Shown here: positions 1 to 64,000 of the stretch, piece by piece
Layout of the letters: the number at the start of each line of letters is the position of its first letter
How positions within the stretch are numbered: position 1 is the stretch's first letter
Source: Nitrospirota bacterium
GTDB lineage: Bacteria; Nitrospirota; UBA9217
Assembly: GCA_963751455.1 (NCBI GenBank)
Contig: CAVVUN010000008.1
Coordinates: 64,001 to 128,000 of the forward strand
DNA length: 64,000 nucleotides
Direction of reading: 5' to 3'
Made by a program: the position numbers and the translations under genes
The notes under the pieces: generated by a model
The model's database searches: none
The model's input: only the letters and a program-made list of their open reading frames with translations
What the model was told of the DNA's origin: nothing

Positions 1-552
1 GAACAGGCCGGTCAGGCTGTCCGTCATGGCCTGGTGCTTTACGTGATGGTGAGTCCGCGCATGGTGGATTGCTATGGAAGCGAAGGAGGCAAGGATATCC
101 AGGGCGTGCAGCGCCGACTTCGGAAATCTTCGTGCTGTGAAGTCATCGACGTAGAGGATCCCGACAACATCACCGGAATAGATGAGCGGCACACAGACCA
201 GGGATTTTATACCTTCGTTCACGGCGGCGGAATTCGTGAAGAATGAGGTATTGGTCTTTTTGTTAAATACCGTAACTGTACGTGATTTTAAAATTTGTTC
301 AGTAAGCCCGCCCTTCCTGGCCTTCCACTCCCGGTTCGATATGAACCCTTTGGAAAAGCCCTTATGAGCATACAGCCGCATGGTCCCGGTCCTTGCATTG
401 TACAAGGCAATGCTTCCCGCCCGGGTTTTCGTTATCGCCATTGCTTTCCTCAAAACGACGGCAAGCGCCTTATCGAGGTCGAGCTCGGAAACAACTGTTC
501 GCGCCGTAACCAGTATGTTGAGCGCATGATCGCTGAGCTTCAGCATCGGCAT
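1..552 (-). CDS. GAF-GGDEF diguanylate cyclase, N-terminal part (runs off the left edge)
   Basis: Not in the ORF track. Manual minus-strand translation from ATG 552 gives MPMLKLSDHALNILVTARTVVSELDLDKAL...SLVCVPLIYSGDVVGILYVDD (GAF)...QAMTDSLTGLF, the usual start of a GGDEF domain, open to position 1. Confidence 0.8.
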   Translation of the reverse strand, partial: MPMLKLSDHALNILVTARTVVSELDLDKALAVVLRKAMAITKTRAGSIALYNARTGTMRLYAHKGFSKGFISNREWKARKGGLTEQILKSRTVTVFNKKTNTSFFTNSAAVNEGIKSLVCVPLIYSGDVVGILYVDDFTARRFPKSALHALDILASFASIAIHHARTHHHVKHQAMTDSLTGLF

Positions 553-603
553 TTAATCTACGCCTTTCGTAATGGAAAAAACATAAGATTATGAATATAC
601 ATA

Positions 604-1446
604 TCATACTAATACTATGTTGTCAATCAGGCGGGTCTTGCCGATTCGTGCGGCAATTAATAGTACTATTTTTTTAGCAGGTTGGGAAAGCGGCTCCAGG
701 TTTTCAGGGTCGGCCGCTTCGACATAATCGATGCTGAACCCTGTCTCGCTCTCGAAGATTGTGCGAATTTTGTTTTTCAGTTTTTCAGGATCAGTTGCCC
801 CTGCCAGAAACAGGTCACGAGCCGCGGACAGGGCCTTGAACAACACTGCTGAAGCCCGGCGCTCCTCGGTGCTTAAGTAGGTATTCCGCGAGCTCATTGC
901 CAATCCGTCTGCCTCCCGAACTGTAGGAAGCACTTCGACGCGGACATCGAAGTCAAGTCCTTTTACCATCCGTTTGATCACGACGCACTGCTGAAAATCC
1001 TTCTGGCCAAAGTAAGCAATGTGCGGTTTTATGATGTTGAAAAGCTTCGCGACGACCGTGGCAACGCCCCTGAAATGTCCCGGCCGCACGGCTCCTTCGA
1101 GCAGATCTGCTATTCCCTCGACCGTAACGAAGACGGCCGGTGTTTCAGGATACATCTCTGAGGTGCCGGGCATGAAGAGAACGTCCACTCCGGCAGACAC
1201 GCATTTTTTCCGGTCTCCTTCCTCGTCGTGCGGATAGCGGTTAAGGTCCTCCCGGGGTCCGAACTGCGTAGGGTTCACAAAGATGCTTGCAACAACAACA
1301 TCGCATTCCTCCCGCGCCGCTCGCATGAGAGACAGATGCCCTTCGTGCAGGAAGCCCATGGTGGGAACGAATCCAATCGTCTTTCCCCCATGTCTGAATG
1401 ATTCTGAAACAGACTGCATTTCGGAAATAGTGGTTATGATTCTCAT
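604..1446 (-). CDS. panC: pantoate--beta-alanine ligase
   Basis: VPTMGFLHEGH, SIFVNPTQF, RPGHFRGV, FGQKD, GLAMSSRN and RLIDN motifs. Confidence 0.97.
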   Translation of the reverse strand: MRIITTISEMQSVSESFRHGGKTIGFVPTMGFLHEGHLSLMRAAREECDVVVASIFVNPTQFGPREDLNRYPHDEEGDRKKCVSAGVDVLFMPGTSEMYPETPAVFVTVEGIADLLEGAVRPGHFRGVATVVAKLFNIIKPHIAYFGQKDFQQCVVIKRMVKGLDFDVRVEVLPTVREADGLAMSSRNTYLSTEERRASAVLFKALSAARDLFLAGATDPEKLKNKIRTIFESETGFSIDYVEAADPENLEPLSQPAKKIVLLIAARIGKTRLIDNIVLV

Positions 1447-1591
1447 GGCATTATTCGCATGCGCTCGATATTTTCTGAAACACTTTCGCCTGATGATATA
1501 TCATGCACTACAGTGCATGGGTTGTCAAGGTACTGCCGTTAGTCCGGGATGTGACCTGTTCCTTTTGCGGAGCCTTTTTATAAAGAAAACA

Positions 1592-2782
1592 CTAGGCAAA
1601 CTGCCCGGCTGCGTGGCCGGATGCCCAGGCCCAGTGAAGGTTGTACCCGCCAAGCTGCCCGGTAACGTCCAGCACCTCGCCGATGAAGAACAGACCTGCC
1701 ACTTTTTTTGCCTGCATCGTCTTTGACGAAATTTCTTCCGTATCGATCCCGCCTGTGGTGACTTCCGCATTAGTGTATCCTTCGGTTGCCAGCGGCTTGA
1801 TTTCCCAGGCGTGCAGTTGTTCAGCAATGGCCCGCAGGTCTTTGTCGGAATACTGGACCATCGGCTTCGACAGCGCAAAAAGGTCGCACCAGGTTTCCGC
1901 GAAACGCTTTGAAAAAAAACGCCCGAGGAGTGTCTTCAATTCCATCTTACTGCTGCGCTCACCAATCAATAGGGCCTTGACGTCCCTGTCCGGGAAAAGA
2001 TCGATAATAATCGACGTCCCCTTTTTCCAGTACGATGAGGCCTGAAGCACTGCAGGGCCGCTCAGGCCGCGATGCGTGAAGAGAACATTGCCGCGAAATT
2101 GCCTGCCTTCAACTTTTACCGTTGTATCAAGAGATATGCCCGCCAAATCTCGAAAAGAGTTCCGATCATTCGGTGAAAAGGTGAACGGCACAAGTCCCGG
2201 CTTCAGCTCCCTCACCTTCAGGCCGAACTGCCGCGCTACGGCGTGCCCAAAGCCGGACGCGCCCAAGTTCTCGTATGAGAGGCCGCCTGTGGCAATAACG
2301 AGGCTGTCGGTCGAAACGTCGCCACGACCGGTCACGACCTTGAAAGTCTGCTCCTTGCTGATGCCTGTGATCGCGGTTTTGAGCAGGATTTGGACTCCCG
2401 CGCTGCTGCATTCATTCATGAGCATATTCACGATGTCACGTGAACTTTTTGCGCAGAAGAGCTGGCCGGCCTCTTTCTCATAATACGAAATCCGGTGTTT
2501 TTTAAGCAGGCCGACCATGTCATGCGGAGTGAACCGTGCCAGAGCCGAACGGCAGAAATGGGGGTTTGCAGAGAGATAATGATCCGCGGTCACATTCAGG
2601 TTCGTGAAGTTGCATCGCCCGCCTCCGGAGACCAGGACCTTCGAACAGACCCGGTCTGCATGGTCAAGAAGGAGGACCGAACGGCCCCTCTTCCCGCACT
2701 CGCTCGCGCAGAAAAGTCCTGAAGCGCCTGCGCCGACGATGATGACGTCGAATTTCTTAATAAGTTTATCATGTGCGGACAT
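1592..2782 (-). CDS. HI0933/YhiN(BaiN)-family flavoprotein
   Basis: GAGASG FAD motif, SGGGRCNFTN, LFTHRGLSGP, AEVTTGG, GGYNLHWAWASG. Confidence 0.93.
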   Translation of the reverse strand: MSAHDKLIKKFDVIIVGAGASGLFCASECGKRGRSVLLLDHADRVCSKVLVSGGGRCNFTNLNVTADHYLSANPHFCRSALARFTPHDMVGLLKKHRISYYEKEAGQLFCAKSSRDIVNMLMNECSSAGVQILLKTAITGISKEQTFKVVTGRGDVSTDSLVIATGGLSYENLGASGFGHAVARQFGLKVRELKPGLVPFTFSPNDRNSFRDLAGISLDTTVKVEGRQFRGNVLFTHRGLSGPAVLQASSYWKKGTSIIIDLFPDRDVKALLIGERSSKMELKTLLGRFFSKRFAETWCDLFALSKPMVQYSDKDLRAIAEQLHAWEIKPLATEGYTNAEVTTGGIDTEEISSKTMQAKKVAGLFFIGEVLDVTGQLGGYNLHWAWASGHAAGQFA

Positions 2783-2997
2783 GGAAGCACTATACCGAAG
2801 GAGGGGAAAAAAACAAGCAGTTTGTCAGCGGGATTGCTGAGCAGCCAATATGACCAGTATTACGTTGTTAAGTTCGCCTTTTGTAAAAATAGTTTTCATT
2901 GAGAGGGGTAAATAAAGCTTGCTATTTAAGCTCTTTTTCCCTAAAGTCCCATTAAAACGTTGAGTTAGCGAGTGATAAACAAATATGTTATTTCGAC

Positions 2998-3026
2998 TTG
3001 ACAGTTAACCTAAAAGTTAATATTAT
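2998..3026 (+). promoter_or_regulatory. sigma70 promoter with inverted-repeat operator for the TAC operon
   Basis: TTGACA (2998-3003), 17-nt spacer, TATTAT (3021-3026). The spacer holds the inverted repeat TTAAC-N6-GTTAA, as expected for antitoxin autoregulation. The -10 overlaps ATG 3025, so the exact start is uncertain. Confidence 0.65.
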
Positions 3027-3438
3027 GTATATAAAGAAAATAAGAACGATAGATGGTTGCGCCTGGCGGGTATACGCGGCATGCTCGGACCGCGGAGATT
3101 GTCAAGTTTCGGAGTTCCTTTCAAATCAACCTTCAAATCTGGAAGCAAATAGAGATAGATTGATCGCCCTGCTGGATCATGTAGTAAAAAATGGTCCTCG
3201 CCGACTGCCGGCGGATATTTGTCACCAAATAGCGGAAGATATCTGGGAATTCATTGCCGGAAGACTTCGTGTCGCATGGTTCTATGATGAAGGGAAACTT
3301 ATCGTTTGTACTCATGGCTTCATGAAACAATCGCAAAAAACGAAAAAATCGGATATAGAACGAGCATTAAAGGCAAAAACATTTTACCTCAAAGAGAAAG
3401 CGAGCAACAATTTAATATTTTTAAATGATGAGGAGTAA
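3025..3438 (+). CDS. RelE/HigB-family (phage Gp49-like) toxin
   Basis: Size, IWEF...LRVAWFY...IVCTHGFMKQSQKT pattern typical of Gp49-like RelE toxins, toxin-first order. Confidence 0.82.
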   Translation: MYIKKIRTIDGCAWRVYAACSDRGDCQVSEFLSNQPSNLEANRDRLIALLDHVVKNGPRRLPADICHQIAEDIWEFIAGRLRVAWFYDEGKLIVCTHGFMKQSQKTKKSDIERALKAKTFYLKEKASNNLIFLNDEE

Positions 3439-3441
3439 GCG

Positions 3442-3840
3442 ATGAAGAAGCAATCTCTCGCGTCACTGTTTGAAAAAGTTAAAACTAAGGACACTTACTG
3501 GACAAGCAAAGCGATATTGGAGTTCACCTCAGACCTCTATCAGCTTATGAAGCAAAAAGGCTTGACCAAGGCGGATATGGCGCGTTCTCTCAAAACCAGT
3601 CAGGCCTATATGACCAAAGTCTTTAAAGGTGACGTAAATTTTACTATCGATTCAATGGTTCGACTCACCAGGACGCTCGGGGGAAAAGTTCATATACATG
3701 TGGTGGCCGATAATGTAGATGTTCGCTGGTTTGACGTAATCAAAGGGGAAAAGAAACCCGAGGTTTCATGGAAGTCACCTGAAATTGAAGAGATCGAGAG
3801 CGAGGTTTCGAAAGATGTCAAAGGCCCCATTGCGGCTTAA
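3442..3840 (+). CDS. HTH-XRE (HigA-like) antitoxin with C-terminal chaperone-addiction (ChAD)-like tail
   Basis: MKQKGLTKADMARSLKTSQAYMTKVFKGDVNFTIDSMVRL HTH, then a ~44-aa aromatic/acidic tail ending in AA. Confidence 0.82.
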   Translation: MKKQSLASLFEKVKTKDTYWTSKAILEFTSDLYQLMKQKGLTKADMARSLKTSQAYMTKVFKGDVNFTIDSMVRLTRTLGGKVHIHVVADNVDVRWFDVIKGEKKPEVSWKSPEIEEIESEVSKDVKGPIAA

Positions 3841-4264
3841 AAATTATTTCTGTACCGAAGTCTCTTTAAAGGCGAACCCGAATTTTAAATATGAGGACTT
3901 TAAAGAGGAAAATATAGACTTTTCTGTTAAATCAAACGTGCGCGTTGGCACACTTAAACAGAACCCGCTTGATTTTCAGGTCATGCTCGATGTTAAAATT
4001 GAACCTATTGATGAGCGGCCCTTGCCTTATGATGTATCGCTTGCCCTAGTGGGGTTCTTTGAGGTCGATCCCGATTACTCTGCAACTCCCCCTGCCGACC
4101 TCGTCAGAGTGACAGGGTCATCGATCCTGTACAGTGCGGCACGAGAGTTCCTGTTGTCACTCATGGGACGTGGCCCTTGGGAGCCGCTCATGCTGCCCGC
4201 AACATCATTTCTTCACTTCGCCGACAAGAAAAAAGATAAACAGGACGCAGTTGGAAAACCATAA
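3815..4264 (+). CDS. SecB-like chaperone (TAC third component)
   Basis: Start reassigned to ATG 3815 (SD GAGGT). PLRLKNY N-strand, YDVSLALVGFF, SILYSAAREFLLSLMGRGPWEPLMLP match the SecB C-terminal pattern. Overlaps the antitoxin stop. Confidence 0.85.
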   Translation: MSKAPLRLKNYFCTEVSLKANPNFKYEDFKEENIDFSVKSNVRVGTLKQNPLDFQVMLDVKIEPIDERPLPYDVSLALVGFFEVDPDYSATPPADLVRVTGSSILYSAAREFLLSLMGRGPWEPLMLPATSFLHFADKKKDKQDAVGKP

Positions 4265-4341
4265 AGAGCGCCTAGTGCTGATAAGTTCTGTTATTGAATG
4301 ATCTATGGATTAACGTTCAAAGGAAGCAGCAAATATCTTTC

Positions 4342-4635
4342 TTATTTGAAATAACCAACGTCTCTCAGTTTTTGTTCTGCCCTGTCAAGAACTTCTGGCG
4401 CAAAGAGAGTACGGTACGGCTCTCGACGAATGATCGCTTCAACAGACAAATCTAACCGTCCTAATCGCCACAACCTTTCAAAGCCCTCGTAACTCCCCAT
4501 GTATAACCGTTCAATCGTACCGCGGTCACTAAGGAGTCGCATAAATCCAGTGGGGTTATAGCCAAGCGTTTGACATTCACGAGTAGCGCGCAAAAATTCA
4601 TCTCGCAACAGTATTTCCAGATCACGCTTTGACAA
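4342..4635 (-). CDS. small hypothetical protein at the end of the Druantia-like operon
   Basis: Likely TTG start 4635 behind SD GGAG. GYNPTGFMRLL...GFERLWRLGRLDLSVEA motif resembles a conserved ~100-aa family I recall from defence islands. Confidence 0.6.
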   Translation of the reverse strand: MSKRDLEILLRDEFLRATRECQTLGYNPTGFMRLLSDRGTIERLYMGSYEGFERLWRLGRLDLSVEAIIRREPYRTLFAPEVLDRAEQKLRDVGYFK

Positions 4636-4742
4636 AAGGATTTCTCCGCTGCGGTACCTGAACGGCCTTATACATTTGAATTTGCTGGGAGTCATGAGGT
4701 CAAACAGCTCGGAAGCGCCCCCTGCCATCCGATCCCGACGGA

Positions 4743-5153
4743 TCATTTGGAGATCACGCTCCCAAGTCTATTCTTTACCGCGCCCGGCTTCTTTTCTGCC
4801 TCGCATTCCCATACCACAACGACGCGCCATCCCATTTTGCGTAGTGCAAGAACATGTTCTTTATCACGGAGCACATTACGCCTCAGTTTCGATCCCCAGT
4901 ATCGCCGTTTTGTCTTGGGTATTATTCCTTCGCGACATCCCTTGTGTTGATGCCAAAAGCAACCATGAACAAATATCACGGTTTTATACTTAGGCATCAC
5001 AATATCGGGCCGACCGGGCAGATCAGCCCTGTGGAGCCTGAAGCGGTATCCCATACGATGCAGCAAAGACCGCACTATGTGCTCCGGCTTCGTATTTTCT
5101 GAGCGAATGCGAGACATTACATCGCTCCGCTTTTTGGGAGACCAGATATCTAT
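4743..5153 (-). CDS. vsr: very short patch repair endonuclease
   Basis: MSRIRSENTKPE, LPGRPDIV, FVHGCFWH, W..K..RNV.RD, VWECE. In-frame upstream IDIWSPKKRSDV matches the Vsr N-terminus, so the start is ATA 5153 or ATG 5117. Confidence 0.93.
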   Translation of the reverse strand: MDIWSPKKRSDVMSRIRSENTKPEHIVRSLLHRMGYRFRLHRADLPGRPDIVMPKYKTVIFVHGCFWHQHKGCREGIIPKTKRRYWGSKLRRNVLRDKEHVLALRKMGWRVVVVWECEAEKKPGAVKNRLGSVISK

Positions 5154-6319
5154 TTTGTCCTCCGTTTTCCTTTCGATTTCCTGTTTATAGACTCTATCTT
5201 CACTATCAGGGTTTTCATTGAATTTGCCACGACCTTGGCCAATGGCACAGGCACACCATTGCTGACCATTTTAAATGCAGTCGTCAAAAACACATTCTTG
5301 GGCAGAATATAGGATTCTGGAATGCCCTGAATTCGCATCACTTCACGCAGCGAAAGACGCCTCGGTTCCCATGGATGCAAGTGCACTTCATTATTTCCAT
5401 AGCATGCTGTCGGGCTGTAACGGTACCGATGAAGCCTCTTGAACGATTTCCCTGTGCTATCACCTTCTTTAACCCGAAAGAATTTATTCGAGTATGAATT
5501 AAATATGTTATTCGCGTTGGGGATTCTGTTCCGGTCACTTTTCCGCACCAAGCAGCTGGAGACGCAGAGCTTATCTGGTACGTCTTTTGGCCTTTGCGGC
5601 CGCTCGCCCAAACGGACTTGGCTTGGCCATTTATATGCTTTTTTTGCGTTCGAAAACTTACTTGCTGGCCATGGAAACCAAGACGCGTTAGGGTCAAACG
5701 CATGCTCCCGGAAGTAGCGATTAGCGAAACTCTTTTTGATCCCAACAACAAATAACCTCTCGCGGTGCTGCGGTACCCCGTACTCAAGCGCGTTCAAAAT
5801 CCTCTCGTCAATAGCATATCCCGCGCGTTCCAGCTTCCGCTTCACGCGGTTGAGAAACTTGCGGTGCCTCGTGAATCTCGCCAAACCGCTGACGTTTTCC
5901 AAAACAAAGAATGTCGGTTTAATCTGGCATAACAGCTCAACATATGTTTTCGTGAGTCTTCCATTCACTCCGTTATGGCCTTTATGCTGGCCTGCTTGGC
6001 TAAAATCTGGGCATGGAGGAGCACCTACCACTCCGAATAAGTGTGGCCTTTTGCGGGGGAAGGCATCTGCCAGGATTTTTGCATGCGTCAACTCCTCGAT
6101 TGAGGATTCTTCAATAACTATACTGCAGTGCGATTGTTTCCTCCGTCGGCGCCATGATGGGTATGCCTTCTTGTACAGATCCAAAAAAGCGGTGCTATGC
6201 TCATTGACCCATATGACCCGGAAACCCTCCTGTTCAAACCCCATATCCAGGAAGCCTCCGCCAGTGAAGAACGACAATAGAGGAATTGCCTTTGACGCGT
6301 TGTTGTTAGACGAGTGCAT
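5150..6319 (-). CDS. C5 DNA cytosine methyltransferase
   Basis: Motif I FFTGGGFLDMGF, IV APPCPDFS, VI ENV, VIII PQHRERLF, IX RLSLRE...QG.P, X VSNGVP. Start reassigned to ATG 6319, just downstream of the helicase stop. Confidence 0.93.
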   Translation of the reverse strand: MHSSNNNASKAIPLLSFFTGGGFLDMGFEQEGFRVIWVNEHSTAFLDLYKKAYPSWRRRRKQSHCSIVIEESSIEELTHAKILADAFPRKRPHLFGVVGAPPCPDFSQAGQHKGHNGVNGRLTKTYVELLCQIKPTFFVLENVSGLARFTRHRKFLNRVKRKLERAGYAIDERILNALEYGVPQHRERLFVVGIKKSFANRYFREHAFDPNASWFPWPASKFSNAKKAYKWPSQVRLGERPQRPKDVPDKLCVSSCLVRKSDRNRIPNANNIFNSYSNKFFRVKEGDSTGKSFKRLHRYRYSPTACYGNNEVHLHPWEPRRLSLREVMRIQGIPESYILPKNVFLTTAFKMVSNGVPVPLAKVVANSMKTLIVKIESINRKSKGKRRTK

Positions 6320-6345
6320 GTTCGTAGTTCTCACCTGTTTCTTCC

Positions 6346-9300
6346 TTAATAAGGCCTGCGCAGCACATCGAAGAGGGACTTCAACACGACTCGACGACCC
6401 GTGGCTGTGGCTTGTGCGTGGGCCACTGCCAGCTGCGGGTGAATGTTGTGCAGATCGCTGATATCCCACAAGGGGTGAGTAACTATTTCGATGATATTGC
6501 CGCGCTGGCCGGCTTGCAGCCCGGCAAGCGTTACACGCTGCATGCCTGATCCCGTGAAGTAGTTCGGAACTACGGTCGAGTACAGTGCAGCCCAGTACGG
6601 TTCCGTGAAGTCAATAGCCGCCGTTGCATCGAGAGCCAGCCGCGCCAAATCAAGACCAAGTCGCCAGTCGAGAATGTTATGGTAGGCAAGATTGCTGAAG
6701 TCACGCACACAGTCCGGACATGAAGTCTGGCAATTCACGGTGTGAGTCGATGCGACAAGGGGCGCGTGAAATCTCGTGTCGCCGATCCCAACTACATATT
6801 GCAGGAGCTGTCCGGCTTGGGCCGGCTGCCCGAGGCGGGAGCTGTAACCGGCCCCATTGTCCAGGCTGTCCGACATGAAGACTTGGCCAGAGATGCTTCC
6901 CGATGGCTCCCGCACCACTCGAAGCCCGACCTTCAACTCGCGCTCGTCAATATCCAGTAGATCAGCTGCGGCGCGGCGTAGCAGGAAACCAAACGAGTAG
7001 AGCGCGGCCCGCCCGTACACATTCTGAGGCGACGCAAAAACTCCCGTTGGCCATTGTGTAATACCGAGCAACATCAAATCTGTTATCTTGATAGAGGCAA
7101 GAGCACGGCGATCCGTGCCCGCAATGACATCAAAACGAACATTTACACGGTTTATTTGCGCAAGAGCCTCTTGCGTAACCCATGTCTCGCTGCGCTCGAG
7201 TTTTCTGAACTCGAAGCTGCGACCATCGTTGTCATTGATCACGTAGACCGTCTCTTGATCCGACCAAACCCCGAAGTTGGATTGTCGGGTTAACGGACGC
7301 ATGGTGGCACCTGCTTTCGGTCTCGAGGCCCTCGGCGACCATTCGAACTGCCCGTCGAAGTCGCGACTCGCGCCGTCCCAGGTACGAAACCCAAGCGGTT
7401 GTGCCAGCTGAATCACCTCGAATTCGGATGAATTGCAAACAGAGCAGTGTGTTGCACCCGGTGACGGTGAAGCATCAACCGCCTGGCACGCACGGCAAAG
7501 CCCGATGGGCACAGGCGGGCCGAGCGGACCCGGCTGCTCATCCACCCCCCTTGGGCCAGGCATGTAATGAACAACACCAATTGAGGTATGAATGAGGCCG
7601 TCCTTTACCGTTTCCGAACCGGGTGCGAATTGGCTGATTGCCAGGTCCAGTTCCCGGTCTACAACCCCCTCTTCCGGGGGCCAATCGGCGCGTGACGGCC
7701 TCTCATGAAAGAGCAGCCGCACGCGCGTCGGGAATCCGAACATCGGAAGAAGCCCTGCTTCAGCAAGACGCTGGCTCAAGTGTTCATGGGCAAAAGCTGA
7801 GCTGGCTGCTATCGTGTCAATCTCGCCAATAAGGTCGTGGTTAACAAAATCGAGCAGGAATTGCCGACGAGCATGCAAGTTGCTGTGAACCAACAGTATA
7901 TCGCATACTCTTTCGACTTCACGCGAGTGATTGTGGATCCAGCCAGCAATCAAGTCTCGGACGGTGGGACCGGCGTTTAGAGGCTGACCCCATCCCGCTG
8001 CGGTACCGAATTCTCCATGCACGCTATCCGCCGAGGGTGCCAAGTTTAACTGATCAAATGCCTGCCGCAGGACCTCCTTGACCAGCACACGTTTCAAGAT
8101 GGGTTCACTGCCCAAATCTACATAGGGAACGGGTGGCGGGTCGGATGTTATCCGGTCTGGCCGCTGAAAATAATAGTCGTCATGACTCCGCCCTCGGCAA
8201 AGGGTAAGCGCAACAGACAGCCCTGCACCGCGACGCCCCGCGCGACCGACGCGTTGCTGGTAGTTAAATCTCATGGGCGGCATATTTGCCATCATCACCG
8301 CGAGCAGCCCGCCAATATCCACGCCAGCTTCCATGGTCGTAGTAACACTAAGCAGATCTACGGGATCCGTCAGCCCGTTCTCCAACTGAGGCAATACAAT
8401 GTTCTGGAATAATCGCTGCCGGCGGCGCGCATCGTTCTTGTTCGTCTGCCCCGTGAGTTCCTCGCAATTCAGGCGGTATGGTTCGCCTGCCCGTGTTGCA
8501 AGATAGGCGTAGTAATCGTCACCCAGCGGACGGGCCGCCATCATCAGAGGAGCGCCAAGCGGCTCCAGACACTCAGTACAGATTCCACCAGCTCGGTGCA
8601 GATGAAGGCGCCTGCATTGCCGGCACTCAAAAAAAACATCGCCGGGCGGCTGCAAGCAAAGCGCGCGGTCTTGAAGCACGAACTGGTTCAGGCAACCGGC
8701 CTGCTCAAGGTAGTTAACAACGTCTCGCAGCAGGTCATCCCGCACGAGGCCTTGCAGATTGGCAACCGCCTCAACGTAGTTGCGCACATAGCCAGGCGCC
8801 GCCGCCAAACTATTCGCATCTTTGGAGGATAGCTTTCGCCGGGAGCCGAGGATTCTGATAACGCCGTCCGCGGTTTCTTGTATAACCGAATTCGGTTGCG
8901 GGTATTCGATGCGGTCTGCCGTTACATAAGCAAGCCGCAAAGACTCCAGACTCCTCCGGCCCGATGCAAAAATGATATCCATCAGCTCTTGCTCGGTATG
9001 TTGATGGATTTGCCGGAGATGGATCTGCTGGGCGGGATTCAGTGCGCTTGGTGGCTTCTCAGACGGAACGCCACCTGCTGGCCAGTTATACAAATCCTGC
9101 CAGTGGCCCCTTTTGTTTAACGGGTCTGACCAAAGAACGTCTTGCGACCATCCTCCAGGATTCATACCCCGATCGAGGAGTTGCCCGGCTGCATCCAGAG
9201 CCAGCGGTGTGATAGCGAACGGACCTGTGACTGCACGGTTCCGGATGCGCTGAGCCGCCTGCTGCCAAGTTAGCGCAGGATTTGTAATGGATGGCTGATT

Positions 9301-11844
9301 TGCCATCGCCGTATTCGCTGCCATGCCGAGTGCCAGCGCATCGTTGGGGCGCTGCGCAGCGAATTCAGTAGCATGCACACGTTCATCAACAGACAGGGGT
9401 TGACCGGTTACCTGCTTCCAGAACGCTTCGACGCCGCTGCCTTGATTGCCCAGAGCGGCAGCAAGCGCTTGACGCATCACATCGCGGTAATGAGCAAAGC
9501 GCATTCCGGCAGATAGCTTCGCGGCATCCTGGCGGCTGTCGGAGAACACAACAAGCTTTCGCGCGTGCGGATCTGTGCGCCCCGCCTCCCGCACGAGCAC
9601 TTCGGAAAGCACTTGGGCAAGTTTCTGGAAGCCGGTACGCTGTGTCCGGATGGGTGAACCGATGTCGCTCCACGACCAGCTAGTATCACACCGGGGGCAG
9701 TAGGCAGGATAGGCACGTATCGTGCGCTTCCTATCCTGGGGCAGTAGATTAAGTGATGCCGGATCAATAAACCCGCCGCCAGGCACATGAAAGGCAGGAA
9801 CATAGTACAGATAGCCGCGCACCGCATGCGGATTCCCGCCGTGTGCAACCTTTGCTTCTGAAGCAACCAGGTGCGCCTCAATCCAGCGGCGTTGAATGTT
9901 CTTCTCGACCCAGCTGATCCGCCCTGGCCTTAACCCGTTCGATGCAGGCCAGAAAACAGCATACCGCATGTAATCCCGGTCCAGAGAAACCAGATCAGGC
10001 GATTTTTCCAGATCCGGGTGATCAGGGCTTAGAAACCACTCATTGGAGTTATTACCTGGCCTCCGGTAGCCGCCAACGAATACCTCGCCACAGGCCTCAC
10101 AGTATAGAAGTTCCAGGATCCGCGATCCGCAGTTGCAAGTTAGGGCCGGTGCGTAGTAAAGGCTGCCCACAGGGCCAGGCGGCATGCGCGGCGGCGCAGC
10201 GTTGCAGGCGGGGTCGGTGCAAGCCCACAAGCCTTGCAGGTTGCGGAAGAACATATGCGCACGGATGGGCAGCACTGCTCCGCCCCCTGCATTGCGGCCC
10301 GCGCAGAGTCCGGCAAGCAAACCTTCCACTGCATCTGCGCGCTCGCTGTCCGGAAGGTTGGGAAACAAAGCGCTCCCGATTTCTGCTGGCATGCGGGGAC
10401 GAGTTATCTGTGCGTTTTGGGAGATACATATCTCGCGGAGGGCTGAAGGCGCATCAATGTGCTCTAGCGCCGCACCTAGCACGCGGCCTGGATCGTTCCC
10501 AGGCGTAAGCGGTGCTCCAACTGATTGTTGAAAAGCGGACGCCAAAGCCTGAATGCTGCCGGAGCCCCTGCGCAACTGCCCACCCAAGTCACGTAGCGGA
10601 GTGGCGTAATTCTGGATACGTGCAGCCGCGCCTGGCGTCGGTGGAATCATGTTTCCGGAGACAATAGCGAACCGGTTCCGGTCCCGTGCGAGGAACGCTT
10701 CCAGATAATCGAGGCCGGAAGCATCGCCAGCGACGGATGCGCTGGATGCAATGATTCGCAACTGCGGGGAATCCGGTTGCAGTCCAAGCCGCTCTAACAG
10801 AACACGGATCAAGTAAGCCACCTCCGTGCCCGGCGTGCCGCGATATGTATGCAATTCATCCACGATGAGATGAAAAATGTTCGAGGGATCGGCTGCAAGC
10901 CATTGCCTGGTCAGATCGAAGATCGGCGCCTCCAAACTGCGCATCAACATGATGTTCAGCATAGAGTAGTTAGTGATAAGGATATCCGGCGGCGCCTCCT
11001 GCATATCCCAGCGCGACCACATTTCTCCGCCATCGAGACGCGGGAAGAAACGCGCCGCCTGAGAACCAGCTACCTGCAGGACCGCTTGTTCCAGGTCAAT
11101 CAGAGTTTCACGCAAGCGTTTCAACTTCCCGGGATCTTGCAGCCCGGGCACAGGCGTACGGCCTGTATAACGGCCAAAATAGAACAGGTTGCCGGCCCGG
11201 CGGGCGCGAAGCCACTGCCTGGCGTGGTCCCCATCCAGCGCTGCGCGCAAGCGGGCAAGCTGGTCCTCTACAAGCGCATTCAGCGGATAGAGTATCAACG
11301 CGCGGATTGCAGCCGGACGCGCTGCGGGGTTTTCATGGCCTCGCTGGGAAATTCTTTGCCCGCTGCGATTCCACCAATCCATTTGAACTGGTGAAGGCGG
11401 CATTGTTCCCCATCTGGCAGACTCCCTCACCAGGGCAGCGAGCACAGGCAGCAAGAAGCATTCCGTCTTGCCTGAACCAGTGCCGGTTGTAACTACTACG
11501 TCATGACTGTTCAGGACTGTCTCAACAAACACATCGCGCTGGTGCGTGTAGGGCTTGCGGCTGGCGGGAAAGAGTTCCAGCGAAACAAAGTTGGCAAGAT
11601 CATTGATCTCCTGTGCGCTCCATCTCCCGCTTAGAATTGAACGGGTCATATCCGCAAATGTTTGGCCGCAGTCTGCGTAAAGCGGTACCGGCTCGATCAG
11701 GGGGGCACGGTGAATCCGCCCGTCTACATCCAGCAGCCGGTCACGCTCTCTGACCAGATCCGGATACCGCAAGTCAAACGGACTGTCCAGGTAACGGAGG
11801 TACATCTCGCGAAGGGAGTTAAAGACATGTATTGGATTTTTCAT
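6346..11844 (-). CDS. druE: large SF2 DEAD/DEAH helicase with Zn clusters and C-terminal DUF1998 (DruE-like)
   Basis: TGTGSGKTE, YPLNALVEDQ, PPDILITNYSML, DELH, FSDSRQDAA, TTTMEAGVDIG, QRVGRAGRR, several CxxC pairs, terminal CQTSCPDC. 1832 aa is in the DruE size range. Confidence 0.75.
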   Translation of the reverse strand: MKNPIHVFNSLREMYLRYLDSPFDLRYPDLVRERDRLLDVDGRIHRAPLIEPVPLYADCGQTFADMTRSILSGRWSAQEINDLANFVSLELFPASRKPYTHQRDVFVETVLNSHDVVVTTGTGSGKTECFLLPVLAALVRESARWGTMPPSPVQMDWWNRSGQRISQRGHENPAARPAAIRALILYPLNALVEDQLARLRAALDGDHARQWLRARRAGNLFYFGRYTGRTPVPGLQDPGKLKRLRETLIDLEQAVLQVAGSQAARFFPRLDGGEMWSRWDMQEAPPDILITNYSMLNIMLMRSLEAPIFDLTRQWLAADPSNIFHLIVDELHTYRGTPGTEVAYLIRVLLERLGLQPDSPQLRIIASSASVAGDASGLDYLEAFLARDRNRFAIVSGNMIPPTPGAAARIQNYATPLRDLGGQLRRGSGSIQALASAFQQSVGAPLTPGNDPGRVLGAALEHIDAPSALREICISQNAQITRPRMPAEIGSALFPNLPDSERADAVEGLLAGLCAGRNAGGGAVLPIRAHMFFRNLQGLWACTDPACNAAPPRMPPGPVGSLYYAPALTCNCGSRILELLYCEACGEVFVGGYRRPGNNSNEWFLSPDHPDLEKSPDLVSLDRDYMRYAVFWPASNGLRPGRISWVEKNIQRRWIEAHLVASEAKVAHGGNPHAVRGYLYYVPAFHVPGGGFIDPASLNLLPQDRKRTIRAYPAYCPRCDTSWSWSDIGSPIRTQRTGFQKLAQVLSEVLVREAGRTDPHARKLVVFSDSRQDAAKLSAGMRFAHYRDVMRQALAAALGNQGSGVEAFWKQVTGQPLSVDERVHATEFAAQRPNDALALGMAANTAMANQPSITNPALTWQQAAQRIRNRAVTGPFAITPLALDAAGQLLDRGMNPGGWSQDVLWSDPLNKRGHWQDLYNWPAGGVPSEKPPSALNPAQQIHLRQIHQHTEQELMDIIFASGRRSLESLRLAYVTADRIEYPQPNSVIQETADGVIRILGSRRKLSSKDANSLAAAPGYVRNYVEAVANLQGLVRDDLLRDVVNYLEQAGCLNQFVLQDRALCLQPPGDVFFECRQCRRLHLHRAGGICTECLEPLGAPLMMAARPLGDDYYAYLATRAGEPYRLNCEELTGQTNKNDARRRQRLFQNIVLPQLENGLTDPVDLLSVTTTMEAGVDIGGLLAVMMANMPPMRFNYQQRVGRAGRRGAGLSVALTLCRGRSHDDYYFQRPDRITSDPPPVPYVDLGSEPILKRVLVKEVLRQAFDQLNLAPSADSVHGEFGTAAGWGQPLNAGPTVRDLIAGWIHNHSREVERVCDILLVHSNLHARRQFLLDFVNHDLIGEIDTIAASSAFAHEHLSQRLAEAGLLPMFGFPTRVRLLFHERPSRADWPPEEGVVDRELDLAISQFAPGSETVKDGLIHTSIGVVHYMPGPRGVDEQPGPLGPPVPIGLCRACQAVDASPSPGATHCSVCNSSEFEVIQLAQPLGFRTWDGASRDFDGQFEWSPRASRPKAGATMRPLTRQSNFGVWSDQETVYVINDNDGRSFEFRKLERSETWVTQEALAQINRVNVRFDVIAGTDRRALASIKITDLMLLGITQWPTGVFASPQNVYGRAALYSFGFLLRRAAADLLDIDERELKVGLRVVREPSGSISGQVFMSDSLDNGAGYSSRLGQPAQAGQLLQYVVGIGDTRFHAPLVASTHTVNCQTSCPDCVRDFSNLAYHNILDWRLGLDLARLALDATAAIDFTEPYWAALYSTVVPNYFTGSGMQRVTLAGLQAGQRGNIIEIVTHPLWDISDLHNIHPQLAVAHAQATATGRRVVLKSLFDVLRRPY

Positions 11845-12770
11845 AGGCTAGGCTGCCTCAAAATGTGCGCCGCGAAACCGGCAATGCCTTCCGGGATCTC
11901 CCGGTAAACTAACATCCTGCTTGTTGCGTCATAATCCGGCAGAAATCCGGAACACAACACCAGCGCCCGTTCCAAAAGATACGGCGGGCGCAAAATGGCT
12001 GGAACAGCCAAACATTGTGCGTTGCGATTATAATGCACGACTTGCCGGCCGTGCTTGGCAAGCAAGAAGAACTTGCCAGCCTGTCCTCCAACCATGAAGG
12101 TGCGCCCTTTTACCCGAAGAAAATACTTGTACGTTTGGAATTGCATGAACTGGAACAATCCATCTGTGATCCTGTTTGCCTCAGCAACGGAAGACCCGGT
12201 CCAGCGGTACGACCGCCGTTTGATTTCAAAATACTTGACCTCCCAGTCCTTGCCGAATGGAAGCGGTGTTTCCCGCCACACAGCCAAGCTGTCCAAAGGC
12301 GGCAAGCAACTAAGAATTGCCACAGACGCATCCGGTTGAACCTTTATGCCCGCGGTTTCAGCCAGCGCGACGAGTGGTTCGAGACAGGGAGCCGATACCC
12401 GGACTACGTCTGGTTGCTCAGAGACCTTATAGCGCTCACAGGTAGCACCAGCAAGCCCTTCAAAACGGCGGATCGTCTCCGGCAGGCGCGCACCACAGAG
12501 AACACCTGCAGTGCCGCGGACGGCCAGCCTGGTGAGCGTAAGTACCGGCGGCGTCACTCGCCAGCCATTTTCACAGTCTGCTGCATCGAACTCTACATGA
12601 GCCAGGCTTTGGAGGTTGAAGCGTAGACGTTGATGAAGCCGATAGCTTTCCGGGGCTCTGTTGTTCAGTTCATCGCCTTCAGAAAAAATTTCCTCCACAG
12701 CGGACTTGAATTGCGGCCACGATCCCGCACTGCGCGCGGAAAGCCAGAACAGAAGCTCATTTGGTCCCAT
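11841..12770 (-). CDS. hypothetical protein, DruD-like by size and position
   Basis: Translationally coupled to the helicase. LLFWLSARSAGSW and LAHVEF...WRVTPP patterns. Homology unverified. Confidence 0.6.
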   Translation of the reverse strand: MGPNELLFWLSARSAGSWPQFKSAVEEIFSEGDELNNRAPESYRLHQRLRFNLQSLAHVEFDAADCENGWRVTPPVLTLTRLAVRGTAGVLCGARLPETIRRFEGLAGATCERYKVSEQPDVVRVSAPCLEPLVALAETAGIKVQPDASVAILSCLPPLDSLAVWRETPLPFGKDWEVKYFEIKRRSYRWTGSSVAEANRITDGLFQFMQFQTYKYFLRVKGRTFMVGGQAGKFFLLAKHGRQVVHYNRNAQCLAVPAILRPPYLLERALVLCSGFLPDYDATSRMLVYREIPEGIAGFAAHILRQPSL

Positions 12771-14742
12771 GCTGCCTCAGAGTCCTCCATATCGCCCTAG
12801 CGAGCAATGAGTAGTTTTGCCACAGCCGTTCGGTCTCGCTATCAATAGGCCAAATTAACAAGCCTTTTCGTTTACAGTCGAGGATTGCCTGACACCAGCG
12901 CCAGATAGTAAGCCGTTCCTTTCGACGAGATGTCCGGGTCTCTACCTGTTGACCCGGCGAGATCGGCGCAATAAGCCTTACCCGGTGGAGATTCTTGTCG
13001 CTGTGCAGCGCATTGTCCGGCACCGCCCATACAACCTCGAAAGGAACGAACCCTGTCCATTCCGTACCGGCCCGCGCTTCGCACCGGAAGACTTCGCCGG
13101 GCTTTGCGCCAAGCAACACGCGGTTGGTAGTCGGCACAGTTACGAGCTGTGCAGCGTGCCGCGGTGTGGCAATTGCCCCGCATAGCGTACCGTCGGCATA
13201 GTCGTACGGTTGCCATAGATCCCAGCCGGGCGATGGAGAAGCAATGGAGTACTTGGCCTGTGTGCCGCCGCACCAGACAATATGGTTTCCGTCCCCGTCC
13301 CATCCCGAGGCAATGAAACCCCCGTTTGCTTGGAGCACAGCTGGATGGTTGTCGATCCTTACCTCCGTATGTGGCGGGATATCGCCGCTGACACTGATCT
13401 TCGGCGGAAATCCTGTGAGCCACACCGAGTCGTACAGCCACAGTCCGCCATCCAGTTCAATCTCGACTTCCGGCAGCGGCCTTAGGATATTAAGGATGTC
13501 ATTACCGGACGAGTGCGGCAGGGTTCGTAAAGGCTTCACCCCGCGGAAGAAGACCCAACCCGCTGGTGCACCGTAATCCTCACGATGAGCCTCTAGCTGT
13601 CCGCACCCAGCCTGATCAAGAACCGCCCTTACTTCCTCGGCACGGCCGGCTTTGCACAGCACAACTTGGTCTTCGCGACCTATTCTCAGCCATGTCGTTG
13701 ATACAGAACCGGCAAGACCATGATACCCTGCAAGCACATAGACATCGCGGCCACTCAACCGCCAAGAGGATTGAGTGCCACTGTCGCGTGCAGAAAATTG
13801 AAAGCCTTCGCTGAGGAGTTCAGACAGCCTCTCACCAGCATTAATTTCATACCATGCATCGCCATACGCACTCAATACGAAATCTTTCCTGCCGCTGCTT
13901 ACTTCTATTTCTTGCTCGCTGTCCGGGAACCGTTGCCCAAGCAAGCGGATCTGGCAGAAACCATGCCGGTCGAAAATCGCCTGGATACTCACCTCCAATG
14001 GTTGCCCACGGCGTTCCTCACGTTGCTTTGGGCTTGGTTGCGCCGCGGTCCGAGGCTGGCTCTTGGGTGGTTTGATAACGGGAGGCTGGTAAATGAATCG
14101 TCCAGGTACCCCGCCTTCGTTTTTTGATTCGACGCGTACACCTGGTGTGACATCGGCACCTGAGGCCGATTGCGTTGCCGATACTTTCGGCTCTTGCGGG
14201 CCGGCAGCGAGTACACTCTTTGACGGCCCGTAAGCATCCGGCGAAGCTGGGGTGTCCCGCTTTTCGGATTGTGCAGTTTGTTGAGGAATGTTTCCTTCCG
14301 CTTGTTCCTTCGCTGAACCACCAGGCTGCAATGATTGTTCGCCGACTTCCTCTGCTTGCTTGGAGACAGCAAGCTCTCCCGGAGACGGCGCGGGTGCAGG
14401 ACCGATCGAGACCATGACATCTGGACCCTCAGTAGGTTTTTCGATTGATTCGCCCGCCTTCTCCTTGAACGTGCCCGTCTCGGGCAAAGGGGGCTTCGAA
14501 CTATCTGACCCTGGTTCAAGTCGCGAACGTTGCTCGTCTTTGATGCTTATGGACGTATCAATACCGCTAGGCTGTTCTGCAGAAGGGAGGACAACGCTTT
14601 CTGAACGGAATTTCCTCAACCTGCGTGCCCGTATTACTGCTTTGATAACGGACGCTAGTGCAATTGCAAGAAAAATTAATATTAATATTAATATTAATAT
14701 TAGCATCTGTTTCACGCCAGCACCCATTAGGATTAAGGTCAT
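12757..14742 (-). CDS. membrane-anchored hypothetical protein (N-terminal TM, long disordered linker, possible DruC-like C-terminal domain)
   Basis: Hydrophobic ILILILILIFLAIALASVI followed by basic RARRLRK, ~200-aa P/S/Q/E-rich region, then a Trp/Gly-rich globular region. Overlaps the next gene. Start may be ATG 14706. Confidence 0.6.
   Translation of the reverse strand: MTLILMGAGVKQMLILILILILIFLAIALASVIKAVIRARRLRKFRSESVVLPSAEQPSGIDTSISIKDEQRSRLEPGSDSSKPPLPETGTFKEKAGESIEKPTEGPDVMVSIGPAPAPSPGELAVSKQAEEVGEQSLQPGGSAKEQAEGNIPQQTAQSEKRDTPASPDAYGPSKSVLAAGPQEPKVSATQSASGADVTPGVRVESKNEGGVPGRFIYQPPVIKPPKSQPRTAAQPSPKQREERRGQPLEVSIQAIFDRHGFCQIRLLGQRFPDSEQEIEVSSGRKDFVLSAYGDAWYEINAGERLSELLSEGFQFSARDSGTQSSWRLSGRDVYVLAGYHGLAGSVSTTWLRIGREDQVVLCKAGRAEEVRAVLDQAGCGQLEAHREDYGAPAGWVFFRGVKPLRTLPHSSGNDILNILRPLPEVEIELDGGLWLYDSVWLTGFPPKISVSGDIPPHTEVRIDNHPAVLQANGGFIASGWDGDGNHIVWCGGTQAKYSIASPSPGWDLWQPYDYADGTLCGAIATPRHAAQLVTVPTTNRVLLGAKPGEVFRCEARAGTEWTGFVPFEVVWAVPDNALHSDKNLHRVRLIAPISPGQQVETRTSRRKERLTIWRWCQAILDCKRKGLLIWPIDSETERLWQNYSLLARAIWRTLRQHGTK
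14675..14702. repeat. (ATTAAT)4 self-complementary hexamer tandem repeat
   Basis: ATTAAT x4 + ATTA read directly; encodes the Ile-Leu run of the TM helix. Confidence 0.9.
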
Positions 14743-14953
14743 CTGTGAAGAAACTGCCCGCGAGGACGATTCCTATTTCACAATATTTCAAACATATCGA
14801 AAAAGCAAGGTAAAAACCCAGCTATTCGTCAGCGAGTTTTGGAATCAAAAAGAGCATAGTAAAAATAAGTCTAAAATTCAATATTAAAATGCAAAGCTCG
14901 ATGAGAAGTGTTTCAGGAAGGGACGCGCTGGGTAGACGATTCTCTGCCGCTCT

Positions 14954-15631
14954 TTACTTCTTACCACCAGAAACCGGCACGTAATACTGGGTGCCGTGCT
15001 TCATGGTCAGGATCTGCTTGAGGAGATCGTTCAGGTCCTCGCGGCGGTGCACAAAGTCTATGTCGGAGGTATTGATGACGAGGAGCGGTGTCTCGGAATA
15101 GCGGAAGAAGAAATGATTGTACGCCTCGTTCACATCGGCAATGTATTCGGCGTTGATGTCCTTTTCGAAGGACCTGCCGCGCTGTTTGATCCTTCGCAGG
15201 AGGGTCTCGGTGTCGGCCTGAAGGAAAATGACAAGGTCGGGCCGCACGATTTTCGGCTCGAGCATTTTGTAGATTTGCTCGTACAGCGCCAACTCATGGT
15301 CATTGAGCGTCAGGTAGGCGAAAATGCGGTCCTTTGCAAACAGATAGTCGCTGATGGTAATGCGGGTGAAAAGGTCCGGCTGGACCATCTGCTCCTGCTG
15401 TGCAAAACGGTTCATAAGAAAAAACATCTGCGTCTGGAACCGGTAGCGCGCCGAGTCTCTGTAAAAGTCGGACAGGAAGGGGTTGTCCTCTGCGCATTCA
15501 AGGATCAGCCGGGCGCCGAGTTCCTCTGCGAGAAGGGACGTGAGGCTCGTTTTTCCGACCCCGATCGGGCCTTCCGTAACGATGTAGCGGGTATACGTAT
15601 CGGGTTTCCTGTTCATAAAAACTTGATTCAT
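14954..15631 (-). CDS. deoxynucleoside kinase (Dgk/Dck family)
   Basis: EGPIGVGKTSL P-loop, DNPFLSDFY, QMFFL, KDRIFA, RIKQRGRSFE; next to folK. Confidence 0.92.
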   Translation of the reverse strand: MNQVFMNRKPDTYTRYIVTEGPIGVGKTSLTSLLAEELGARLILECAEDNPFLSDFYRDSARYRFQTQMFFLMNRFAQQEQMVQPDLFTRITISDYLFAKDRIFAYLTLNDHELALYEQIYKMLEPKIVRPDLVIFLQADTETLLRRIKQRGRSFEKDINAEYIADVNEAYNHFFFRYSETPLLVINTSDIDFVHRREDLNDLLKQILTMKHGTQYYVPVSGGKK

Positions 15632-15638
15632 TATATAG

Positions 15639-15717
15639 CCGCAGATTACGCTGATTTTAATGATTAAAGCAGGTCTTGGTTTATTTTTTTCATCTGCGTA
15701 TTCTGTGAAATCTGCGG
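15639..15717. repeat. intergenic palindrome, CGCAGA subtype
   Basis: Arms ccgcagattacgctgat... and ...atctgcgtattctgtgaaatctgcgg. Confidence 0.8.
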
Positions 15718-15742
15718 ATAAAGCGTTTCACGATTCTGTTGT

Positions 15743-16231
15743 TCATGCGGCGCCGCATTTTACAACACGATGGGGGTCCTTCAGCTCATGGAGCAGCTGA
15801 GAGATCGTCTTGTTGAGAACGGGATGCACGGCAAGAGGCGCGATCTCGCTCAGGGGTACGAGCACAAACTTTCGCAATGCCAATTGAGCATGTGGTATCA
15901 CAAGATCCGGCCTGCTAATGACCTGATCACCGAACAGCAGGATGTCGAGATCGATCGTACGCGGTCCCCAGCGGACAGCTCGTATACGGCCAAGTTCGTT
16001 TTCAATCGATCGGCACGCCGCCAGCAGGTTCAGCGGTGAGAATTCGGTCTCTATCTCGACCGCCGCATTGACAAATTCTTCCTGCTTTTCATATCCGACC
16101 GGCTCAGTGCAGTAAAAGGATGACTGATTGAGGACGCGTCCTGCGCGGTTCAAAACCTCGATCGCGCGCCTGCAGAAGGCTATCCTGTCGCCCATATTCG
16201 AGCCCAGACCGATGTATGCGGTAGCAGACAT
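15743..16231 (-). CDS. folK: 2-amino-4-hydroxy-6-hydroxymethyldihydropteridine pyrophosphokinase
   Basis: AYIGLGSN, FVNAA, WGPRTIDLDILL, IPH. Start reassigned to 16231. Confidence 0.96.
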   Translation of the reverse strand: MSATAYIGLGSNMGDRIAFCRRAIEVLNRAGRVLNQSSFYCTEPVGYEKQEEFVNAAVEIETEFSPLNLLAACRSIENELGRIRAVRWGPRTIDLDILLFGDQVISRPDLVIPHAQLALRKFVLVPLSEIAPLAVHPVLNKTISQLLHELKDPHRVVKCGAA

Positions 16232-16242
16232 GTTTGTTATTG

Positions 16243-16305
16243 GGACACGGATTAACACGGAAACACCGGATTAAAGCACCGACTTTTCCAATTTTATCCG
16301 TGTCC
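16243..16305. repeat. intergenic palindrome, CACGGA subtype
   Basis: ggacacggattaacacggaaacaccggatt ... atccgtgtcc. Confidence 0.75.
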
Positions 16306-16315
16306 AAAAGGTTTT

Positions 16316-17575
16316 TCAGAATTCAAACTGCATCCCAGCCATCCGCTTTTTGAATTCAGCCAGCACCCGCTGCTCGTCGGCTGCGCCCCTGCACTCGAAG
16401 GTTGCCGAAAAGCGGATATACGCGCCGGCATCATCCCACGGAACGGTGCTGATAAGCTTTTGGGTGATCAGAAACTCCGAAAATTCCTCTGCATTCGCAA
16501 AGGACCTTCCGCCCTTCACTCCAGTTGGCATCTTTACATACAGGTAAAACGATCCCGCGGGGAGCTTCGCATTAAATCCCATTTCGGACAAAACGGCACA
16601 CATCGCCCTGAGCCTTCTCTCATACTTCGCTGAGATAACATCCGTCATCTCGGGATTGTCAAGGGCGTAGACGCCGGCCTTCTGGAGCGCCTTGAACTGA
16701 CCGGAATCGTAATTGTCCTTCACGTTCGCGTATCCGGCGATGACCCGTTCATTGCCGGCAACGAATGCGAGCCGCCAGCCGGTCATATTATACGCCTTGG
16801 AGAGGGAGTGAATCTCGACACCTACATCCTTTGCCCCATCCACGGAAAGGAACGAGAGCGGTTTCGCGCCGTATACGAGGCCGGCATACGCGGCATCGTG
16901 CACGACGATAACGCTGTTCGCTTTCGCAAACGCCACCACCTTTTCAAAAAAGGCAGTAGTCGCGCCTGCCCCTGTCGGGTTATTAGGGTAGTTGATATAG
17001 AGAAGCTTGGCCCTTTTTTTCACGTCCGGCGTAACTGAGTCAAGGTCCGGCAGAAATCCGTTCTGCTCCAGGAGCGGCAGGTTCACGACCTCGCCCCTGT
17101 ACCACCGGGTGTGAGTGCCCATTACAGGATAACCCGGTACGGTCATGAGTGTAACATCGCCGGGGTTGATGAAAATCGCCGGAAACATTGCCAGCACGGG
17201 TTTGCTCCCGATGCCGTGCACCACCTCTGTCTCAGGATTGATATTGCGTACCCCATAGACGCTGCTCAGGTATCGGGCGGCTGCGTCTTTAAATTCCTGG
17301 ATGCCGTTGTCCGCATATCCGCGGTTTTCCGGTTTTTCCGCTTCGGTCTGGAGCGCCTTCACTACGCCGGGGAAGGCCATCTCGTCGGGTTCGCCTACGC
17401 CGAAATCGATAAGCTCAACGCCGGGATGGGCCGCGAGCGCTGCCCGTTTTGCGCGCTTGATCTTTTCGAATTTGTAGATCTTCTGTTCCTTGCCGAACAG
17501 CGCGCCGCCGATTCGCTCGGCAAAAAGGGATTGAATGTAGGTGTCGCTCGGTGTCGCCAACTGCGCATCCTCCAT
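16316..17575 (-). CDS. dapL: LL-diaminopimelate aminotransferase
   Basis: Class I PLP enzyme (NYPNNPTG, DAAY, SLSKAYNMTGWR) within the dapABF-lysA cluster. Confidence 0.88.
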   Translation of the reverse strand: MEDAQLATPSDTYIQSLFAERIGGALFGKEQKIYKFEKIKRAKRAALAAHPGVELIDFGVGEPDEMAFPGVVKALQTEAEKPENRGYADNGIQEFKDAAARYLSSVYGVRNINPETEVVHGIGSKPVLAMFPAIFINPGDVTLMTVPGYPVMGTHTRWYRGEVVNLPLLEQNGFLPDLDSVTPDVKKRAKLLYINYPNNPTGAGATTAFFEKVVAFAKANSVIVVHDAAYAGLVYGAKPLSFLSVDGAKDVGVEIHSLSKAYNMTGWRLAFVAGNERVIAGYANVKDNYDSGQFKALQKAGVYALDNPEMTDVISAKYERRLRAMCAVLSEMGFNAKLPAGSFYLYVKMPTGVKGGRSFANAEEFSEFLITQKLISTVPWDDAGAYIRFSATFECRGAADEQRVLAEFKKRMAGMQFEF

Positions 17576-17621
17576 TGAAAAAAATTATTGGAGCTTTTCA
17601 ACCTGACGTAATAAATGCTTT

Positions 17622-17779
17622 ATCCGCAGATTTCGCAGATAACGCAGATTGTAAAACATAAAACTCCAGCTCATTTTACTATGATACTGATGGCACAGAA
17701 AGAATTATAAACGGTTTTTCCGCGCCTCTTGGTTTAGCCTCGACTTTATTAATCTGTGAAATCTTCGTAATCTGCGGAT
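17622..17779. repeat. intergenic palindrome, CGCAGA subtype, ~100-nt spacer
   Basis: atccgcagatttcgcagataacgcagatt ... aatctgtgaaatcttcgtaatctgcggat. Confidence 0.85.
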
Positions 17780-17783
17780 CATC

Positions 17784-18536
17784 TTACTTCACGGTGTTCT
17801 TCAGGCTTCCTATTCCTTCGATCCGAACCTCGATCTCGTCCCCCGGTTTCATCGGTCCGATTCCCGGCGGCGTGCCGGATATGATGAGGTCGCCCGGCTC
17901 GAGCGTCATGATCTGCGAGATGAAGCTTACAAGATAGGGAATCCTGAAAATAAACTGAGAGGTGCGCGAAGACTGCTTTCGCTCACTGTTCAGATAAGCC
18001 TCGATGAGAAGATCGCCCGGGTCGAGATCGGTCTCTATCCAGGGCCCCACAGGGCAGAAGGTATCGAAAGATTTGGCGCGCGTCCACTGCCCGTCCTTTT
18101 GCTGCAGATCCCGTGCGGTAACATCATTCACGCACGTATAGCCCAGTATGTGGACAGCAGCCTCTTCGGGAGTGATGTTCCTCGTCCGGTCCCTGATTAC
18201 AATTCCGAGTTCTGCTTCATAATCAACCCGCGCACTGCTCGCGGGATAGACGATCGTTTCTGCCGGACCGATGACGCTCGTAGGCGGCTTCAAAAAGATG
18301 ATCGGTTCCTCCGCGACCGGGAAGCCGAGTTCCTCCGCATGGTCACGGTAATTCAGCCCGACCGCTACGATCTTAGACGGATGCGAGGGTGCAAGAAGTT
18401 TCACCCGGGACAGGAAGTGACGGGTCGTGGCTGTTGTGAAAGAGGAAAAGGTGTTTCTTTCAAGTTCCGAAATCTCGTCCCCGTCCAGTATTCCGCATGC
18501 CTGCCTGGCCCCTGCCAAAAACCGAACCAGTTTCAT
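17784..18536 (-). CDS. fumarylacetoacetate hydrolase family protein
   Basis: VGLNYRDH, FLKP, DYEAEL, NDVTARD, AKSFDTFCP, GTPPG. Confidence 0.93.
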   Translation of the reverse strand: MKLVRFLAGARQACGILDGDEISELERNTFSSFTTATTRHFLSRVKLLAPSHPSKIVAVGLNYRDHAEELGFPVAEEPIIFLKPPTSVIGPAETIVYPASSARVDYEAELGIVIRDRTRNITPEEAAVHILGYTCVNDVTARDLQQKDGQWTRAKSFDTFCPVGPWIETDLDPGDLLIEAYLNSERKQSSRTSQFIFRIPYLVSFISQIMTLEPGDLIISGTPPGIGPMKPGDEIEVRIEGIGSLKNTVK

Positions 18537-18600
18537 AGACGACCGCCGTTCTGCCCGAGACGGTTAAGTTCTACCCCTGGAAAACGTAGAAAAGCGTTTG

Positions 18601-18735
18601 TTAGTGTTGCTTCGTCTCAGACCAGTGAAACATGAATCAAGAATCTGTCTCACACGGAGTAAACAGAATACAGTATTAGACTCTTTTCTTTGTGGCTTTG
18701 TGGCTTCGTGTGAAAATTGCTTTTCGGTTCTGGGT
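18601..18735 (-). repeat. composite intergenic palindrome, CACAAA subtype (copy related to 39790-39965 and 45670-45832)
   Basis: Right arm is the reverse complement of the left arm at 39807-39842 (34/36 identity by eye). Confidence 0.75.
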
Positions 18736-18761
18736 TAGAACAGACGCCATCACCGCCAATA

Positions 18762-19529
18762 TTACTTGCCGTCGATCCAGGCGGAAAGCTGGTCGGCTGG
18801 CCGAAACCCGTTCAGAACCGTTCCATCGTCCCGTATAAGGGTCGGTGTGCTGTTGAATCCCAGTTTTTGTACCAGCGCCTTGTTCTTCTCTACCTGCTCG
18901 TTCGAGCACTTGGGCTCAGGCACGGGTTTCCCTTCGAAAGCTTCGTTGGTGAGGTGAACCGATTTTTCACACAGGATCGCCTGGACCTTTTTGTAGGCGT
19001 CTTTGTGCATGGGGAGGGGATACAGCATCAGGTAAAATGCCACATCCTTCCTCGCGGTCAGCACTTTCTTCATCTCTGCGTGGAGGTTTCTGCAATACGG
19101 GCAATCAGGGTCGGTAATGACCACCACTTTCCGTGCGGCGTTTTTCGGACCAAAAACAACAGCATTCTTGAGCGGAATACTGGAAAAATTAACCTTTGCG
19201 GGAGCCGGTGGAGGCATTTTCCCGATCGTATCGACCGGTACCATTTGACCGGCAATCAGATATTTCTTGGAAAAATCGAGAAACAGCGCGCCGTGTTTTC
19301 CGTCCGCGTCAACGTCGATCTGCCAAATGCTTTTGACCGGTGAAAGTTTTATATCGACTATTTTTCCGTTCGGCACCAATTTTTTGACGATGACGTCGGC
19401 TTCCTTCTTTTCCAGTTTATGGCAGTCGGTACAGTTGCCCGCGCACCCGTCTGCGTTTGAAAATGCGCTCGTGGAAAACGGGAAAAGAAATAGAACACCC
19501 AATAGCAGGTTAAGCAGGATCTTTTTCAT
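18762..19529 (-). CDS. DsbC-family thiol:disulfide interchange protein
   Basis: Signal peptide, TDPDCPYC active site, STPT cis-Pro loop; extra N-terminal CTDCH (CxxCH). Confidence 0.88.
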   Translation of the reverse strand: MKKILLNLLLGVLFLFPFSTSAFSNADGCAGNCTDCHKLEKKEADVIVKKLVPNGKIVDIKLSPVKSIWQIDVDADGKHGALFLDFSKKYLIAGQMVPVDTIGKMPPPAPAKVNFSSIPLKNAVVFGPKNAARKVVVITDPDCPYCRNLHAEMKKVLTARKDVAFYLMLYPLPMHKDAYKKVQAILCEKSVHLTNEAFEGKPVPEPKCSNEQVEKNKALVQKLGFNSTPTLIRDDGTVLNGFRPADQLSAWIDGK

Positions 19530-19591
19530 TCAGTAAACTCCTTTAGTTCAAAGTGACAACAAGCCATACAGTGACTGATCTTTACTCAACA

Positions 19592-20401
19592 TTATTTCAA
19601 TCCCAGCACGTCCCGCATATCGTACAATCCGGGCTTCTGTCCGACTACCCATTTTGCGGCCCGCAGCGCTCCGGCGGCAAACGTGTCCCGGCTGTGCGCG
19701 CGATGCGTTATCTCGATGCGCTCGCCTTTGCCCGCGAACATGACCGTATGTTCTCCGACGATGTCTCCTGCCCGGACGGTTTGGATCCCTATTTCTTTTT
19801 TTGACCTTTCGCCGATCATGCCCTTGCGCGTGTACACACCTACTTCGTCAAGATTCCTGTGGACGGCATCCGCCAATACCTGGGCCATCTTGACCGCAGT
19901 ACCGGACGGGGCGTCTTTTTTCATGCGGTGATGCGCTTCGACGATCTCCATATCATAGTCCTCGCCAACGGTCCTGGCCACTTCTTCCAGGATTTTAAAG
20001 CAGAGGTTTACGCCGATGCTCATGTTCGGGGAGAGCACGCAGGGAATCTTCTGGACGAACTTTCTGATTTCATCGAGCTGCGGCCCTGAAAAACCGGTGG
20101 AGCCGATGACAGCCGGTTTGCCGAGCTCCGCGCACGTACGGATGTGATCCAGGCTCGACTCGGGGAAGGTAAAATCAATCAGGACATCGCCGGCTTTCAG
20201 CGCCGCGGCCAGATCGTCCGTTATCATGATAAGGACTCCGCCGCTCGGAAGACCCGCCGGACCGTAGGAATCCTTGCCGACAAGGGCATGGCCTTTTCGT
20301 TCTATCGCTCCTGAAAGACGGATACCGTCCGCCGATGAAAGCAGATTGATGATACGGGACCCCATTCTGCCGGCTGCGCCGGTAACGACCGCTTTGATCA
20401 T
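19592..20401 (-). CDS. dapB: 4-hydroxy-tetrahydrodipicolinate reductase
   Basis: GAAGRMG, EAHHRMKKDAPSGTA, GDIVGEH. Confidence 0.97.
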   Translation of the reverse strand: MIKAVVTGAAGRMGSRIINLLSSADGIRLSGAIERKGHALVGKDSYGPAGLPSGGVLIMITDDLAAALKAGDVLIDFTFPESSLDHIRTCAELGKPAVIGSTGFSGPQLDEIRKFVQKIPCVLSPNMSIGVNLCFKILEEVARTVGEDYDMEIVEAHHRMKKDAPSGTAVKMAQVLADAVHRNLDEVGVYTRKGMIGERSKKEIGIQTVRAGDIVGEHTVMFAGKGERIEITHRAHSRDTFAAGALRAAKWVVGQKPGLYDMRDVLGLK

Positions 20402-20422
20402 AATAACACTCCTATAATCTTT

Positions 20423-20493
20423 GGCCGCAGATTTCGCAGAGTCGCGCAGATTTTTTTCTGCTTGATCCGCTTTTTCCGCGTTAATCCGCGTCC
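20423..20493. repeat. intergenic palindrome, CGCAGA/CGCGGA subtype
   Basis: ggccgcagatttcgcagagtcgcgcagat ... atccgctttttccgcgttaatccgcgtcc. Confidence 0.75.
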
Positions 20494-20508
20494 ACTGGTT
20501 TCTCTTTT

Positions 20509-21381
20509 TTACAGCAATCCGTAATCCTTCAGCGACTTCTTAAGCTTCTCCTTGTTCGCGTCGGCCATCGGGCAGAGCGGCAGTCTGAACTCCTCGGCTA
20601 TCCTGCCCATAAAGGCGAGAGAAGTCTTGACCGGGATCGGGTTCGTTTCGATGAACATGGCGCTGTGCAGCGGCTCCATCTTATAATGGAGCCTCAGCGC
20701 CTCTTCCATCTTGCCTGCAAAGAAGGCGTCAAACATGCCTGCGGCATCAGCAGGAACGATATTCGTGGTTACCGAAATGGCGCCGACTCCCCCCAGGCAA
20801 AGAAGCGGCAGCGTGGTAAAATCGTCGCCGGAAATGACGTCGAAATCTTTGCCGCAGAGCCGGATCAGTTCACTGACCTGCTTCATATCGCCTGTTGCTT
20901 CCTTGATGCCGACGATGTTCTTGATAGACCGGAGCCGGGCCACGGTTGAAGGCAGCATGTTAACGCTCGTTCTTCCCGGAACGTTATACAACACAATCGG
21001 GATATCCGTGGATTCGGCCACCTTCTTGAAGTGCTGGTAGAGTCCTTCCTGGGTCGGTTTGTTGTAATAGGGCGTGATCAGCAGAACGCCGTCGGCGCCG
21101 GCCGTCTTCGAGAACTTAGTCAGCTCCAGAGTTTCCGCGGTGCTGTTCGACCCGGCGCCGGCGATCACGGGCGTCCTTTTGTTCACTGTCTTTACTGTAA
21201 ACTCCACAACGCGGCGATGCTCCTCGTGTGATAGCGTGGCGGACTCTCCGGTCGTTCCGCACGGCACAATAACGTCGGTGCCGCTTTTTATATGAAACTC
21301 GATCAGGTCGCCAAGAGCCTTTTCGTCCAGCTTGCCGTTTTTGAACGGTGTAACGATCGCAACCATTGAACCTTTGAACAT
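20509..21381 (-). CDS. dapA: 4-hydroxy-tetrahydrodipicolinate synthase
   Basis: GTTGES, PYYNKP, YNVPGRT, GIKEA, ETNPIPVK. Confidence 0.97.
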   Translation of the reverse strand: MFKGSMVAIVTPFKNGKLDEKALGDLIEFHIKSGTDVIVPCGTTGESATLSHEEHRRVVEFTVKTVNKRTPVIAGAGSNSTAETLELTKFSKTAGADGVLLITPYYNKPTQEGLYQHFKKVAESTDIPIVLYNVPGRTSVNMLPSTVARLRSIKNIVGIKEATGDMKQVSELIRLCGKDFDVISGDDFTTLPLLCLGGVGAISVTTNIVPADAAGMFDAFFAGKMEEALRLHYKMEPLHSAMFIETNPIPVKTSLAFMGRIAEEFRLPLCPMADANKEKLKKSLKDYGLL

Positions 21382-21540
21382 AAAGCCTCCTCGCGGTAAA
21401 CTCCGCAGTTATAAACGTTACTCGTAAATCGGCAACGAAACCCGTATCGGCATTGGTTGCGTTGTTCGGTTTATACCGTTACCACTTGACGCTGAACGAA
21501 ACCGGCATCGTTACCATAACCTCTCGACACGCGATCCGCG

Positions 21541-22353
21541 CTAAATATAAAGCATTCCCTCGCAGATCACCTCTGCGGCGCCTTCAAGACGAAGATTGAC
21601 GAACCCGTCCCCGGTTCTTTCGAACGAAACGACCAGTTTTTCTCCGCTTCTCGTCATTACCGTGACCGGAGAGGAAACGAGGTCAAGCTTGCCCGCGATC
21701 AACGCGGCAGCCACGGAACCGGTGCCGCAAGCCATCGTCTCGCCCTCAACGCCGCGCTCGTAGGTCCTGACTTTCAAGATTCGGGGACCGACGACTTGAA
21801 CAAAATTAACGTTGGCGCCGCGCGGCTTGAAAAGGTCGCTGTAACGCGTCTTCCTGCCTGTTTCCTTCACGTCCTCTGCTTCAACGCTGTCCGAGAAATA
21901 GACGAGATGAGGAACGCCGGTATTGATGAAATGGCCGACTCTCGCCTCGTTCTCGAGCGGTACGGTCACATTCATGCGTATATCACCTGCTCCAGTCAGC
22001 TGCACCCTGACCCCGCTTTTCCTGATCTCCGCATGAATAAGCCCGGCCAGCGTTTCGAACGACATCGCCTTTTTCGCGATTTTTTTTATGTATGCGAAAC
22101 GGGCTGCACAGCGGGATCCGTTTCCGCACATCTCGGCCTCGCTCCCGTCCGCATTGAAGAACCGCCATTTGAAATCAGCCGTCCTGGATCGCACAATAAC
22201 GATCAGGCCGTCCGCGCCGACCGAGTAATGGCGGTCGCATACAGCGCCCGCCACACCCTTCAGATCCCTTCCCTTCAGGATCTGCCTGCGGTTGTCAATC
22301 AGGATGAAATCGTTGCCGCTTCCCTGCATTTTGTAAAATGGTATCTTTTTCAT
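21541..22353 (-). CDS. dapF: diaminopimelate epimerase
   Basis: KMQGSGNDF, EMCGNG, ERGVEGETMACGTG. Start reassigned to 22353. Confidence 0.96.
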   Translation of the reverse strand: MKKIPFYKMQGSGNDFILIDNRRQILKGRDLKGVAGAVCDRHYSVGADGLIVIVRSRTADFKWRFFNADGSEAEMCGNGSRCAARFAYIKKIAKKAMSFETLAGLIHAEIRKSGVRVQLTGAGDIRMNVTVPLENEARVGHFINTGVPHLVYFSDSVEAEDVKETGRKTRYSDLFKPRGANVNFVQVVGPRILKVRTYERGVEGETMACGTGSVAAALIAGKLDLVSSPVTVMTRSGEKLVVSFERTGDGFVNLRLEGAAEVICEGMLYI

Positions 22354-22431
22354 GGCTTCTTTACGAAATATTTCTGTCTTTCTTTTTGGTTTAATTCCGC
22401 AATCCGCATTCGCCAAACCGAGATCTGTAAC

Positions 22432-23691
22432 CTAGTCCAGCCACCGGGGTATTTTCTCGCCCCTGATCAGATCGCTGTATGTCTCGCGGTCTCTGACGAT
22501 AAAATACTCACTGCCTCTCACCATTACTTCAGCCGGACGCATTCGGGAGTTATAGGTCGACGCCATGGAGAACCCGTACGCGCCGGCGCTCATTACGGCC
22601 AGAAGGTCCCCGTCTTGTACTTCCGGCATTTCACGGTCCTTCGCGAGGAAATCTCCTGATTCGCAAATCGGACCGACCACGTCGAAAACTGCCTTTTCTC
22701 TGGAAACGGGCTCGACCACCGCTTTTATTTCGTGAAATGCGTGATACAGACTGGGGCGGATCAGGTCGTTCATACCCGCATCGACGATCAGAAACCTCTT
22801 CTCTCCGCTGTCTTTATGATAAAGAACGCTCGTCACGAGGATACCTGCGTTGCCCACTATCGCCCGTCCGGGCTCCAGAACCAGCGTGCATTTGCAGTCC
22901 TTTATGAACGGCTGGATCGCTTCAGAGAGATCGCGCGGAAGCGGCGGTGTTTCATCGCGGTAGGTGATACCCAAACCTCCGCCGATGTTGATATACCGGA
23001 TGTTGACGCCGGCTGATCGGAGCTCCCGCACGAAACCCGTCAGCTTCTCGAGCGCGTCTACAAACGGTTTGATCTCGGTAATCTGGGAACCGATATGCTG
23101 GTGAATGCCGACCACTTCCACGTGGCCCAGGCTTTTGGCAGTCTGGTAATACTCCAGCGCATGCTCGATCGGTATGCCGAATTTATTTTCTTTGAGCCCG
23201 GTTGAGATATAAGCATGTGTTTTCGGGTCGATGTCCGGGTTCACCCTGAGCGCAATAGGCGCTTTCGCGTGCATTTCACAGGCGGCCCGGTCAATCGCCA
23301 GAAGTTCCTCCCCGGATTCCACATTGAACATCAGAATCCCGACTTTGAGAGCGTACTCGATTTCGTCCCTTCGTTTACCCACCCCGGCATAGACGATTTT
23401 CTTCGGCGGTATGCCGGCGCGGAGGGCGCGAAACAGTTCGCCTCCGGATACGATGTCCGCTCCCGCCCCTTCCTTCCCCAGCAGTCTCAATACCGCGCTG
23501 TTCGAATTCGATTTGAGCGCAAAGCAGATAACGTGCTGAACGCCCGCAAAGGCGCTCTCAAACGCACGGACATGGTTCGCAAGAGTATTGCTGCTGTACA
23601 GGTAAAAGGGCGTGCCTACACGCTGGGCAATGGTCCTTACCGGAACACCCTCGCAACACAGTTCACCGTTTTTATATATGAAATCATGCAT
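22432..23691 (-). CDS. lysA: diaminopimelate decarboxylase
   Basis: FALKSN, HIGSQ, GGGLG, EPGR, GPICESGD, GAYG. Confidence 0.97.
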   Translation of the reverse strand: MHDFIYKNGELCCEGVPVRTIAQRVGTPFYLYSSNTLANHVRAFESAFAGVQHVICFALKSNSNSAVLRLLGKEGAGADIVSGGELFRALRAGIPPKKIVYAGVGKRRDEIEYALKVGILMFNVESGEELLAIDRAACEMHAKAPIALRVNPDIDPKTHAYISTGLKENKFGIPIEHALEYYQTAKSLGHVEVVGIHQHIGSQITEIKPFVDALEKLTGFVRELRSAGVNIRYINIGGGLGITYRDETPPLPRDLSEAIQPFIKDCKCTLVLEPGRAIVGNAGILVTSVLYHKDSGEKRFLIVDAGMNDLIRPSLYHAFHEIKAVVEPVSREKAVFDVVGPICESGDFLAKDREMPEVQDGDLLAVMSAGAYGFSMASTYNSRMRPAEVMVRGSEYFIVRDRETYSDLIRGEKIPRWLD

Positions 23692-23772
23692 GGGAACGTG
23701 GTCCTGAATATAATTTACAGCACGGCCTAGGGCCGCAACAGATCACAACGTCAAAGGACGCAACACAATTCT

Positions 23773-24843
23773 TTATCTAAGCTTCTCCGCGTACGCTTTT
23801 TGCTCCTGGGACCTGGGGCTTTCGTTACCCGAGGTGTCTACCGCGGAAACAGCGTAATAGTATAACACACCGGGCCTCACATTCTCATCAGAATAGGTGC
23901 TCCGGTTTATCGGCTTTTCCGTCAGCCGCTCGAAATCTCTGCCGCTCCGTGTCGACCGGTAGACATAATACCCGGCGAGGTCGCGTTCGCTGTTTTCGTT
24001 CCAGGTCATGAAGACCCTGCCCACACCCGGAACCACCGTCAGACCTGCCGGCCTTTCGGGCGGAGCCAGGTCCCGCGAAGCGGCTGACGCTTCCGGCGAA
24101 TTGAGACTCTCCTTCCAGGGAAGCATGGGACTGTCGACGGAACGGACCACGTAATAATACGTTTTGTCGTTCACAACGGCGGTATCTTTAAAGCTGTTGG
24201 TCCGGACCGGCTCCTTGTTCAAGGTAGTCTCGTCGTACCGGCCTGAAACTGTTCCCCGATACACGTTGTATCCGACGAAGCCTTCGTATCTGCTGCCGTC
24301 CGCCCGCGTGGTTACCTGATCCCAGGCAAGAACAATGTGGCTGTCACCGCCTATGGCGCTCAGCATTTTCGGCGCTGCAAGGGAGATAAGCGGGGCCACT
24401 CTCACTTCTTCCGATGGCTGGCTCATTCCGCCCCTGGCCGTTACCACCCTGATGCGGTAACTGTAGACGATTCCGTACCGCAGGCGGTCGTCGCTCCAGT
24501 AGACCCTGCCGTTCCTCACTTCTGCCGGAGCGGGATTTGAGAGGTTGATCTCGCCAATTTGCTTGTACCGGTGTTTCTTTTTATCCCGTTCAACTTGGGC
24601 CCTGAAAATCCGGAAGCCGACGATTTCACCCTGGTTCAGGTCCTTGCCTTCGATATTCTTCGTTGGCAGAGGCCACGACAAAAACGCGACGGCATCCCGG
24701 GCGACAATCGTAACATCCTTGACCGGTTCGGAACGAGGGCTCGCTGGCGTAATCGGGTCGGTCTTTCTGCCGCAGCCGGCGGCGACCAGTGTCATGAGAA
24801 CAAGCCCTGTAAAGACAAAGGCACGTCGTCGCTGCGCGTTCAT
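23773..24843 (-). CDS. fibronectin type III domain lipoprotein
   Basis: Lipobox AAGC followed by GRKTDP; three FN3-like repeats (W...GY.VYR...Y.Y.V). Confidence 0.8.
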   Translation of the reverse strand: MNAQRRRAFVFTGLVLMTLVAAGCGRKTDPITPASPRSEPVKDVTIVARDAVAFLSWPLPTKNIEGKDLNQGEIVGFRIFRAQVERDKKKHRYKQIGEINLSNPAPAEVRNGRVYWSDDRLRYGIVYSYRIRVVTARGGMSQPSEEVRVAPLISLAAPKMLSAIGGDSHIVLAWDQVTTRADGSRYEGFVGYNVYRGTVSGRYDETTLNKEPVRTNSFKDTAVVNDKTYYYVVRSVDSPMLPWKESLNSPEASAASRDLAPPERPAGLTVVPGVGRVFMTWNENSERDLAGYYVYRSTRSGRDFERLTEKPINRSTYSDENVRPGVLYYYAVSAVDTSGNESPRSQEQKAYAEKLR

Positions 24844-26276
24844 CGTCTCTTCTTGAGCATATCGAGGCGCTTCTTCAGGTTTCCGGGGGCGGTGCCGCCA
24901 TAGGACGTCCTTCTGCTCACGGAGGACTCGAGCGACAGCGCGTCGTAAACGTCCTCGCGGATGAGCGGCGACAGCTGCTTATATTCCACGAGAGGCATAT
25001 CCACAAGGCCGCACTGCAGCCCCGAAGCCCGCAACACCGCTCTGCCCACGACTTCGTGCGCCTCGCGAAAAGGCATGCCCTTCCTGACCAGATAATCGGC
25101 CAGGTCCGTTGCGGTAATGAACCCGTCCTCGGCCGCGCGGCGCATCACGTCCTTATGAATCGTGATGCTCCTGAGCATCTCGGAGAAAACCCGGAGGGCG
25201 CCCGAAACGGTATCGCAGGTGTCAAAGAGAGGCTCCTTGTCCTCCTGCATGTCGCGGTTGTACGCGAGGGGAAGACCTTTCATCAGCGTAAGAAGCGCAA
25301 CCAGACTGCCGTATACCCGCCCGCATTTGCCGCGGGTAAGCTCTGCCACGTCCGGGTTTTTTTTCTGCGGCATGATCGAGGAGCCGGTAGTAAATGCATC
25401 TGAGATCGTTATGAACCCGAACTCCGCGCTTGACCATATGACAAGCTCCTCGGACAAGCGCGACAGGTGCATCATAATCTGTGCGCACGCCGCCACAAAC
25501 TCAATCGCAAAATCCCTGTCAGATACGGCGTCCATGCTGTTTTCGCATAAACCGCTGAATCCCAGTTTTTTGGCTACGAATTTCCGATCGATAGGCAGAA
25601 CGGTACCCGCAAGCGCTCCCGCGCCGAGCGGCAGGAAATTGACCCGGCCAAAGCAGTCTTCCAGCCTCTCCCGGTCCCGTTCGAACATTTCGTAGTAGGC
25701 CAGCAGATGGTGCCCGAGAAGCACAGGCTGTGCCCGCTGAAGATGGGTATAACCCGGCAGGACGGCGTCCCGGTTCCGATCTGCCAGCTTCAGCAGTACC
25801 TTCTGGAGTTCCTTCAACAAATTGTGGATTTCGGCAATCTCGTCCCGGAGATACATCCGGACGTCGAGGGCCACCTGGTCGTTCCTGCTTCGCGCGGTAT
25901 GCAGTTTACCGCCGACCGGTCCGATCTTCTCGATCAGCCGGCTCTCGATATTCATGTGGATGTCCTCAAGTTCCACGCGGAATTGAAAAGTGCCCGCCGC
26001 GATCTCCTTCAGGATTTCTTCGAGGCCGCGCGCGATTTTCCGGGACTCTGTCTTTGTAATGATTCCCCGGTTGCCGAGCATGGTTGCGTGCACGATGCTG
26101 CCCGCGATGTCGTAGGGGTAAAGGCGCCAGTCGTAGCTTATCGACGCGGTGTATGCATCCGCCAGTTTACTGGTGGCTTCGGTGAAGCGGCCGGACCACG
26201 GCTTGACTGTCTTCGTCGGCTTCTTTACCGCAGGTGACTTTTTCGTTGTCGGTCTCTTTTTTGCCATTTTTTTCAT
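24840..26276 (-). CDS. argH: argininosuccinate lyase
   Basis: WSGRF, LHTARSRNDQV, GYTHLQ, GSSIMPQKKNPD. Confidence 0.97.
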   Translation of the reverse strand: MKKMAKKRPTTKKSPAVKKPTKTVKPWSGRFTEATSKLADAYTASISYDWRLYPYDIAGSIVHATMLGNRGIITKTESRKIARGLEEILKEIAAGTFQFRVELEDIHMNIESRLIEKIGPVGGKLHTARSRNDQVALDVRMYLRDEIAEIHNLLKELQKVLLKLADRNRDAVLPGYTHLQRAQPVLLGHHLLAYYEMFERDRERLEDCFGRVNFLPLGAGALAGTVLPIDRKFVAKKLGFSGLCENSMDAVSDRDFAIEFVAACAQIMMHLSRLSEELVIWSSAEFGFITISDAFTTGSSIMPQKKNPDVAELTRGKCGRVYGSLVALLTLMKGLPLAYNRDMQEDKEPLFDTCDTVSGALRVFSEMLRSITIHKDVMRRAAEDGFITATDLADYLVRKGMPFREAHEVVGRAVLRASGLQCGLVDMPLVEYKQLSPLIREDVYDALSLESSVSRRTSYGGTAPGNLKKRLDMLKKRR

Positions 26277-26349
26277 TAAATCCCAATCTCAAGCGATAAG
26301 CTCTTCAATATCATTAACGAGTTGTTGGAAATTATTTGAAATGTGATTG

Positions 26350-27561
<1,212 letters not shown>

Positions 27562-27582
27562 TAAATTAAATCTCCGATATCC

Positions 27583-27645
27583 GGACGCGGATTTCACAGA
27601 AGAAAAAACAAATATCTATCTGCTTTTTCAGATTTTATCGTGTCC
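27583..27645. repeat. degenerate intergenic palindrome
   Basis: ggacgcggatttcacaga ... atctgc...atcgtgtcc. Confidence 0.55.
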
Positions 27646-27656
27646 AAAAAGGAACT

Positions 27657-28250
27657 TTATTTCCCTTCGACGATCTTTACCTTCATCTCGATCCGTTCGT
27701 TCGGATTGTCGTTCGGGTCTCTCGGCTGGGACACTATTTTGTCAGCTACTTCCATGCCGCTCTCCACTTCTCCAAATGCCGTGTATTGGCGGTTGAGAAA
27801 CGGCGCGTCTTTCACACAGATAAAGAACTGGGAACCGGCGCTGTCCGGGTTCTGGGACCGCGCCATGGAAAGCGTGCCGCGCTTGTGGGGCCGGTCGTTG
27901 AACTCGGCCTTGATAGTGTATCCCGGCCCTCCCATGCCATGCGTCCGTTTGTCCGCATTTTTTGAATTCGGGTCCCCGCCCTGGATCATAAATCCGGGAA
28001 TCACGCGGTGAAAGGTTGTTCCGTCGTAAAAACCCTTTTTTGCGAGGTCGACAAAATTCTTTACATGACCCGGCGCAACATCGGGGAAAAATTTAAGCGT
28101 GATAGAACCAAATTTGGTTTCGATGATTGCCTTCGTAGTCGACATTTTCTTGATCTCCTGTGGTTTCGATTTTTTTTTCGCAGCCTGCGCATGTCCCTGC
28201 AGCGCGCTCACCATGATAACGATAAAGAACAAAAAAAGAGCTTTTTTCAT
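27657..28250 (-). CDS. cyclophilin-type peptidyl-prolyl isomerase, exported
   Basis: FHRVIPGFMIQGGD, SMAR, SAGSQFFI; signal peptide from ATG 28250. Confidence 0.94.
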   Translation of the reverse strand: MKKALFLFFIVIMVSALQGHAQAAKKKSKPQEIKKMSTTKAIIETKFGSITLKFFPDVAPGHVKNFVDLAKKGFYDGTTFHRVIPGFMIQGGDPNSKNADKRTHGMGGPGYTIKAEFNDRPHKRGTLSMARSQNPDSAGSQFFICVKDAPFLNRQYTAFGEVESGMEVADKIVSQPRDPNDNPNERIEMKVKIVEGK

Positions 28251-28540
28251 AAAAACCTCCTTGCTGTGCTTGAAAGTTTCGGCAGAAAAAACAGAATTGT
28301 ACATTTTTACCAGAAAGACAGGGGGATGTCAAACAAAACATAGGTTTGCACATCAAAAACAGGTTGTCCGATTCATTTCGGTCGGTGGTCGGTCCTCTTC
28401 ACGGGGTATGTGTACCTCCATGGGCGCGTGGTCCTAAATCCGTATGCTATACTGTTATCAGAATCGAGAAGGGCCGGCTGACGTCCAGGCCGGTACTAAC
28501 CTGCTTTTATAAATCAAACCAGCGAGTGAAAGGAGAGTGT

Positions 28541-28966
28541 ATGGTACAGAAGGCCAGCACGGCATTGACGGACATGATGAACAAGGCTATTGCGAGGGAA
28601 ATCCAGGTAAGCGTGCAGTACATGTGGCAACACGTAATGGCAAAGGGGCTGGAATCCGCAGAGATCGCGGATGTGTTCAAGGACACAGCCATCACAGAAA
28701 TGAAACACGCGGAAAAGATCGCCGAGCGGCTCTTCTATTTCGACGTTGTACCGACAACCAAGCCCGACCCGATCTCCACAGGGGGATCCGTAAAGGAAAT
28801 GCTCCAGATAGACGCAAAGGCCGAGGAAGAGGCTATCGATCTGTATAAAACGATCGTCAAACAGGCGCAATCCGAGGGAGACTCGACCACCCGGTTGCTT
28901 TTCGAACAGATCCTGTCGCAGGAGGAAGACCACCACGACACGTTCACGACTCTTCTCGGGAAATAA
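28541..28966 (+). CDS. bacterioferritin / ferritin-like protein
   Basis: Di-iron ligands (RE, EMKH, AEE, EEDH); SD AGGAG before ATG 28541. Confidence 0.88.
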   Translation: MVQKASTALTDMMNKAIAREIQVSVQYMWQHVMAKGLESAEIADVFKDTAITEMKHAEKIAERLFYFDVVPTTKPDPISTGGSVKEMLQIDAKAEEEAIDLYKTIVKQAQSEGDSTTRLLFEQILSQEEDHHDTFTTLLGK

Positions 28967-28986
28967 GCTTACCGTATTTTAAATGC

Positions 28987-29018
28987 AAAAGCCGAGGCAT
29001 TACGCCTCGGCTTTTTTT
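28987..29018 (+). terminator. intrinsic terminator (bidirectional geometry)
   Basis: aaaagccgaggc-attac-gcctcggc-ttttttt. Confidence 0.85.
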
Positions 29019-29097
29019 GCCTCTTTTTTACGTCTTTTCTATAGTGTTTGTATTTTTCCGGCTGTGCCATCTCACAAACCTTCCAATCAGCAAAATC

Positions 29098-29127
29098 AAA
29101 AAGCCGGGCATTGAGCCCGGCTTTTTT
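29098..29127 (-). terminator. intrinsic terminator for the tRNA pair
   Basis: aaaaagccgggc-attga-gcccggc-tttttt. Confidence 0.8.
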
Positions 29128-29174
29128 AACAACATGTCTCGTTATTTTTTGCTTTCCCGATTTTTCGAAATTAA

Positions 29175-29251
29175 TGGCGGGGCGGACGGGGCTCGAACCC
29201 GCGACCTCTAGCGTGACAGGCTAGCGTTCTAACCAGCTGAACTACCACCCC
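29175..29251 (-). tRNA. tRNA-Asp(GTC)
   Basis: GGGGTGGTAGTTCAGCTGG...CTAGC-CT-GTC-AC-GCTAG...GGTTCGAG...CCA, 77 nt. Confidence 0.97.
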
Positions 29252-29283
29252 ATTATGATTAACAAGCAGCTTGTTTTGTTTTA

Positions 29284-29359
29284 TGGTAGGCGGAACAGGG
29301 ATCGAACCTGTGACCCCAGCCTTGTAAGGGCTGTGCTCTCCCAGCTGAGCTATCCGCCC
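29284..29359 (-). tRNA. tRNA-Val(TAC)
   Basis: GGGCGGATAGCTCAG...CAGCC-CT-TAC-AA-GGCTG...GGTTCGAT...ACCA, 76 nt. Confidence 0.97.
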
Positions 29360-29481
29360 GATTCCTTGTTGAAAACGAAGTTTAAATATCTATTATTCAC
29401 TCTAAAAAGTCAAGCAAAATTATTTTTTTACCGGTTCATTGGCCCATGATGAGCGCTGTACGGCCATTTCAGTCTGCCGAA

Positions 29482-31377
29482 TCACTCCCTGAACGACATA
29501 GTTAGTTCATACATCCCGCCTTCCGCATGCTTCTCAATGATGAACCCGGCGTTTTCAAAGAGCTGGAGCATCTGCCTGTTATCCATCAAAACCTGCGCGG
29601 TGAAGCCGAGAAGGCCTCTTTTCTTTGCAAGATAGGTGATGTACTTCAAAAGCTCCCTGCCGATGCCCTTGCCCTGATGGTCGTCCCTCACAACAAACGC
29701 CACTTCGGCGGTATGGGCGGTTTTATCGATTATATACTGCGCCATTCCGACGATCGATTCCTTTTCTTCCTGCTGCAGTACAGCAAGGATCACCATCTCT
29801 TTGGTATAGTTGATGACTACGAACGGCTGGAGACGGTCGTGGTGCATGTCGGCGCGCATGGAGATAAAACGCCTGTACCGGGAAGCATTCGAGAGAGAAT
29901 AGAAAAAATCCTTGAGCATCGGTTCATCGGACAACTTCACCGGCCGCAGCAGAAGACCAAGGCCTGTCCGCGTCGTCCTGAACGCTTCCAGCTCTTCGGG
30001 ATACTGTCCCTGGACCCCAGGAATAAAAGCCTGGTCCCGGTAAATGAGGCCCTGCTTCCTTGCCTCGTCGATAAGCATCCCCCGAAAACGAGGGTCTGCG
30101 ATCGCGATAAGGTCCATGGCCCGCTCGCGGATATTTTTACCATGCAGATACGCAATGCCGTGCTCGGTCACGACATAGTGAATGTCTCCCCGGGACAGGG
30201 TCACCCCGGCGCCCTGCGTGAGATACGGCATGATGCGGGAAACTTTTCCGTTCTCGGCTGTGGACTGGAGAGCAAGAATGCTCTTACCCCCCTGAGAAAA
30301 AATGGCTCCCCGCATGAAATCGGCCTGCCCGCCGATGCCGCTGTAGAATTTTGTGCCTATGTTTTCGGCTGTCGCCTGCCCGGAAAGGTCGATCTCAAGG
30401 GCGCTGTTGATCGCGGTCATGTTTTTCTGCCGTGCAAGTACGGTGGGATTGTTGGTGTAGTTTACCGGCCGGAACTCGATTGCCGGATTGTCGTGGAGAA
30501 ATTCGTATGTCTCCCGCCTGCCCATGCAGAACGCGGCGACTGTCTTACCGCGGTTCAGTTCTTTTCTGCTATTGTCGATTACATGCTGTCTCATGAGGTC
30601 CACGATCCCGTCCGTAAGCAGTTCGGTATGGACACCGAGATGTTCCTTTCGGTTCAATTGGGCCAGGATCGCATTGGGGATGCTGCCGTACCCGACCTGG
30701 ATTGTGTCACCGTCCTGAACGATCCGTGCCACATACGTCCCGATCTTCCCGGCAATGTCGTCTGATACGGTATCATCATACTCGAGGAGCGGCTCGTCAT
30801 ACGGCAGGATGAAATCGACGTCTTTGATGTTGATGAAGGTGTCTCCGAGCACGCGCGGCATCTGGGCATTCACCTGTGCGATCACCAGCGACGCGTTCTC
30901 TGCCGCCGCTTTCACGATATCGACACTGATGCCGAGGCTCATGAAGCCGTAGTCGTCGGGTGGAGAAGTCTGGATGAAGGCAACGTCTACCGGCACAAGC
31001 TTCTTCTGAAAAAGGCCGGGGACCTGTGAGAGAAATACCGGGGTATAGTCGGCCAGACCCCGATTCACGGCCTCGCGCATGTTGTTCCCCACGAAGAAGG
31101 AGTTGTGCCTGAATACATCCCTGAATTTTGCATCCGCATACGGAGCAACCCCGAGGGTCCATACCTGGAGCAATTCAGTATCGAAAAAGGCCTTCGGATG
31201 CGACTGAACATAATTAATGAGGGCCTTCACGAGGCGCTGCGGCTCTCCGCACCCCGTGCCGATGAAGATCCTGTTTCCCGGATGAATATTGCTGAAAATC
31301 CTGTCTTCCGTAGGGAATTTCTCGGGATAGATTGACTTCATCGTCAACAGCTTTTTGTCAAGTTCCTGAATGGCCAC
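29482..31377 (-). CDS. acetyl-CoA hydrolase/transferase fused to C-terminal GNAT acetyltransferase
   Basis: GVHTE, SGIGGQADF, YVVTEHG (CoA transferase); AEVAFVVRDDHQGKGIG (GNAT). Likely GTG start 31377. Confidence 0.88.
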   Translation of the reverse strand: MAIQELDKKLLTMKSIYPEKFPTEDRIFSNIHPGNRIFIGTGCGEPQRLVKALINYVQSHPKAFFDTELLQVWTLGVAPYADAKFRDVFRHNSFFVGNNMREAVNRGLADYTPVFLSQVPGLFQKKLVPVDVAFIQTSPPDDYGFMSLGISVDIVKAAAENASLVIAQVNAQMPRVLGDTFINIKDVDFILPYDEPLLEYDDTVSDDIAGKIGTYVARIVQDGDTIQVGYGSIPNAILAQLNRKEHLGVHTELLTDGIVDLMRQHVIDNSRKELNRGKTVAAFCMGRRETYEFLHDNPAIEFRPVNYTNNPTVLARQKNMTAINSALEIDLSGQATAENIGTKFYSGIGGQADFMRGAIFSQGGKSILALQSTAENGKVSRIMPYLTQGAGVTLSRGDIHYVVTEHGIAYLHGKNIRERAMDLIAIADPRFRGMLIDEARKQGLIYRDQAFIPGVQGQYPEELEAFRTTRTGLGLLLRPVKLSDEPMLKDFFYSLSNASRYRRFISMRADMHHDRLQPFVVINYTKEMVILAVLQQEEKESIVGMAQYIIDKTAHTAEVAFVVRDDHQGKGIGRELLKYITYLAKKRGLLGFTAQVLMDNRQMLQLFENAGFIIEKHAEGGMYELTMSFRE

Positions 31378-31591
31378 AGACCCCCCCTGGGCATATAGCA
31401 TGATTATACCAGAAAGGTCCGCACCGCTCCCAAGGGAAGCCAACCTGTGCAACTCGTAACAATGCAGAGTACGCCGCATCCCCCAAAAATACCCCGGCCG
31501 GGTCATTGACGACCATGCCCCGCTGCTTATATGATTAGGCGAACAACATTGCTGCCTGTTATTCGTGTACAATTGAAAGGAGACGTAAACA

Positions 31592-31957
31592 ATGGAAACC
31601 GAACGGGTCAAATTCATAAAACATCAGGACAGAGACATTCTGTACCTGGACTTTTCGAATAGTAAAACCGACCAGGTTTTAAAAATCATAGAAGACGCCA
31701 AAGAAGTGATCCGGACGAAGCCGGAAAAGTCCATCCTCACCCTGACCGACGTAACGAATGCCCGGTTTAACGACGCAGTTGGTGAGAGCATGAAGCAGTT
31801 TGCCGCGCATAACAAACCGTACGTAAAGGCCGGCGCCGTCATTGGAATTACCGGCCTTAAGAAAATCATCTTCGGAGCCGTCATGGCCTTTTCGAAAAGA
31901 AATCTGGAATCGTTCGACGATATCGAAGAGGCGAAGCGCTGGCTGGTCGGCAATTAA
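31592..31957 (+). CDS. hypothetical protein, possible STAS/SpoIIAA-like fold
   Basis: SD AAGGAG; LTLTDV...AVIGITG...FDDIEEAKRWL pattern. Confidence 0.65.
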   Translation: METERVKFIKHQDRDILYLDFSNSKTDQVLKIIEDAKEVIRTKPEKSILTLTDVTNARFNDAVGESMKQFAAHNKPYVKAGAVIGITGLKKIIFGAVMAFSKRNLESFDDIEEAKRWLVGN

Positions 31958-32158
31958 TCGGCAACCGCTGGTTCTATCATGCTCACATATCTGTATACTA
32001 TGGTATTCAGTTCATCCCACCTCCTCGCTTTTAAATCTGACGTTTTTTGGTCGATCGACCGCAATAATGCCGTTCTCTTTACGGGACAGGGTAGGCAGCT
32101 TCCAGAGAGCAATCCACTTTAACCTTGACCATCCTTTCTTTCTCAATTAAACTGAATA

Positions 32159-34249
32159 ATGTTCGAAACGCTCTTCAACCCCGGGTCTATCACGGTCATC
32201 GGAGCCTCACAGGATACGAAAAAGGTCGGCCACGCGGTTCTTGATAACCTGAAAAAGTTCAATTACCCGGGCAAGCTCTATCCCGTAAATCCCGCGGGAG
32301 GAGAGATACTCGGCCTCAAAACGTACCCGAATCTGAAGGAAACGGGAGCTCGCATAGATCTCGCTGTCATTGCTATTCCGGCCCGCATGGTGCATCAGGC
32401 CCTCATCGACTGCTCGCAAGCTGGAATCGGATCGGCGGTCATTTTAAGCGCTGGGTTCAAGGAAGCGGGCAAGGACGGCACGCTCCTCGAGGAAGATTTG
32501 AAGAAGATCGTGAGAGAGCGGAACATCCGCATCCTCGGTCCCAACTGTCTCGGCCTGATCAATACCGCGAACAACATGAATGCCACATTTGCGGCTGACA
32601 TGCTGCCGAAAGGCGGGATCGGCTTCTTCTCACAATCCGGTGCAATGGGTATTGCGATCATGGACTGGGCGATCGGAAACGAGATCGGGTTCTCGAAGTT
32701 CATAAGCCTGGGTAATAAGGCGGACCTTTCGGAGATCGATTTCATAGAATACTTTATGAACGACCCCGATACGAGCCTGATTCTGGGCTATATCGAAGAC
32801 GTTGTGGACGGCAAGCGGTTCATGCAGGTGGCCGAAAGGGCCAGCAGGGTAAAACCGATAATCTTGCTGAAGTCAGGCGGCACCGAGGCGGGCGCACGCG
32901 CCGCCTCGTCCCATACGGGTGCGCTGGCCGGTTCCGATGTCGCGTTCGACGCGGCGTTTCGTCAAACCGGGGTGATGAGGGCCGAAGGCGTACAGGACCT
33001 GTTCGATACGGCAATGGCTTTCCTGGAAGGAAAAATTCCGGCAGGCAACCGCCTTCTCATTGTTACGAACGCGGGCGGACCCGGTATCATCGCCGCTGAC
33101 GCAGCCGAGCGGTTCGGGATTGCGCTTCCGTATATGACCAGGGAAAGCATCGAGGCGATGGCCGGGAAGCTCCCTTCGAATGCTTCCGTCTATAACCCCG
33201 TTGACGTCATCGGTGACGCAACATCGGAGCGGTATGCTGTGGTCCTGGACCAGGCGCTGATAGATCCGAACGTGGACGCTATCCTCGTTATCCTTACCCC
33301 TCAGGCGATGACGGACAGCGAGAAAACTGCCGAGGTAATCATCAGGACCGCTCAGGGAGCGAAAAAGCCGATCATTACCTCCTTCATGGGTGAGGCCAGG
33401 GTGCGGTCTGCGATAAATAAGCTCAAAAAAAGCTCAATACCCAATTTTTCGTATCCGGAACTGGCTGTCAAATCCTTCAAACGTCTCGTAAATTACAGCA
33501 CCTGGAAGAACTACATCGCAGAGGAGCTTCCGAGCTGCTGGCACAACTTCGATGCTGCACATGATACGGTTACCTCGATTTTAAAATCAGGCGTTTACCA
33601 GGTCGGCGAAGAAGATGCAATGAATATACTTACCTTTTACGGCTTTCAGTTCCCCCGCCGCGCCCTTGCCGTGACTTCCCGGGACGCGGTCCGAATAGCT
33701 TCGAAGATCGGCTTCCCGGTTGCTTTGAAAATATCTTCGCCGGACATCCTGCACAAAACCGAAGTGGGTGGTGTGCGGGTGAATGTAAAAACGCCGAACG
33801 AGGTTGAGGAAGCCTTTACGGAGATCACATCGAATGCCAGGCGGATCATGGCGGACGCTTACATAAAGGGCGTGATGGTGTACGAAATGGTTAAGGGCGG
33901 CAAAGAAGTCATTCTCGGCGTAACGTATGACCGCACTTTTGGACACATGATCATGTTCGGTCTCGGCGGCATTTATGTGGAGGTACTGAAAGACGTCTCC
34001 TTCAGGATCGTGCCCGTGAAGCGCCGTGACGCCGTTGCGATGGTGAACGAGATCAGGACCGCGGCCCTTCTCCACGGCACCCGCGGCGAGCGGCCGGCGG
34101 ACACGAATGCCATCGCCGGCTATATTGTGAATCTCTCGTGTCTGGTTTCCGACTTCCCGGAAATCCAGGAGTTGGACATCAACCCGCTGGTCGTGAAGGA
34201 GCAGGGTGCGATAGCTCTGGATGCGAGGATTATCTTCAAGCAGCCGTGA
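32159..34249 (+). CDS. ADP-forming acetate--CoA ligase (fused alpha/beta)
   Basis: CoA-binding domain, GPNCLG, SQSG, phospho-His SHTGA, ATP-grasp HKTEVGGV, ELDINPL. Confidence 0.9.
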   Translation: MFETLFNPGSITVIGASQDTKKVGHAVLDNLKKFNYPGKLYPVNPAGGEILGLKTYPNLKETGARIDLAVIAIPARMVHQALIDCSQAGIGSAVILSAGFKEAGKDGTLLEEDLKKIVRERNIRILGPNCLGLINTANNMNATFAADMLPKGGIGFFSQSGAMGIAIMDWAIGNEIGFSKFISLGNKADLSEIDFIEYFMNDPDTSLILGYIEDVVDGKRFMQVAERASRVKPIILLKSGGTEAGARAASSHTGALAGSDVAFDAAFRQTGVMRAEGVQDLFDTAMAFLEGKIPAGNRLLIVTNAGGPGIIAADAAERFGIALPYMTRESIEAMAGKLPSNASVYNPVDVIGDATSERYAVVLDQALIDPNVDAILVILTPQAMTDSEKTAEVIIRTAQGAKKPIITSFMGEARVRSAINKLKKSSIPNFSYPELAVKSFKRLVNYSTWKNYIAEELPSCWHNFDAAHDTVTSILKSGVYQVGEEDAMNILTFYGFQFPRRALAVTSRDAVRIASKIGFPVALKISSPDILHKTEVGGVRVNVKTPNEVEEAFTEITSNARRIMADAYIKGVMVYEMVKGGKEVILGVTYDRTFGHMIMFGLGGIYVEVLKDVSFRIVPVKRRDAVAMVNEIRTAALLHGTRGERPADTNAIAGYIVNLSCLVSDFPEIQELDINPLVVKEQGAIALDARIIFKQP

Positions 34250-34394
34250 TGAGTCTATTTCGGAATGCGGAGTGCGGAATAAACAGAACCATATAATTCT
34301 TTTCAAGCTCGTTATGAGAAAAGCGACGATACACGGAATTTGTCAGGGAGTTCGGGTAAGGAGTCTTTGCTTCTCACTCCGCGCCCCCAATCCG

Positions 34395-34434
34395 CCTGCG
34401 CCCAGCGCTTACGAGTGCTCAGCGCGAGTGCAGG
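34395..34434 (+). repeat. 40-bp CCTGC...GCAGG mini-element, copy 1
   Basis: Shares CGAGTGCTCAGCGCGAG with 35700-35748; 35/40 identical to the reverse complement of 59785-59824. Confidence 0.85.
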
Positions 34435-34464
34435 TGAATTCCGCAATCGATCAAGGAGGTTTCC

Positions 34465-35520
34465 ATGATTCCCATATTCGTCGGGTCTAATTCCGGATAT
34501 GCAGGAAGGACCTTTATTGCTCTCGGCCTTTTGATGAAGCTGCTGGAGCAGGGGTACCAAACCGGATATATCAAGCCCTTCGGCAAGACGCCCGTGAAAA
34601 AAGGCAAGGCGGTGTACGACGCGGACGCGCTCTTCATCAAAGAGACGCTGGGGCTGGAAGAGCCGCTCGAAGTGATTTCGCCGTTTGTCCGCACCTATGA
34701 GACCGAGACCCTGCTGATCGAGGGAAAGATCAGGGACATGAAACGGCGGGTGATGACCGCATATAAAACCCTCAAGAAGAAGGACTTCGTGATCATCAGC
34801 GGGGCCGGAGATTTCTTCGAGGGCTCTCTTCTCGGGATGAATGCCCTTGCGCTGATTGAGGACATGAAGGCCCATCTGGTAATGGTTGAGCCCTGGCGGG
34901 GGGAAGCTTCCGCGGATTCTCTGTTCGGCTCTGCGAAGGTCTTCGGCGACCGGTTTGCAGGCGGCGTCATCAACAAGGTGCCGTCGAACACCGTGGAGCA
35001 CGTAAAAGAAACGATACGGCCGTTCCTGGAGAAAAAAGGCGTTAAGATTTTCGGCGTCTTTGGAAAGGAGCGGGTATTGGAGGCCGTCACCGTGCGCCAG
35101 CTCGTTGAAATATTGAGCGGCAAGGTTGTCTGCTGCGACGGGCGCCTTGACGAGTACGTAGAGAATTATTCTATCGGCGCCATGGACGTAGATACGGCGC
35201 TCAACTATTTCAGGCGGATTCCGAACAAGGCCGTGATTACCGGCGCCCACCGCTCGGACATTCAGCTGGCGGCAATGGAGACGTCTACCAAGTGCATCAT
35301 CCTGACCGGCGGGCTGCAGACCAATGATGTGGTCGTCGGAAAAGCTCAGGCAAAAAATATCCCGATCATCTCCGTTGCCGATGACACCTTCAGTGCTGTG
35401 GAGAAAATCGAAGGGGGCATGGGCAAAACGAATATCCGGGACAAGTGGAAAGTCGCCCGGGTGAAAGAGTTGATGGACATCGAGTTCGACATGAAGCGGT
35501 TTTTAAGAAGCGTGAAATAA
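34465..35520 (+). CDS. phosphotransacetylase-N-like (BioD-like + DRTGG) protein, no catalytic Pta domain
   Basis: GYIKPFG, GGVINKV, IGAM, ITGAHRSDI, ILTGG. Confidence 0.8.
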   Translation: MIPIFVGSNSGYAGRTFIALGLLMKLLEQGYQTGYIKPFGKTPVKKGKAVYDADALFIKETLGLEEPLEVISPFVRTYETETLLIEGKIRDMKRRVMTAYKTLKKKDFVIISGAGDFFEGSLLGMNALALIEDMKAHLVMVEPWRGEASADSLFGSAKVFGDRFAGGVINKVPSNTVEHVKETIRPFLEKKGVKIFGVFGKERVLEAVTVRQLVEILSGKVVCCDGRLDEYVENYSIGAMDVDTALNYFRRIPNKAVITGAHRSDIQLAAMETSTKCIILTGGLQTNDVVVGKAQAKNIPIISVADDTFSAVEKIEGGMGKTNIRDKWKVARVKELMDIEFDMKRFLRSVK

Positions 35521-35526
35521 AAATTT

Positions 35527-35767
35527 TTGCCGCCGAGAACACAGAGAGCACAGAGAAAGGCTGAACCGATATTTAGGACGCAGATCTTCGCAGATTGGCG
35601 CAGATTAAAAGCTTGATTTTTTTGCGTCTACCTTAAATCCGATTTTTCCGGTCTTATCTGCGTCCGAATGTTTCTTTATATTTTCCTCCGTGAACTCTGC
35701 CTGCACCCAATGCCTTCGAGTGCTCAGCGCGAGAATGGAGTGTGCAGGGCGTGTCCTCTGTGGCAAA
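35527..35767. repeat. nested palindromes (CACAGA outer, CGCAGA inner) with mini-element copy 2 (35700-35748) in the outer right arm
   Basis: Outer tttgccgccgagaacacagagagcacagag ... ctccgtgaactctg[insert]gcgtgtcctctgtggcaaa; inner ggacgcagatcttcgcagattggcgcagat ... atctgcgtcc. Confidence 0.8.
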
Positions 35768-35779
35768 CAGGAGGTTTTA

Positions 35780-37285
35780 ATGTCTGAGAAATCGATTATC
35801 ATTATCGGCGGCGGAATCGCCGGGCTCTCGGCCGGTTGCTACGGCAGGATGAACGGACTCAGGACGCGCATCTTCGAGATGCATTCGAAACCGGGAGGCC
35901 TGTGCACCAGTTGGAAAAGGCAAGGTTTCGTCGTGAACGGGTGCGTTCACTGGCTTGTAGGTTCGGGTCCAAAATCAAATTTTTACGGACTGTGGAACGA
36001 CCTCGGGGCGCTGCAAGGCAAGCTCATCATCGACCATGAGGAATACGGACGAGTCGAGAGCGTTGATGGAAAAACATTGATCGTCTATACCGATGTCGAC
36101 AGGCTTGAGAAGCACATGAAGGAGATAGCGCCTGAAGATGCTCAGCTCATTGATGAGTTCATCGGAGCCGTGCGCACCTGCATGCGATATGAACCGCCGC
36201 TTGAAAAGGCTCCGGAACTGTTCGGTTTTTTTGACGTTCTCAAAATGATCGTGACTAAATTTCCGCTGCTACGGATCCTTTCCAAGTGGAACAAGATCTC
36301 TCTTAAGGAATATGGCAAACGATTTAAAAATCCTCTCCTGCGCGACGCCTTCCCGCTCCTTTTCATGCCGGATTTTCCGATGACATTTATGCTCATGACA
36401 TTCGCCTGGATGCACAACAAAGCCTCCGGTTACCCTGTTGGCGGTTCGCTCGAGCTCAGCCGGTCGATTGAAAAGCGATATTTGTCCCTCGGCGGAGAGA
36501 TCACGTACAGGGCCCGGGTGAGAAAGATCGTGGTTGAGAACGGGAAAACCGTCGGCATCAGGCTCGAAGACGGGACCGAGCACCGGGCTGATTACGTTAT
36601 CTCCGCCGCTGACGGGCATACCACTATATTCGAGATGCTAGACGGAAAGTACGTGGATGACACCATTAAAGGTTATTATGAGAAACTTATTCTCTTCCCA
36701 CCGCTTATGTATATTGCACTCGGCGTAAACAGGACCTTCGCTGAAATTGCGCCGTCTGCCGGGGGCATCGCCATGGAGCTTTCGGAACCCCTGAACATCG
36801 GCGGCGTCGAGCAGAAATACCTGGGTGTTCTGATCTACAATTTCGACCCCACGCTCGCACCGCTCGGGAAAACGCTCCTTATCGTCATGCTTCAGACGGA
36901 TTTCGCATTCTGGAAGAATCTGCGGCCGAACGACACAGCATACAAGGCCGAGAAGGAGAATATCGCGGACCGTGTTGTGGCCCTGCTCGATAAACGGTTT
37001 CCCGGGCTTGCAGGCCAGGTTGAGATGCGGGACGTAGCATCACCGACGACCTTTGTGCGGTATACCGGCAACTGGCAGGGGAGCTTCGAGGGCTGGCAGG
37101 TAACGCCCGATACCTGGCGCTTCGGCAAATTGATGAAAAAAACGCTGCCCGGCCTCGGAAACTTTTACATGGCGGGCCACTGGGTCGAGCCGGGAGGGGG
37201 ACTGCCTGCGGCAGCAATGTCGGGGAGGAACGTCATCCAGATCATCTGCAAAAAAGAAAAGAAGAAGTTTCAGACTACAAAATAA
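35780..37285 (+). CDS. phytoene desaturase-like NAD(P)/FAD oxidoreductase (COG1233-type)
   Basis: IIGGGIAGL, PGGLCTSW, PTTFVRYTGN, YMAGHWVEPGGG; SD AGGAGG before 35780. Confidence 0.85.
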   Translation: MSEKSIIIIGGGIAGLSAGCYGRMNGLRTRIFEMHSKPGGLCTSWKRQGFVVNGCVHWLVGSGPKSNFYGLWNDLGALQGKLIIDHEEYGRVESVDGKTLIVYTDVDRLEKHMKEIAPEDAQLIDEFIGAVRTCMRYEPPLEKAPELFGFFDVLKMIVTKFPLLRILSKWNKISLKEYGKRFKNPLLRDAFPLLFMPDFPMTFMLMTFAWMHNKASGYPVGGSLELSRSIEKRYLSLGGEITYRARVRKIVVENGKTVGIRLEDGTEHRADYVISAADGHTTIFEMLDGKYVDDTIKGYYEKLILFPPLMYIALGVNRTFAEIAPSAGGIAMELSEPLNIGGVEQKYLGVLIYNFDPTLAPLGKTLLIVMLQTDFAFWKNLRPNDTAYKAEKENIADRVVALLDKRFPGLAGQVEMRDVASPTTFVRYTGNWQGSFEGWQVTPDTWRFGKLMKKTLPGLGNFYMAGHWVEPGGGLPAAAMSGRNVIQIICKKEKKKFQTTK

Positions 37286-37358
37286 GGGGTCAGTCGGCTC
37301 GCTCCAAAAAGTAGAAACTCCTTGATATCTCACGCTCGATTCTATACAATTAGTTATC

Positions 37359-37790
37359 ATGACCCGCTTTACTGAAAAAAGATTTTTGCCGAAACAGTCA
37401 ATCGGACCCGATGAGAAAGAACGGTTAACAGCGGCTATCGCGGCTCGGCTGTCAACGGAAGAAAATATAGTCTTTGCGTATCTTCACGGGTCTTTTGAAA
37501 CCGACAAATCGTTTCGGGATATAGATGTTGCAATATATGTGACCGCAACGGCAACAATCGATTACGAATCCGATATGTCGCTCAAGCTTTCCGCCGCCAT
37601 AGGACGTGAAGTGGAAGTCAAAATCATCAACAATTCGCCGGTTGCTTTCCAGATGGCGCCCCTTCAACACGGGCGGCTTCTCTTCAGCCGGAATGAGGAT
37701 GCCAGGACCGATTTTTTAGAGTCTGTAGGCAGAAGATATCGTGAGTATGCTCATTTCAGGAATATCTTCATGGAGGCCGGTCAGTGCTGA
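37359..37790 (+). CDS. minimal nucleotidyltransferase (MNT) antitoxin
   Basis: AYLHGSF...RDIDVA; upstream of a HEPN gene. Confidence 0.85.
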   Translation: MTRFTEKRFLPKQSIGPDEKERLTAAIAARLSTEENIVFAYLHGSFETDKSFRDIDVAIYVTATATIDYESDMSLKLSAAIGREVEVKIINNSPVAFQMAPLQHGRLLFSRNEDARTDFLESVGRRYREYAHFRNIFMEAGQC

Positions 37791-38213
37791 ACCATGACAG
37801 AATTGCCAAAAGCACGGCTGATCTTCTTTCCTCTAAGTCCGAGATCTAAAAGATAGTTCAATATCGGCAAAGAGAGCTTCCTGTCGGACAAGAAAAATGC
37901 GCTCGCGGTAAAATATCTCCTGATAGAGGCTGTTGAGGCAATAGCGGACATTTGCCAGCACATACTTGCAAAAATAAAAGGCGTGGTTTGCAGCGGTTAT
38001 GTCGACTGCATCGTTAACGCAGGAGAAAGCGGTATAATCCTTCCCGAGCTGTCGAATAAGCTTCGCAAGCTCGCGGATTTACGTAACAGTCTGATTCACC
38101 GGTACTGGATCATCAATGACGAAGAGCTTTTCACACAGTGCCGCGCCAATATCAATGATCTCAGCGCATTCACTTCTCAAATAGCCGCCTTCATCTCCAG
38201 TCAGAAGAGCTGA
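37784..38213 (+). pseudogene. HEPN/DUF86 (HepT-like) RNase toxin, disrupted
   Basis: GTG 37784 frame hits TAA at 37847-37849. The rest (FNIGKESFL...RNSLIHRY) is in another frame. RxxxxH(xY) motif is intact. Confidence 0.8.
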
Positions 38214-38221
38214 TAAGTGTC

Positions 38222-39736
38222 TCAACGCAGCACTACCAATTCCACCGGATCGGAAACGTCCTTCACTGTGTCGATCTTGCTCAGAATCTTCCGGACCATT
38301 TCCTTGTCGATCTCAGCGATCATGTCCTTGATCAGGCCGTCCTGGTCCGCCAGCTCCCTTCGCGCTCTCATCAACTTCAGGAGATTGTCGGGTATCGCGG
38401 TGTTGGAACCGTATTCAGAGGTAATATCGGCGTACGTGACGCTGTCGCTCCTTTTGGAGCTTATGTTGTGCATGACGATCTGCTCGCCAGATGAGACAGA
38501 GACGACCTTGATCGAGCCGGCCAGCGCGACGTTCAGTTTTGCGGTATGCTGAGCATAGCTGATCGTGACGTCCCGCCAGCACGTTCCCTCGTACGGGCCT
38601 TTCCTGCCCTGCCTGGTGCACGAGTAGGATTCCTGGCCCCCTGTCTTCAAATATTGCACGTTTTCCTTCGGCTGATCGACATGTACCTGGGTGAGTTTGC
38701 CGAAGATCAAATAGTGCACGCCCTTCAGTTGCTTGAACGTCGCATAATCATCAGTGATCCCGCTCATACCCAGCTTCTGTTCCCCCATAACCGCAGCCAA
38801 CTCGTCCCGGTCGATCGTGCGGATGAACTGACTTGCCTGGCCCTGCAATTTCGATTTTATATCGTCGAGAATAAAGTCCCCGACCGACATGCCGGAGACG
38901 TTTCTGTGCGTCGGATTGTCGAATCTCACGAATGCTATCTTCGAAACCGAACATGCCTCGGCTTCGTTCATCTTTGCCGAAATGTCCTTGAATGAGGCGT
39001 TGATCCTGGACGCCGCGCTTAAGTCATTGTACGCGTTTCTGCAAAGGTTCTTCTTGAGAAAGGAAAGACCAAGGGAGTAATAGAGGCTCGTTGCTTTATC
39101 GGCTGCGTCTTTATACCCGCTCATTGTCTCGTTCGAGTGATTATAATTCTCTGCGGCGTCGCGCCAGCTTTTCTGGGTTTGCGCCGCTGCTGCGAGCCGG
39201 TAATACGATTCCGCGATCTTCTCCGTGCAATCCTTGTAGGGATCGTTATGCTTCAAGGCATTTTTATATAGCGTAATCGCGTTAGAATAGTTCGCACCGG
39301 TGAAATACTGCTCTGCGTCTTTATAATATTTGTCCGAAGCGGCTGTTTTCATCTCCGACGCCTTTTGGCCCGCGTTGATGGCGGCGAAATTCAGGCAATT
39401 ATGCCGCGAAAGGCCATCAATAAACGACTGAAGCTCCTGGTATTGCGGCAGCGCCGACTCGAAATCCGAGGTTTTCTCATAACCTGCCGCGATTTCGTAT
39501 TTTTGGTCATACGCCTGCCTCGCGGTCTGACAAAGCTTCAGCTTCGCGTCCTTATGGTCCGCTTCGAGCCGAAGCGCATACAAATACTGCTGAGACGCGG
39601 CGTAGTAATTCTTCATTTCGAGCAGTTCATCCCCATGCTTTACCGCCTGGTACGCCGGTCCACAGCCGAAAACCAGACCGAGAAAAAGACTGGTCATCCC
39701 AAATCTCCAAACTGTTTCGACACGAAACACGCTCAT
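38222..39736 (-). CDS. lipoprotein with TPR-like repeats and CsgG/LpoB-like C-terminal domain
   Basis: Lipobox VFGC; helical repeats; KIAFVRF...IDRDELAAVMGEQKL...GVHYLIFG. Confidence 0.7.
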   Translation of the reverse strand: MSVFRVETVWRFGMTSLFLGLVFGCGPAYQAVKHGDELLEMKNYYAASQQYLYALRLEADHKDAKLKLCQTARQAYDQKYEIAAGYEKTSDFESALPQYQELQSFIDGLSRHNCLNFAAINAGQKASEMKTAASDKYYKDAEQYFTGANYSNAITLYKNALKHNDPYKDCTEKIAESYYRLAAAAQTQKSWRDAAENYNHSNETMSGYKDAADKATSLYYSLGLSFLKKNLCRNAYNDLSAASRINASFKDISAKMNEAEACSVSKIAFVRFDNPTHRNVSGMSVGDFILDDIKSKLQGQASQFIRTIDRDELAAVMGEQKLGMSGITDDYATFKQLKGVHYLIFGKLTQVHVDQPKENVQYLKTGGQESYSCTRQGRKGPYEGTCWRDVTISYAQHTAKLNVALAGSIKVVSVSSGEQIVMHNISSKRSDSVTYADITSEYGSNTAIPDNLLKLMRARRELADQDGLIKDMIAEIDKEMVRKILSKIDTVKDVSDPVELVVLR

Positions 39737-39789
39737 GGTTCCTCCTTAAAGTACTTTACAGACCAATATCTGAAATATTGAGTTTGAGA

Positions 39790-39965
39790 GTCAAAAACCA
39801 AAACCCAATTTTCACACAAAGCCACAGAGCCACAAAGAAAAGCGTTTGATCTTAGAGGTTACGATTCATTTTTTTTATTTTTCTTCGTGGCTTCGTGTCT
39901 CCGTGCGAGACTGGTTTTAAAGGCTTTTGTTTTTGCTTCATCGGTCCGAGGCATTGCCTCGTTAA
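39790..39965 (+). repeat. composite intergenic palindrome with CGAGGC-ATT-GCCTCG tail
   Basis: ttcacacaaagccacagagccacaaag ... cttcgtggcttcgtgtctccgtgcgaga, then a tail shared with 45796-45832. Confidence 0.8.
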
Positions 39966-39974
39966 GGTTTGGCT

Positions 39975-40212
39975 CTTATCAGTATGATGCGGCGCATAGA
40001 AAGTGGACCGGTTGACACCTGCCAGTTCGCATTGTTTGGTCAGCGCCAAGGGGTTTTTGGTATCTACCCAGTGCCGCCGGTCCGCTATAGGCTGATCCCG
40101 GACTTTTTTTTAAGCCAGTCCAGTTCCATCTTCAGCCGTCCGATCTCGGAGTAGAGCCGCTCCGAACTGGCAGCAGGATCTACCGGCGCGGGACCGCGCG
40201 TAGTGTCAAATA
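39975..40212 (-). mobile_element. IS3-family transposase fragment (orfA/orfB junction)
   Basis: RLYSEIGRLKMELDWLKKK (OrfA end), A8G slippery site at 40103-40111, -1 frame ...LALTKQCELAGVNRSTFY (OrfB start). Confidence 0.8.
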
Positions 40213-40376
40213 TGCCCCTTGTTCCATTTGTACCGTTGCAGACATAGTTTGTGGATGTAATCTCTGATGTATCAAGAACTCCGTTATTATTCGTATCAAG
40301 CCCGGAAGTTATCTTGATCCCTCCCGCGGTGCAAGTTGTTCCCGATGGCTCGGTCGCTATCGACGTAAGCGAGGGG
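40213..40376 (-). pseudogene. fragment of a surface-protein repeat domain
   Basis: EPSGTTCTAGGIKITSGLDTNNNGVLDTSEITSTNYVCNG, a Cys-paired repeat seen in large exported proteins; no signal peptide or convincing start. Confidence 0.55.
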
Positions 40377-40405
40377 ACAAAAGTCAACCGCGCTCTTTAC
40401 ATGTT

Positions 40406-41242
40406 CTGCAATTCAGACAGTGTGAAGCGAAGGCAACATGGCCACGAGAGTTTTTCCATAAGTCGGGTTTTGCCAGGCTGTGAGGGTAAATACATTCAGG
40501 ATTTTTAACGTAGAAGGAAACTGTCATCTGATAAGGAGAACAAAGCCTCTTCATCAGAGCTGCTGGCTGTGTCAAGGAGTAACAGGGGTACGTGGGAGAT
40601 ACATCAATGATGCTATGGGGCGCGGGGCTTTGTAAGTTGCTCGGCCAGACTCCGGCGAAGTTTGCGGGTTTTGGCGAGGATCTTCTTGCGGGCCTTTTCG
40701 TTCAACGTGAGCACGAGTTCCTGGTGCTCAAGAGGGCTCAAGTAGGCCACATAGCGTTGGTAGAAAATGAGGATCGCCGTGGTCGTCGGACGGAGCAAAT
40801 CCAACGTCCGCGTGCGGGTTTTGGCATTCAGTTCCTCGCGCCCGATTCGGAGGAGATACCATTGGAGCAGGCTATAGGTGAGCAGAACGAAAACGACCTG
40901 ATTGACGATCGGCTGAAATCCCTTGACGTGAACGCCTCCAGGTCGGAAAAGCATTTCAGTTGGCGATGCCGTTCCTCGATCGTGGTACGCAGGGCGTAGT
41001 CCCGGCGGCCGACGGCAGGATCGTCAAGCCGCGCGGTCGAAACGAGCACCCAATAATCCTCATGCCCGTCGGCATACACCTCCTTGTTGACGACGGCGTC
41101 TAACGGGACCGGGCAGGTTGAGAAGGTCGTCAAAGCATGCACCACGGCGGTTTCGGACCGCAGGAGCGTCTTGTCCGCCGGTCGGGCCGGCGCCGGGTTC
41201 TCGGCCTTCCGTTTCGCCAAGGTGCTACTGTCTGAATTGCAG
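40406..41242 (-). mobile_element. internally deleted IS (IS4-like DDE), 837 bp
   Basis: Perfect 16-bp TIR CTGCAATTCAGACAGT (40406-40421 / 41227-41242); 10-bp direct repeat TTTACATGTT (40396-40405 / 41243-41252); frameshifted transposase C-terminus with YALRTTIEERHRQLK (YREK-type motif). Confidence 0.88.
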
Positions 41243-41379
41243 TTTACATGTTGGGATACAGCAGGGAATAGGTATCTTATCCGATCTGCTTTTCGGCGGT
41301 TCCACCGAGAGTCATGACGATGGGAGCGTAACGGAACGCTTTTCCGACGGCACGTCCATCACGCGTAACGGGTAGTTTA

Positions 41380-41757
41380 TTATTCGGCAAGTTGTTTTTC
41401 AATCTCGTGCAGGACTTTTTTCAAATTCATCGGGCCGGAATCTACAACCTTTTCATCCGAAAGATGGAGATGATGGGGAAAGGTTTTGACTTTCCTGTGA
41501 TGCTCGACATTATCCCAGCGCTGCACGAGCGGCCCCTTTGCGGTTTGCCAATGATAATTGTAGGTAACAATATGGACGCCGGTCCCCTTCAGCTCGACGT
41601 ATTCCGAAAATTCAAGAGTGTCGCCGTTTGAGAGGACGCATTTGACGCGGACATATCCTTCTTCGTCGCTTATTTCCTGTCGTATAATCCTGAAAGACGA
41701 TACAGCGGCGTTGACAAAAAGCTCCTGCAGTATTTCTTCAAGATAGGCACCTATCAT
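41380..41757 (-). CDS. DUF6516/TumE-like putative toxin
   Basis: YNYHW...RWDNVEHH...TFPHHLH motif; start 41757 overlaps the partner stop. Confidence 0.75.
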   Translation of the reverse strand: MIGAYLEEILQELFVNAAVSSFRIIRQEISDEEGYVRVKCVLSNGDTLEFSEYVELKGTGVHIVTYNYHWQTAKGPLVQRWDNVEHHRKVKTFPHHLHLSDEKVVDSGPMNLKKVLHEIEKQLAE

Positions 41758-42074
41758 CGCCTCATGCCTTCCAGCCTGGCTTTTCTTTCCGCAAGGCGCT
41801 GTCGCATGCGGTAAAGAGACGCCCACTCGACGAAATCCATGTCGTCCCCATGCCGCCCCGCTGAGAACTCTTTGATGAAGGCGGTTGACTCCTTTTTATA
41901 GGCGCGTTCAAATTGCTTCAGCTCCTTATCCAGTCTTTTTATCTCTTCTTCATATTTAACCAGCTTGTAATCCATCATTTTGGAAATCGAGCCGGCAACG
42001 AGTTCATCATCGCCGAATTCCCGTATGAATTTTTCCTGCTTCTTTATCTTGATCTTCGATAACGTTTGCGCCAT
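41754..42074 (-). CDS. putative antitoxin partner of DUF6516
   Basis: Coiled-coil, FERAY...F...F..G..GDDMDFVEW pattern; ATGA coupling. Confidence 0.65.
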   Translation of the reverse strand: MAQTLSKIKIKKQEKFIREFGDDELVAGSISKMMDYKLVKYEEEIKRLDKELKQFERAYKKESTAFIKEFSAGRHGDDMDFVEWASLYRMRQRLAERKARLEGMRR

Positions 42075-42492
42075 ACTGCCACCTCCCGGCGGGCTTTTCG
42101 GATTTTAGACTCCCTGTTTTCCAAGCGAATAATAACACAAAATCGGAGCGAAAGGGAAGCGCTCTTTGCCCCCTTCCCCCAAGGCGGATGTGATAGTCAT
42201 GCTCATCGACGACACTGATTTCGTACCGCTGACCCATGCTTCGTATCAAAATTTACCCTGCCGATAACATGCCTTGCATTTGCACGATCCGCTCTTCCCG
42301 TCGTAAGACCACCATTCAGAGGTTTTCTGTCCGCAGAATTCACAGACGCTTTCCGGTCCGGTCCTTGTACCCGTAAGCTTGCCTCGTAGGGCTGCTTGAT
42401 ATGTTCAGCCATGGTGTCCGGTATTTTAATGTCTATTTGCATTGCAACCTCCAAAGCCGCGCCGGATTAACGTTTAGCGGCATAATCTGATA

Positions 42493-42528
42493 TCACAGCC
42501 ATACTTGAACGACTTGAGGATCAGCCAT
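42493..42528 (-). pseudogene. HEPN toxin 5' stub
   Basis: MADPQVVQVWL* overlaps the MNT stop and resembles a HEPN N-terminus; only 11 codons. Confidence 0.45.
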
Positions 42529-42838
42529 AGAGAAGTTTCCCTTCCGCGAAAATATTTTTCAAGAACGGATCGCCCAGGGAAAGCCACTTTTCCACTTCTT
42601 CCGGTTTGTACACGATATAATCAACCGCCGTATGAGTGTCCATTAACCGGTAAAGTTCGCCGATCCGGTCGCTGCCGTAATAAGGCACGTCCTTCTTCAC
42701 AATGAAAAAGTCCAGGTCGTTCACCTCATCTCCGCCCCATGCCGCGGAGCCGAAGAGAATGATCTTCTCAGGCCTGTATTTCTCGATGAGCTGGTCTTTG
42801 ATGCCGTCTATTTCCCGTATGATTTCGCTTCGTGTCAT
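42521..42838 (-). CDS. nucleotidyltransferase (MNT) domain protein
   Basis: PEKIILFGSAAWG...NDLDFFIV; EGKLLYG end. Confidence 0.85.
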   Translation of the reverse strand: MTRSEIIREIDGIKDQLIEKYRPEKIILFGSAAWGGDEVNDLDFFIVKKDVPYYGSDRIGELYRLMDTHTAVDYIVYKPEEVEKWLSLGDPFLKNIFAEGKLLYG

Positions 42839-42941
42839 GCCGAACGCCTTCCCGCGATCAACAACTATCGGACCATGCCGCGCCATCGTTGGTGGTCCTT
42901 TGCGTCGCCGAGGGTGCACACGATTAGAAGCGGCTTAAACG

Positions 42942-43157
42942 CTATTTGCCGATTATCCCCTCTTTTTTCACCCGGCTTATGAGGCTATCGACGGTTTCGC
43001 CCTTATATATATCTCTCCTGAGTTCCGTATAGTCCCCTTCGCCTTTTTCATATTGCAGGAGAAACCTCAATGCCTCGGGAATGCCCAGGCGCTCTTTCAA
43101 TGCATTCCACCCGGCTTTTCTGAGATCAGCGGGGGTCATTTCCAATGTCCGGCTCAT
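42942..43157 (-). CDS. small antitoxin-like protein usually paired with PIN toxins
   Basis: G..AL...LG...ALRFL.QY..G.GDYT..R pattern. Confidence 0.55.
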   Translation of the reverse strand: MSRTLEMTPADLRKAGWNALKERLGIPEALRFLLQYEKGEGDYTELRRDIYKGETVDSLISRVKKEGIIGK

Positions 43158-43167
43158 ACCTTGATTC

Positions 43168-43440
43168 TCACTTTTCGAGCAGACCCTTCAGGTTATCTTC
43201 AAGCTCCCCGTCTATCTCCTGGTCTATTTCCACGCGATGCTCATAATAGAAAGAAAGGGCGTCATGGATCTGGGAAAGCGACAGGTGAGGAAATTCCCGC
43301 GCAAGCTCTTCAGGAGAGAGTCCGAGCTTATAATAGGCAACAAGGTTGGCGACGCGGGTGCGCGTCCCGGCGATAATCGGACGGCCGGCGCTGATCTCCG
43401 GCCGCGATGATATATAGGGATGAAGTATTTCCGTTGACAT
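43168..43440 (-). CDS. DUF433 (VapB45-like) antitoxin
   Basis: PEISAGRPIIAGTR...GLSPEEL...FPHLSLSQIHDALSFY. Confidence 0.88.
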   Translation of the reverse strand: MSTEILHPYISSRPEISAGRPIIAGTRTRVANLVAYYKLGLSPEELAREFPHLSLSQIHDALSFYYEHRVEIDQEIDGELEDNLKGLLEK

Positions 43441-43927
43441 AGCTTTTCTCCTTTTTCAGGATTGCCGAGAAGACCTATTTCTATGCAGATAATAGCACGA
43501 AATCGGGACGAGAGCGACGGAATCCTGTGCAATGATTATGGCGGTTGGGGCGTGTTTGTGTCTCAAGGGCGTTTCTGGTGGATACGATTAAAGCGAGTCC
43601 AGATTTTTTTTTACAAATTGTCAATTGAATTTACAATCTGTAAAGACCACCGGTTCTTTGCCAATGAACGACTCTGAGAGCGACGTCTATCGTCCCGGCC
43701 ACCGTTTATGATTCGTAACAATGACGGATCATCGCAGAAAGTCACCAAGCCGCTGCCTGCTCATTTTCCCTTTTATGGCGCATTGCTTTTGCGGAAACTC
43801 GTTTCTCATGAAGCCCGTTTAAGCCGTAGCTGCCTGCCCTCCAGTTGGAAGATAGTTGCAGCACCTATAACGTATTTTAACGGGTAAAGCGCGATTCTGT
43901 GGCGAATGAGTTTCTGCAACAACGGGG

Positions 43928-43956
43928 TTGACACCTTTTCCTATACATGTTAGTTT
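43928..43956 (+). promoter_or_regulatory. sigma70 promoter, leaderless geometry
   Basis: TTGACA-N17-TAGTTT with TG extension; ATG 5 nt after the -10 and no SD. Confidence 0.6.
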
Positions 43957-43961
43957 TGTTC

Positions 43962-44843
43962 ATGCTCGTTTACCTCGATGGCCATTTCATCCCCCAGGAA
44001 GAGGCTCGGGTTTCGGTCTTCGACCACGGCTTCCTCTACGGAGACGGCATCTACGAGACCATGCGCGCGTACGAGGGAAGGCTCTTTCTTCTTAAGCAAC
44101 ATCTTGCACGGCTCAAACGCTCGGCGAATGCCATCTCTCTCAAGCTTCCATTGCCCCTCGACAAGATCAGCGAGGCACTTAACGAAACCCTGGTCGTGAA
44201 CAAGCTCCGGGAGGCGTATGTCCGGCTTCATGTCTCGCGGGGGCCTGGTGAGATCGGCCTGGATCCTGCTCTCTGTGCTGCTCCGACCATGGTGATAGTG
44301 GCAAAACCGTTTCTCGATTATCCCGCAGCCTACTTCGAACGCGGCCTCCGGGTAGCCATCGTTAAAACACGGCGCAACCATCCGCTTGCCATGAACCCCT
44401 CGATCAAGGGCACGAACTTCTTGAACAACATCCTGGCCAAGATCGAGGCCGTCAAAGCAAAAGCCATTGAAGGCATCATGCTGAACTGGCAGGGTCATGT
44501 TGCGGAAGGGACGATCAGCAATATCTTTGCAGTCAGGAAGGGCATACTCTATACGCCGCATACGGACACGGGCATTCTCGAAGGCGTAACCCGTGACTTG
44601 GTGCTTCGGCTTGCAAGGCGGAAAAAAATTCCGGTCAAGGAAGTCCTTCTAAGTCCAAAAGCGCTTCTTGCTGCTGATGAGTGTTTCATCACGAACACGA
44701 CCATGGAGGTCATGCCGGTTACCACAATAGACAGGAAGCGAGTCGGCAGCGGCAATCCCGGTCCGGTCACGGCCGTACTGAGACAGGCGTACAAGGATGA
44801 GGTCCGATCATGTTTGATGACGCAGGCTGGCTGGCGCAGGTAA
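43962..44843 (+). CDS. class IV aminotransferase (IlvE/Dat/PabC family)
   Basis: DHGFLYGDGIYET, HLARL, IKGTN, EGTISN, ILEGVTR. Confidence 0.9.
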   Translation: MLVYLDGHFIPQEEARVSVFDHGFLYGDGIYETMRAYEGRLFLLKQHLARLKRSANAISLKLPLPLDKISEALNETLVVNKLREAYVRLHVSRGPGEIGLDPALCAAPTMVIVAKPFLDYPAAYFERGLRVAIVKTRRNHPLAMNPSIKGTNFLNNILAKIEAVKAKAIEGIMLNWQGHVAEGTISNIFAVRKGILYTPHTDTGILEGVTRDLVLRLARRKKIPVKEVLLSPKALLAADECFITNTTMEVMPVTTIDRKRVGSGNPGPVTAVLRQAYKDEVRSCLMTQAGWRR

Positions 44844-45484
44844 TCGATCAGACCATAGTAAGGCCCGACGCCACCATCGCGGACCTCCAAAGGTCGTGCG
44901 AAGATGCAAAAAAGTACGGTTTCGCCTGCGTGGTCGTGCAGGGCTGCCACGTTGTACGGGCGCGCGAACTTCTATCGAACACGCTTATTAAAGTATGCGC
45001 AGTTGTCGGTTTTCCCCACGGGGCCGTTACGACGACCGTCAAGATCGTCGAGGCAATGGAGGCGATACGAAACGGAGCGTCCGAACTCGACATCGTGATG
45101 AACATCGGCATGGCGAAATCCGGCCGCTTTGATTTTGTGGAGATCGATGTCAAGAACATCATCGCTATGACGCCCGGGAAGGTACACAAGGTCATCATTG
45201 AAACGGGAAGTCTTACGCCGGATGAGATCGGGACCGCGTGCCGTATTGCAGCCGGTTCAGGCGCCGAGTTCGTCAAGACATCGACTGGGTACGGACCGCG
45301 GGGGGTATCGGTCGAGGACATATCGCTCATGCGCCGGGCAATCGGGTCGTCCTGCAGAATCAAGGCGGCAGGCGGGATTCGCGATCTTGCTGGTCTGACC
45401 GCGCTTGTGGAAGCAGGGGCTGACAGGATAGGGACCAGTTCAGGATCCGCGATCATGGAGGAATTCCTGAACAGGAGAAAATGA
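44810..45484 (+). CDS. deoC: deoxyribose-phosphate aldolase
   Basis: VVGFPHG, ELDIVMN, KVIIET, FVKTSTG, IKAAGGIR, RIGTS. Confidence 0.94.
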   Translation: MFDDAGWLAQVIDQTIVRPDATIADLQRSCEDAKKYGFACVVVQGCHVVRARELLSNTLIKVCAVVGFPHGAVTTTVKIVEAMEAIRNGASELDIVMNIGMAKSGRFDFVEIDVKNIIAMTPGKVHKVIIETGSLTPDEIGTACRIAAGSGAEFVKTSTGYGPRGVSVEDISLMRRAIGSSCRIKAAGGIRDLAGLTALVEAGADRIGTSSGSAIMEEFLNRRK

Positions 45485-45669
45485 TGGTCTGGCAATAAGT
45501 CGCCGGCCCGAAAAACCCGGGCTAAGCCTGAGGGAAGCGAAGGCTGAATCGACCTCAAAGAGAGCAGTTAAACACAGAGATCGCAGAGAAAAATCAAACC
45601 TTATATTAAAAAAACTATCACAGGAAGGTGAACGCTTTTTAAGTACTTACAACCCAACATCTTGAATCA

Positions 45670-45832
45670 AATCTGAAATCAATTTTCTCGCAAAGACGCA
45701 AAGTCCGCAAGGAAAGGCAAATGATTTGAGTTTATAACCCCGATTTAAGGATTTTCTTTGCGCCCTTTGCGCCTTTGCGCGAGACGGTTTTGATTTTTGT
45801 TTGTTTCATCGGTCTGAGGAGTGCCTCGTTAA
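45670..45832 (+). repeat. composite intergenic palindrome, CGCAAA subtype
   Basis: tctcgcaaagacgcaaagtccgcaag ... ctttgcgccctttgcgcctttgcgcgaga plus ttcatcggtctgagg..gcctcgttaa tail. Confidence 0.8.
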
Positions 45833-45898
45833 TATCTTATTTTCTTGTTTTTCTTTGCGGCCAAACAAAAGCAACCACTCACATTCAGGATTTTGAGG

Positions 45899-45932
45899 AA
45901 AAAAGCCGGCGTTCGCTCTGAACGTCGGCTTC
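45899..45932 (-). terminator. intrinsic terminator of lpxC
   Basis: Minus strand: aagccgacgttc-agagc-gaacgccggc-tttttt. Confidence 0.8.
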
Positions 45933-45955
45933 TATTTTTACAAAAACAGCGGATG

Positions 45956-46861
45956 CTAGATGAGCGCATGCTGGAATTGCATCTGGGGCTGTCGCACCGC
46001 CTGTTCTTCCGGCGAACCCACTATAATCCAGTTCTCCGGACTGTCCAGGAGTTTTGCAACCATCTTGGCATTGAGAGCGTGACCTGACTTATGTGCGACC
46101 ATGTGGGCGATGATCGGCATTCCTGCAAGTGAGATGTCGCCGATCAGATCCAATATCTTGTGCCGCACGAACTCATCCGGATACCTGAGACCCTCTTTAT
46201 TCAGGATGGAATCGTCGGTCAGCGCGACTGCATTGTCGAGCGAGGCACCCTTTGCAAGGCCGCTGGCCTGGAGCTTCTGAACGTCGCTCAGGAACCCGAA
46301 GGTCCGGGCGTCAGCTACTTCGCGCAAAAAATTTTCTTCGGAAGCTGCGTATTGCATGCTTTGTTCCTTCAGCATCGGGTGATTGAAATCGATAAAGTAC
46401 GAAATGCTCAGTGAGTCGGAGGGCCACAGCGCTATCTGCCTGTTGCCGTCCCGAACAAAGACGGGCTTTATGAGCTTGAGCATCGGCTGGATCTCTTCCT
46501 GTGACCGGATGCCTGCATCGGCGATAAGCCTGATGAAAGGGCCGGCGCTCCCGTCCATGATAGGAATTTCTTCGGCGTTTATCTCCACGATCGCATTGTC
46601 TATGTTAAGCCCGGAAAGGGCAGCCAGTAGATGCTCCACGGTCCGGACGGATGCATGGTCCCGGCCGAGGCTGGTAGCATAGCTGGTTTCTGTGACATTT
46701 GCCGCGATGACCGGTATGTGAATATCTCCCAGGTCGGTACGGATAAATACTATACCTGTATTGATGGGTGCAGGTTTAATCCGGATTTCTACCGGTTTTC
46801 CGGAATGAAGTCCGATACTTTCACATGCAATTGTCTTTTTAACGGTCCGTTGAAATCTCAT
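45956..46861 (-). CDS. lpxC: UDP-3-O-acyl-N-acetylglucosamine deacetylase
   Basis: GLHSG, TVEHLLAAL, IMDGS, ARTFGF, HKILDLIGD, SGH. Confidence 0.97.
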   Translation of the reverse strand: MRFQRTVKKTIACESIGLHSGKPVEIRIKPAPINTGIVFIRTDLGDIHIPVIAANVTETSYATSLGRDHASVRTVEHLLAALSGLNIDNAIVEINAEEIPIMDGSAGPFIRLIADAGIRSQEEIQPMLKLIKPVFVRDGNRQIALWPSDSLSISYFIDFNHPMLKEQSMQYAASEENFLREVADARTFGFLSDVQKLQASGLAKGASLDNAVALTDDSILNKEGLRYPDEFVRHKILDLIGDISLAGMPIIAHMVAHKSGHALNAKMVAKLLDSPENWIIVGSPEEQAVRQPQMQFQHALI

Positions 46862-46891
46862 TTTTATATCCTTCCCTTTTTCAGGGAGAAA

Positions 46892-46907
46892 AGCAAGAGC
46901 CGTGCCA
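46892..46907 (-). promoter_or_regulatory. sigma54 (-24/-12) promoter of lpxC
   Basis: Minus strand TGGCAC-GGCTC-TTGCT, full consensus. Confidence 0.85.
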
Positions 46908-47117
46908 GTCGTTCAATCCCGCACTATAATGAAAAATCAAATAAATATGATATGTACAATAGTACTTATGTGGCAAAAATGACAATATCGGCATGTGCTT
47001 GTTGCGATAAAACCACAGTTCCGCATTCCAATGCCCACTAAACCATTGACAGCGCATACTGCGGTATGCTAAATATTGACAATTCTTTTAATGTGATAGA
47101 TTCACTGAGGAGAAAAC

Positions 47118-47834
47118 ATGCCGCCCAAGCTTGACGAACTCTATAAGAACGGTATGGAAGCCTTTGACAAGGGAGAATTCGAAAATGCTGAACGTTTTTT
47201 TCAGCAGATTCTCGGCATGAATCCCACGTTCGCCGACATCCAGAACAAGATGGGAATAATCTATAACCAGACAAACCGGCTTAGCCTCGCGGCAAAAGCC
47301 TTTGAAAAAGCTCTGGAGATGAACCCCGGCTATACCGAGGCTTCCTTGAACCTCGCGATAACATACAGTGACCTGGGGATGTATGATAAAGCACGCGCTG
47401 TTTTTGAAAATGCATCTCACTTTTCAGTCGGTGCGAATAAATCCGGTCGCCCATCGATCGACCCCTTCATTAAAGGCAAGCTCGCCGACGAGCACCTGAG
47501 AATCGGCAGGCTTTATTACGAACTCCGGATGCTCGACGAAGCCATAGAAGAATATCAGAAGGCTCTTCGCCTTTCACCGAACTTTGCGGACATCATAACG
47601 CATCTCGGCATTGCCTACAGGGACAAGGGCAGTTACGATGACGCCATTGCCCAGTTCAATCGAGCAAAGAACAGCAATCCACACTACATACCGGCACGCA
47701 TCCATCTCGGCGTTACCTACTATTCACAGGGGTTTTACGGCCTTGCGGAAGAGGAGTGGAGAGAGGCGCTCGTTTTTGACCCGAACAATTCCGCGGTAAA
47801 GACCTATTTGAATTTCGTAAAACCCCATTCCTGA
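47118..47834 (+). CDS. tetratricopeptide repeat protein
   Basis: Repeated LG..Y...G...A...F..AL...P units. Confidence 0.88.
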
Positions 47835-47847
47835 TGGAGTTATTTCT

Positions 47848-48807
47848 TTGGATCTTCTTGAAATCAGAGGCCTCACCACCCATTTCTTTACCCGCTCCGG
47901 CGTCGTCAAGGCAGTCGATAACCTTGACTTGAAGCTGCAAAAAGGACGCGTGCTGGGCCTCGTCGGCGAATCGGGCTGCGGCAAGACTGTCACGGCGCTT
48001 TCCATCCTCAATCTCGTTCCGTACCCGGGCAAGATAGTGTCAGGCGCCATATTCTTTGAGGGGCGAGACCTGCTTACGCTGTCGCAGGAAGAGATGCGGA
48101 AAATTCGCGGGGCCAAAATCTCGATGATATTCCAGGAGCCGATGACGGCGCTGAATCCGGTTTTTACCGTGGGAAATCAGATTGCCGAGGTCCTGACCAC
48201 TCACCGGCAAATGACCTCGAAAGAGGCTCTTGACTCCTCGGTTGAACTGCTTCATTCCGTCGGCATTCCGTCTCCTGAAAAACGCGTTCATGAATATCCG
48301 CACCAGCTTTCAGGCGGCATGCGGCAGCGCATCATGATAGCAATGGCCATCGCCTGCAAGCCCTCCCTGGTTCTCGCAGACGAACCGACAACCGCGCTTG
48401 ATGTCACTATCCAGGCGCACATCCTCCAGCTTCTCGGCGCAATCCAGGAGGAAATGGGCATGGCGATGATCCTGGTCACGCACGACCTCGGTCTCATTGC
48501 GGAACGCGCGCAGGAAGTTGCCGTGATGTATGCCGGACGGATTGTTGAGCAGACCGAAACCAGGGAGTTGTTCGCGCATCCGTACCACCCCTATACCCGG
48601 GGGCTCATGGCCTCCATACCGAAGCCTGGCGAGGGCGGTCGAAAAAGGCTGAGAACGATTGCGGGCAGCGTGCCAAGACTCTCGGAACTGCCCGCAGGAT
48701 GCACCTTCGCTCCGCGCTGCGACATGAAGACCGGGCGCTGCGAAGCGGAACCGGAGCTTCTTGAGGTCAACCCCGGCCATCTGGTGAGGTGCTGGGAAGC
48801 GAAGTGA
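47848..48807 (+). CDS. oligopeptide/dipeptide ABC transporter ATP-binding protein (OppD/DppD)
   Basis: [29 protein letters not shown]-terminal Cys cluster. Confidence 0.93.
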
Positions 48808-48867
48808 ACCATTGCGGAATGCGGAGTGATAAGATCGGAAGCAAAAATATAATACTGAAAAGCTTCT

Positions 48868-48988
48868 TCCGCAGATTTCGCAGATGTACGCAGATTTTTA
48901 AGAAAGTACCTACTGAGGTCAATCAGAGCAAGTTATAAAAGAATAAATCAGATGTAGTTTTATCTGCGAAATCTGCGCAATCTGCGGA
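48868..48988. repeat. intergenic palindrome, CGCAGA subtype (best-preserved copy)
   Basis: tccgcagatttcgcagatgtacgcagat ... atctgcgaaatctgcgcaatctgcgga. Confidence 0.88.
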
Positions 48989-49016
48989 TAGAAGATGACC
49001 TGTTTCTATCAAACTA

Positions 49017-49979
49017 ATGAGTAATATTCTACTTGAAATAAAAGATCTCTACAAATCTTTCCCGGTAAAAGCCGGGATCGGGAAAACTGTTGAGGCGAAA
49101 GCAGTGGACGGGGTAAACCTTCGGGTCGACCGCGGGGAGGCCGTCGGTCTTGTCGGTGAAAGCGGCTGCGGCAAATCGACTCTCGGCAGGCTCGCGCTCA
49201 GATTAATCGAACCCACCTCAGGAAAGATTTATTTTGAGGGCCGCGACTTGAACACACTGGGGAAAGAGGAACTTCGCGGGCTTCGCAAAAAAATGCAGAT
49301 TATATTCCAGGACCCCTTCGCTTCGCTCAATCCGCGGATGCGGGTCGGGGAAATAATTACAGAACCCCTGGTCATACACGGGCTCGCCAGGGACCGTGAG
49401 CTCGAAGAGCGCGGCGCGGCCCTGCTTCAGAAGGTCGGGCTTCCTGTTGACGCGCTGCGGCGCTATCCGCACGAATTTTCCGGCGGCCAGCGGCAGAGGA
49501 TCGGCATTGCCCGCGCCCTTGCCAGCGGCCCTACCTTTATGGTGGCCGATGAGCCGGTCTCTGCGCTCGATGTCTCGGTCCAGGCGCAGATCATAAATCT
49601 GCTCCAGGACCTTCGCGATGAATTAAAACTCTCATTCCTGTTCATAGCCCACGATCTCAACGTCGTCCGGCATTTCTCGGACCGGGTAGCAGTCATGTAC
49701 CTTGGCAGGATTGTCGAAATCGCGCCTGCTGAAGAAATATACCTCAACCCCTCCCATCCTTATACCGAAGCGCTGCTTGCCGATATTCCGGTTGCGGACC
49801 CGACACTGAAAAAAAAGCATATTCTTTTGAAAGGCGACATCCCGAGCCCTACACAGGTCCCGCCCGGCTGCCGCTTCCATACGCGCTGCATCTACCGCTT
49901 CGAGCCATGCGACAAGATCTTTCCTCGAACCACCGATCTCGGAAACGGCCATTTCGTTGAGTGTCATCTCCGCGGATAA
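49017..49979 (+). CDS. oligopeptide/dipeptide ABC transporter ATP-binding protein (OppF/DppF)
   Basis: [36 protein letters not shown]. Confidence 0.93.
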
Positions 49980-50071
49980 GATGACGTGATCCGGCCGCGC
50001 CCCTGCTATTTATTCGGATATTCTGATTTTCATTCATGATAATGAATTCGCGTTTATCCTGAAAAAAGCAG

Positions 50072-50207
50072 TTGGACACGGATAAAATCTGATCAACACG
50101 GATTTATAGGAAGTTACGAACAGTAATGGATTCACCCAAAAGGCGAGATGGCTTTTTGCTCTATCACATTGTTTTGATCCGCTGTTTCCGTGTTCATCCG
50201 TGTTCAA
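50072..50207. repeat. intergenic palindrome, CACGGA subtype
   Basis: ttggacacggataaaatctgatcaacacggat ... atccgctgtttccgtgttcatccgtgttcaa. Confidence 0.82.
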
Positions 50208-50282
50208 ATGCCGTTTTTAGGTTTATTTTTTTTTGTCCCCATTCTCATATTTGCAAAAAATTTTATTTTGTAATTTTCAAAA

Positions 50283-50314
50283 AATCAATGAATTGGGATT
50301 GGCATATTTGATGC
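50283..50314 (+). promoter_or_regulatory. sigma54 promoter with adjacent IHF-like site
   Basis: AATCAATGAATTG (WATCAANNNNTTR) then TGGCAT-ATTTG-ATGC. Confidence 0.6.
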
Positions 50315-50349
50315 ATTTTTCAACGTAAGAGATATTAAAGGGAGACGCC

Positions 50350-50655
50350 ATGAGTACAATTTCAAGAAAAGCAGGGTATATAGGATCGGGCGCAGGGCTG
50401 GTGCTTTTCGCGGTTTTCGGCTTCATGCCCGGAAGCCTTTTAGGCGGTTCCATGGGAATCAGCCTGGCTGGTTTGCTTTTCGGCCTTCCACTTCACTCGG
50501 GACTCGTACCAAGAGTTATTGTACTGGCTTGCATGCTTGTGGGCATTCTGGTTGCCGGCATAGTGATAGTGACGGCTGCGTCCACGGGAGGCTGGCTTGT
50601 GGGGAAACTGCTGGAATCAACCGGCCATCAGAACGACAGCACGGCGGCACACTGA
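50350..50655 (+). CDS. small Gly-rich membrane protein
   Basis: SD GGGAG; two to three hydrophobic helices with GxxxG motifs. Confidence 0.7.
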   Translation: MSTISRKAGYIGSGAGLVLFAVFGFMPGSLLGGSMGISLAGLLFGLPLHSGLVPRVIVLACMLVGILVAGIVIVTAASTGGWLVGKLLESTGHQNDSTAAH

Positions 50656-50704
50656 TAGAAGTCATACCACGGGATACGACTGCGGAACAGGACTACGCAA
50701 AAGG

Positions 50705-51946
50705 TTAACACAAACTTGATTCTTTTACCGGGGGTTTTTGTTCAACAGGCTTCAAGCCCCTGGCCTTCGTATTGTGCAGGTGAGGAATTATCTGCAGTTC
50801 TTTTACTTCGCCCCTCATCTCTTTTGCCAGCAAATTGAAAAAGATGTTCGCGATCCTCTCATCGAACTGCGTACCCTTGCACTTCATCACTTCCTGAAAG
50901 GCCTCGTTCAATTCCAGTTTTTCCCGGTACGGCCGGTCAGTAGTCATGGCGTCAAATGCGTCAACGAGCGCCAGTATTTTTTCACCGTCGCTCAGTTCGG
51001 GCGCTGCAAGGGAGTCGGGATACCCCTTGCCGTCAGGGCGTTCATGATGGTGCAGCACAAAACGCTCGATGTTCTTCCAGGGAAAGCGTATCTTTGAGAG
51101 TATATTATACGATACGCGCGGATGTTTTTTTATTTCACTGATTTCGACGGCAGTGAGTTCCTCGCCTTTTTTTATTACTTTCGTGTCGATGATGATCTTC
51201 CCGATATCGTGAAGCAGGCCTGCCACGTAAATACCCTCCACGTCCTTCTTCTTCCAGCCGAGTTCACGCGCGATCGCGACCGCATAACAGGCGACGCGGT
51301 ATGAATGATCTTTGGTATACCCGTCCTTTGCGTCGATGGCCGCTGAGAAAGCCTGGATCGTGTCGTGGTAAATCCGCCGCATGCTCTCGTAGAGTCTCTT
51401 GTTTTCCGCTGCCTTCTTGTTGATTTCGGAAAACAGTTTGGCATTATAAAGAGTAATGGCCATCTGGTGCGCTATGACACGAAGAATCTCCCTGTCGCTT
51501 TGACGATAGGATGCCCTGCCCAGTTTTTTCCCGAGCGTGAGGCTGCCCACGAATTCATCTTTAGCGAAAAGCGGGATAAAAATTTTTGTCTGTAATTTGG
51601 AAAATACCGCCCGGTTCCGGTTGAAAAAATCGCTCTCTGCTATTTCGTTCAGGGAATGCGGCTGGTTGATCAGGAATTTCTTTTTGTCCTGCACGGTCAC
51701 TTTCAGCACAATGTCCTGTTCAGCCTTGTCCTTATGGCCTTTATGGGTCAAAAGCTCGAGGCTCTTGCGCTGCTGATTATAGAGGAACAGGGCGGCCGTG
51801 GGAGCTGAAAACATGCCCGTAACCACGTACACCGCCGCCCTCATCTGCTCCGCCAGGTCCTTGGACGAAGTCGCTTCCTTTCCCAGATCGACCAGCGATG
51901 TCATGCTGAACATGAGCCGCTTGAGATGAACTTTATTATCCTTCAT
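50705..51946 (-). CDS. GAF + HD-GYP c-di-GMP phosphodiesterase
   Basis: HSYRV, LLHDIGK, HHERPDGKGYP, DAFDAMTTDRPYR. Confidence 0.92.
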   Translation of the reverse strand: MKDNKVHLKRLMFSMTSLVDLGKEATSSKDLAEQMRAAVYVVTGMFSAPTAALFLYNQQRKSLELLTHKGHKDKAEQDIVLKVTVQDKKKFLINQPHSLNEIAESDFFNRNRAVFSKLQTKIFIPLFAKDEFVGSLTLGKKLGRASYRQSDREILRVIAHQMAITLYNAKLFSEINKKAAENKRLYESMRRIYHDTIQAFSAAIDAKDGYTKDHSYRVACYAVAIARELGWKKKDVEGIYVAGLLHDIGKIIIDTKVIKKGEELTAVEISEIKKHPRVSYNILSKIRFPWKNIERFVLHHHERPDGKGYPDSLAAPELSDGEKILALVDAFDAMTTDRPYREKLELNEAFQEVMKCKGTQFDERIANIFFNLLAKEMRGEVKELQIIPHLHNTKARGLKPVEQKPPVKESSLC

Positions 51947-51947
51947 A

Positions 51948-52301
51948 TTACTCCCGCTCCTTTAAGTAGCTGAGGGCGTCCTCTTCATCTTTAAAAACCT
52001 TGACGTGTTCTATAAGGCCCACCATCTCAAAAACCTCCCGGTGGATTTTCTTCATGTTGGTAAAGCAAAGCAGTCCGTCATGGTCACGGGTCTTCTGGAT
52101 AATGCCGGTGAAAATAGAGACGCCGATCGTGTTGATGAACTGAACATCCGTAAAGTTTACGACGAGTTTTTTGAGGCCCTTCCCGAGGAACTGCTCGCTC
52201 GTCTGCTCCAGGCGTTCGGCCCCGAGGTCGTTGATATACCCTTTCGGCGTCATGACGGCTACTGTATCTTCTGACTTCATCGTTAAGGAAAAATTACTCA
52301 C
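51948..52301 (-). CDS. STAS-domain anti-sigma factor antagonist
   Basis: LVVNFTDVQFINTIGV, REVFEMVGL. Confidence 0.85.
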   Translation of the reverse strand: MSNFSLTMKSEDTVAVMTPKGYINDLGAERLEQTSEQFLGKGLKKLVVNFTDVQFINTIGVSIFTGIIQKTRDHDGLLCFTNMKKIHREVFEMVGLIEHVKVFKDEEDALSYLKERE

Positions 52302-53964
52302 GGTTTTCTGTACTCTCCTTTTGAGCTCCGGCTTTTTTCGCCGTGCTTTTGATAAGGACGGTTTTCGTTCCTCTTCTCGTCTTTTCGAACCTGACCTCGT
52401 CCACGAAGCGCTTCATTAATTTTATGCCCCAGCCCCTGCCAGGGGCTTTCGAAAGTTTTCTGCCTTCGAACGGCTCCCCTGTCTCCTGCACCACGAATTC
52501 CTGGCCTGAGCTTTCAACGGACACCTCGATGCGGTCAGAGCCCACCGCGAACACGACGTAGAGATTGCCGTCGGCGCCTCTGCCGTGTTCTGCGGCATTG
52601 ATGCACGCTTCGATGACCGCTATCTGCATTTGTCCAATGATATCGCGGTCCACATGCAGGTTTTTCCCTATCTGATCGAGACACTGCGCAGCCACCAGCT
52701 CAACTTCCTTGTTCATGGGAAGGGTCATCTCGAAGCGGGCTGCCCCCTCTTCTTCCGGAAAAATCCTGGTGAGCAGTTCCTGCTCGAGCACGTCCGCGTG
52801 AACTCCTTCTATCTCCTTACGGTAAAGAAAATCAATGACGTCCCGAAGAACATTGTTTTCGACCGGCCTGAACACCCCGAACTCACCCTTGATAACACCG
52901 GCCAGATACAGGCCGTATGGTATGGCTTCCGCCTGCCCGTCCGTCAGCCCGACGGTTTTCGCGAGCTGTTCGCCCGATAGAGCTTCCCTCGCATGAAATA
53001 TTCTATGGGCCGTAATAAGTGCGGATCTTCTCGAACCGAGCTGCGGGAAAAACCTTTTGAGAGTCGACGACCATCGATGCGAAAGGCTCCCGTCCGCAAT
53101 TTGGGCGCAGTATGCGTTCCGGTAATCCTGCTCGTTCGGGATCTCCTTCGCGCAGACATTTCTGACAACAGATGCCAGGTAAAGGGGATTGCCTGCAAGA
53201 TACCCGAGAAGGTCTGCGGGAAAAGCACCTTCCGCGTCCCGGACACCGAGAAGCGCGCGGACGTTCGAAGAGCAATCCTCGGGCTCGAGCGGCCGAAGCG
53301 ATATTCTCTCGAGAGCGGACGAAACCTGCATTTCGAATATCTCGCTGGCGTTTCCCGCAAGTATGTGCGGTGTTTTGCCGAACGACATCGGCGCTTCGAA
53401 AAGGCAGCCTGCGCGGGAACCGGGCTCGTCGCCCGCCAGGATCTCCCTCAGCAGGTGAAAGTCGTCGAGCAGCACCGCAACGGGCATCCCGGTCATGAGT
53501 GCGGATTGCTGCGGGGCGCAGACCGCGATGCGCAGAGCCGACACCGGATCTCCCGTGCTCTTTCGATACCGGTCGAGAATATCGCGTGCCCAGTCGGCCC
53601 CCCGTTCTTCTATGACCGCCGACACGGACTCTAGAGAAGCTCCGTCGAGAGAGAGGAGTGACTGCTCCTTGCGTTCAAAAGCGATTCGATGAGAAAGATA
53701 GCGGGCCAGATAGTCCCGGGAAAAAGCAAGCGGCGACGCCATGGCGGGATTTACCGCATAATAAAAAGGCACGATATGGTCCTGTTTCCAGAACAGATGG
53801 CAGAAGAGCTGTTTGAGCAATTCGGTCTTTCCGATGCCGGCCGGACCGGAAAGAACCGCGCTGGAAGAACGGCCATGGATCGCCTGCTGAATCCGGGAGA
53901 ACAGAACGGACAATTCTTCCGCTCTCCCAAAAAAATCGGACTCCTTGACGGTGCTGAATGACAT
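52294..53964 (-). CDS. P-loop (STAND/archaeal-ATPase-like) domain fused to RsbW-type anti-sigma kinase
   Basis: FFGRAEEL, GPAGIGKT, LLDDFH; C-terminal AVIEACINAAEHG, GRGWGIKLMKRFVDEV. Confidence 0.8.
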   Translation of the reverse strand: MSFSTVKESDFFGRAEELSVLFSRIQQAIHGRSSSAVLSGPAGIGKTELLKQLFCHLFWKQDHIVPFYYAVNPAMASPLAFSRDYLARYLSHRIAFERKEQSLLSLDGASLESVSAVIEERGADWARDILDRYRKSTGDPVSALRIAVCAPQQSALMTGMPVAVLLDDFHLLREILAGDEPGSRAGCLFEAPMSFGKTPHILAGNASEIFEMQVSSALERISLRPLEPEDCSSNVRALLGVRDAEGAFPADLLGYLAGNPLYLASVVRNVCAKEIPNEQDYRNAYCAQIADGSLSHRWSSTLKRFFPQLGSRRSALITAHRIFHAREALSGEQLAKTVGLTDGQAEAIPYGLYLAGVIKGEFGVFRPVENNVLRDVIDFLYRKEIEGVHADVLEQELLTRIFPEEEGAARFEMTLPMNKEVELVAAQCLDQIGKNLHVDRDIIGQMQIAVIEACINAAEHGRGADGNLYVVFAVGSDRIEVSVESSGQEFVVQETGEPFEGRKLSKAPGRGWGIKLMKRFVDEVRFEKTRRGTKTVLIKSTAKKAGAQKESTENRE

Positions 53965-53965
53965 G

Positions 53966-55984
53966 CTACGAAAACACCTCTACCCTGTTTTTCCCCTTGT
54001 TTTTGGCCCGGTACAGCGCCTTGTCCGCATTCTCAAGCAGCAGCTCAAGCGTTTCACCATGCTGCGGATAGCATACGATTCCGATACTGGTAGAGAGGGC
54101 GCAGTGTGCAGACGCCGACGACTCCCGGGACAGCACCACTTTCTCCTGGACACTGCTCCTTACTCGTTCAGCGATATCCGAAGCTGTTACCTGGCCGGTT
54201 TCGGGCAGGATGATCATGAATTCATCCCCGCCGTAACGGGCAACCACATCCATGGACCGTACCGCGTTCAAGAGAGCTTCCGCTACAACAATGAGCGTCT
54301 GGTCGCCGAAAAGATGGCCGCGCGTATCATTGCAGTATTTGAAGCCGTCAAGATCGACCATAAGCAGACACATCTCGTGGTTGTGCCGTTTCGACCGGGC
54401 CAGCTCGTCTTTCAACCGCTCGTAAAGATACCTGCGGTTGAGAAGGCCGGTAAGCGGATCGGTTATGGTCAGTTTCTTGAGTTCCTCGTTTTTGTTATAA
54501 AATCCGTTTCGTTCCATGACGATCGCAGCCTGGGTGGCGATCGACTGGATCAGCGTGAGATCTTCTTCCGTGAACGCCTCACCGTCATCCTTGTCCGCAA
54601 GGTTCAGCACCCCGATTGTGCGGTCTTTGATCTTGAGCGGCACGCTCACAAACGACCGGGTCTTGTACTGCTTCCTGTTTTTTTGCCTGGTTCTCGGGTC
54701 GTTCTCGACGTTCGTGACGAGCAGGGGTTCGCCCAGCTCCGCGACTTTCCCCGCGATTCCCTCCCCGCGGTTGATCCTCCATTCTCTGGATACGCTGTCG
54801 GCTATTCCCTTCTTTGCTTTAATCAGCAGAACGTCGGTTTCACGGTCGAACACCATAAGCGACGCCTGCTCCGCCTTGAGCAGTTCCGCGGACTTGTCCA
54901 GAATAATGGTAAGCAGCTCCTTGTCGTTCTGGATGCCTGTTATCGCCTTGGTAAGATCGGATATCGCTGCAAACCGGTTCAGTTTATCGGACAGATCATG
55001 ATGGAGTCGATGGTTTTCTATTGAAAGGGCGGTCTGCCTGCAAAACCGTGTGATGATATCGGCGTCGCTTTCCTTCAGTACACGGTCCTCGATCCGCACA
55101 ATGGCATCGATTTTGTTATTTACCATGATGGGGAAAAAATATAATGCTCCCATTCCAACCAGGAAATCCGCTCCGGGGTCGGTAACCGGTTCGGCGGAAA
55201 GCACGAATGGTTTTCCTTCATACAGTTCGCGCACGATCTCGTCGTTACTGCTGATTCTCAGCATCTCCGTCTGCCTTCCATGCTTGGAAAGCGCGTACCG
55301 GCTCGCATAGACGCCCTGCTCCCGGTCGAACGTAAGGACGGCAACCCCTTCAATGTCAAGCAATGTCGAGATTTTACTGATAGTGTCACGGTACACAATG
55401 TCAGGCTGCTCATCGGTCCCGGTCCTGCCCGTACTGAAGACGCTTTTCAGGCTTTCAAACTTTCTCCTCAGCGTAACCGCTTCCTGGGTGTTTTTCAAAA
55501 GACGGTTGACGGATTGCGCTACGAAATCCCGGATTTTCCATGCATTGCGCGGATCGGTGAAAGCAAGCGGCATCCGCAGCAAGGCGGGATCTCCATCGAG
55601 TGAACTGATCCGGCTCATGCAATCGCGAAAATCGTCATACGATGCGAACGATCCACGGCCGAAAATCACCGCTTTTTCGCCCATATAGTTTATAGGGAGG
55701 GTAAAACAAACGATCTTTACGTGGCATTTGAAGAGGCTGGGCTTGCCTGAAGCGATAGTCCTCTTTATGATCGGTCGGCAGTAGTTTTCGCAATGAACTT
55801 CCAATTGCGAAGAGACGGAACGAAAAAGCCTGCACAGCGGTTCGGCTCCTTCGGGTACAAACACCTCGTTTCCGGCGGCATCACAGATAGTGAGACTAAA
55901 GCCCATGGCATCGTAAAGCGTTTCGAAAAGGTCTTGCCATTTCTCGCTCGTGAACAAATCCTTGAGGTTCTCTCTGGTGTTCAC
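53966..55984 (-). CDS. PocR-GAF-GAF-GGDEF diguanylate cyclase
   Basis: N-terminal LC..F...C...C...FKCH (PocR-like); TDPLTGL, RSMD I-site, RYGGDEF. Confidence 0.9.
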   Translation of the reverse strand: MNTRENLKDLFTSEKWQDLFETLYDAMGFSLTICDAAGNEVFVPEGAEPLCRLFRSVSSQLEVHCENYCRPIIKRTIASGKPSLFKCHVKIVCFTLPINYMGEKAVIFGRGSFASYDDFRDCMSRISSLDGDPALLRMPLAFTDPRNAWKIRDFVAQSVNRLLKNTQEAVTLRRKFESLKSVFSTGRTGTDEQPDIVYRDTISKISTLLDIEGVAVLTFDREQGVYASRYALSKHGRQTEMLRISSNDEIVRELYEGKPFVLSAEPVTDPGADFLVGMGALYFFPIMVNNKIDAIVRIEDRVLKESDADIITRFCRQTALSIENHRLHHDLSDKLNRFAAISDLTKAITGIQNDKELLTIILDKSAELLKAEQASLMVFDRETDVLLIKAKKGIADSVSREWRINRGEGIAGKVAELGEPLLVTNVENDPRTRQKNRKQYKTRSFVSVPLKIKDRTIGVLNLADKDDGEAFTEEDLTLIQSIATQAAIVMERNGFYNKNEELKKLTITDPLTGLLNRRYLYERLKDELARSKRHNHEMCLLMVDLDGFKYCNDTRGHLFGDQTLIVVAEALLNAVRSMDVVARYGGDEFMIILPETGQVTASDIAERVRSSVQEKVVLSRESSASAHCALSTSIGIVCYPQHGETLELLLENADKALYRAKNKGKNRVEVFS

Positions 55985-56381
55985 CTTACACTATGCCTCC
56001 GGAGGGATCGTAAAAAATTTTGTAAAACGGGTATTGCCGGACTGAAAAATCTGGTTCTGAAAAAAAATGAAAGAAAAAAATCTCAAATAACGATCTTGGG
56101 GGCGCATCTGAACGCCCGTCTACAAGCAATATCTGAATGCGGACATGCCGCCTATTTCTTTTCTTTAAGAGGAGTGAACGGATGGGTATTCGAAAAAAGA
56201 AATTAACACAAGCAGGACCGGCCGTCAAGATATTTTGTCTTTGTCGGTGCGGAAACAGCGGTTTTGGCGTGAGAAGTGCAATTTATTGATTGAAACTGAT
56301 AAGGAGCGATAATTTTCGCACGGCGCGATCGCGGAGCGTGCCGCAGAAATCCCGGAAGCCCGGGACCTCTCCCTTCGTTCG

Positions 56382-56455
56382 CTGGCAGGCTGTTGCTTTA
56401 TCCGTTCAGGTTGAGCGTGCGAACCACTCAAAACACTTTTTCAACAGCCTGTTAG
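56382..56455. repeat. short inverted-repeat (MITE-like) element
   Basis: ctggcaggctgttg ... caacagcctgttag. Confidence 0.55.
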
Positions 56456-57321
56456 GATCGCTCGGAAGCATTCCGGTTTTTCTGAAGTTTTCCGCTGGGC
56501 GAGAGGCTTTTCGTATCGGAATTGACAGGACCTGAATCAACGATGCCGAGCTTCCACGTATAGACGTTCCCGCACATGGAGCAGGATACCCCGGAAAGCG
56601 CTTCCCCGCAGCCGGGGCAATAGATGACATAGCGGGGCGAGAGAAAATTCTTATGGGGCGCGAAGGGTATCGGCCGGTCGCAGCATTTGAATTCCGAGGT
56701 AAGATCGGCGCCGCAGATACAGCGTTGGTTCGACGGCCAGGGAGACATGTCCTCCAGTTTATAGATCGCCTGCCCGAGAAGTTCGACCAGTTCATCATTG
56801 CTTGCGTCCCCGAAAAATGATTCAGTCAGCTTCTCGCGTATGTCGATCATGAGCGGATCTTCCTTCAGGAACTGAAGGATTTTCCGGAGCCGCTGCTCTC
56901 CCGTGCCGATCCTTGAAAGGGCCTGCAGGTTTTTATTCACCTTATAGTGCTCCTGCAGATAAATGAGCATCCATATCTGCGTCATGTCGTAGAAAAATTC
57001 AAGCACCGGATAGTAGCCGTACTTTTCCCTGATACCCTGTTCTACCTCGCCGCGCTTTTCAGGTATACGCGGAAATACGGCAACGAGAAGCCCTTCTTCA
57101 AAATCTTCATAGAGAAACGGAGACCCGGAGAAATGCGTGCATCCGCAGGAGGTGCATTCCAGGATATTAAACTCCCATTTGAGGAGCGCGCGCTTTACCT
57201 GCGGAGCGCGGGACACGTCGACCCAGGTCACGATTTTTGCCTGGAAGTCCCTTTCGCAGTGTCCGCACTGAAAGGTCTCGACGCTGTAGGCTTCAGCCTG
57301 GTTGTTCTTCAGGTTTACCAT
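56452..57321 (-). CDS. CpXC-type multi-zinc-ribbon protein
   Basis: CGHC, CTSC near the N-terminus; CIC, CC, CPGC, CSMC near the C-terminus. Confidence 0.7.
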   Translation of the reverse strand: MVNLKNNQAEAYSVETFQCGHCERDFQAKIVTWVDVSRAPQVKRALLKWEFNILECTSCGCTHFSGSPFLYEDFEEGLLVAVFPRIPEKRGEVEQGIREKYGYYPVLEFFYDMTQIWMLIYLQEHYKVNKNLQALSRIGTGEQRLRKILQFLKEDPLMIDIREKLTESFFGDASNDELVELLGQAIYKLEDMSPWPSNQRCICGADLTSEFKCCDRPIPFAPHKNFLSPRYVIYCPGCGEALSGVSCSMCGNVYTWKLGIVDSGPVNSDTKSLSPSGKLQKNRNASERS

Positions 57322-57439
57322 GCTTTATTATACACTATTTTTTGAAACATACTTTGAAAAATAATTTGCATTTATGGTAATATGTTTCGCGATTATATAC
57401 CAGTGTTTCATCGTTTTACTTTCGGGAAAGGAGTAATCA

Positions 57440-59698
57440 ATGCCGACCAAAGAGGATAAGTTTTTAACGACCGCGCTCCATTCCGAGGTCGAAAGCCGCT
57501 TCCTTACGTACGCGCTTTCAACGATCGTCTCCCGCTCGCTGCCTGACGTGCGGGACGGACTGAAGCCGGTCCACCGCAGGATACTCTACGCAATGTGGGA
57601 GATGGGGCTCGGTCCCACCGCAAAATTCAGAAAAAGCGCTGCGGTGGTCGGCGAGGTCCTCGGCAAATTTCATCCTCACGGCGACCAGGCGGCCTACGAT
57701 GCGATGGTCCGCATGGCGCAGCATTTTTCCCTGAGGTATCCGCTGGTCGAGGGTTCAGGCAATTTCGGCAGTCTCGATGGAGACCCGGCCGCGGCCATGC
57801 GCTACACCGAGGCGCGACTCTCGAAGATCGCTGAAGAGCTGTTGTTTGAAATTGACAGGGACACCGTTGCGTTCCGGCCCAACTATGACAACTCCCTGAA
57901 GGAACCGGTCGTCCTGCCTGCTCGCTTTCCCCAGCTGCTCGTGAACGGCACTTCCGGCATTGCGGTCGGAATGAGTTGTTCCTTTCCGCCGCATAATATC
58001 GGCGAGGTCGTCGACGCGCTCGCAGCCTTGATCGACAATTCAAACATTGAGGTAAAGGAGCTTCTGAAATTCCTCAAAGGACCGGACTTCCCGACCGGAG
58101 GCCAGATTCTCAACTCCAAAAAGGAGCTCAGGGAAATTTACCAGGCCGGGTCGGGCTCGATAAGGATACGCGGCGAATATACGCTGGAGGACCTGCCGCG
58201 CGGCAGACAGGCAATCGTATTCAGCACGATCCCCTATATGGTGAACAAGGCAAAACTCCTGGAAAAGCTGATCGGCCTTCTCGAAGAGAAAAAGTTGCCT
58301 CAGGTTTCCGCAATCCGGGATGAATCCACCGATATAGTCCGGGTGGTGCTGGAGCTCAAAGCCGAGACAAACGCCGAGCTCGTCACTGCATACCTCTTTA
58401 AGCACACCGACCTCGAATCCAATTTCCCCATGAACTTCACGGCGCTCAAGCCGAACATGGAGCCGGAGCGCCTCTCGCTCAAGGACCTGATGAGGTATTT
58501 CCTCGACTTCAGACGCGAGGTTGTGGTCAAGAGGCTCAATTTCGATTTGCGGATCTTAAAGGCACGGCTCCATATACTGAAGGCATTCGAGGTTCTGTAT
58601 AATGACCTCGATACGGCGATCAAGATCATCCGCAAGGCGCAGTCCCGGGAAGACGCGTCCGTAAAACTCAAGAAACACTTCAAACTCGACGATGAACAGG
58701 TCAGGGCCATCCTCGAGATACAGCTCTATAAACTCGTCGGTCTTGAAATCGACCGCATACTTAAGGAAAAGGCGGAAAAAACAAAGCTTAAAAAAGATAT
58801 CGAAACGATCCTCGCAAGCGAGAAAAAGATCTGGGCGCTGATCCGGACGGAGCTCCTCGAAATCAAGGAAAACTACGGTGACAAACGGAAGTCCGTGATG
58901 AAGGCAGCCGAAGACGTCGAGTTCACACAGGAAGATTTTATCGTCCATGAGGATGTTACCGTCATCCTGACAAAAATGGGATGGATCAGGCGGGTGAAGA
59001 CCGTCGGAGAGAACCTGCGGTTCAAAGAAGGCGACGAGCTGCTCGCGCTGCTGCCTGCCAATACCAGGGACAATATCGCCGTCTTCTCCTCCGCCGGCAA
59101 GGTCTATGTTATGAAGGCCCATGATGTGCCGTCCAGCTCCGGTTTCGGCGAACCCGTCCAGCACCTGTTCAAGTTCGGGGACGGCGAGCGGCCGATCACG
59201 ACGATGAACTTGTCAACGGTAATGGCCGGGCCACGATCAGACGGGGACCAGGTAAAACAGGCCGAACTCGCGCTTGCCCCCCGAGAGGTAACGACAATAA
59301 CCGTTTCCGCAAAAGGCGTGGGATTCAAATTCGACCTCGGACAGTTCAATTCGGTAACAACCAGAGCGGGAAAGAAGTTTGCCGGAGTCAAAGCCGGTGA
59401 CTCGATCATGGGCGTGGACGTTCTCGACCTGCCGAACGTGTTGTTCATTACGACCGAGGGCAAGGCGGTGGTCGTCGCGTCCAAAGAGATACCTCTCCTG
59501 ACCGGCGCCGGCAAGGGCGTAAAACTGGTCAATGTGAAAAACGGCGAAGTCGCCCTGTTCAGGGCAGTGCGGAAAAACGAACAGGTGAAGGTCATCGACG
59601 ACAAGGGCAAAGAGAAGGTGATCGACCTCAAGAACTACGGCGTCATGACCCGCGGATCGGTCGGGCTGAAGGCGGTTAAGGCGGTCAAATTCGTGTAA
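57440..59698 (+). CDS. parC: type IIA topoisomerase A subunit, ParC-like
   Basis: [26 protein letters not shown] catalytic Tyr; short CTD, no GyrA-box seen. Confidence 0.75.
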
Positions 59699-59784
59699 AT
59701 AAACCCAATACGACCACGAAGGCATGGCCTGTATTCAAGCCAGGCACTGCTTAGACCCTTTGCCGACCATCGCACCGAGAACGC

Positions 59785-59824
59785 CCTGCACTCGCGCTAC
59801 GCACTCGTATGCGCTGGGTGCAAG
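59785..59824 (-). repeat. 40-bp CCTGC...GCAGG mini-element, copy 3
   Basis: Reverse-complement match to 34395-34434. Confidence 0.82.
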
Positions 59825-60038
59825 TCGTGCGACGGGAATCAAGGGGCTCATAATCACCGGCCACAGGCGTAGGCATGAAAAATCGAATGTCAGTGTTTGA
59901 TTCAGCCGTTTTTGGTACTGATTCGCTTAGTGACTCCGTTCTCCGTCGTGAATTGTTTTGTGGCTCCGGCTGCCTCAGTGGTAAATGGTTTTTGGGTCTT
60001 AAATATTCCTCCGTGAACTCTGTGGTTATTTTTTTTTG

Positions 60039-60105
60039 ACAACTGCGGAAACTGCATGTGTGTGTACCTTGGCTTCGCTTTCTCTCTGTGTCTCCGTGGT
60101 GAATT
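60039..60105 (+). repeat. dispersed ~70-bp repeat, also at 63091-63163
   Basis: acaact.c.gaaact...tgtgtacctt...ct.tgtgtctccgtggtgaatt shared. Confidence 0.75.
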
Positions 60106-60155
60106 ATTTGACTGTTTTTTCAGTACACCCTAAGGTATAATTACCAGAGATTACT

Positions 60156-61964
60156 ATGGCGTTTACCGGCGATTTAGAACATCTTCATATAGTAGACATT
60201 ATCCAGTTGGTCCACACAACGCGGAAGTCGGGCATTTTTTCCGTTAAGGGGAGCAAAGGGGAGAGCAGAATTGTTTTCAGCAGCGGATATATTGTCAGTG
60301 CAAATCATCTTAACAGCAGCGTCCGCATAGGGACCGTTCTCGTAAAGACGGGCGCCATAACAATTGACGATCTCAAGCAGGCATTGGACGCCACGAAGGG
60401 TGCCGTTAAGAACCGTAGACCGCTGATGGCAGCTCTCATTGAGATGGGCAAGCTGAAAAGGGACGACGCTCTAAGAGGATTCAAAAAGCTGGTCGAGATA
60501 ACAATCGTTGAGCTGATGAGCTGGACTAAGGGTACCTTTACTTTCGATACCGATATGATGCCTGGCTCTTCCGAAGAAGAGGCTTCTTATGGCGACACGG
60601 AGCAGGATGTGGGAGTTGATGCCCAGATGGTTTTGATGGATGCACTTCGTATCTTTGACGAGCGGGAACGCGACCGCGCGGCCGGAAAAGAGGTTCCGTC
60701 CTTTGAGGCAGTCTACGCCGATGTCCTTCCGGGAGAAGACACCGGTGAAATAAAAGGTAAACGTTCGACAGTTACAGCGGATGATCTGGGGCTTGCCGAT
60801 ATCGATCGCCTTGAGAAGAGAATACCCCGGCCTGTTTCCGAAATGGAAATCTTTAGTCCACTCGAAATCCATCGCCAGAAAATAAAGGAAATACTCGCGG
60901 GTTTTTCTTTCGAAGAGCAGGAGGCATTTGTTTCTTTTTTGAGGAAATTCGTGGATCGCAAGGCTGTGCCCGAAGCTGCGGCGAAGCAGGCGGGCAAAGC
61001 CGTCGTCATTTTCAGCAATGATAAGCTGATCAGGCATACAGTTATGTCCATAGGTAAAGCAGAAGGAATACCCGTATTTGTAACAGACGACGAAAAGGAC
61101 CTCGAAAAGATTGTTTCGCAGTGTCTCTCTACCATGAGAATGCCTATGGTTGTTTTTGACAGTCCCGGGACCACGGAGGGCGGGTTTCCCGAGGAAACAA
61201 TCGTCAGCCTGCGGAAACGGTTAAGGGAAAAGTACTCTGCGGTTCCAGTCTTTCAACTCGCCCCTTCTGAGGAGAGTAATTTCATCCTTCAATCATATAA
61301 TGACGGCGTCAGGGCCGTTCTTCCGAAGCCGTTGAAAGAAGCCCGAAGACAAACGTACGTTCAGGATACCATACAGTTTCTCGATACCTTCAACTCGTAC
61401 ATCAAACGTTTTCAGTCTCGAATCGATGACACCGGCACGCAGGTGAAAAAATTAAAAGACGACATCACAGCGCTTCGCGGGCTCGCCAACCTTTCTGATG
61501 CGCCGCTTGTGATTCTCGCAGCTGTCGCTGAAATGTTCGAGCGTGCTGTTACGTTTCTCGTAAGTCCCTCGGAATTGATCGGCGAAAGGGCCATAGGAGT
61601 GAGTTCCCCAAAAAGCATGGGCCCGACTGCGGCAGATACGCTCAAGATACCGCTATCAAAACCTTCGGTTTTCCGGGATGTGCTCGAAAAAGCGCAGGCT
61701 TATTATGGGGAGAGCAGCGATGAAGCGCTAGGAGAACTCTTTAACAAAATCGGCAAGCCTCTCAGTCAGTCTGTTCTCCTGCTGCCCTTGATAATCGAGC
61801 GAAAGGTCGTGGCAATCGTATACGGCGATTTCGGGAAAGAAGAGGCATCCCCCGTGCTGCTCGATACGCTTGAGATACTTGCTCAGCAGGTCGGCATTGC
61901 GCTTGAATATGAGCTTTTCCGGAGACAGACGGCGAAACGCGGCTCAAAAATCGTAGAAATGTGA
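60156..61964 (+). CDS. DUF4388 domain protein with receiver-like and GAF-like regions
   Basis: FTGDL..L...DIIQL....KSG, RIGTVLV, WTKGTFTF; C-terminal LLLPL...VVAIVYGD. Confidence 0.78.
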   Translation: MAFTGDLEHLHIVDIIQLVHTTRKSGIFSVKGSKGESRIVFSSGYIVSANHLNSSVRIGTVLVKTGAITIDDLKQALDATKGAVKNRRPLMAALIEMGKLKRDDALRGFKKLVEITIVELMSWTKGTFTFDTDMMPGSSEEEASYGDTEQDVGVDAQMVLMDALRIFDERERDRAAGKEVPSFEAVYADVLPGEDTGEIKGKRSTVTADDLGLADIDRLEKRIPRPVSEMEIFSPLEIHRQKIKEILAGFSFEEQEAFVSFLRKFVDRKAVPEAAAKQAGKAVVIFSNDKLIRHTVMSIGKAEGIPVFVTDDEKDLEKIVSQCLSTMRMPMVVFDSPGTTEGGFPEETIVSLRKRLREKYSAVPVFQLAPSEESNFILQSYNDGVRAVLPKPLKEARRQTYVQDTIQFLDTFNSYIKRFQSRIDDTGTQVKKLKDDITALRGLANLSDAPLVILAAVAEMFERAVTFLVSPSELIGERAIGVSSPKSMGPTAADTLKIPLSKPSVFRDVLEKAQAYYGESSDEALGELFNKIGKPLSQSVLLLPLIIERKVVAIVYGDFGKEEASPVLLDTLEILAQQVGIALEYELFRRQTAKRGSKIVEM

Positions 61965-62004
61965 TATGTCTTAAGTTTAAAAAATCCGGAGGTATAAGGG
62001 CGCC

Positions 62005-63072
62005 ATGGACACTGCAATATTTAATCAGATTCTTCAGATTGCCTTCCAGAAAAGGGTCTCGGATATCCATTTCGAGGTCGACAACCCACCGATGTTCCGG
62101 GCACGCGGCCATCTTATCCGCTCCAAGCTCGGGAACTTGACGAAACAGGATACCGAGTTTGTCGCAACCGCGGTCATGGCGCAGCACAACCGGAAGCTGC
62201 CCGAAGACTTAAGGGAATTTGATACTTCCTTTACGCTCGCGAATGTCGGCCGCTTCCGGGTGAGCATCTTCCGGCAGCGCGGCAATCTCGGCATTGTTAT
62301 GCGCGTTATACCTCACCAGATAGGTACGTTCGAGGAGTTGAATCTTCCGCCGGTGCTCGGGAGGATTGCGCAGGCTCCTAACGGCCTTATTCTCGTCACC
62401 GGGCCGACCGGCAACGGCAAATCAACGACGCTCGCTTCCATGATGCGGTTTATCAATGATAACTTCGATTACAATATTATTACGATCGAGGACCCGATCG
62501 AGTTTCTGTTCGCTTCGAACAAAAGCTGTATTATCCAGAGGGAAGTAGGCATCGATACGGAAAGTTTCACCGTTGCTCTACGGTCTGCAATGCGCATGAA
62601 TCCGGACGTCATCATGGTCGGAGAACTGCGCGATCTCGAAACCGTAGACTCCTGCGTGAAGGCCGCCGAGACGGGCCACCTGGTATTGTCCACGCTGCAT
62701 ACCCATAATACGGCTCAATCCATCAACCGTATTGTCGGTTATTTTCCGCCCCAGGCGCATGAAAATATCAGGCAACGGCTGGCGGAAAGCCTTATAGCAA
62801 TTATCTCTCTCCGGCTGGTACGAGGGAAAAAAGACGAAACTATTCTTCCCGTCCTTGAAGTGATGTATGCAACTTCTTCCATTAAGGCGTGTATCAGGGA
62901 CAATCACCTCGATGAGATTGAGCAGTACATCGAAAAGGGACGCGACGAATACGGCATGCAGACAATGGACCAGCATCTCATTGACCTCTGCAAAGCGGAA
63001 CTCTTGACTCTCGAAGAGGCGAAGCGCATCTCTCGCTCGAAAGATCTTGAGCGTAAACTGACCTACAGTTAG
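62005..63072 (+). CDS. PilT/PilU-family retraction ATPase
   Basis: SDIH, GPTGNGKSTT, TIEDPIE, QREVG, PDVIMVGELRD, TGHLVLSTLH, GMQTMDQ. Confidence 0.92.
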   Translation: MDTAIFNQILQIAFQKRVSDIHFEVDNPPMFRARGHLIRSKLGNLTKQDTEFVATAVMAQHNRKLPEDLREFDTSFTLANVGRFRVSIFRQRGNLGIVMRVIPHQIGTFEELNLPPVLGRIAQAPNGLILVTGPTGNGKSTTLASMMRFINDNFDYNIITIEDPIEFLFASNKSCIIQREVGIDTESFTVALRSAMRMNPDVIMVGELRDLETVDSCVKAAETGHLVLSTLHTHNTAQSINRIVGYFPPQAHENIRQRLAESLIAIISLRLVRGKKDETILPVLEVMYATSSIKACIRDNHLDEIEQYIEKGRDEYGMQTMDQHLIDLCKAELLTLEEAKRISRSKDLERKLTYS

Positions 63073-63166
63073 AACACGTGAATAGATCTAACAACTACAG
63101 AAACTCAGCTTATGTGTACCTTAGCCTGCTTTTCTCAGTGACTCCGTGTCTCCGTGGTGAATTTTT

Positions 63167-63583
63167 ATGAAAAGCTATCGCAAAGAGCTCTGGTTCAATG
63201 TTCCGTCACGCCGGGGGTTCATCAACATTACCCCGCAGGTCGAAGAATGCGTCCGGACAAGCGGTGTGTGGGACGGCCTCGTGCTGGTTAACGCCATGCA
63301 TATAACAGCCTCGGTCTTCATCAATGACGACGAGCGCGGCCTGCTCGGAGATTTCGAAAAATGGCTCGAGAAACTGGCGCCCCATGAGCCTACCTCCCAG
63401 TACGCCCATAACTCCGGGGAGGACAACGCGGACGCGCATCTGAAACGCTCGATCATGGGACGAGATGTCACCGTCGCGATAACCAACGGCAAGCTGGACT
63501 TCGGACCGTGGGAGCAGATCTTCTATGGGGAGTTCGACGGGAAAAGAAAAAAGCGGGTCCTGGTCAAAATTATCGGCGAGTAA
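63167..63583 (+). CDS. yjbQ: YjbQ/UPF0047 family protein
   Basis: [26 protein letters not shown]. Confidence 0.9.
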
Positions 63584-63855
63584 AGCCCTCCAATGGTTCG
63601 GCTGTGTTGTCTTTACCTGCCACAACACACTTCTCCAGGATTTTGTTCTATTTAGATCTAAATTTTAAACTCTCACTCCGCAACAGCCCCCATCGTGTAT
63701 GTACACTTCGGTCACAACGTCTCCCGGAATTCCACGTCCCTCCGGAATTCTCAAACTGCTCTTGCTTACCCTGAAGTGAAGTTGTAGCATGAACGCGTGT
63801 TACTTTAGGGTTACTCTTCCGTCAATCCGGTTCGCGATTCATAAAGGGAAGCTGA

Positions 63856-64000
63856 ATGAAAAAAACATTTCTGTTGTTGGCATTGATTTTGTGCTTTGTC
63901 GCGATGTTGACCTCCTGCGGCGGCGGTGTCGGCGAAAGCGGCGGCACGACAGCTTCGTATTATGCAAACTGGACCTGCGGCACGAGCACACAATGTGTCT
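63856..64000 (+). CDS. lipoprotein, N-terminus only (runs off the right edge)
   Basis: Manual translation MKKTFLLLALILCFVAMLTSC-GGG... with lipobox LTSC. Confidence 0.7.
   Translation, partial: MKKTFLLLALILCFVAMLTSCGGGVGESGGTTASYYANWTCGTSTQCV

Follow-up and report, generated by a model that had tools for sequence, protein, structure and literature searches.

A toxin–antitoxin–chaperone operon in a Nitrospirota genome: a Glov-type HigBA core with a different chaperone and antitoxin tail

Among described toxin–antitoxin–chaperone (TAC) systems, the one closest in toxin and antitoxin to the locus reported here is that of Geobacter lovleyi (Glov-TAC). Its HigBA pair needs its own chaperone in E. 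coli, where no other tested chaperone rescued it (PMC5105189, main text), and the text of that report that was consulted contains no phage tests. In the M. tuberculosis system HigB1–HigA1–Rv1957 a Gp49-type toxin comes first and is followed by an XRE antitoxin and a chaperone with the SecB fold (PDB entry 5mtw). The HigA1 tail has about 45 residues, compared with 30 in Glov HigA (PMC5105189), contains two Trp stretches and ends in an aliphatic C-terminal ClpXP degron, VA, and both promoters lie well upstream of higB1 (PMC3968373). E. coli NT1F31 HigBAC and CmdTAC share an aromatic ChAD logic. HigBAC has a 96-residue tail with four aromatics, is independent of ClpXP and occupies a prophage site downstream of cI, in the rexAB position; in CmdTAC the toxin CmdT is an ADP-ribosyltransferase and the terminal AA of CmdA is a ClpXP degron (10.1101/2024.02.24.581848). 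TAC chaperones are able to replace the export SecB (PMC5105189, PMC3968373), and antitoxin–chaperone pairs that have no toxin are already known (PMC3581621, PMC3968373). With regard to regulation, the toxin-first operon hicAB of E. coli has an antitoxin-repressed promoter, P2, which truncates the toxin ribosome-binding site and gives antitoxin only (PMC11594946, PMC5535158), and mqsRA has internal constitutive promoters (PMC6918082).

The stretch of DNA that we analysed, referred to below as the window, comprises 64 000 nucleotides from a Nitrospirota bacterium. Its plus strand carries, at 3025–4264, an operon of three genes for a toxin of the Gp49/HigB type, an antitoxin of the XRE type and a chaperone with the SecB fold. 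All of the elements of the module claimed in a preliminary description were found in their places, namely the toxin, the antitoxin with a tail that ends in GPIAA as quoted, the SecB-like gene and an operator within the promoter spacer. A correction is needed for the toxin start, which is not TTG 2998. This TTG forms the −35 box, the homologues begin at the M of MYIKK, and homology places the start at ATG 3025; the first codon of the toxin primer of PMC5105189 likewise corresponds to ATG 3025.

The toxin ORF (3025–3438, plus strand, 137 residues), which was identified by Pfam and homology, matches PF05973 (Gp49) with an E value of 6e-16 and a score of 58.7 bits against a cut-off of 23.9. The profile of the toxin family matches the solved HigB structure PDB 6af3 (E 5e-7), the L-R of its 'ELR' motif being replaced by F-I in our family; no Mtb HigB1 chain was returned at E ≤1 when the profile was compared with PDB chains. 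On the strength of these matches we assign the window toxin to the Gp49/HigB group of the RelE superfamily as a predicted mRNase, ribosome-dependent mRNA cleavage being a property of this family of toxins (PMC11980606). No Shine–Dalgarno motif precedes ATG 3025 in the window. A restart of toxin translation further downstream is unlikely, since the next in-frame ATG, GTG or TTG is codon 46 and only ATA or CTG occur earlier.

The HigA-type antitoxin (3442–3840, plus strand, 132 residues) is preceded by a strong Shine–Dalgarno sequence, GAGGAG, at 3430–3435 and exceeds the Pfam cut-offs of both HTH_37 and HTH_3. Its AF2 model has a helical core to about residue 80 (78), with pLDDT values below 50 over residues 100–132. 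Among Nitrospirota Gp49/HTH pairs of more distant kinship, five that lack SecB (L050, L052 and L054–L056) end directly after the strand that matches residues 83–89, and for this reason we set the candidate chaperone-addiction tail at residues 89–132 (44 residues; 3706–3840). The antitoxin thus carries a disordered aromatic C-terminal extension which is missing from two-gene Gp49/HTH homologues. In the window this tail holds W96, F97, W110 and the terminal Ala-Ala. W96 is invariant in a 39-row alignment from which divergent and decayed tails were left out, and 38 of the 47 intact TACs have a Trp among the tail's first 15 residues. Our prediction of a complex between four SecB copies and tail residues 86–132 scored 0.02 against a mark of 0.32, with controls not folded, and carries no weight in either direction.

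The chaperone ORF (3815–4264, plus strand, 149 residues) begins with an ATG inside the end of the antitoxin gene, giving a 26-nt overlap, and has a Shine–Dalgarno sequence, GAGGT, at 3802–3806. Its score against Pfam SecB, 24.7 bits, is just below the cut-off of 26; its family profile matches solved SecB with an E value of 3e-13. The AF2 model, built from a 136-sequence alignment, has a pLDDT of 93.6 and shows four strands and a long helix, and in a Foldseek search of this model ranks 1–10 were all H. influenzae SecB, E. coli SecB or Rv1957, the Rv1957 structure 5mtw being matched at E 6.5e-7. The third ORF does have the SecB fold that had been proposed for it. There is also a weak PADLOC match to PD-T4-9_C (E 1e-4). 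The clade to which the chaperone belongs has 1116 representatives at E ≤0.001, and the window SecB used alone as a query had no match in viral contigs. It is the sole SecB-family gene found in the genome of the window. We considered whether it could be the housekeeping export SecB and rejected this, as it does not stand alone and is not kept across the lineage; as a query it found matches in three of the 36 other genomes of the organism's family, and in the tree it groups apart from stand-alone SecBs.

To place the locus next to Glov-TAC, we searched 239 genomes with the Glov chaperone primer of PMC5105189 and obtained a match in one, at locus L185, which also fits the other primers and the gene lengths in that report. 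The window and L185 toxins share 45% identity over 134 residues from residue 1, and the antitoxin cores share 42% over 78 residues. The chaperones share 32% over 84 residues in the C-terminal half only, and the tails are unrelated, so that the validation of the Glov system carries over to the toxin–antitoxin core alone. The two loci have the same toxin and antitoxin families, the same gene order and the same operator, behind which the toxin start follows at a distance of 2 nt in Glov-TAC. They differ in that the Glov chaperone belongs to another clade, its 30-residue tail lacks the WF motif and ends in AQG, and its best promoter, judged by eye, leaves a leader of about 9 nt with no start-codon overlap. 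By sequence comparison, then, the toxin–antitoxin ('warhead') family is that of a validated TAC, on which the window places a different chaperone and tail pair. The resemblance to the Mtb system lies in the toxin type and position, the antitoxin type with its Trp-bearing tail of similar length and aliphatic end, and the chaperone fold, the sequences themselves being remote. HigBAC and CmdTAC share the aromatic tail logic with the window, HigBAC having in addition a site like that of the prophage relatives described below and CmdA the terminal AA; their differences are the long, ClpXP-independent tail of HigBAC and the toxin of CmdTAC.

Loci for a wider survey were gathered by antitoxin and toxin alignments (search patterns derived from the core), by chaperone and by promoter pattern. 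The antitoxin clade comprises 79 loci, or 60 once 90% duplicates are removed, with members in Nitrospirota, Desulfobacterota, Gammaproteobacteria, Myxococcota and prophages. A SecB gene comes next in 47 of the 53 non-redundant loci that have a complete antitoxin and at least 400 nt downstream (40 of 46 when loci picked by promoter pattern are dropped), the toxin precedes the antitoxin in 54 of 55, and the operator lies upstream in 52 of the 55 related loci with room for it. As the order of the three genes and the operator recur over several phyla and in prophages, the module is not a product of chance. The antitoxin was found at E 1e-20 in three of 64 genomes of the organism's family. Plasmid searches gave two unannotated toxin matches and one SecB and nothing more; a prophage relative used as the query had no match in a phage collection, nor any at the DNA level among complete E. 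coli genomes.

Six of the surveyed loci lack a SecB gene in the next position (L159, L043, L155, L154, L047 and L018). L018 and L047 have full-length toxin–antitoxin pairs, and in L154 both the tail and the toxin are truncated. In L159 (564–1121, minus strand) the third gene is by eye a divergent SecB-like gene that falls below the profile and Pfam thresholds, which suggests another chaperone swap on the same toxin–antitoxin core. L043 (663–1160, plus strand) has an antitoxin and a short toxin remnant followed by an overlapping gene of about 147 residues with no Pfam hit, possibly an alternative chaperone; its tail keeps the aromatics and ends in NA. L155 (449–1917, minus strand) has the same operator and a toxin, then an antitoxin HTH fused to a further domain and a HEPN gene. 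By eye the fused domain, which has no Pfam hit, resembles a minimal nucleotidyltransferase, so that HigBA has apparently merged here with an MNT–HEPN pair.

A decayed copy of the operon provides a further view of the tail. This Nitrospirota locus, L006 (the same locus as L002), lies at 4900–5682, with a DinG-like helicase on one side and a type I restriction system on the other. A deletion that begins just past the start codons has removed the toxin, and about 140 nt across the end of the antitoxin and the N-terminus of SecB are missing, while the promoter and operator are intact. Read in frame, its tail has the changes W96R, F97P, V99A, I100A and W110R plus a stop, compared with an antitoxin core in which 29 of 30 conserved hydrophobic residues are still hydrophobic and one has turned polar. 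The erasure of the aromatics after loss of the chaperone is what chaperone addiction predicts, although this is one clear event and not a statistic. In P0015/P0016, W96 and F97 were lost separately. The W-type tail also follows the chaperone phylogeny, occurring in 35 of the 36 rows of the window's chaperone clade (support 98/92) and in one of the nine TAC rows outside it, in a 48-row tree that contains non-independent kin and leaves out short or cut chaperones. The decay of L006 points to W96, F97, V99, I100 and W110 as the addiction residues, which can be tested directly.

The terminal Ala-Ala is more difficult to interpret. The preliminary description took it for a ClpXP-type degron. This is plausible, since clpX is present in the window's genome (above the cut-off of a family search) and CmdA provides a precedent, but the same letters are tied to the frame of the overlapping gene: GCG GCT TAA at the antitoxin end doubles as L-R-L in the SecB frame. 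A tail ending in AA is seen in 18 of 26 loci with a long SecB 'PL(R/Q)L'-frame overlap and in two of 21 without. Because the AA end is partly dictated by this frame, it does not count as independent evidence of a degron. A final Ala occurs in 24 of the 26 tails with the long overlap and 10 of the 21 without, against a background of 9.4% (3497 long frames of the window's genome), and 13 of the 47 tails do not end in Ala. These counts show a small aliphatic residue to be favoured at the tail end, with AA itself as weak evidence. We lean slightly towards an involvement of ClpXP in turnover of the window antitoxin.

The promoter of the operon shows an unusual arrangement with respect to the toxin gene. 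A consensus scan identified a strong sigma-70-type candidate, here called P2, at 2998–3026 on the plus strand (TTGACA at 2998–3003, a 17-nt spacer and TATTAT at 3021–3026), which has 11 of 12 consensus bases and is the best of four sites in the region 2500–5000. Its −10 box shares its last AT with the toxin ATG, and the predicted start at about 3033 lies inside the toxin ORF. The spacer is filled by the operator palindrome TTAACC-TAAA-AGTTAA (3005–3020; TTAACC-N4-(G)GTTAA in general form), the predicted site of the antitoxin HTH. The same scan found a weak upstream candidate, P1, at 2960–2989 (plus strand; TTGAGT-18-TATGTT, 8 of 12, predicted start about 2996), and no other candidate found would include the toxin start codon in its transcript.

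Comparable arrangements were sought in the related loci, from which those picked by promoter pattern (8 of 78 being TACs) were excluded as biased. In the 45 unselected loci the start predicted from the best site falls at +8 in 15 (four of the +8 loci are close Nitrospirota kin), at +5 in four, at other positive positions in three and at −5 to −13 in 19, with none in four; it is never at 0 and never leaves a leader longer than 13 nt. The 20 sites that score at least 9 divide into 11 at +8 and nine at −9 to −13. In 28 of 52 loci (seven of them pattern-picked) the operator is directly adjoined by a −35 hexamer with at least five of six matches, compared with 71 of 1323 control windows, and in those 28 loci the start codon follows 20–25 nt past the hexamer, short of the 28–31 nt needed. 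Of 321 strong sites in the window's genome, nine are at +8 (one being the TAC locus) and 53 at −3 to +1, and this peak calibrates the offset of the predicted starts. From its sequence the peak suggests that the organism may make many leaderless mRNAs. A leaderless toxin mRNA from P2 was considered and rejected, as the ATG lies inside the −10 box and the leaderless-type sites of the genome peak at −3 to +1.

A Shine–Dalgarno word precedes one of 52 toxins compared with 34 of 59 antitoxins. Taken with the predicted start inside the toxin gene, this paucity suggests transcription of antitoxin and chaperone alone, as for hicAB P2. The window promoter resembles hicAB P2 in belonging to a toxin-first operon; it differs in that its −10 box holds the start codon, where hicAB P2 truncates the toxin ribosome-binding site, and in that the predicted transcript adds the chaperone. 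Judging from the consensus matches, we slightly favour the view that the P2 transcript would skip the toxin in this way. We also note that the right arm of the operator contains AGGT in 39 of 54 loci, 4–9 nt before the toxin start (for example L005:4562–4577), and a degraded AAGT in the window; this AGGT might also serve as a weak ribosome-binding site. In the literature within reach, from which most subscription papers were missing, we found no toxin start codon described inside a toxin–antitoxin promoter and no Nitrospirota TAC.

The distance from dNK to panC is at most 1.5 kb in 9 of 19 relatives, the two being directly adjacent in six of these, which indicates that the 13.5 kb between these genes in the window are an insertion. 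It holds an HI0933 gene, the TAC and a convergent operon with Druantia-type genes on the minus strand at 4342–14 742 (DruF-like, DruL-like, DruE helicase, DruM methylase, Vsr and a 134-residue hypothetical protein, from PADLOC and Pfam). The 'defence island' of the preliminary description is this 13.5-kb insertion, in which the HI0933 gene is not a defence gene. The dNK–panC junction (1446–14 954 in the window; L162–L180) is an insertion hotspot in the organism's family, different inserts being found there in other members, one restriction-enzyme-like and one DinB-like by eye. The convergent operon mixes type IV components (DruE4 is the best match, 1744 bits; DruL4, E 1e-28) with a type II DruM methylase (E 3e-136); Druantia type IV has been defined as lacking DruM (PMC8565338). 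The DruF-like ORF (661 residues) starts with a hydrophobic, membrane-like stretch followed by a long low-complexity linker, and the Atlas gave no name for the 134-residue protein. The neighbours of other members were surveyed at 21 related loci with 180 ORFs, of which 88 were scanned; the TAC genes and the majority of short ORFs were not among these. Restriction–modification genes flank 5 of the 14 non-viral TAC loci, one more has a SNF2/PLD gene and one an integrase and CII. L005, the closest intact relative, and several others have only housekeeping or unrecognised neighbours. Among eight viral loci, an S24 cI-like repressor is found no more than about 1 kb upstream of the TAC in six, and the other two have a P2-like gpD as neighbour. 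These surroundings, with no DruE-like gene seen at any of the 14 non-viral loci, support a defence role for the family and argue against a tie to Druantia.

In our view, the most consistent reading of these data is a three-gene TAC operon with a chaperone-addicted antitoxin, a HigB toxin and a chaperone that phage would divert, to which we give a probability of roughly 0.8. Dependence of the window antitoxin on its chaperone is very likely. The TAC identity is well supported by the SecB fold, the linkage across the family, the absence of the tail from chaperone-less pairs, the loss of aromatics in L006 and the homology with the Glov toxin–antitoxin pair; the module is a real and intact TAC of a family known before. 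Alternatively, the HigBA pair might be a conventional one that the SecB-like gene accompanies as a passenger, with a tail that arose as a neutral by-product of gene overlap: the last eight antitoxin codons do overlap SecB, AA follows from the SecB frame, and L018, L047, L154 and L155 have the pair without SecB. We consider this very improbable, because the overlap begins only after W96, F97 and W110, residues that show conservation across phyla and have selectively disappeared where the chaperone is damaged, the tails of SecB-less cases are altered, truncated or fused, and the homologous Glov pair needs its chaperone (PMC5105189). It is likewise highly improbable that the TAC specifically guards or backs up the convergent Druantia operon and is set off by inhibition of Druantia. 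The two do share an insertion, and the TAC is adjacent, 77 nt from the last gene of the operon, but none of the 14 other non-viral TAC loci was seen to have a DruE-like helicase beside it, the neighbours differ freely from locus to locus, no gene near L005 is recognised as a defence gene and no shared regulatory element was seen. The earlier proposal that the TAC backs up the convergent helicase system is not supported by these observations.

The purpose of the module is a more serious question. A true TAC could serve in sensing proteostasis or export stress, or in maintenance of the inserted DNA by addiction, and not in phage defence. The Mtb TAC is stress-induced and has been proposed as a sensor of export load (PMC3968373), the chaperone is its genome's only SecB, the TAC sits in an insertion at a hotspot, and many relatives have housekeeping neighbours. 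We nevertheless regard this alternative as unlikely. Prophage copies are concentrated downstream of cI-like repressors, restriction systems flank 5 of 14 chromosomal TAC loci, the patchy presence of the antitoxin fits a mobile defence gene, and the E. coli TACs that were tried against phage gave protection (10.1101/2024.02.24.581848). From where relatives sit, a role of the TAC in phage defence is the better-supported option, and a phage trigger for the window TAC is somewhat more likely than not.

Under the preferred reading, in which the operon is a phage-responsive TAC, the SecB-fold chaperone would bind the aromatic disordered tail and keep the antitoxin intact, and the prediction is that the HigB mRNase remains neutralised up to the point at which the chaperone is diverted, most likely by a protein of an infecting phage. 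Once released, the antitoxin would be broken down, probably by ClpXP acting on the terminal Ala-Ala, after which HigB would cut translated mRNA and the infection would be aborted. The antitoxin is likely to repress the operon at the palindrome within the strong promoter. With the P2 start about 8 nt past the toxin ATG, derepression would refill antitoxin and chaperone and not toxin, which would be supplied at a low level from the weak upstream promoter and without a ribosome-binding site. That the −10 box and the toxin start codon overlap, and do so in relatives as well, could explain how toxin-first operons achieve an excess of antitoxin, a possibility that is directly testable.

The preliminary description presented the locus as a TAC from a little-studied lineage; the lineage is indeed little studied and the family was already known, so that the module takes a known TAC system into the Nitrospirota. 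The chaperones of such systems are swappable sensors, and the clade to which this one belongs adds new and therefore useful ones. As a tentative proposal, with the odds somewhat against it in full, we suggest a widespread prophage-associated anti-phage TAC clade in which Glov-type HigBA has its own chaperone and tail and an undescribed safety design, a repressed promoter that hides the toxin start codon within its −10 box or immediately after it. If this is true, derepression would make only antitoxin and chaperone, and release of the toxin would be purely post-translational and self-resetting.

Follow-up and report, generated by a model that had tools for sequence, protein, structure and literature searches.

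Intergenic palindromes of a Nitrospirota genome as likely gene-less ends of a GxxExxY nuclease cassette

Inverted CRCRRA arrays in the window and across the genome

The window, a stretch of 64,000 nucleotides of DNA from a Nitrospirota bacterium, contains eleven two-armed palindromes and several unpaired arms, all located between protein genes and none in an rRNA gene. Each palindrome of the original prediction, as well as the half-copies at 59.9-60.1 kb and 63.1 kb, was present at its place. Gene-less hairpins of the CGCAGAT subtype were found between folK and a nucleoside-kinase-like gene (15640..15716, a single copy in the genome), in the gap from an FAH-family gene to dapL (17622..17779, with a 104-nt spacer), and between two oligopeptide ABC ATPase genes (48868..48989), where both arms carry exact triplets. 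A further hairpin of this subtype, with a right arm of CGCGGA type, was located in the dapA-dapB gap (20423..20493). Degenerate hairpins were observed in the dapL-folK gap (16243..16305, CACGGAT subtype), with an arm extending into the folK start region, and in the gap from a peptidyl-prolyl isomerase gene to argG (27583..27645). The hairpin between a dsbC-like gene and the FAH-family gene (18650..18713, CACrrAG subtype) has a degenerate left arm; by eye, its flanks resemble degenerate C- and D-type shell ends.

The remaining copies are composite or unpaired. The copy starting at 35527 was indeed present, but it consists of two nested elements (35527..35702), with CACAGAG-type outer arms around an inner GGACGCAGAT-type hairpin (about 35576-35665). 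Two C-type shells, for which no partner transposase was found, surround a CACAAAG-type hairpin (shell 39749..39965, core 39815-39905) and, in the convergent gap before lpxC, a CGCAAAG-type hairpin (shell 45652..45832, core 45689-45779). One end of the former shell is TTAACGAGGC with a subterminal hairpin. An unpaired two-unit left arm on the forward strand (45573..45590) was absent from the original prediction. The element at 50058..50221 is a 164-bp MITE of family F, in which IS1380-like terminal repeats adjoin CACGGAT-type arms, and TTTAT is duplicated on each side of it. Unpaired right arms of CACrGAG type occur in the parC-DUF4388 gap (60010..60101), together with more degenerate right-arm words near 59.93-59.97 kb, and one of CACGGAG type occurs in the pilT-yjbQ gap (63135..63156).

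Genome-wide, 413 exact triple-CRCRRA arms were counted against 2 by chance (5th-order Markov control), which bears out the prediction of a pervasive family. A weight-matrix scan gave 871 arms at 15 bits or more, where the null produced about 3 at a cut-off of 14 bits and none at 16 bits. Of the 11 window copies, only 2 (39815 and 48870) had three exact units in both arms, and each of the remaining copies had a degenerate arm. The arm consensus is a tandem direct array of a word and not a palindromic unit, and it contains neither an internal REP palindrome nor a conserved GTAG/CGTC tag. Arms at close range are mostly ordered left to right, with the reverse order rare, and form 258 short two-armed pairs; inverted doublets are over-represented in extragenic space. 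Among gaps of 150-300 nt, arms were scarcer in divergent ones (4/190) than in co-directional ones (151/860). Spacers had been taken as unique, which did not always hold, since 123 of the 258 pairs fall into multi-copy clusters and the copy at 50072 has 54 full-length near-identical copies. The reported absence from a defence island is true for the helicase/methylase region at 1-15.6 kb, yet carries little weight because 120 of 858 gaps between arms in the genome exceed 15 kb. In an Rfam scan of the window at gathering score, no copy matched a family, and only two tRNAs were detected.

GxxExxY nuclease loci and their arm words

The association of such arms with GxxExxY (PD-(D/E)XK) genes, suggested in the original prediction, was supported. 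Inverted arms were found at all 8 GxxExxY loci of this genome, 5 of which hold intact genes, and the arms were of CRCRRA type at 7 of them. The homologues in relatives comprise 94 loci at 49 sites, with up to 13 loci at larC-nadE, and 83 of the 94 were enclosed by inverted arms (null 2). Of 78 loci scored outside the phylum, viral contigs included, 58 had arms (null 9), and kin are not independent in any of the locus or genome counts given here. The viral contigs yielded 4 loci with an alignment query and none with a single-protein query. In other phyla, a complete hairpin lies to either side of some GxxExxY genes. Open two-unit arms enclose only 2 of the 5049 called genes of this genome, both GxxExxY. 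Genes flanking filled cassettes were co-oriented at 87 of 89 called upstream positions and 81 of 89 downstream, and IS-type ends near filled cassettes were rare (2/94).

The arm word followed the nuclease clade. At unrelated loci, a G-clade query recovered G-tail words at 74 of 77 loci and T-tail words at 0, while a T-clade query recovered T-tail words at 70 of 75 and G-tail words at 1. This coupling would also arise if arms and gene merely travel together. The single contig of the relative G092 has one T-clade gene inside exact arms, 70 T-type arms and no G-type arm, and its gene-less pairs are built from the two arm variants that also lie on either side of the nuclease gene. G142, with two genes, of which the one on the tree belongs to the G-clade, has 6 G arms and no T arm. 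Arm types also clustered on the nuclease tree (14 changes vs 52.9 shuffled); this was not taken as co-evolution, since it comes largely from orthologous sites.

Arm number and gene presence were also associated. In family f1, the gene was found in 29 of 37 genomes, which have 12-276 exact arms (median 119), and 7 of the 8 genomes without it have 0-7. Since four-helix-bundle genes occur in 27 of the same 29 genomes, this association is confounded by how many cassettes a genome carries in general. The four-helix-bundle genes of these genomes lie in inverted tandem arrays in operon gaps, with other words at most loci. Arms with no GxxExxY gene found were observed in G015 (61), G077 (46) and G023 (26).

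The GxxExxY/PDDEXK_3 family is very widespread, yet no function has been assigned to it. Across 54 sequences, residues D67, E77 and K79 were invariant and Q91 and Y95 near-invariant, so the catalytic motif is intact; the family has a RecB/Cas4-like QxxxY motif. Fold searches gave generic PD-(D/E)XK matches of Cas4, lambda-exonuclease and Hjc type with a best Z of 8.3 (Hjc: Z 6.5, rmsd 3.4, 87 aligned) and tRNA splicing endonucleases among the weaker ones, and do not single out a function. A PDB search returned no sequence relative. dN/dS of 0.03-0.14, from only 9 unsaturated pairs, indicates purifying selection, while pS of the nuclease against a host neighbour was saturated. PMC3424549 lists the family among those of unknown function and with multiple transfers.

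Orthologous gaps and mini-transposon shells

Filled, part-deleted, gene-less and empty states all occur at orthologous gaps. The prediction that the palindromes are empty sites of a gene cassette was supported to this extent, but a general cassette system was too wide a proposal, as the only called genes of this genome within open two-unit arms were GxxExxY genes. Of 30 loci with the larC-nadE gap, 10 were filled, 2 had gene-less pairs and 18 had neither. At hemH-hemG, 27 syntenic loci included 4 filled ones, 1 with a gene remnant of about 100 nt between the arms, and 4 with gene-less pairs of the other subtype. Orthologous gaps also show turnover, holding hairpins of unrelated families in some genomes and none in others. 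No gene remnant was found in 270 spacers searched.

Many filled copies are old residents of one site and not recent jumps, and no near-identical filled copies were seen at different sites in this genome. Target duplications did not exceed chance at 135 free (singleton) hairpins or 163 filled cassettes, whose exact ends are uncertain so that very short duplications could escape detection; thus no footprint of an insertion reaction was obtained. No exact empty site of a free hairpin was found among the congeners of G092, which share 75-85% identity; a single clean case turned out to be a hairpin inside another multi-copy shell.

IS-type ends adjoined 144 of the 258 pairs, leaving 114 with no recognised IS end. 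The original prediction had overlooked these ends, which adjoin over half of the pairs, and also two families of target-duplicating mini-transposons. Family A elements are 167-168 bp long with a 12-bp TIR and an 8-bp target duplication in 24 of 31 copies; no autonomous IS with the same ends was found in this assembly. The 54 copies of family F showed a 5-bp target duplication in 49, and four resident IS copies have the same ends (IS1380-like, 119 bits, below the 180-bit cut-off). With their TIRs, fixed-length duplications and many near-identical copies, families A and F are MITEs, like the bacterial MITEs of DDE insertion sequences (IS1380-like and IS1182-like partners here), except that here the MITE is only the shell. 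The hairpin core occurs both free and within several unrelated shells; a free hairpin has the gene-less terminal inverted repeats of a MITE but no target-site duplication. The demonstrably recent spread is due to IS-type shells and not to the nuclease.

A proposed nuclease-driven cassette and competing explanations

Since the palindromes match the arms enclosing GxxExxY genes in many bacteria, each subfamily with its own word, they are likely gene-less copies of the ends of an undescribed selfish cassette. We consider it moderately probable that, in addition, the nuclease recognises its own arm word, cuts there and mobilises both the cassette and its empty copies. Recognition would take place on double-stranded DNA, and the three units of an arm, about one helical turn apart, may be binding sites for several subunits. 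The nuclease may nick the DNA at its arms, perhaps once these extrude as a cruciform, in the manner of Hjc resolvases, which are of similar size; repair by the host would then complete excision and insertion with no target duplication. Cassettes may persist between co-transcribed genes because, lacking an evident promoter, they are carried along on the host transcript. Many present copies were amplified inside mini-transposons with IS-type ends. More tentatively, and with considerable doubt, we suggest a new class of prokaryotic element, in which a PD-(D/E)XK nuclease of about 125 aa with no transposase or recombinase domain reads the triple-word arms and mobilises itself and gene-less hairpins in at least 10 phyla, each subfamily having evolved a word of its own and the hairpins being taken up as cores by MITEs of several unrelated IS families.

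One rival is a homing-type cycle, in which the gene-less hairpins would serve as landing pads and would owe their spread solely to IS-derived mini-transposons and decay. The nuclease would cut a cognate hairpin that lacks the gene, break repair would copy the gene into it, and empty copies would never be mobilised by the enzyme. A precedent is I-Ssp6803I, a homing endonuclease of the PD-(D/E)XK type whose 23-bp target is pseudo-palindromic (PMC3384342). Such a cycle would account for the enclosure of the gene, the coupling of clade and word, the purifying selection, the low GC (0.43 vs 0.57), the patchy filled, decayed and empty states, the missing target duplications and the adjoining IS-type ends. 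However, hundreds of empty cognate hairpins coexist with the intact genes here, as do 70 arms with one gene in G092, and efficient cutting would therefore break the chromosome or fill the hairpins; the tracking of gene presence by arm counts and the 114 pairs with no recognised IS end are also left unexplained, and we regard homing as unlikely. Another rival takes the arms as host sites, bound by a protein such as IHF/HU or otherwise of use to the cell, beside a domesticated or passive nuclease gene. This is quite improbable, because orthologous gaps turn over, congeners vary from 209 to 2 arms, and the word tracks the nuclease clade across phyla and not the host. This is so even though a protein could well bind tandem words spaced by nearly a helical turn, filled copies are long resident under purifying selection, and IHF/HU have been proposed for similar sites in Geobacter (PMC2700814).

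An RNA device like the 23S rRNA intervening sequence, with the arms pairing in operon mRNA so that the insert loops out or is removed by RNase III or the nuclease, would explain the placement in co-transcribed gaps among co-oriented neighbours. It also agrees with the four-helix-bundle (S23/IVS-protein family) genes in the same inverted-array layout with other words, the established excision of IVSs by RNase III (PMC4990558), the tRNA splicing endonucleases among the fold matches, and better folding of the sense strand in 69 of 113 singletons. Against this, G-U versus A-C on the transcribed strand stood at 191:177 for gene-less pairs, at 102:93 for core units and at 176:216 for 181 filled cassettes, whereas the controls gave 12:0 (tRNA acceptor stems) and 26:13 (terminator-like stems), and the prediction of operon-internal RNA structures was thus not upheld. 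The predicted covariation of arms exists at the subtype level (970 outer-unit matches vs 773±13 with arms shuffled), but mirrored units did not resemble each other more than non-mirrored units did (254 vs 310), and the covariation therefore does not reflect compensation of base pairs. Since an RNA stem would not need a clade-specific word either, this explanation is highly doubtful. The inverted extragenic doublets resemble REPINs (PMC3116915), and with 34 RAYT-like matches in this genome, movement of ordinary REPINs by its RAYT-like Y1 transposases was considered. It is extremely unlikely: an arm was nearby at 0 of 26 RAYT-like matches (background 881/5049 genes), such matches are common in arm-poor genomes (15 in G078, 11 in G084), none was found in G015 with its 61 arms, and the arms lack the REP palindrome and tag, in keeping with the prediction that they are not classical REPs.

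The proposed cassette resembles REPIN-RAYT systems in its extragenic inverted doublets and in sequence groups tied to a neighbouring, long-resident enzyme (PMC3116915, PMC3733652), but the partner is a small PD-(D/E)XK protein and not an HUH Y1 transposase, it is multi-copy and enclosed between the arms, and the arms are tandem direct words and not palindromes with a tetranucleotide tag. The 23S rRNA IVS likewise has a small S23/four-helix-bundle ORF within inverted repeats (PMC4990558); the copies here lie outside rRNA and have no RNA-stem signature, and the four-helix-bundle arrays use words unlike the arm words at most loci. I-Ssp6803I and Hjc resolvases share a small PD-(D/E)XK fold and pseudo-palindromic or four-way-junction substrates (PMC3384342), whereas the GxxExxY cassette has no intron or intein.

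One subtype matches a catalogued family. The 'class 2' sites of Geobacter metallireducens (Aklujkar et al. 2009, PMC2700814) are three tandem TCTCCGTS[Y] units in 21 intergenic pairs on opposite strands at variable distance, equal to our CACGGAG subtype (8/9-nt G-tail class); they were read as putative IHF/HU sites, a prediction and not a result, and the 'class 1' sites of the same paper had IS copies at a fixed distance. The available text of that paper treats one subtype and makes no link to a nuclease gene, other subtypes or MITE shells. In the literature searched, with subscription journals and bioRxiv supplements outside its scope, we found no report linking the arms to GxxExxY/PF13366/PDDEXK_3/TIGR04256, none since 2023 on a selfish nuclease with inverted tandem repeats, and none on intergenic four-helix-bundle intervening sequences with inverted repeats. 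The natural enzyme-word pairs open the nuclease function to a direct test with two proteins and an arm type for each. Mobilisation of the arms by the nuclease, if it occurs, would amount to a minimal transposition chemistry distinct from the DDE, HUH and recombinase families, and the protein would be a compact DNA-binding module whose specificity has been switched in nature; the published Geobacter 'regulator binding sites' would then be reinterpreted. The repeats occupy hundreds of operon gaps and sometimes provide the stop codon of host genes.

Arms in the genome and around GxxExxY genes

The palindromes listed in the original prediction were all found in place in the window, lying between genes of housekeeping function, dapA/dapB, argG, folK and oppD/oppF among them. 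Their arms of three tandem CRCRRA-type units proved to be a real family, although exact triplets in both arms occurred in only 2 of the 11 window copies. An Rfam scan of the window gave two tRNAs only, matching no palindrome copy. The 5.72-Mb assembly holding contig C8, the source of the window, contained 413 exact triple arms compared to 2 in a Markov control, divided into subtypes by word and spacing. Weight matrices found 871 arms in the genome, with 276 left-to-right pairs within 2 kb, mostly 10-60 nt apart and usually of like subtype on both sides. Relative to the 5049 genes called for this analysis, 671 of the 871 arms fell in co-directional, 99 in convergent and 72 in divergent gaps, and 29 lay inside genes; among gaps of 150-300 nt, an arm was held by 151 of 860 co-directional and 4 of 190 divergent ones.

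The suggested link of such arms to GxxExxY genes was supported. The genome has eight GxxExxY loci (5 intact, 3 broken), all flanked by inverted arms, which were CRCRRA-type at seven and GGAGAAAT-like at one. Only two called genes of the genome lay inside open arms by a two-unit criterion, both GxxExxY, with a caller that misses some AT-rich genes. Among 94 loci (5 from the genome itself and 89 among the best matches listed in relatives), an inverted repeat scoring at least 24 was present at 83, compared to 2 in the control, and matrix matches pointed inward, with both arms matched at 44 and wrong orientations in 2 and 3. In other phyla and viral contigs, where 6 short or broken loci of 84 were left out, 58 of the 78 scored loci had an inverted repeat (control, 9), and some genes had a complete hairpin on either side. 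Upstream neighbours shared the orientation of the gene in 87 of 89 calls and downstream neighbours in 81 of 89, and the left arm can overlap the upstream gene and provide its end, as in larC.

The protein family (PF13366/TIGR04256) is described as of unknown function, with multiple transfers (PMC3424549). Residues G22, G24, E27, D67, E77, K79 and N108 are invariant, and the predicted structure (pLDDT 95) resembles Cas4, lambda-type exonucleases, restriction-like proteins and Hjc, all at generic match levels. The dN/dS was 0.03-0.14 (9 unsaturated pairs only), and the GC fraction was 0.43 in the nuclease gene compared to 0.57 in its neighbours. The arrangement hemH-GxxExxY-hemG is present twice in the genome (C12:21596 and C2:30548), with different arms and one copy heavily frameshifted, and fragmentary second copies of several further genes also occur, which fits either the stated contamination level of 5.4% or errors of assembly.

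Arm word and nuclease clade

In a protein tree of the 94 loci, drawn from the matches listed, arm types were clustered. These loci represent just 49 sites, a single site contributing as many as 13 orthologues, so the clustering by itself shows only descent. The coupling was therefore examined independently with two clade-specific protein queries at unrelated loci, in collections that differed between queries. The G-clade query (GTDB genomes, at least 10 phyla; 3 short loci dropped) gave G-tail words such as CACGGAG at 74 of 77 loci and T-tail words at none; the T-clade query (metagenomes; 5 dropped) gave T-tail words such as CGCAGAT at 70 of 75 and a G-tail word at 1. Two genomes were as this coupling predicts: G092, a single contig with one T-clade gene within exact arms, had 70 T-type and no G-type arms, and G142 had 6 G-type and no T-type arms. 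Among gene-bearing genomes of family f1 the median was 119 exact arms, compared to 0-7 arms in seven of the eight that lack the gene, and arm and gene counts were correlated (rho 0.69). Two observations count against this match: in G015, G077 and G023 arms were present and no GxxExxY gene was found, and four-helix-bundle genes occupy nearly the same f1 genomes. Outside f1, the latter are common where CRCRRA arms are mostly absent, and their flanks mostly carry other words.

Gene-less pairs and mini-transposon shells

Among those listed, orthologous gaps of the window operon in same-family genomes were short or held hairpins of many unrelated word families. Of 30 larC-nadE loci, 10 were filled, 2 had a gene-less pair and 18 neither, some of these 18 retaining a left-arm trace within the larC tail. 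The 27 syntenic hemH-hemG loci included 4 filled, one with a gene remnant between arms, one collapsed to a 29-nt gap, and 4 with gene-less pairs of the other subtype, which points to separate arrivals. Filled cassettes thus do decay in place, but such decay is at most a candidate for the main source of gene-less pairs, as a search of 270 spacers in the genome itself yielded no gene remnant.

Short pairs fell into multi-copy clusters in 123 of 258 cases, with identity extending past the arms up to IS-type ends. Family A shells measure 167-168 bp and end in terminal repeats of 12 bp; 24 of the 31 show a perfect duplication of 8 bp. The family F mini-transposon (MITE) at window 50058-50221 (164 bp) has 54 full copies, 49 with a 5-bp duplication, and its ends recur in an IS1380-like element present in four copies; the ends of family E correspond to those of an IS1182-like element, and C-type shells have cores at window 39815 and 45689. 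An IS-type end lay within 90 nt of 144 of the 258 pairs; in a five-family version of this count, the figures were 138 of 258 compared to 49 of 2538 arm-free gaps. Elements were found nested within one another, shells that share this hairpin core are unrelated, shells with other ends surround hairpins in G092, and one filled cassette of G007 lies within A-type ends. Free hairpins and filled cassettes showed no target duplication.

Family B shells (e.g. C1:292988 and C15:814190-814469) are 280 bp long with CTAG on either side, in 13 copies with a hairpin core. A 69-bp family A MITE at C12:655431-655499 has the 8-bp duplication and no core, being either a deletion product or a pre-insertion form. 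Family F insertion gives some host genes, mnmA (C8:179129-180397) among them, their last codons and stop, with the tail AFEHG.

Mechanism and other cassettes

The arm system is real and works like REPIN/MITE systems, yet is not a member of them. We lean slightly towards a selfish cassette, whose nuclease would recognise its own arm word and move filled and empty copies, with IS-derived shells supplying the bulk of recent amplification, as demonstrated for families A and F. A homing reading of the filled and unfilled gaps is rather unlikely. The original prediction had also offered operon-internal RNA structures, which we consider improbable. Arms selected for mRNA pairing should show more G-U than A-C on the transcribed strand, as did tRNA stems (12:0) and terminator-like stems (26:13); no G-U excess appeared in gene-less pairs (191:177 and 102:93) or in 181 filled cassettes (176:216), and mirrored units were no more alike than non-mirrored ones. 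The arms read as one word repeated six times, like putative protein-binding sites on duplex DNA.

That they are sites of the host is equally improbable. One arm subtype is already catalogued, under the name 'class 2' sites of G. metallireducens with a putative role in IHF/HU binding (PMC2700814), and related multicopy families are on record for G. bemidjiensis (PMC2996986). Our literature search found no arm-GxxExxY link. What appears to be new is the test of arm word against nuclease clade, the match within whole genomes, the negative outcome for RNA pairing and the presence of MITE shells. A RAYT partner is very improbable: RAYT-like genes had arms nearby in 0 of 26 matches and are plentiful in arm-poor genomes.

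Four-helix-bundle (TIGR02436) genes (loci L128-L147) lie in operon gaps with inverted tandem arrays of other words on either side, and gene-less versions of such arrays occupy orthologous gaps (L013-L032); they are a parallel cassette system. Window 4743-14742 (minus strand) encodes a Vsr endonuclease, a cytosine methyltransferase, a DEAD/DEAH helicase of 1832 aa and two ORFs that matched no family, a defence-like island that may be DISARM-like. A cluster of small toxin-antitoxin-type genes at window 37359-43440 comprises an MntA-like nucleotidyltransferase, a TumE/TumA-like pair, a Polbeta nucleotidyltransferase and DUF433, with a broken transposase-like stretch at about 40.6-41.2 kb. In a polysaccharide region of G092 (L372-L374), single arms adjoin small toxin-antitoxin-type genes, presumably DUF2442/DUF4160-, HicB- and HEPN-like, and a HicB-like ORF, which may be cargo other than a nuclease, lies between a left and a right arm some 640 nt apart.
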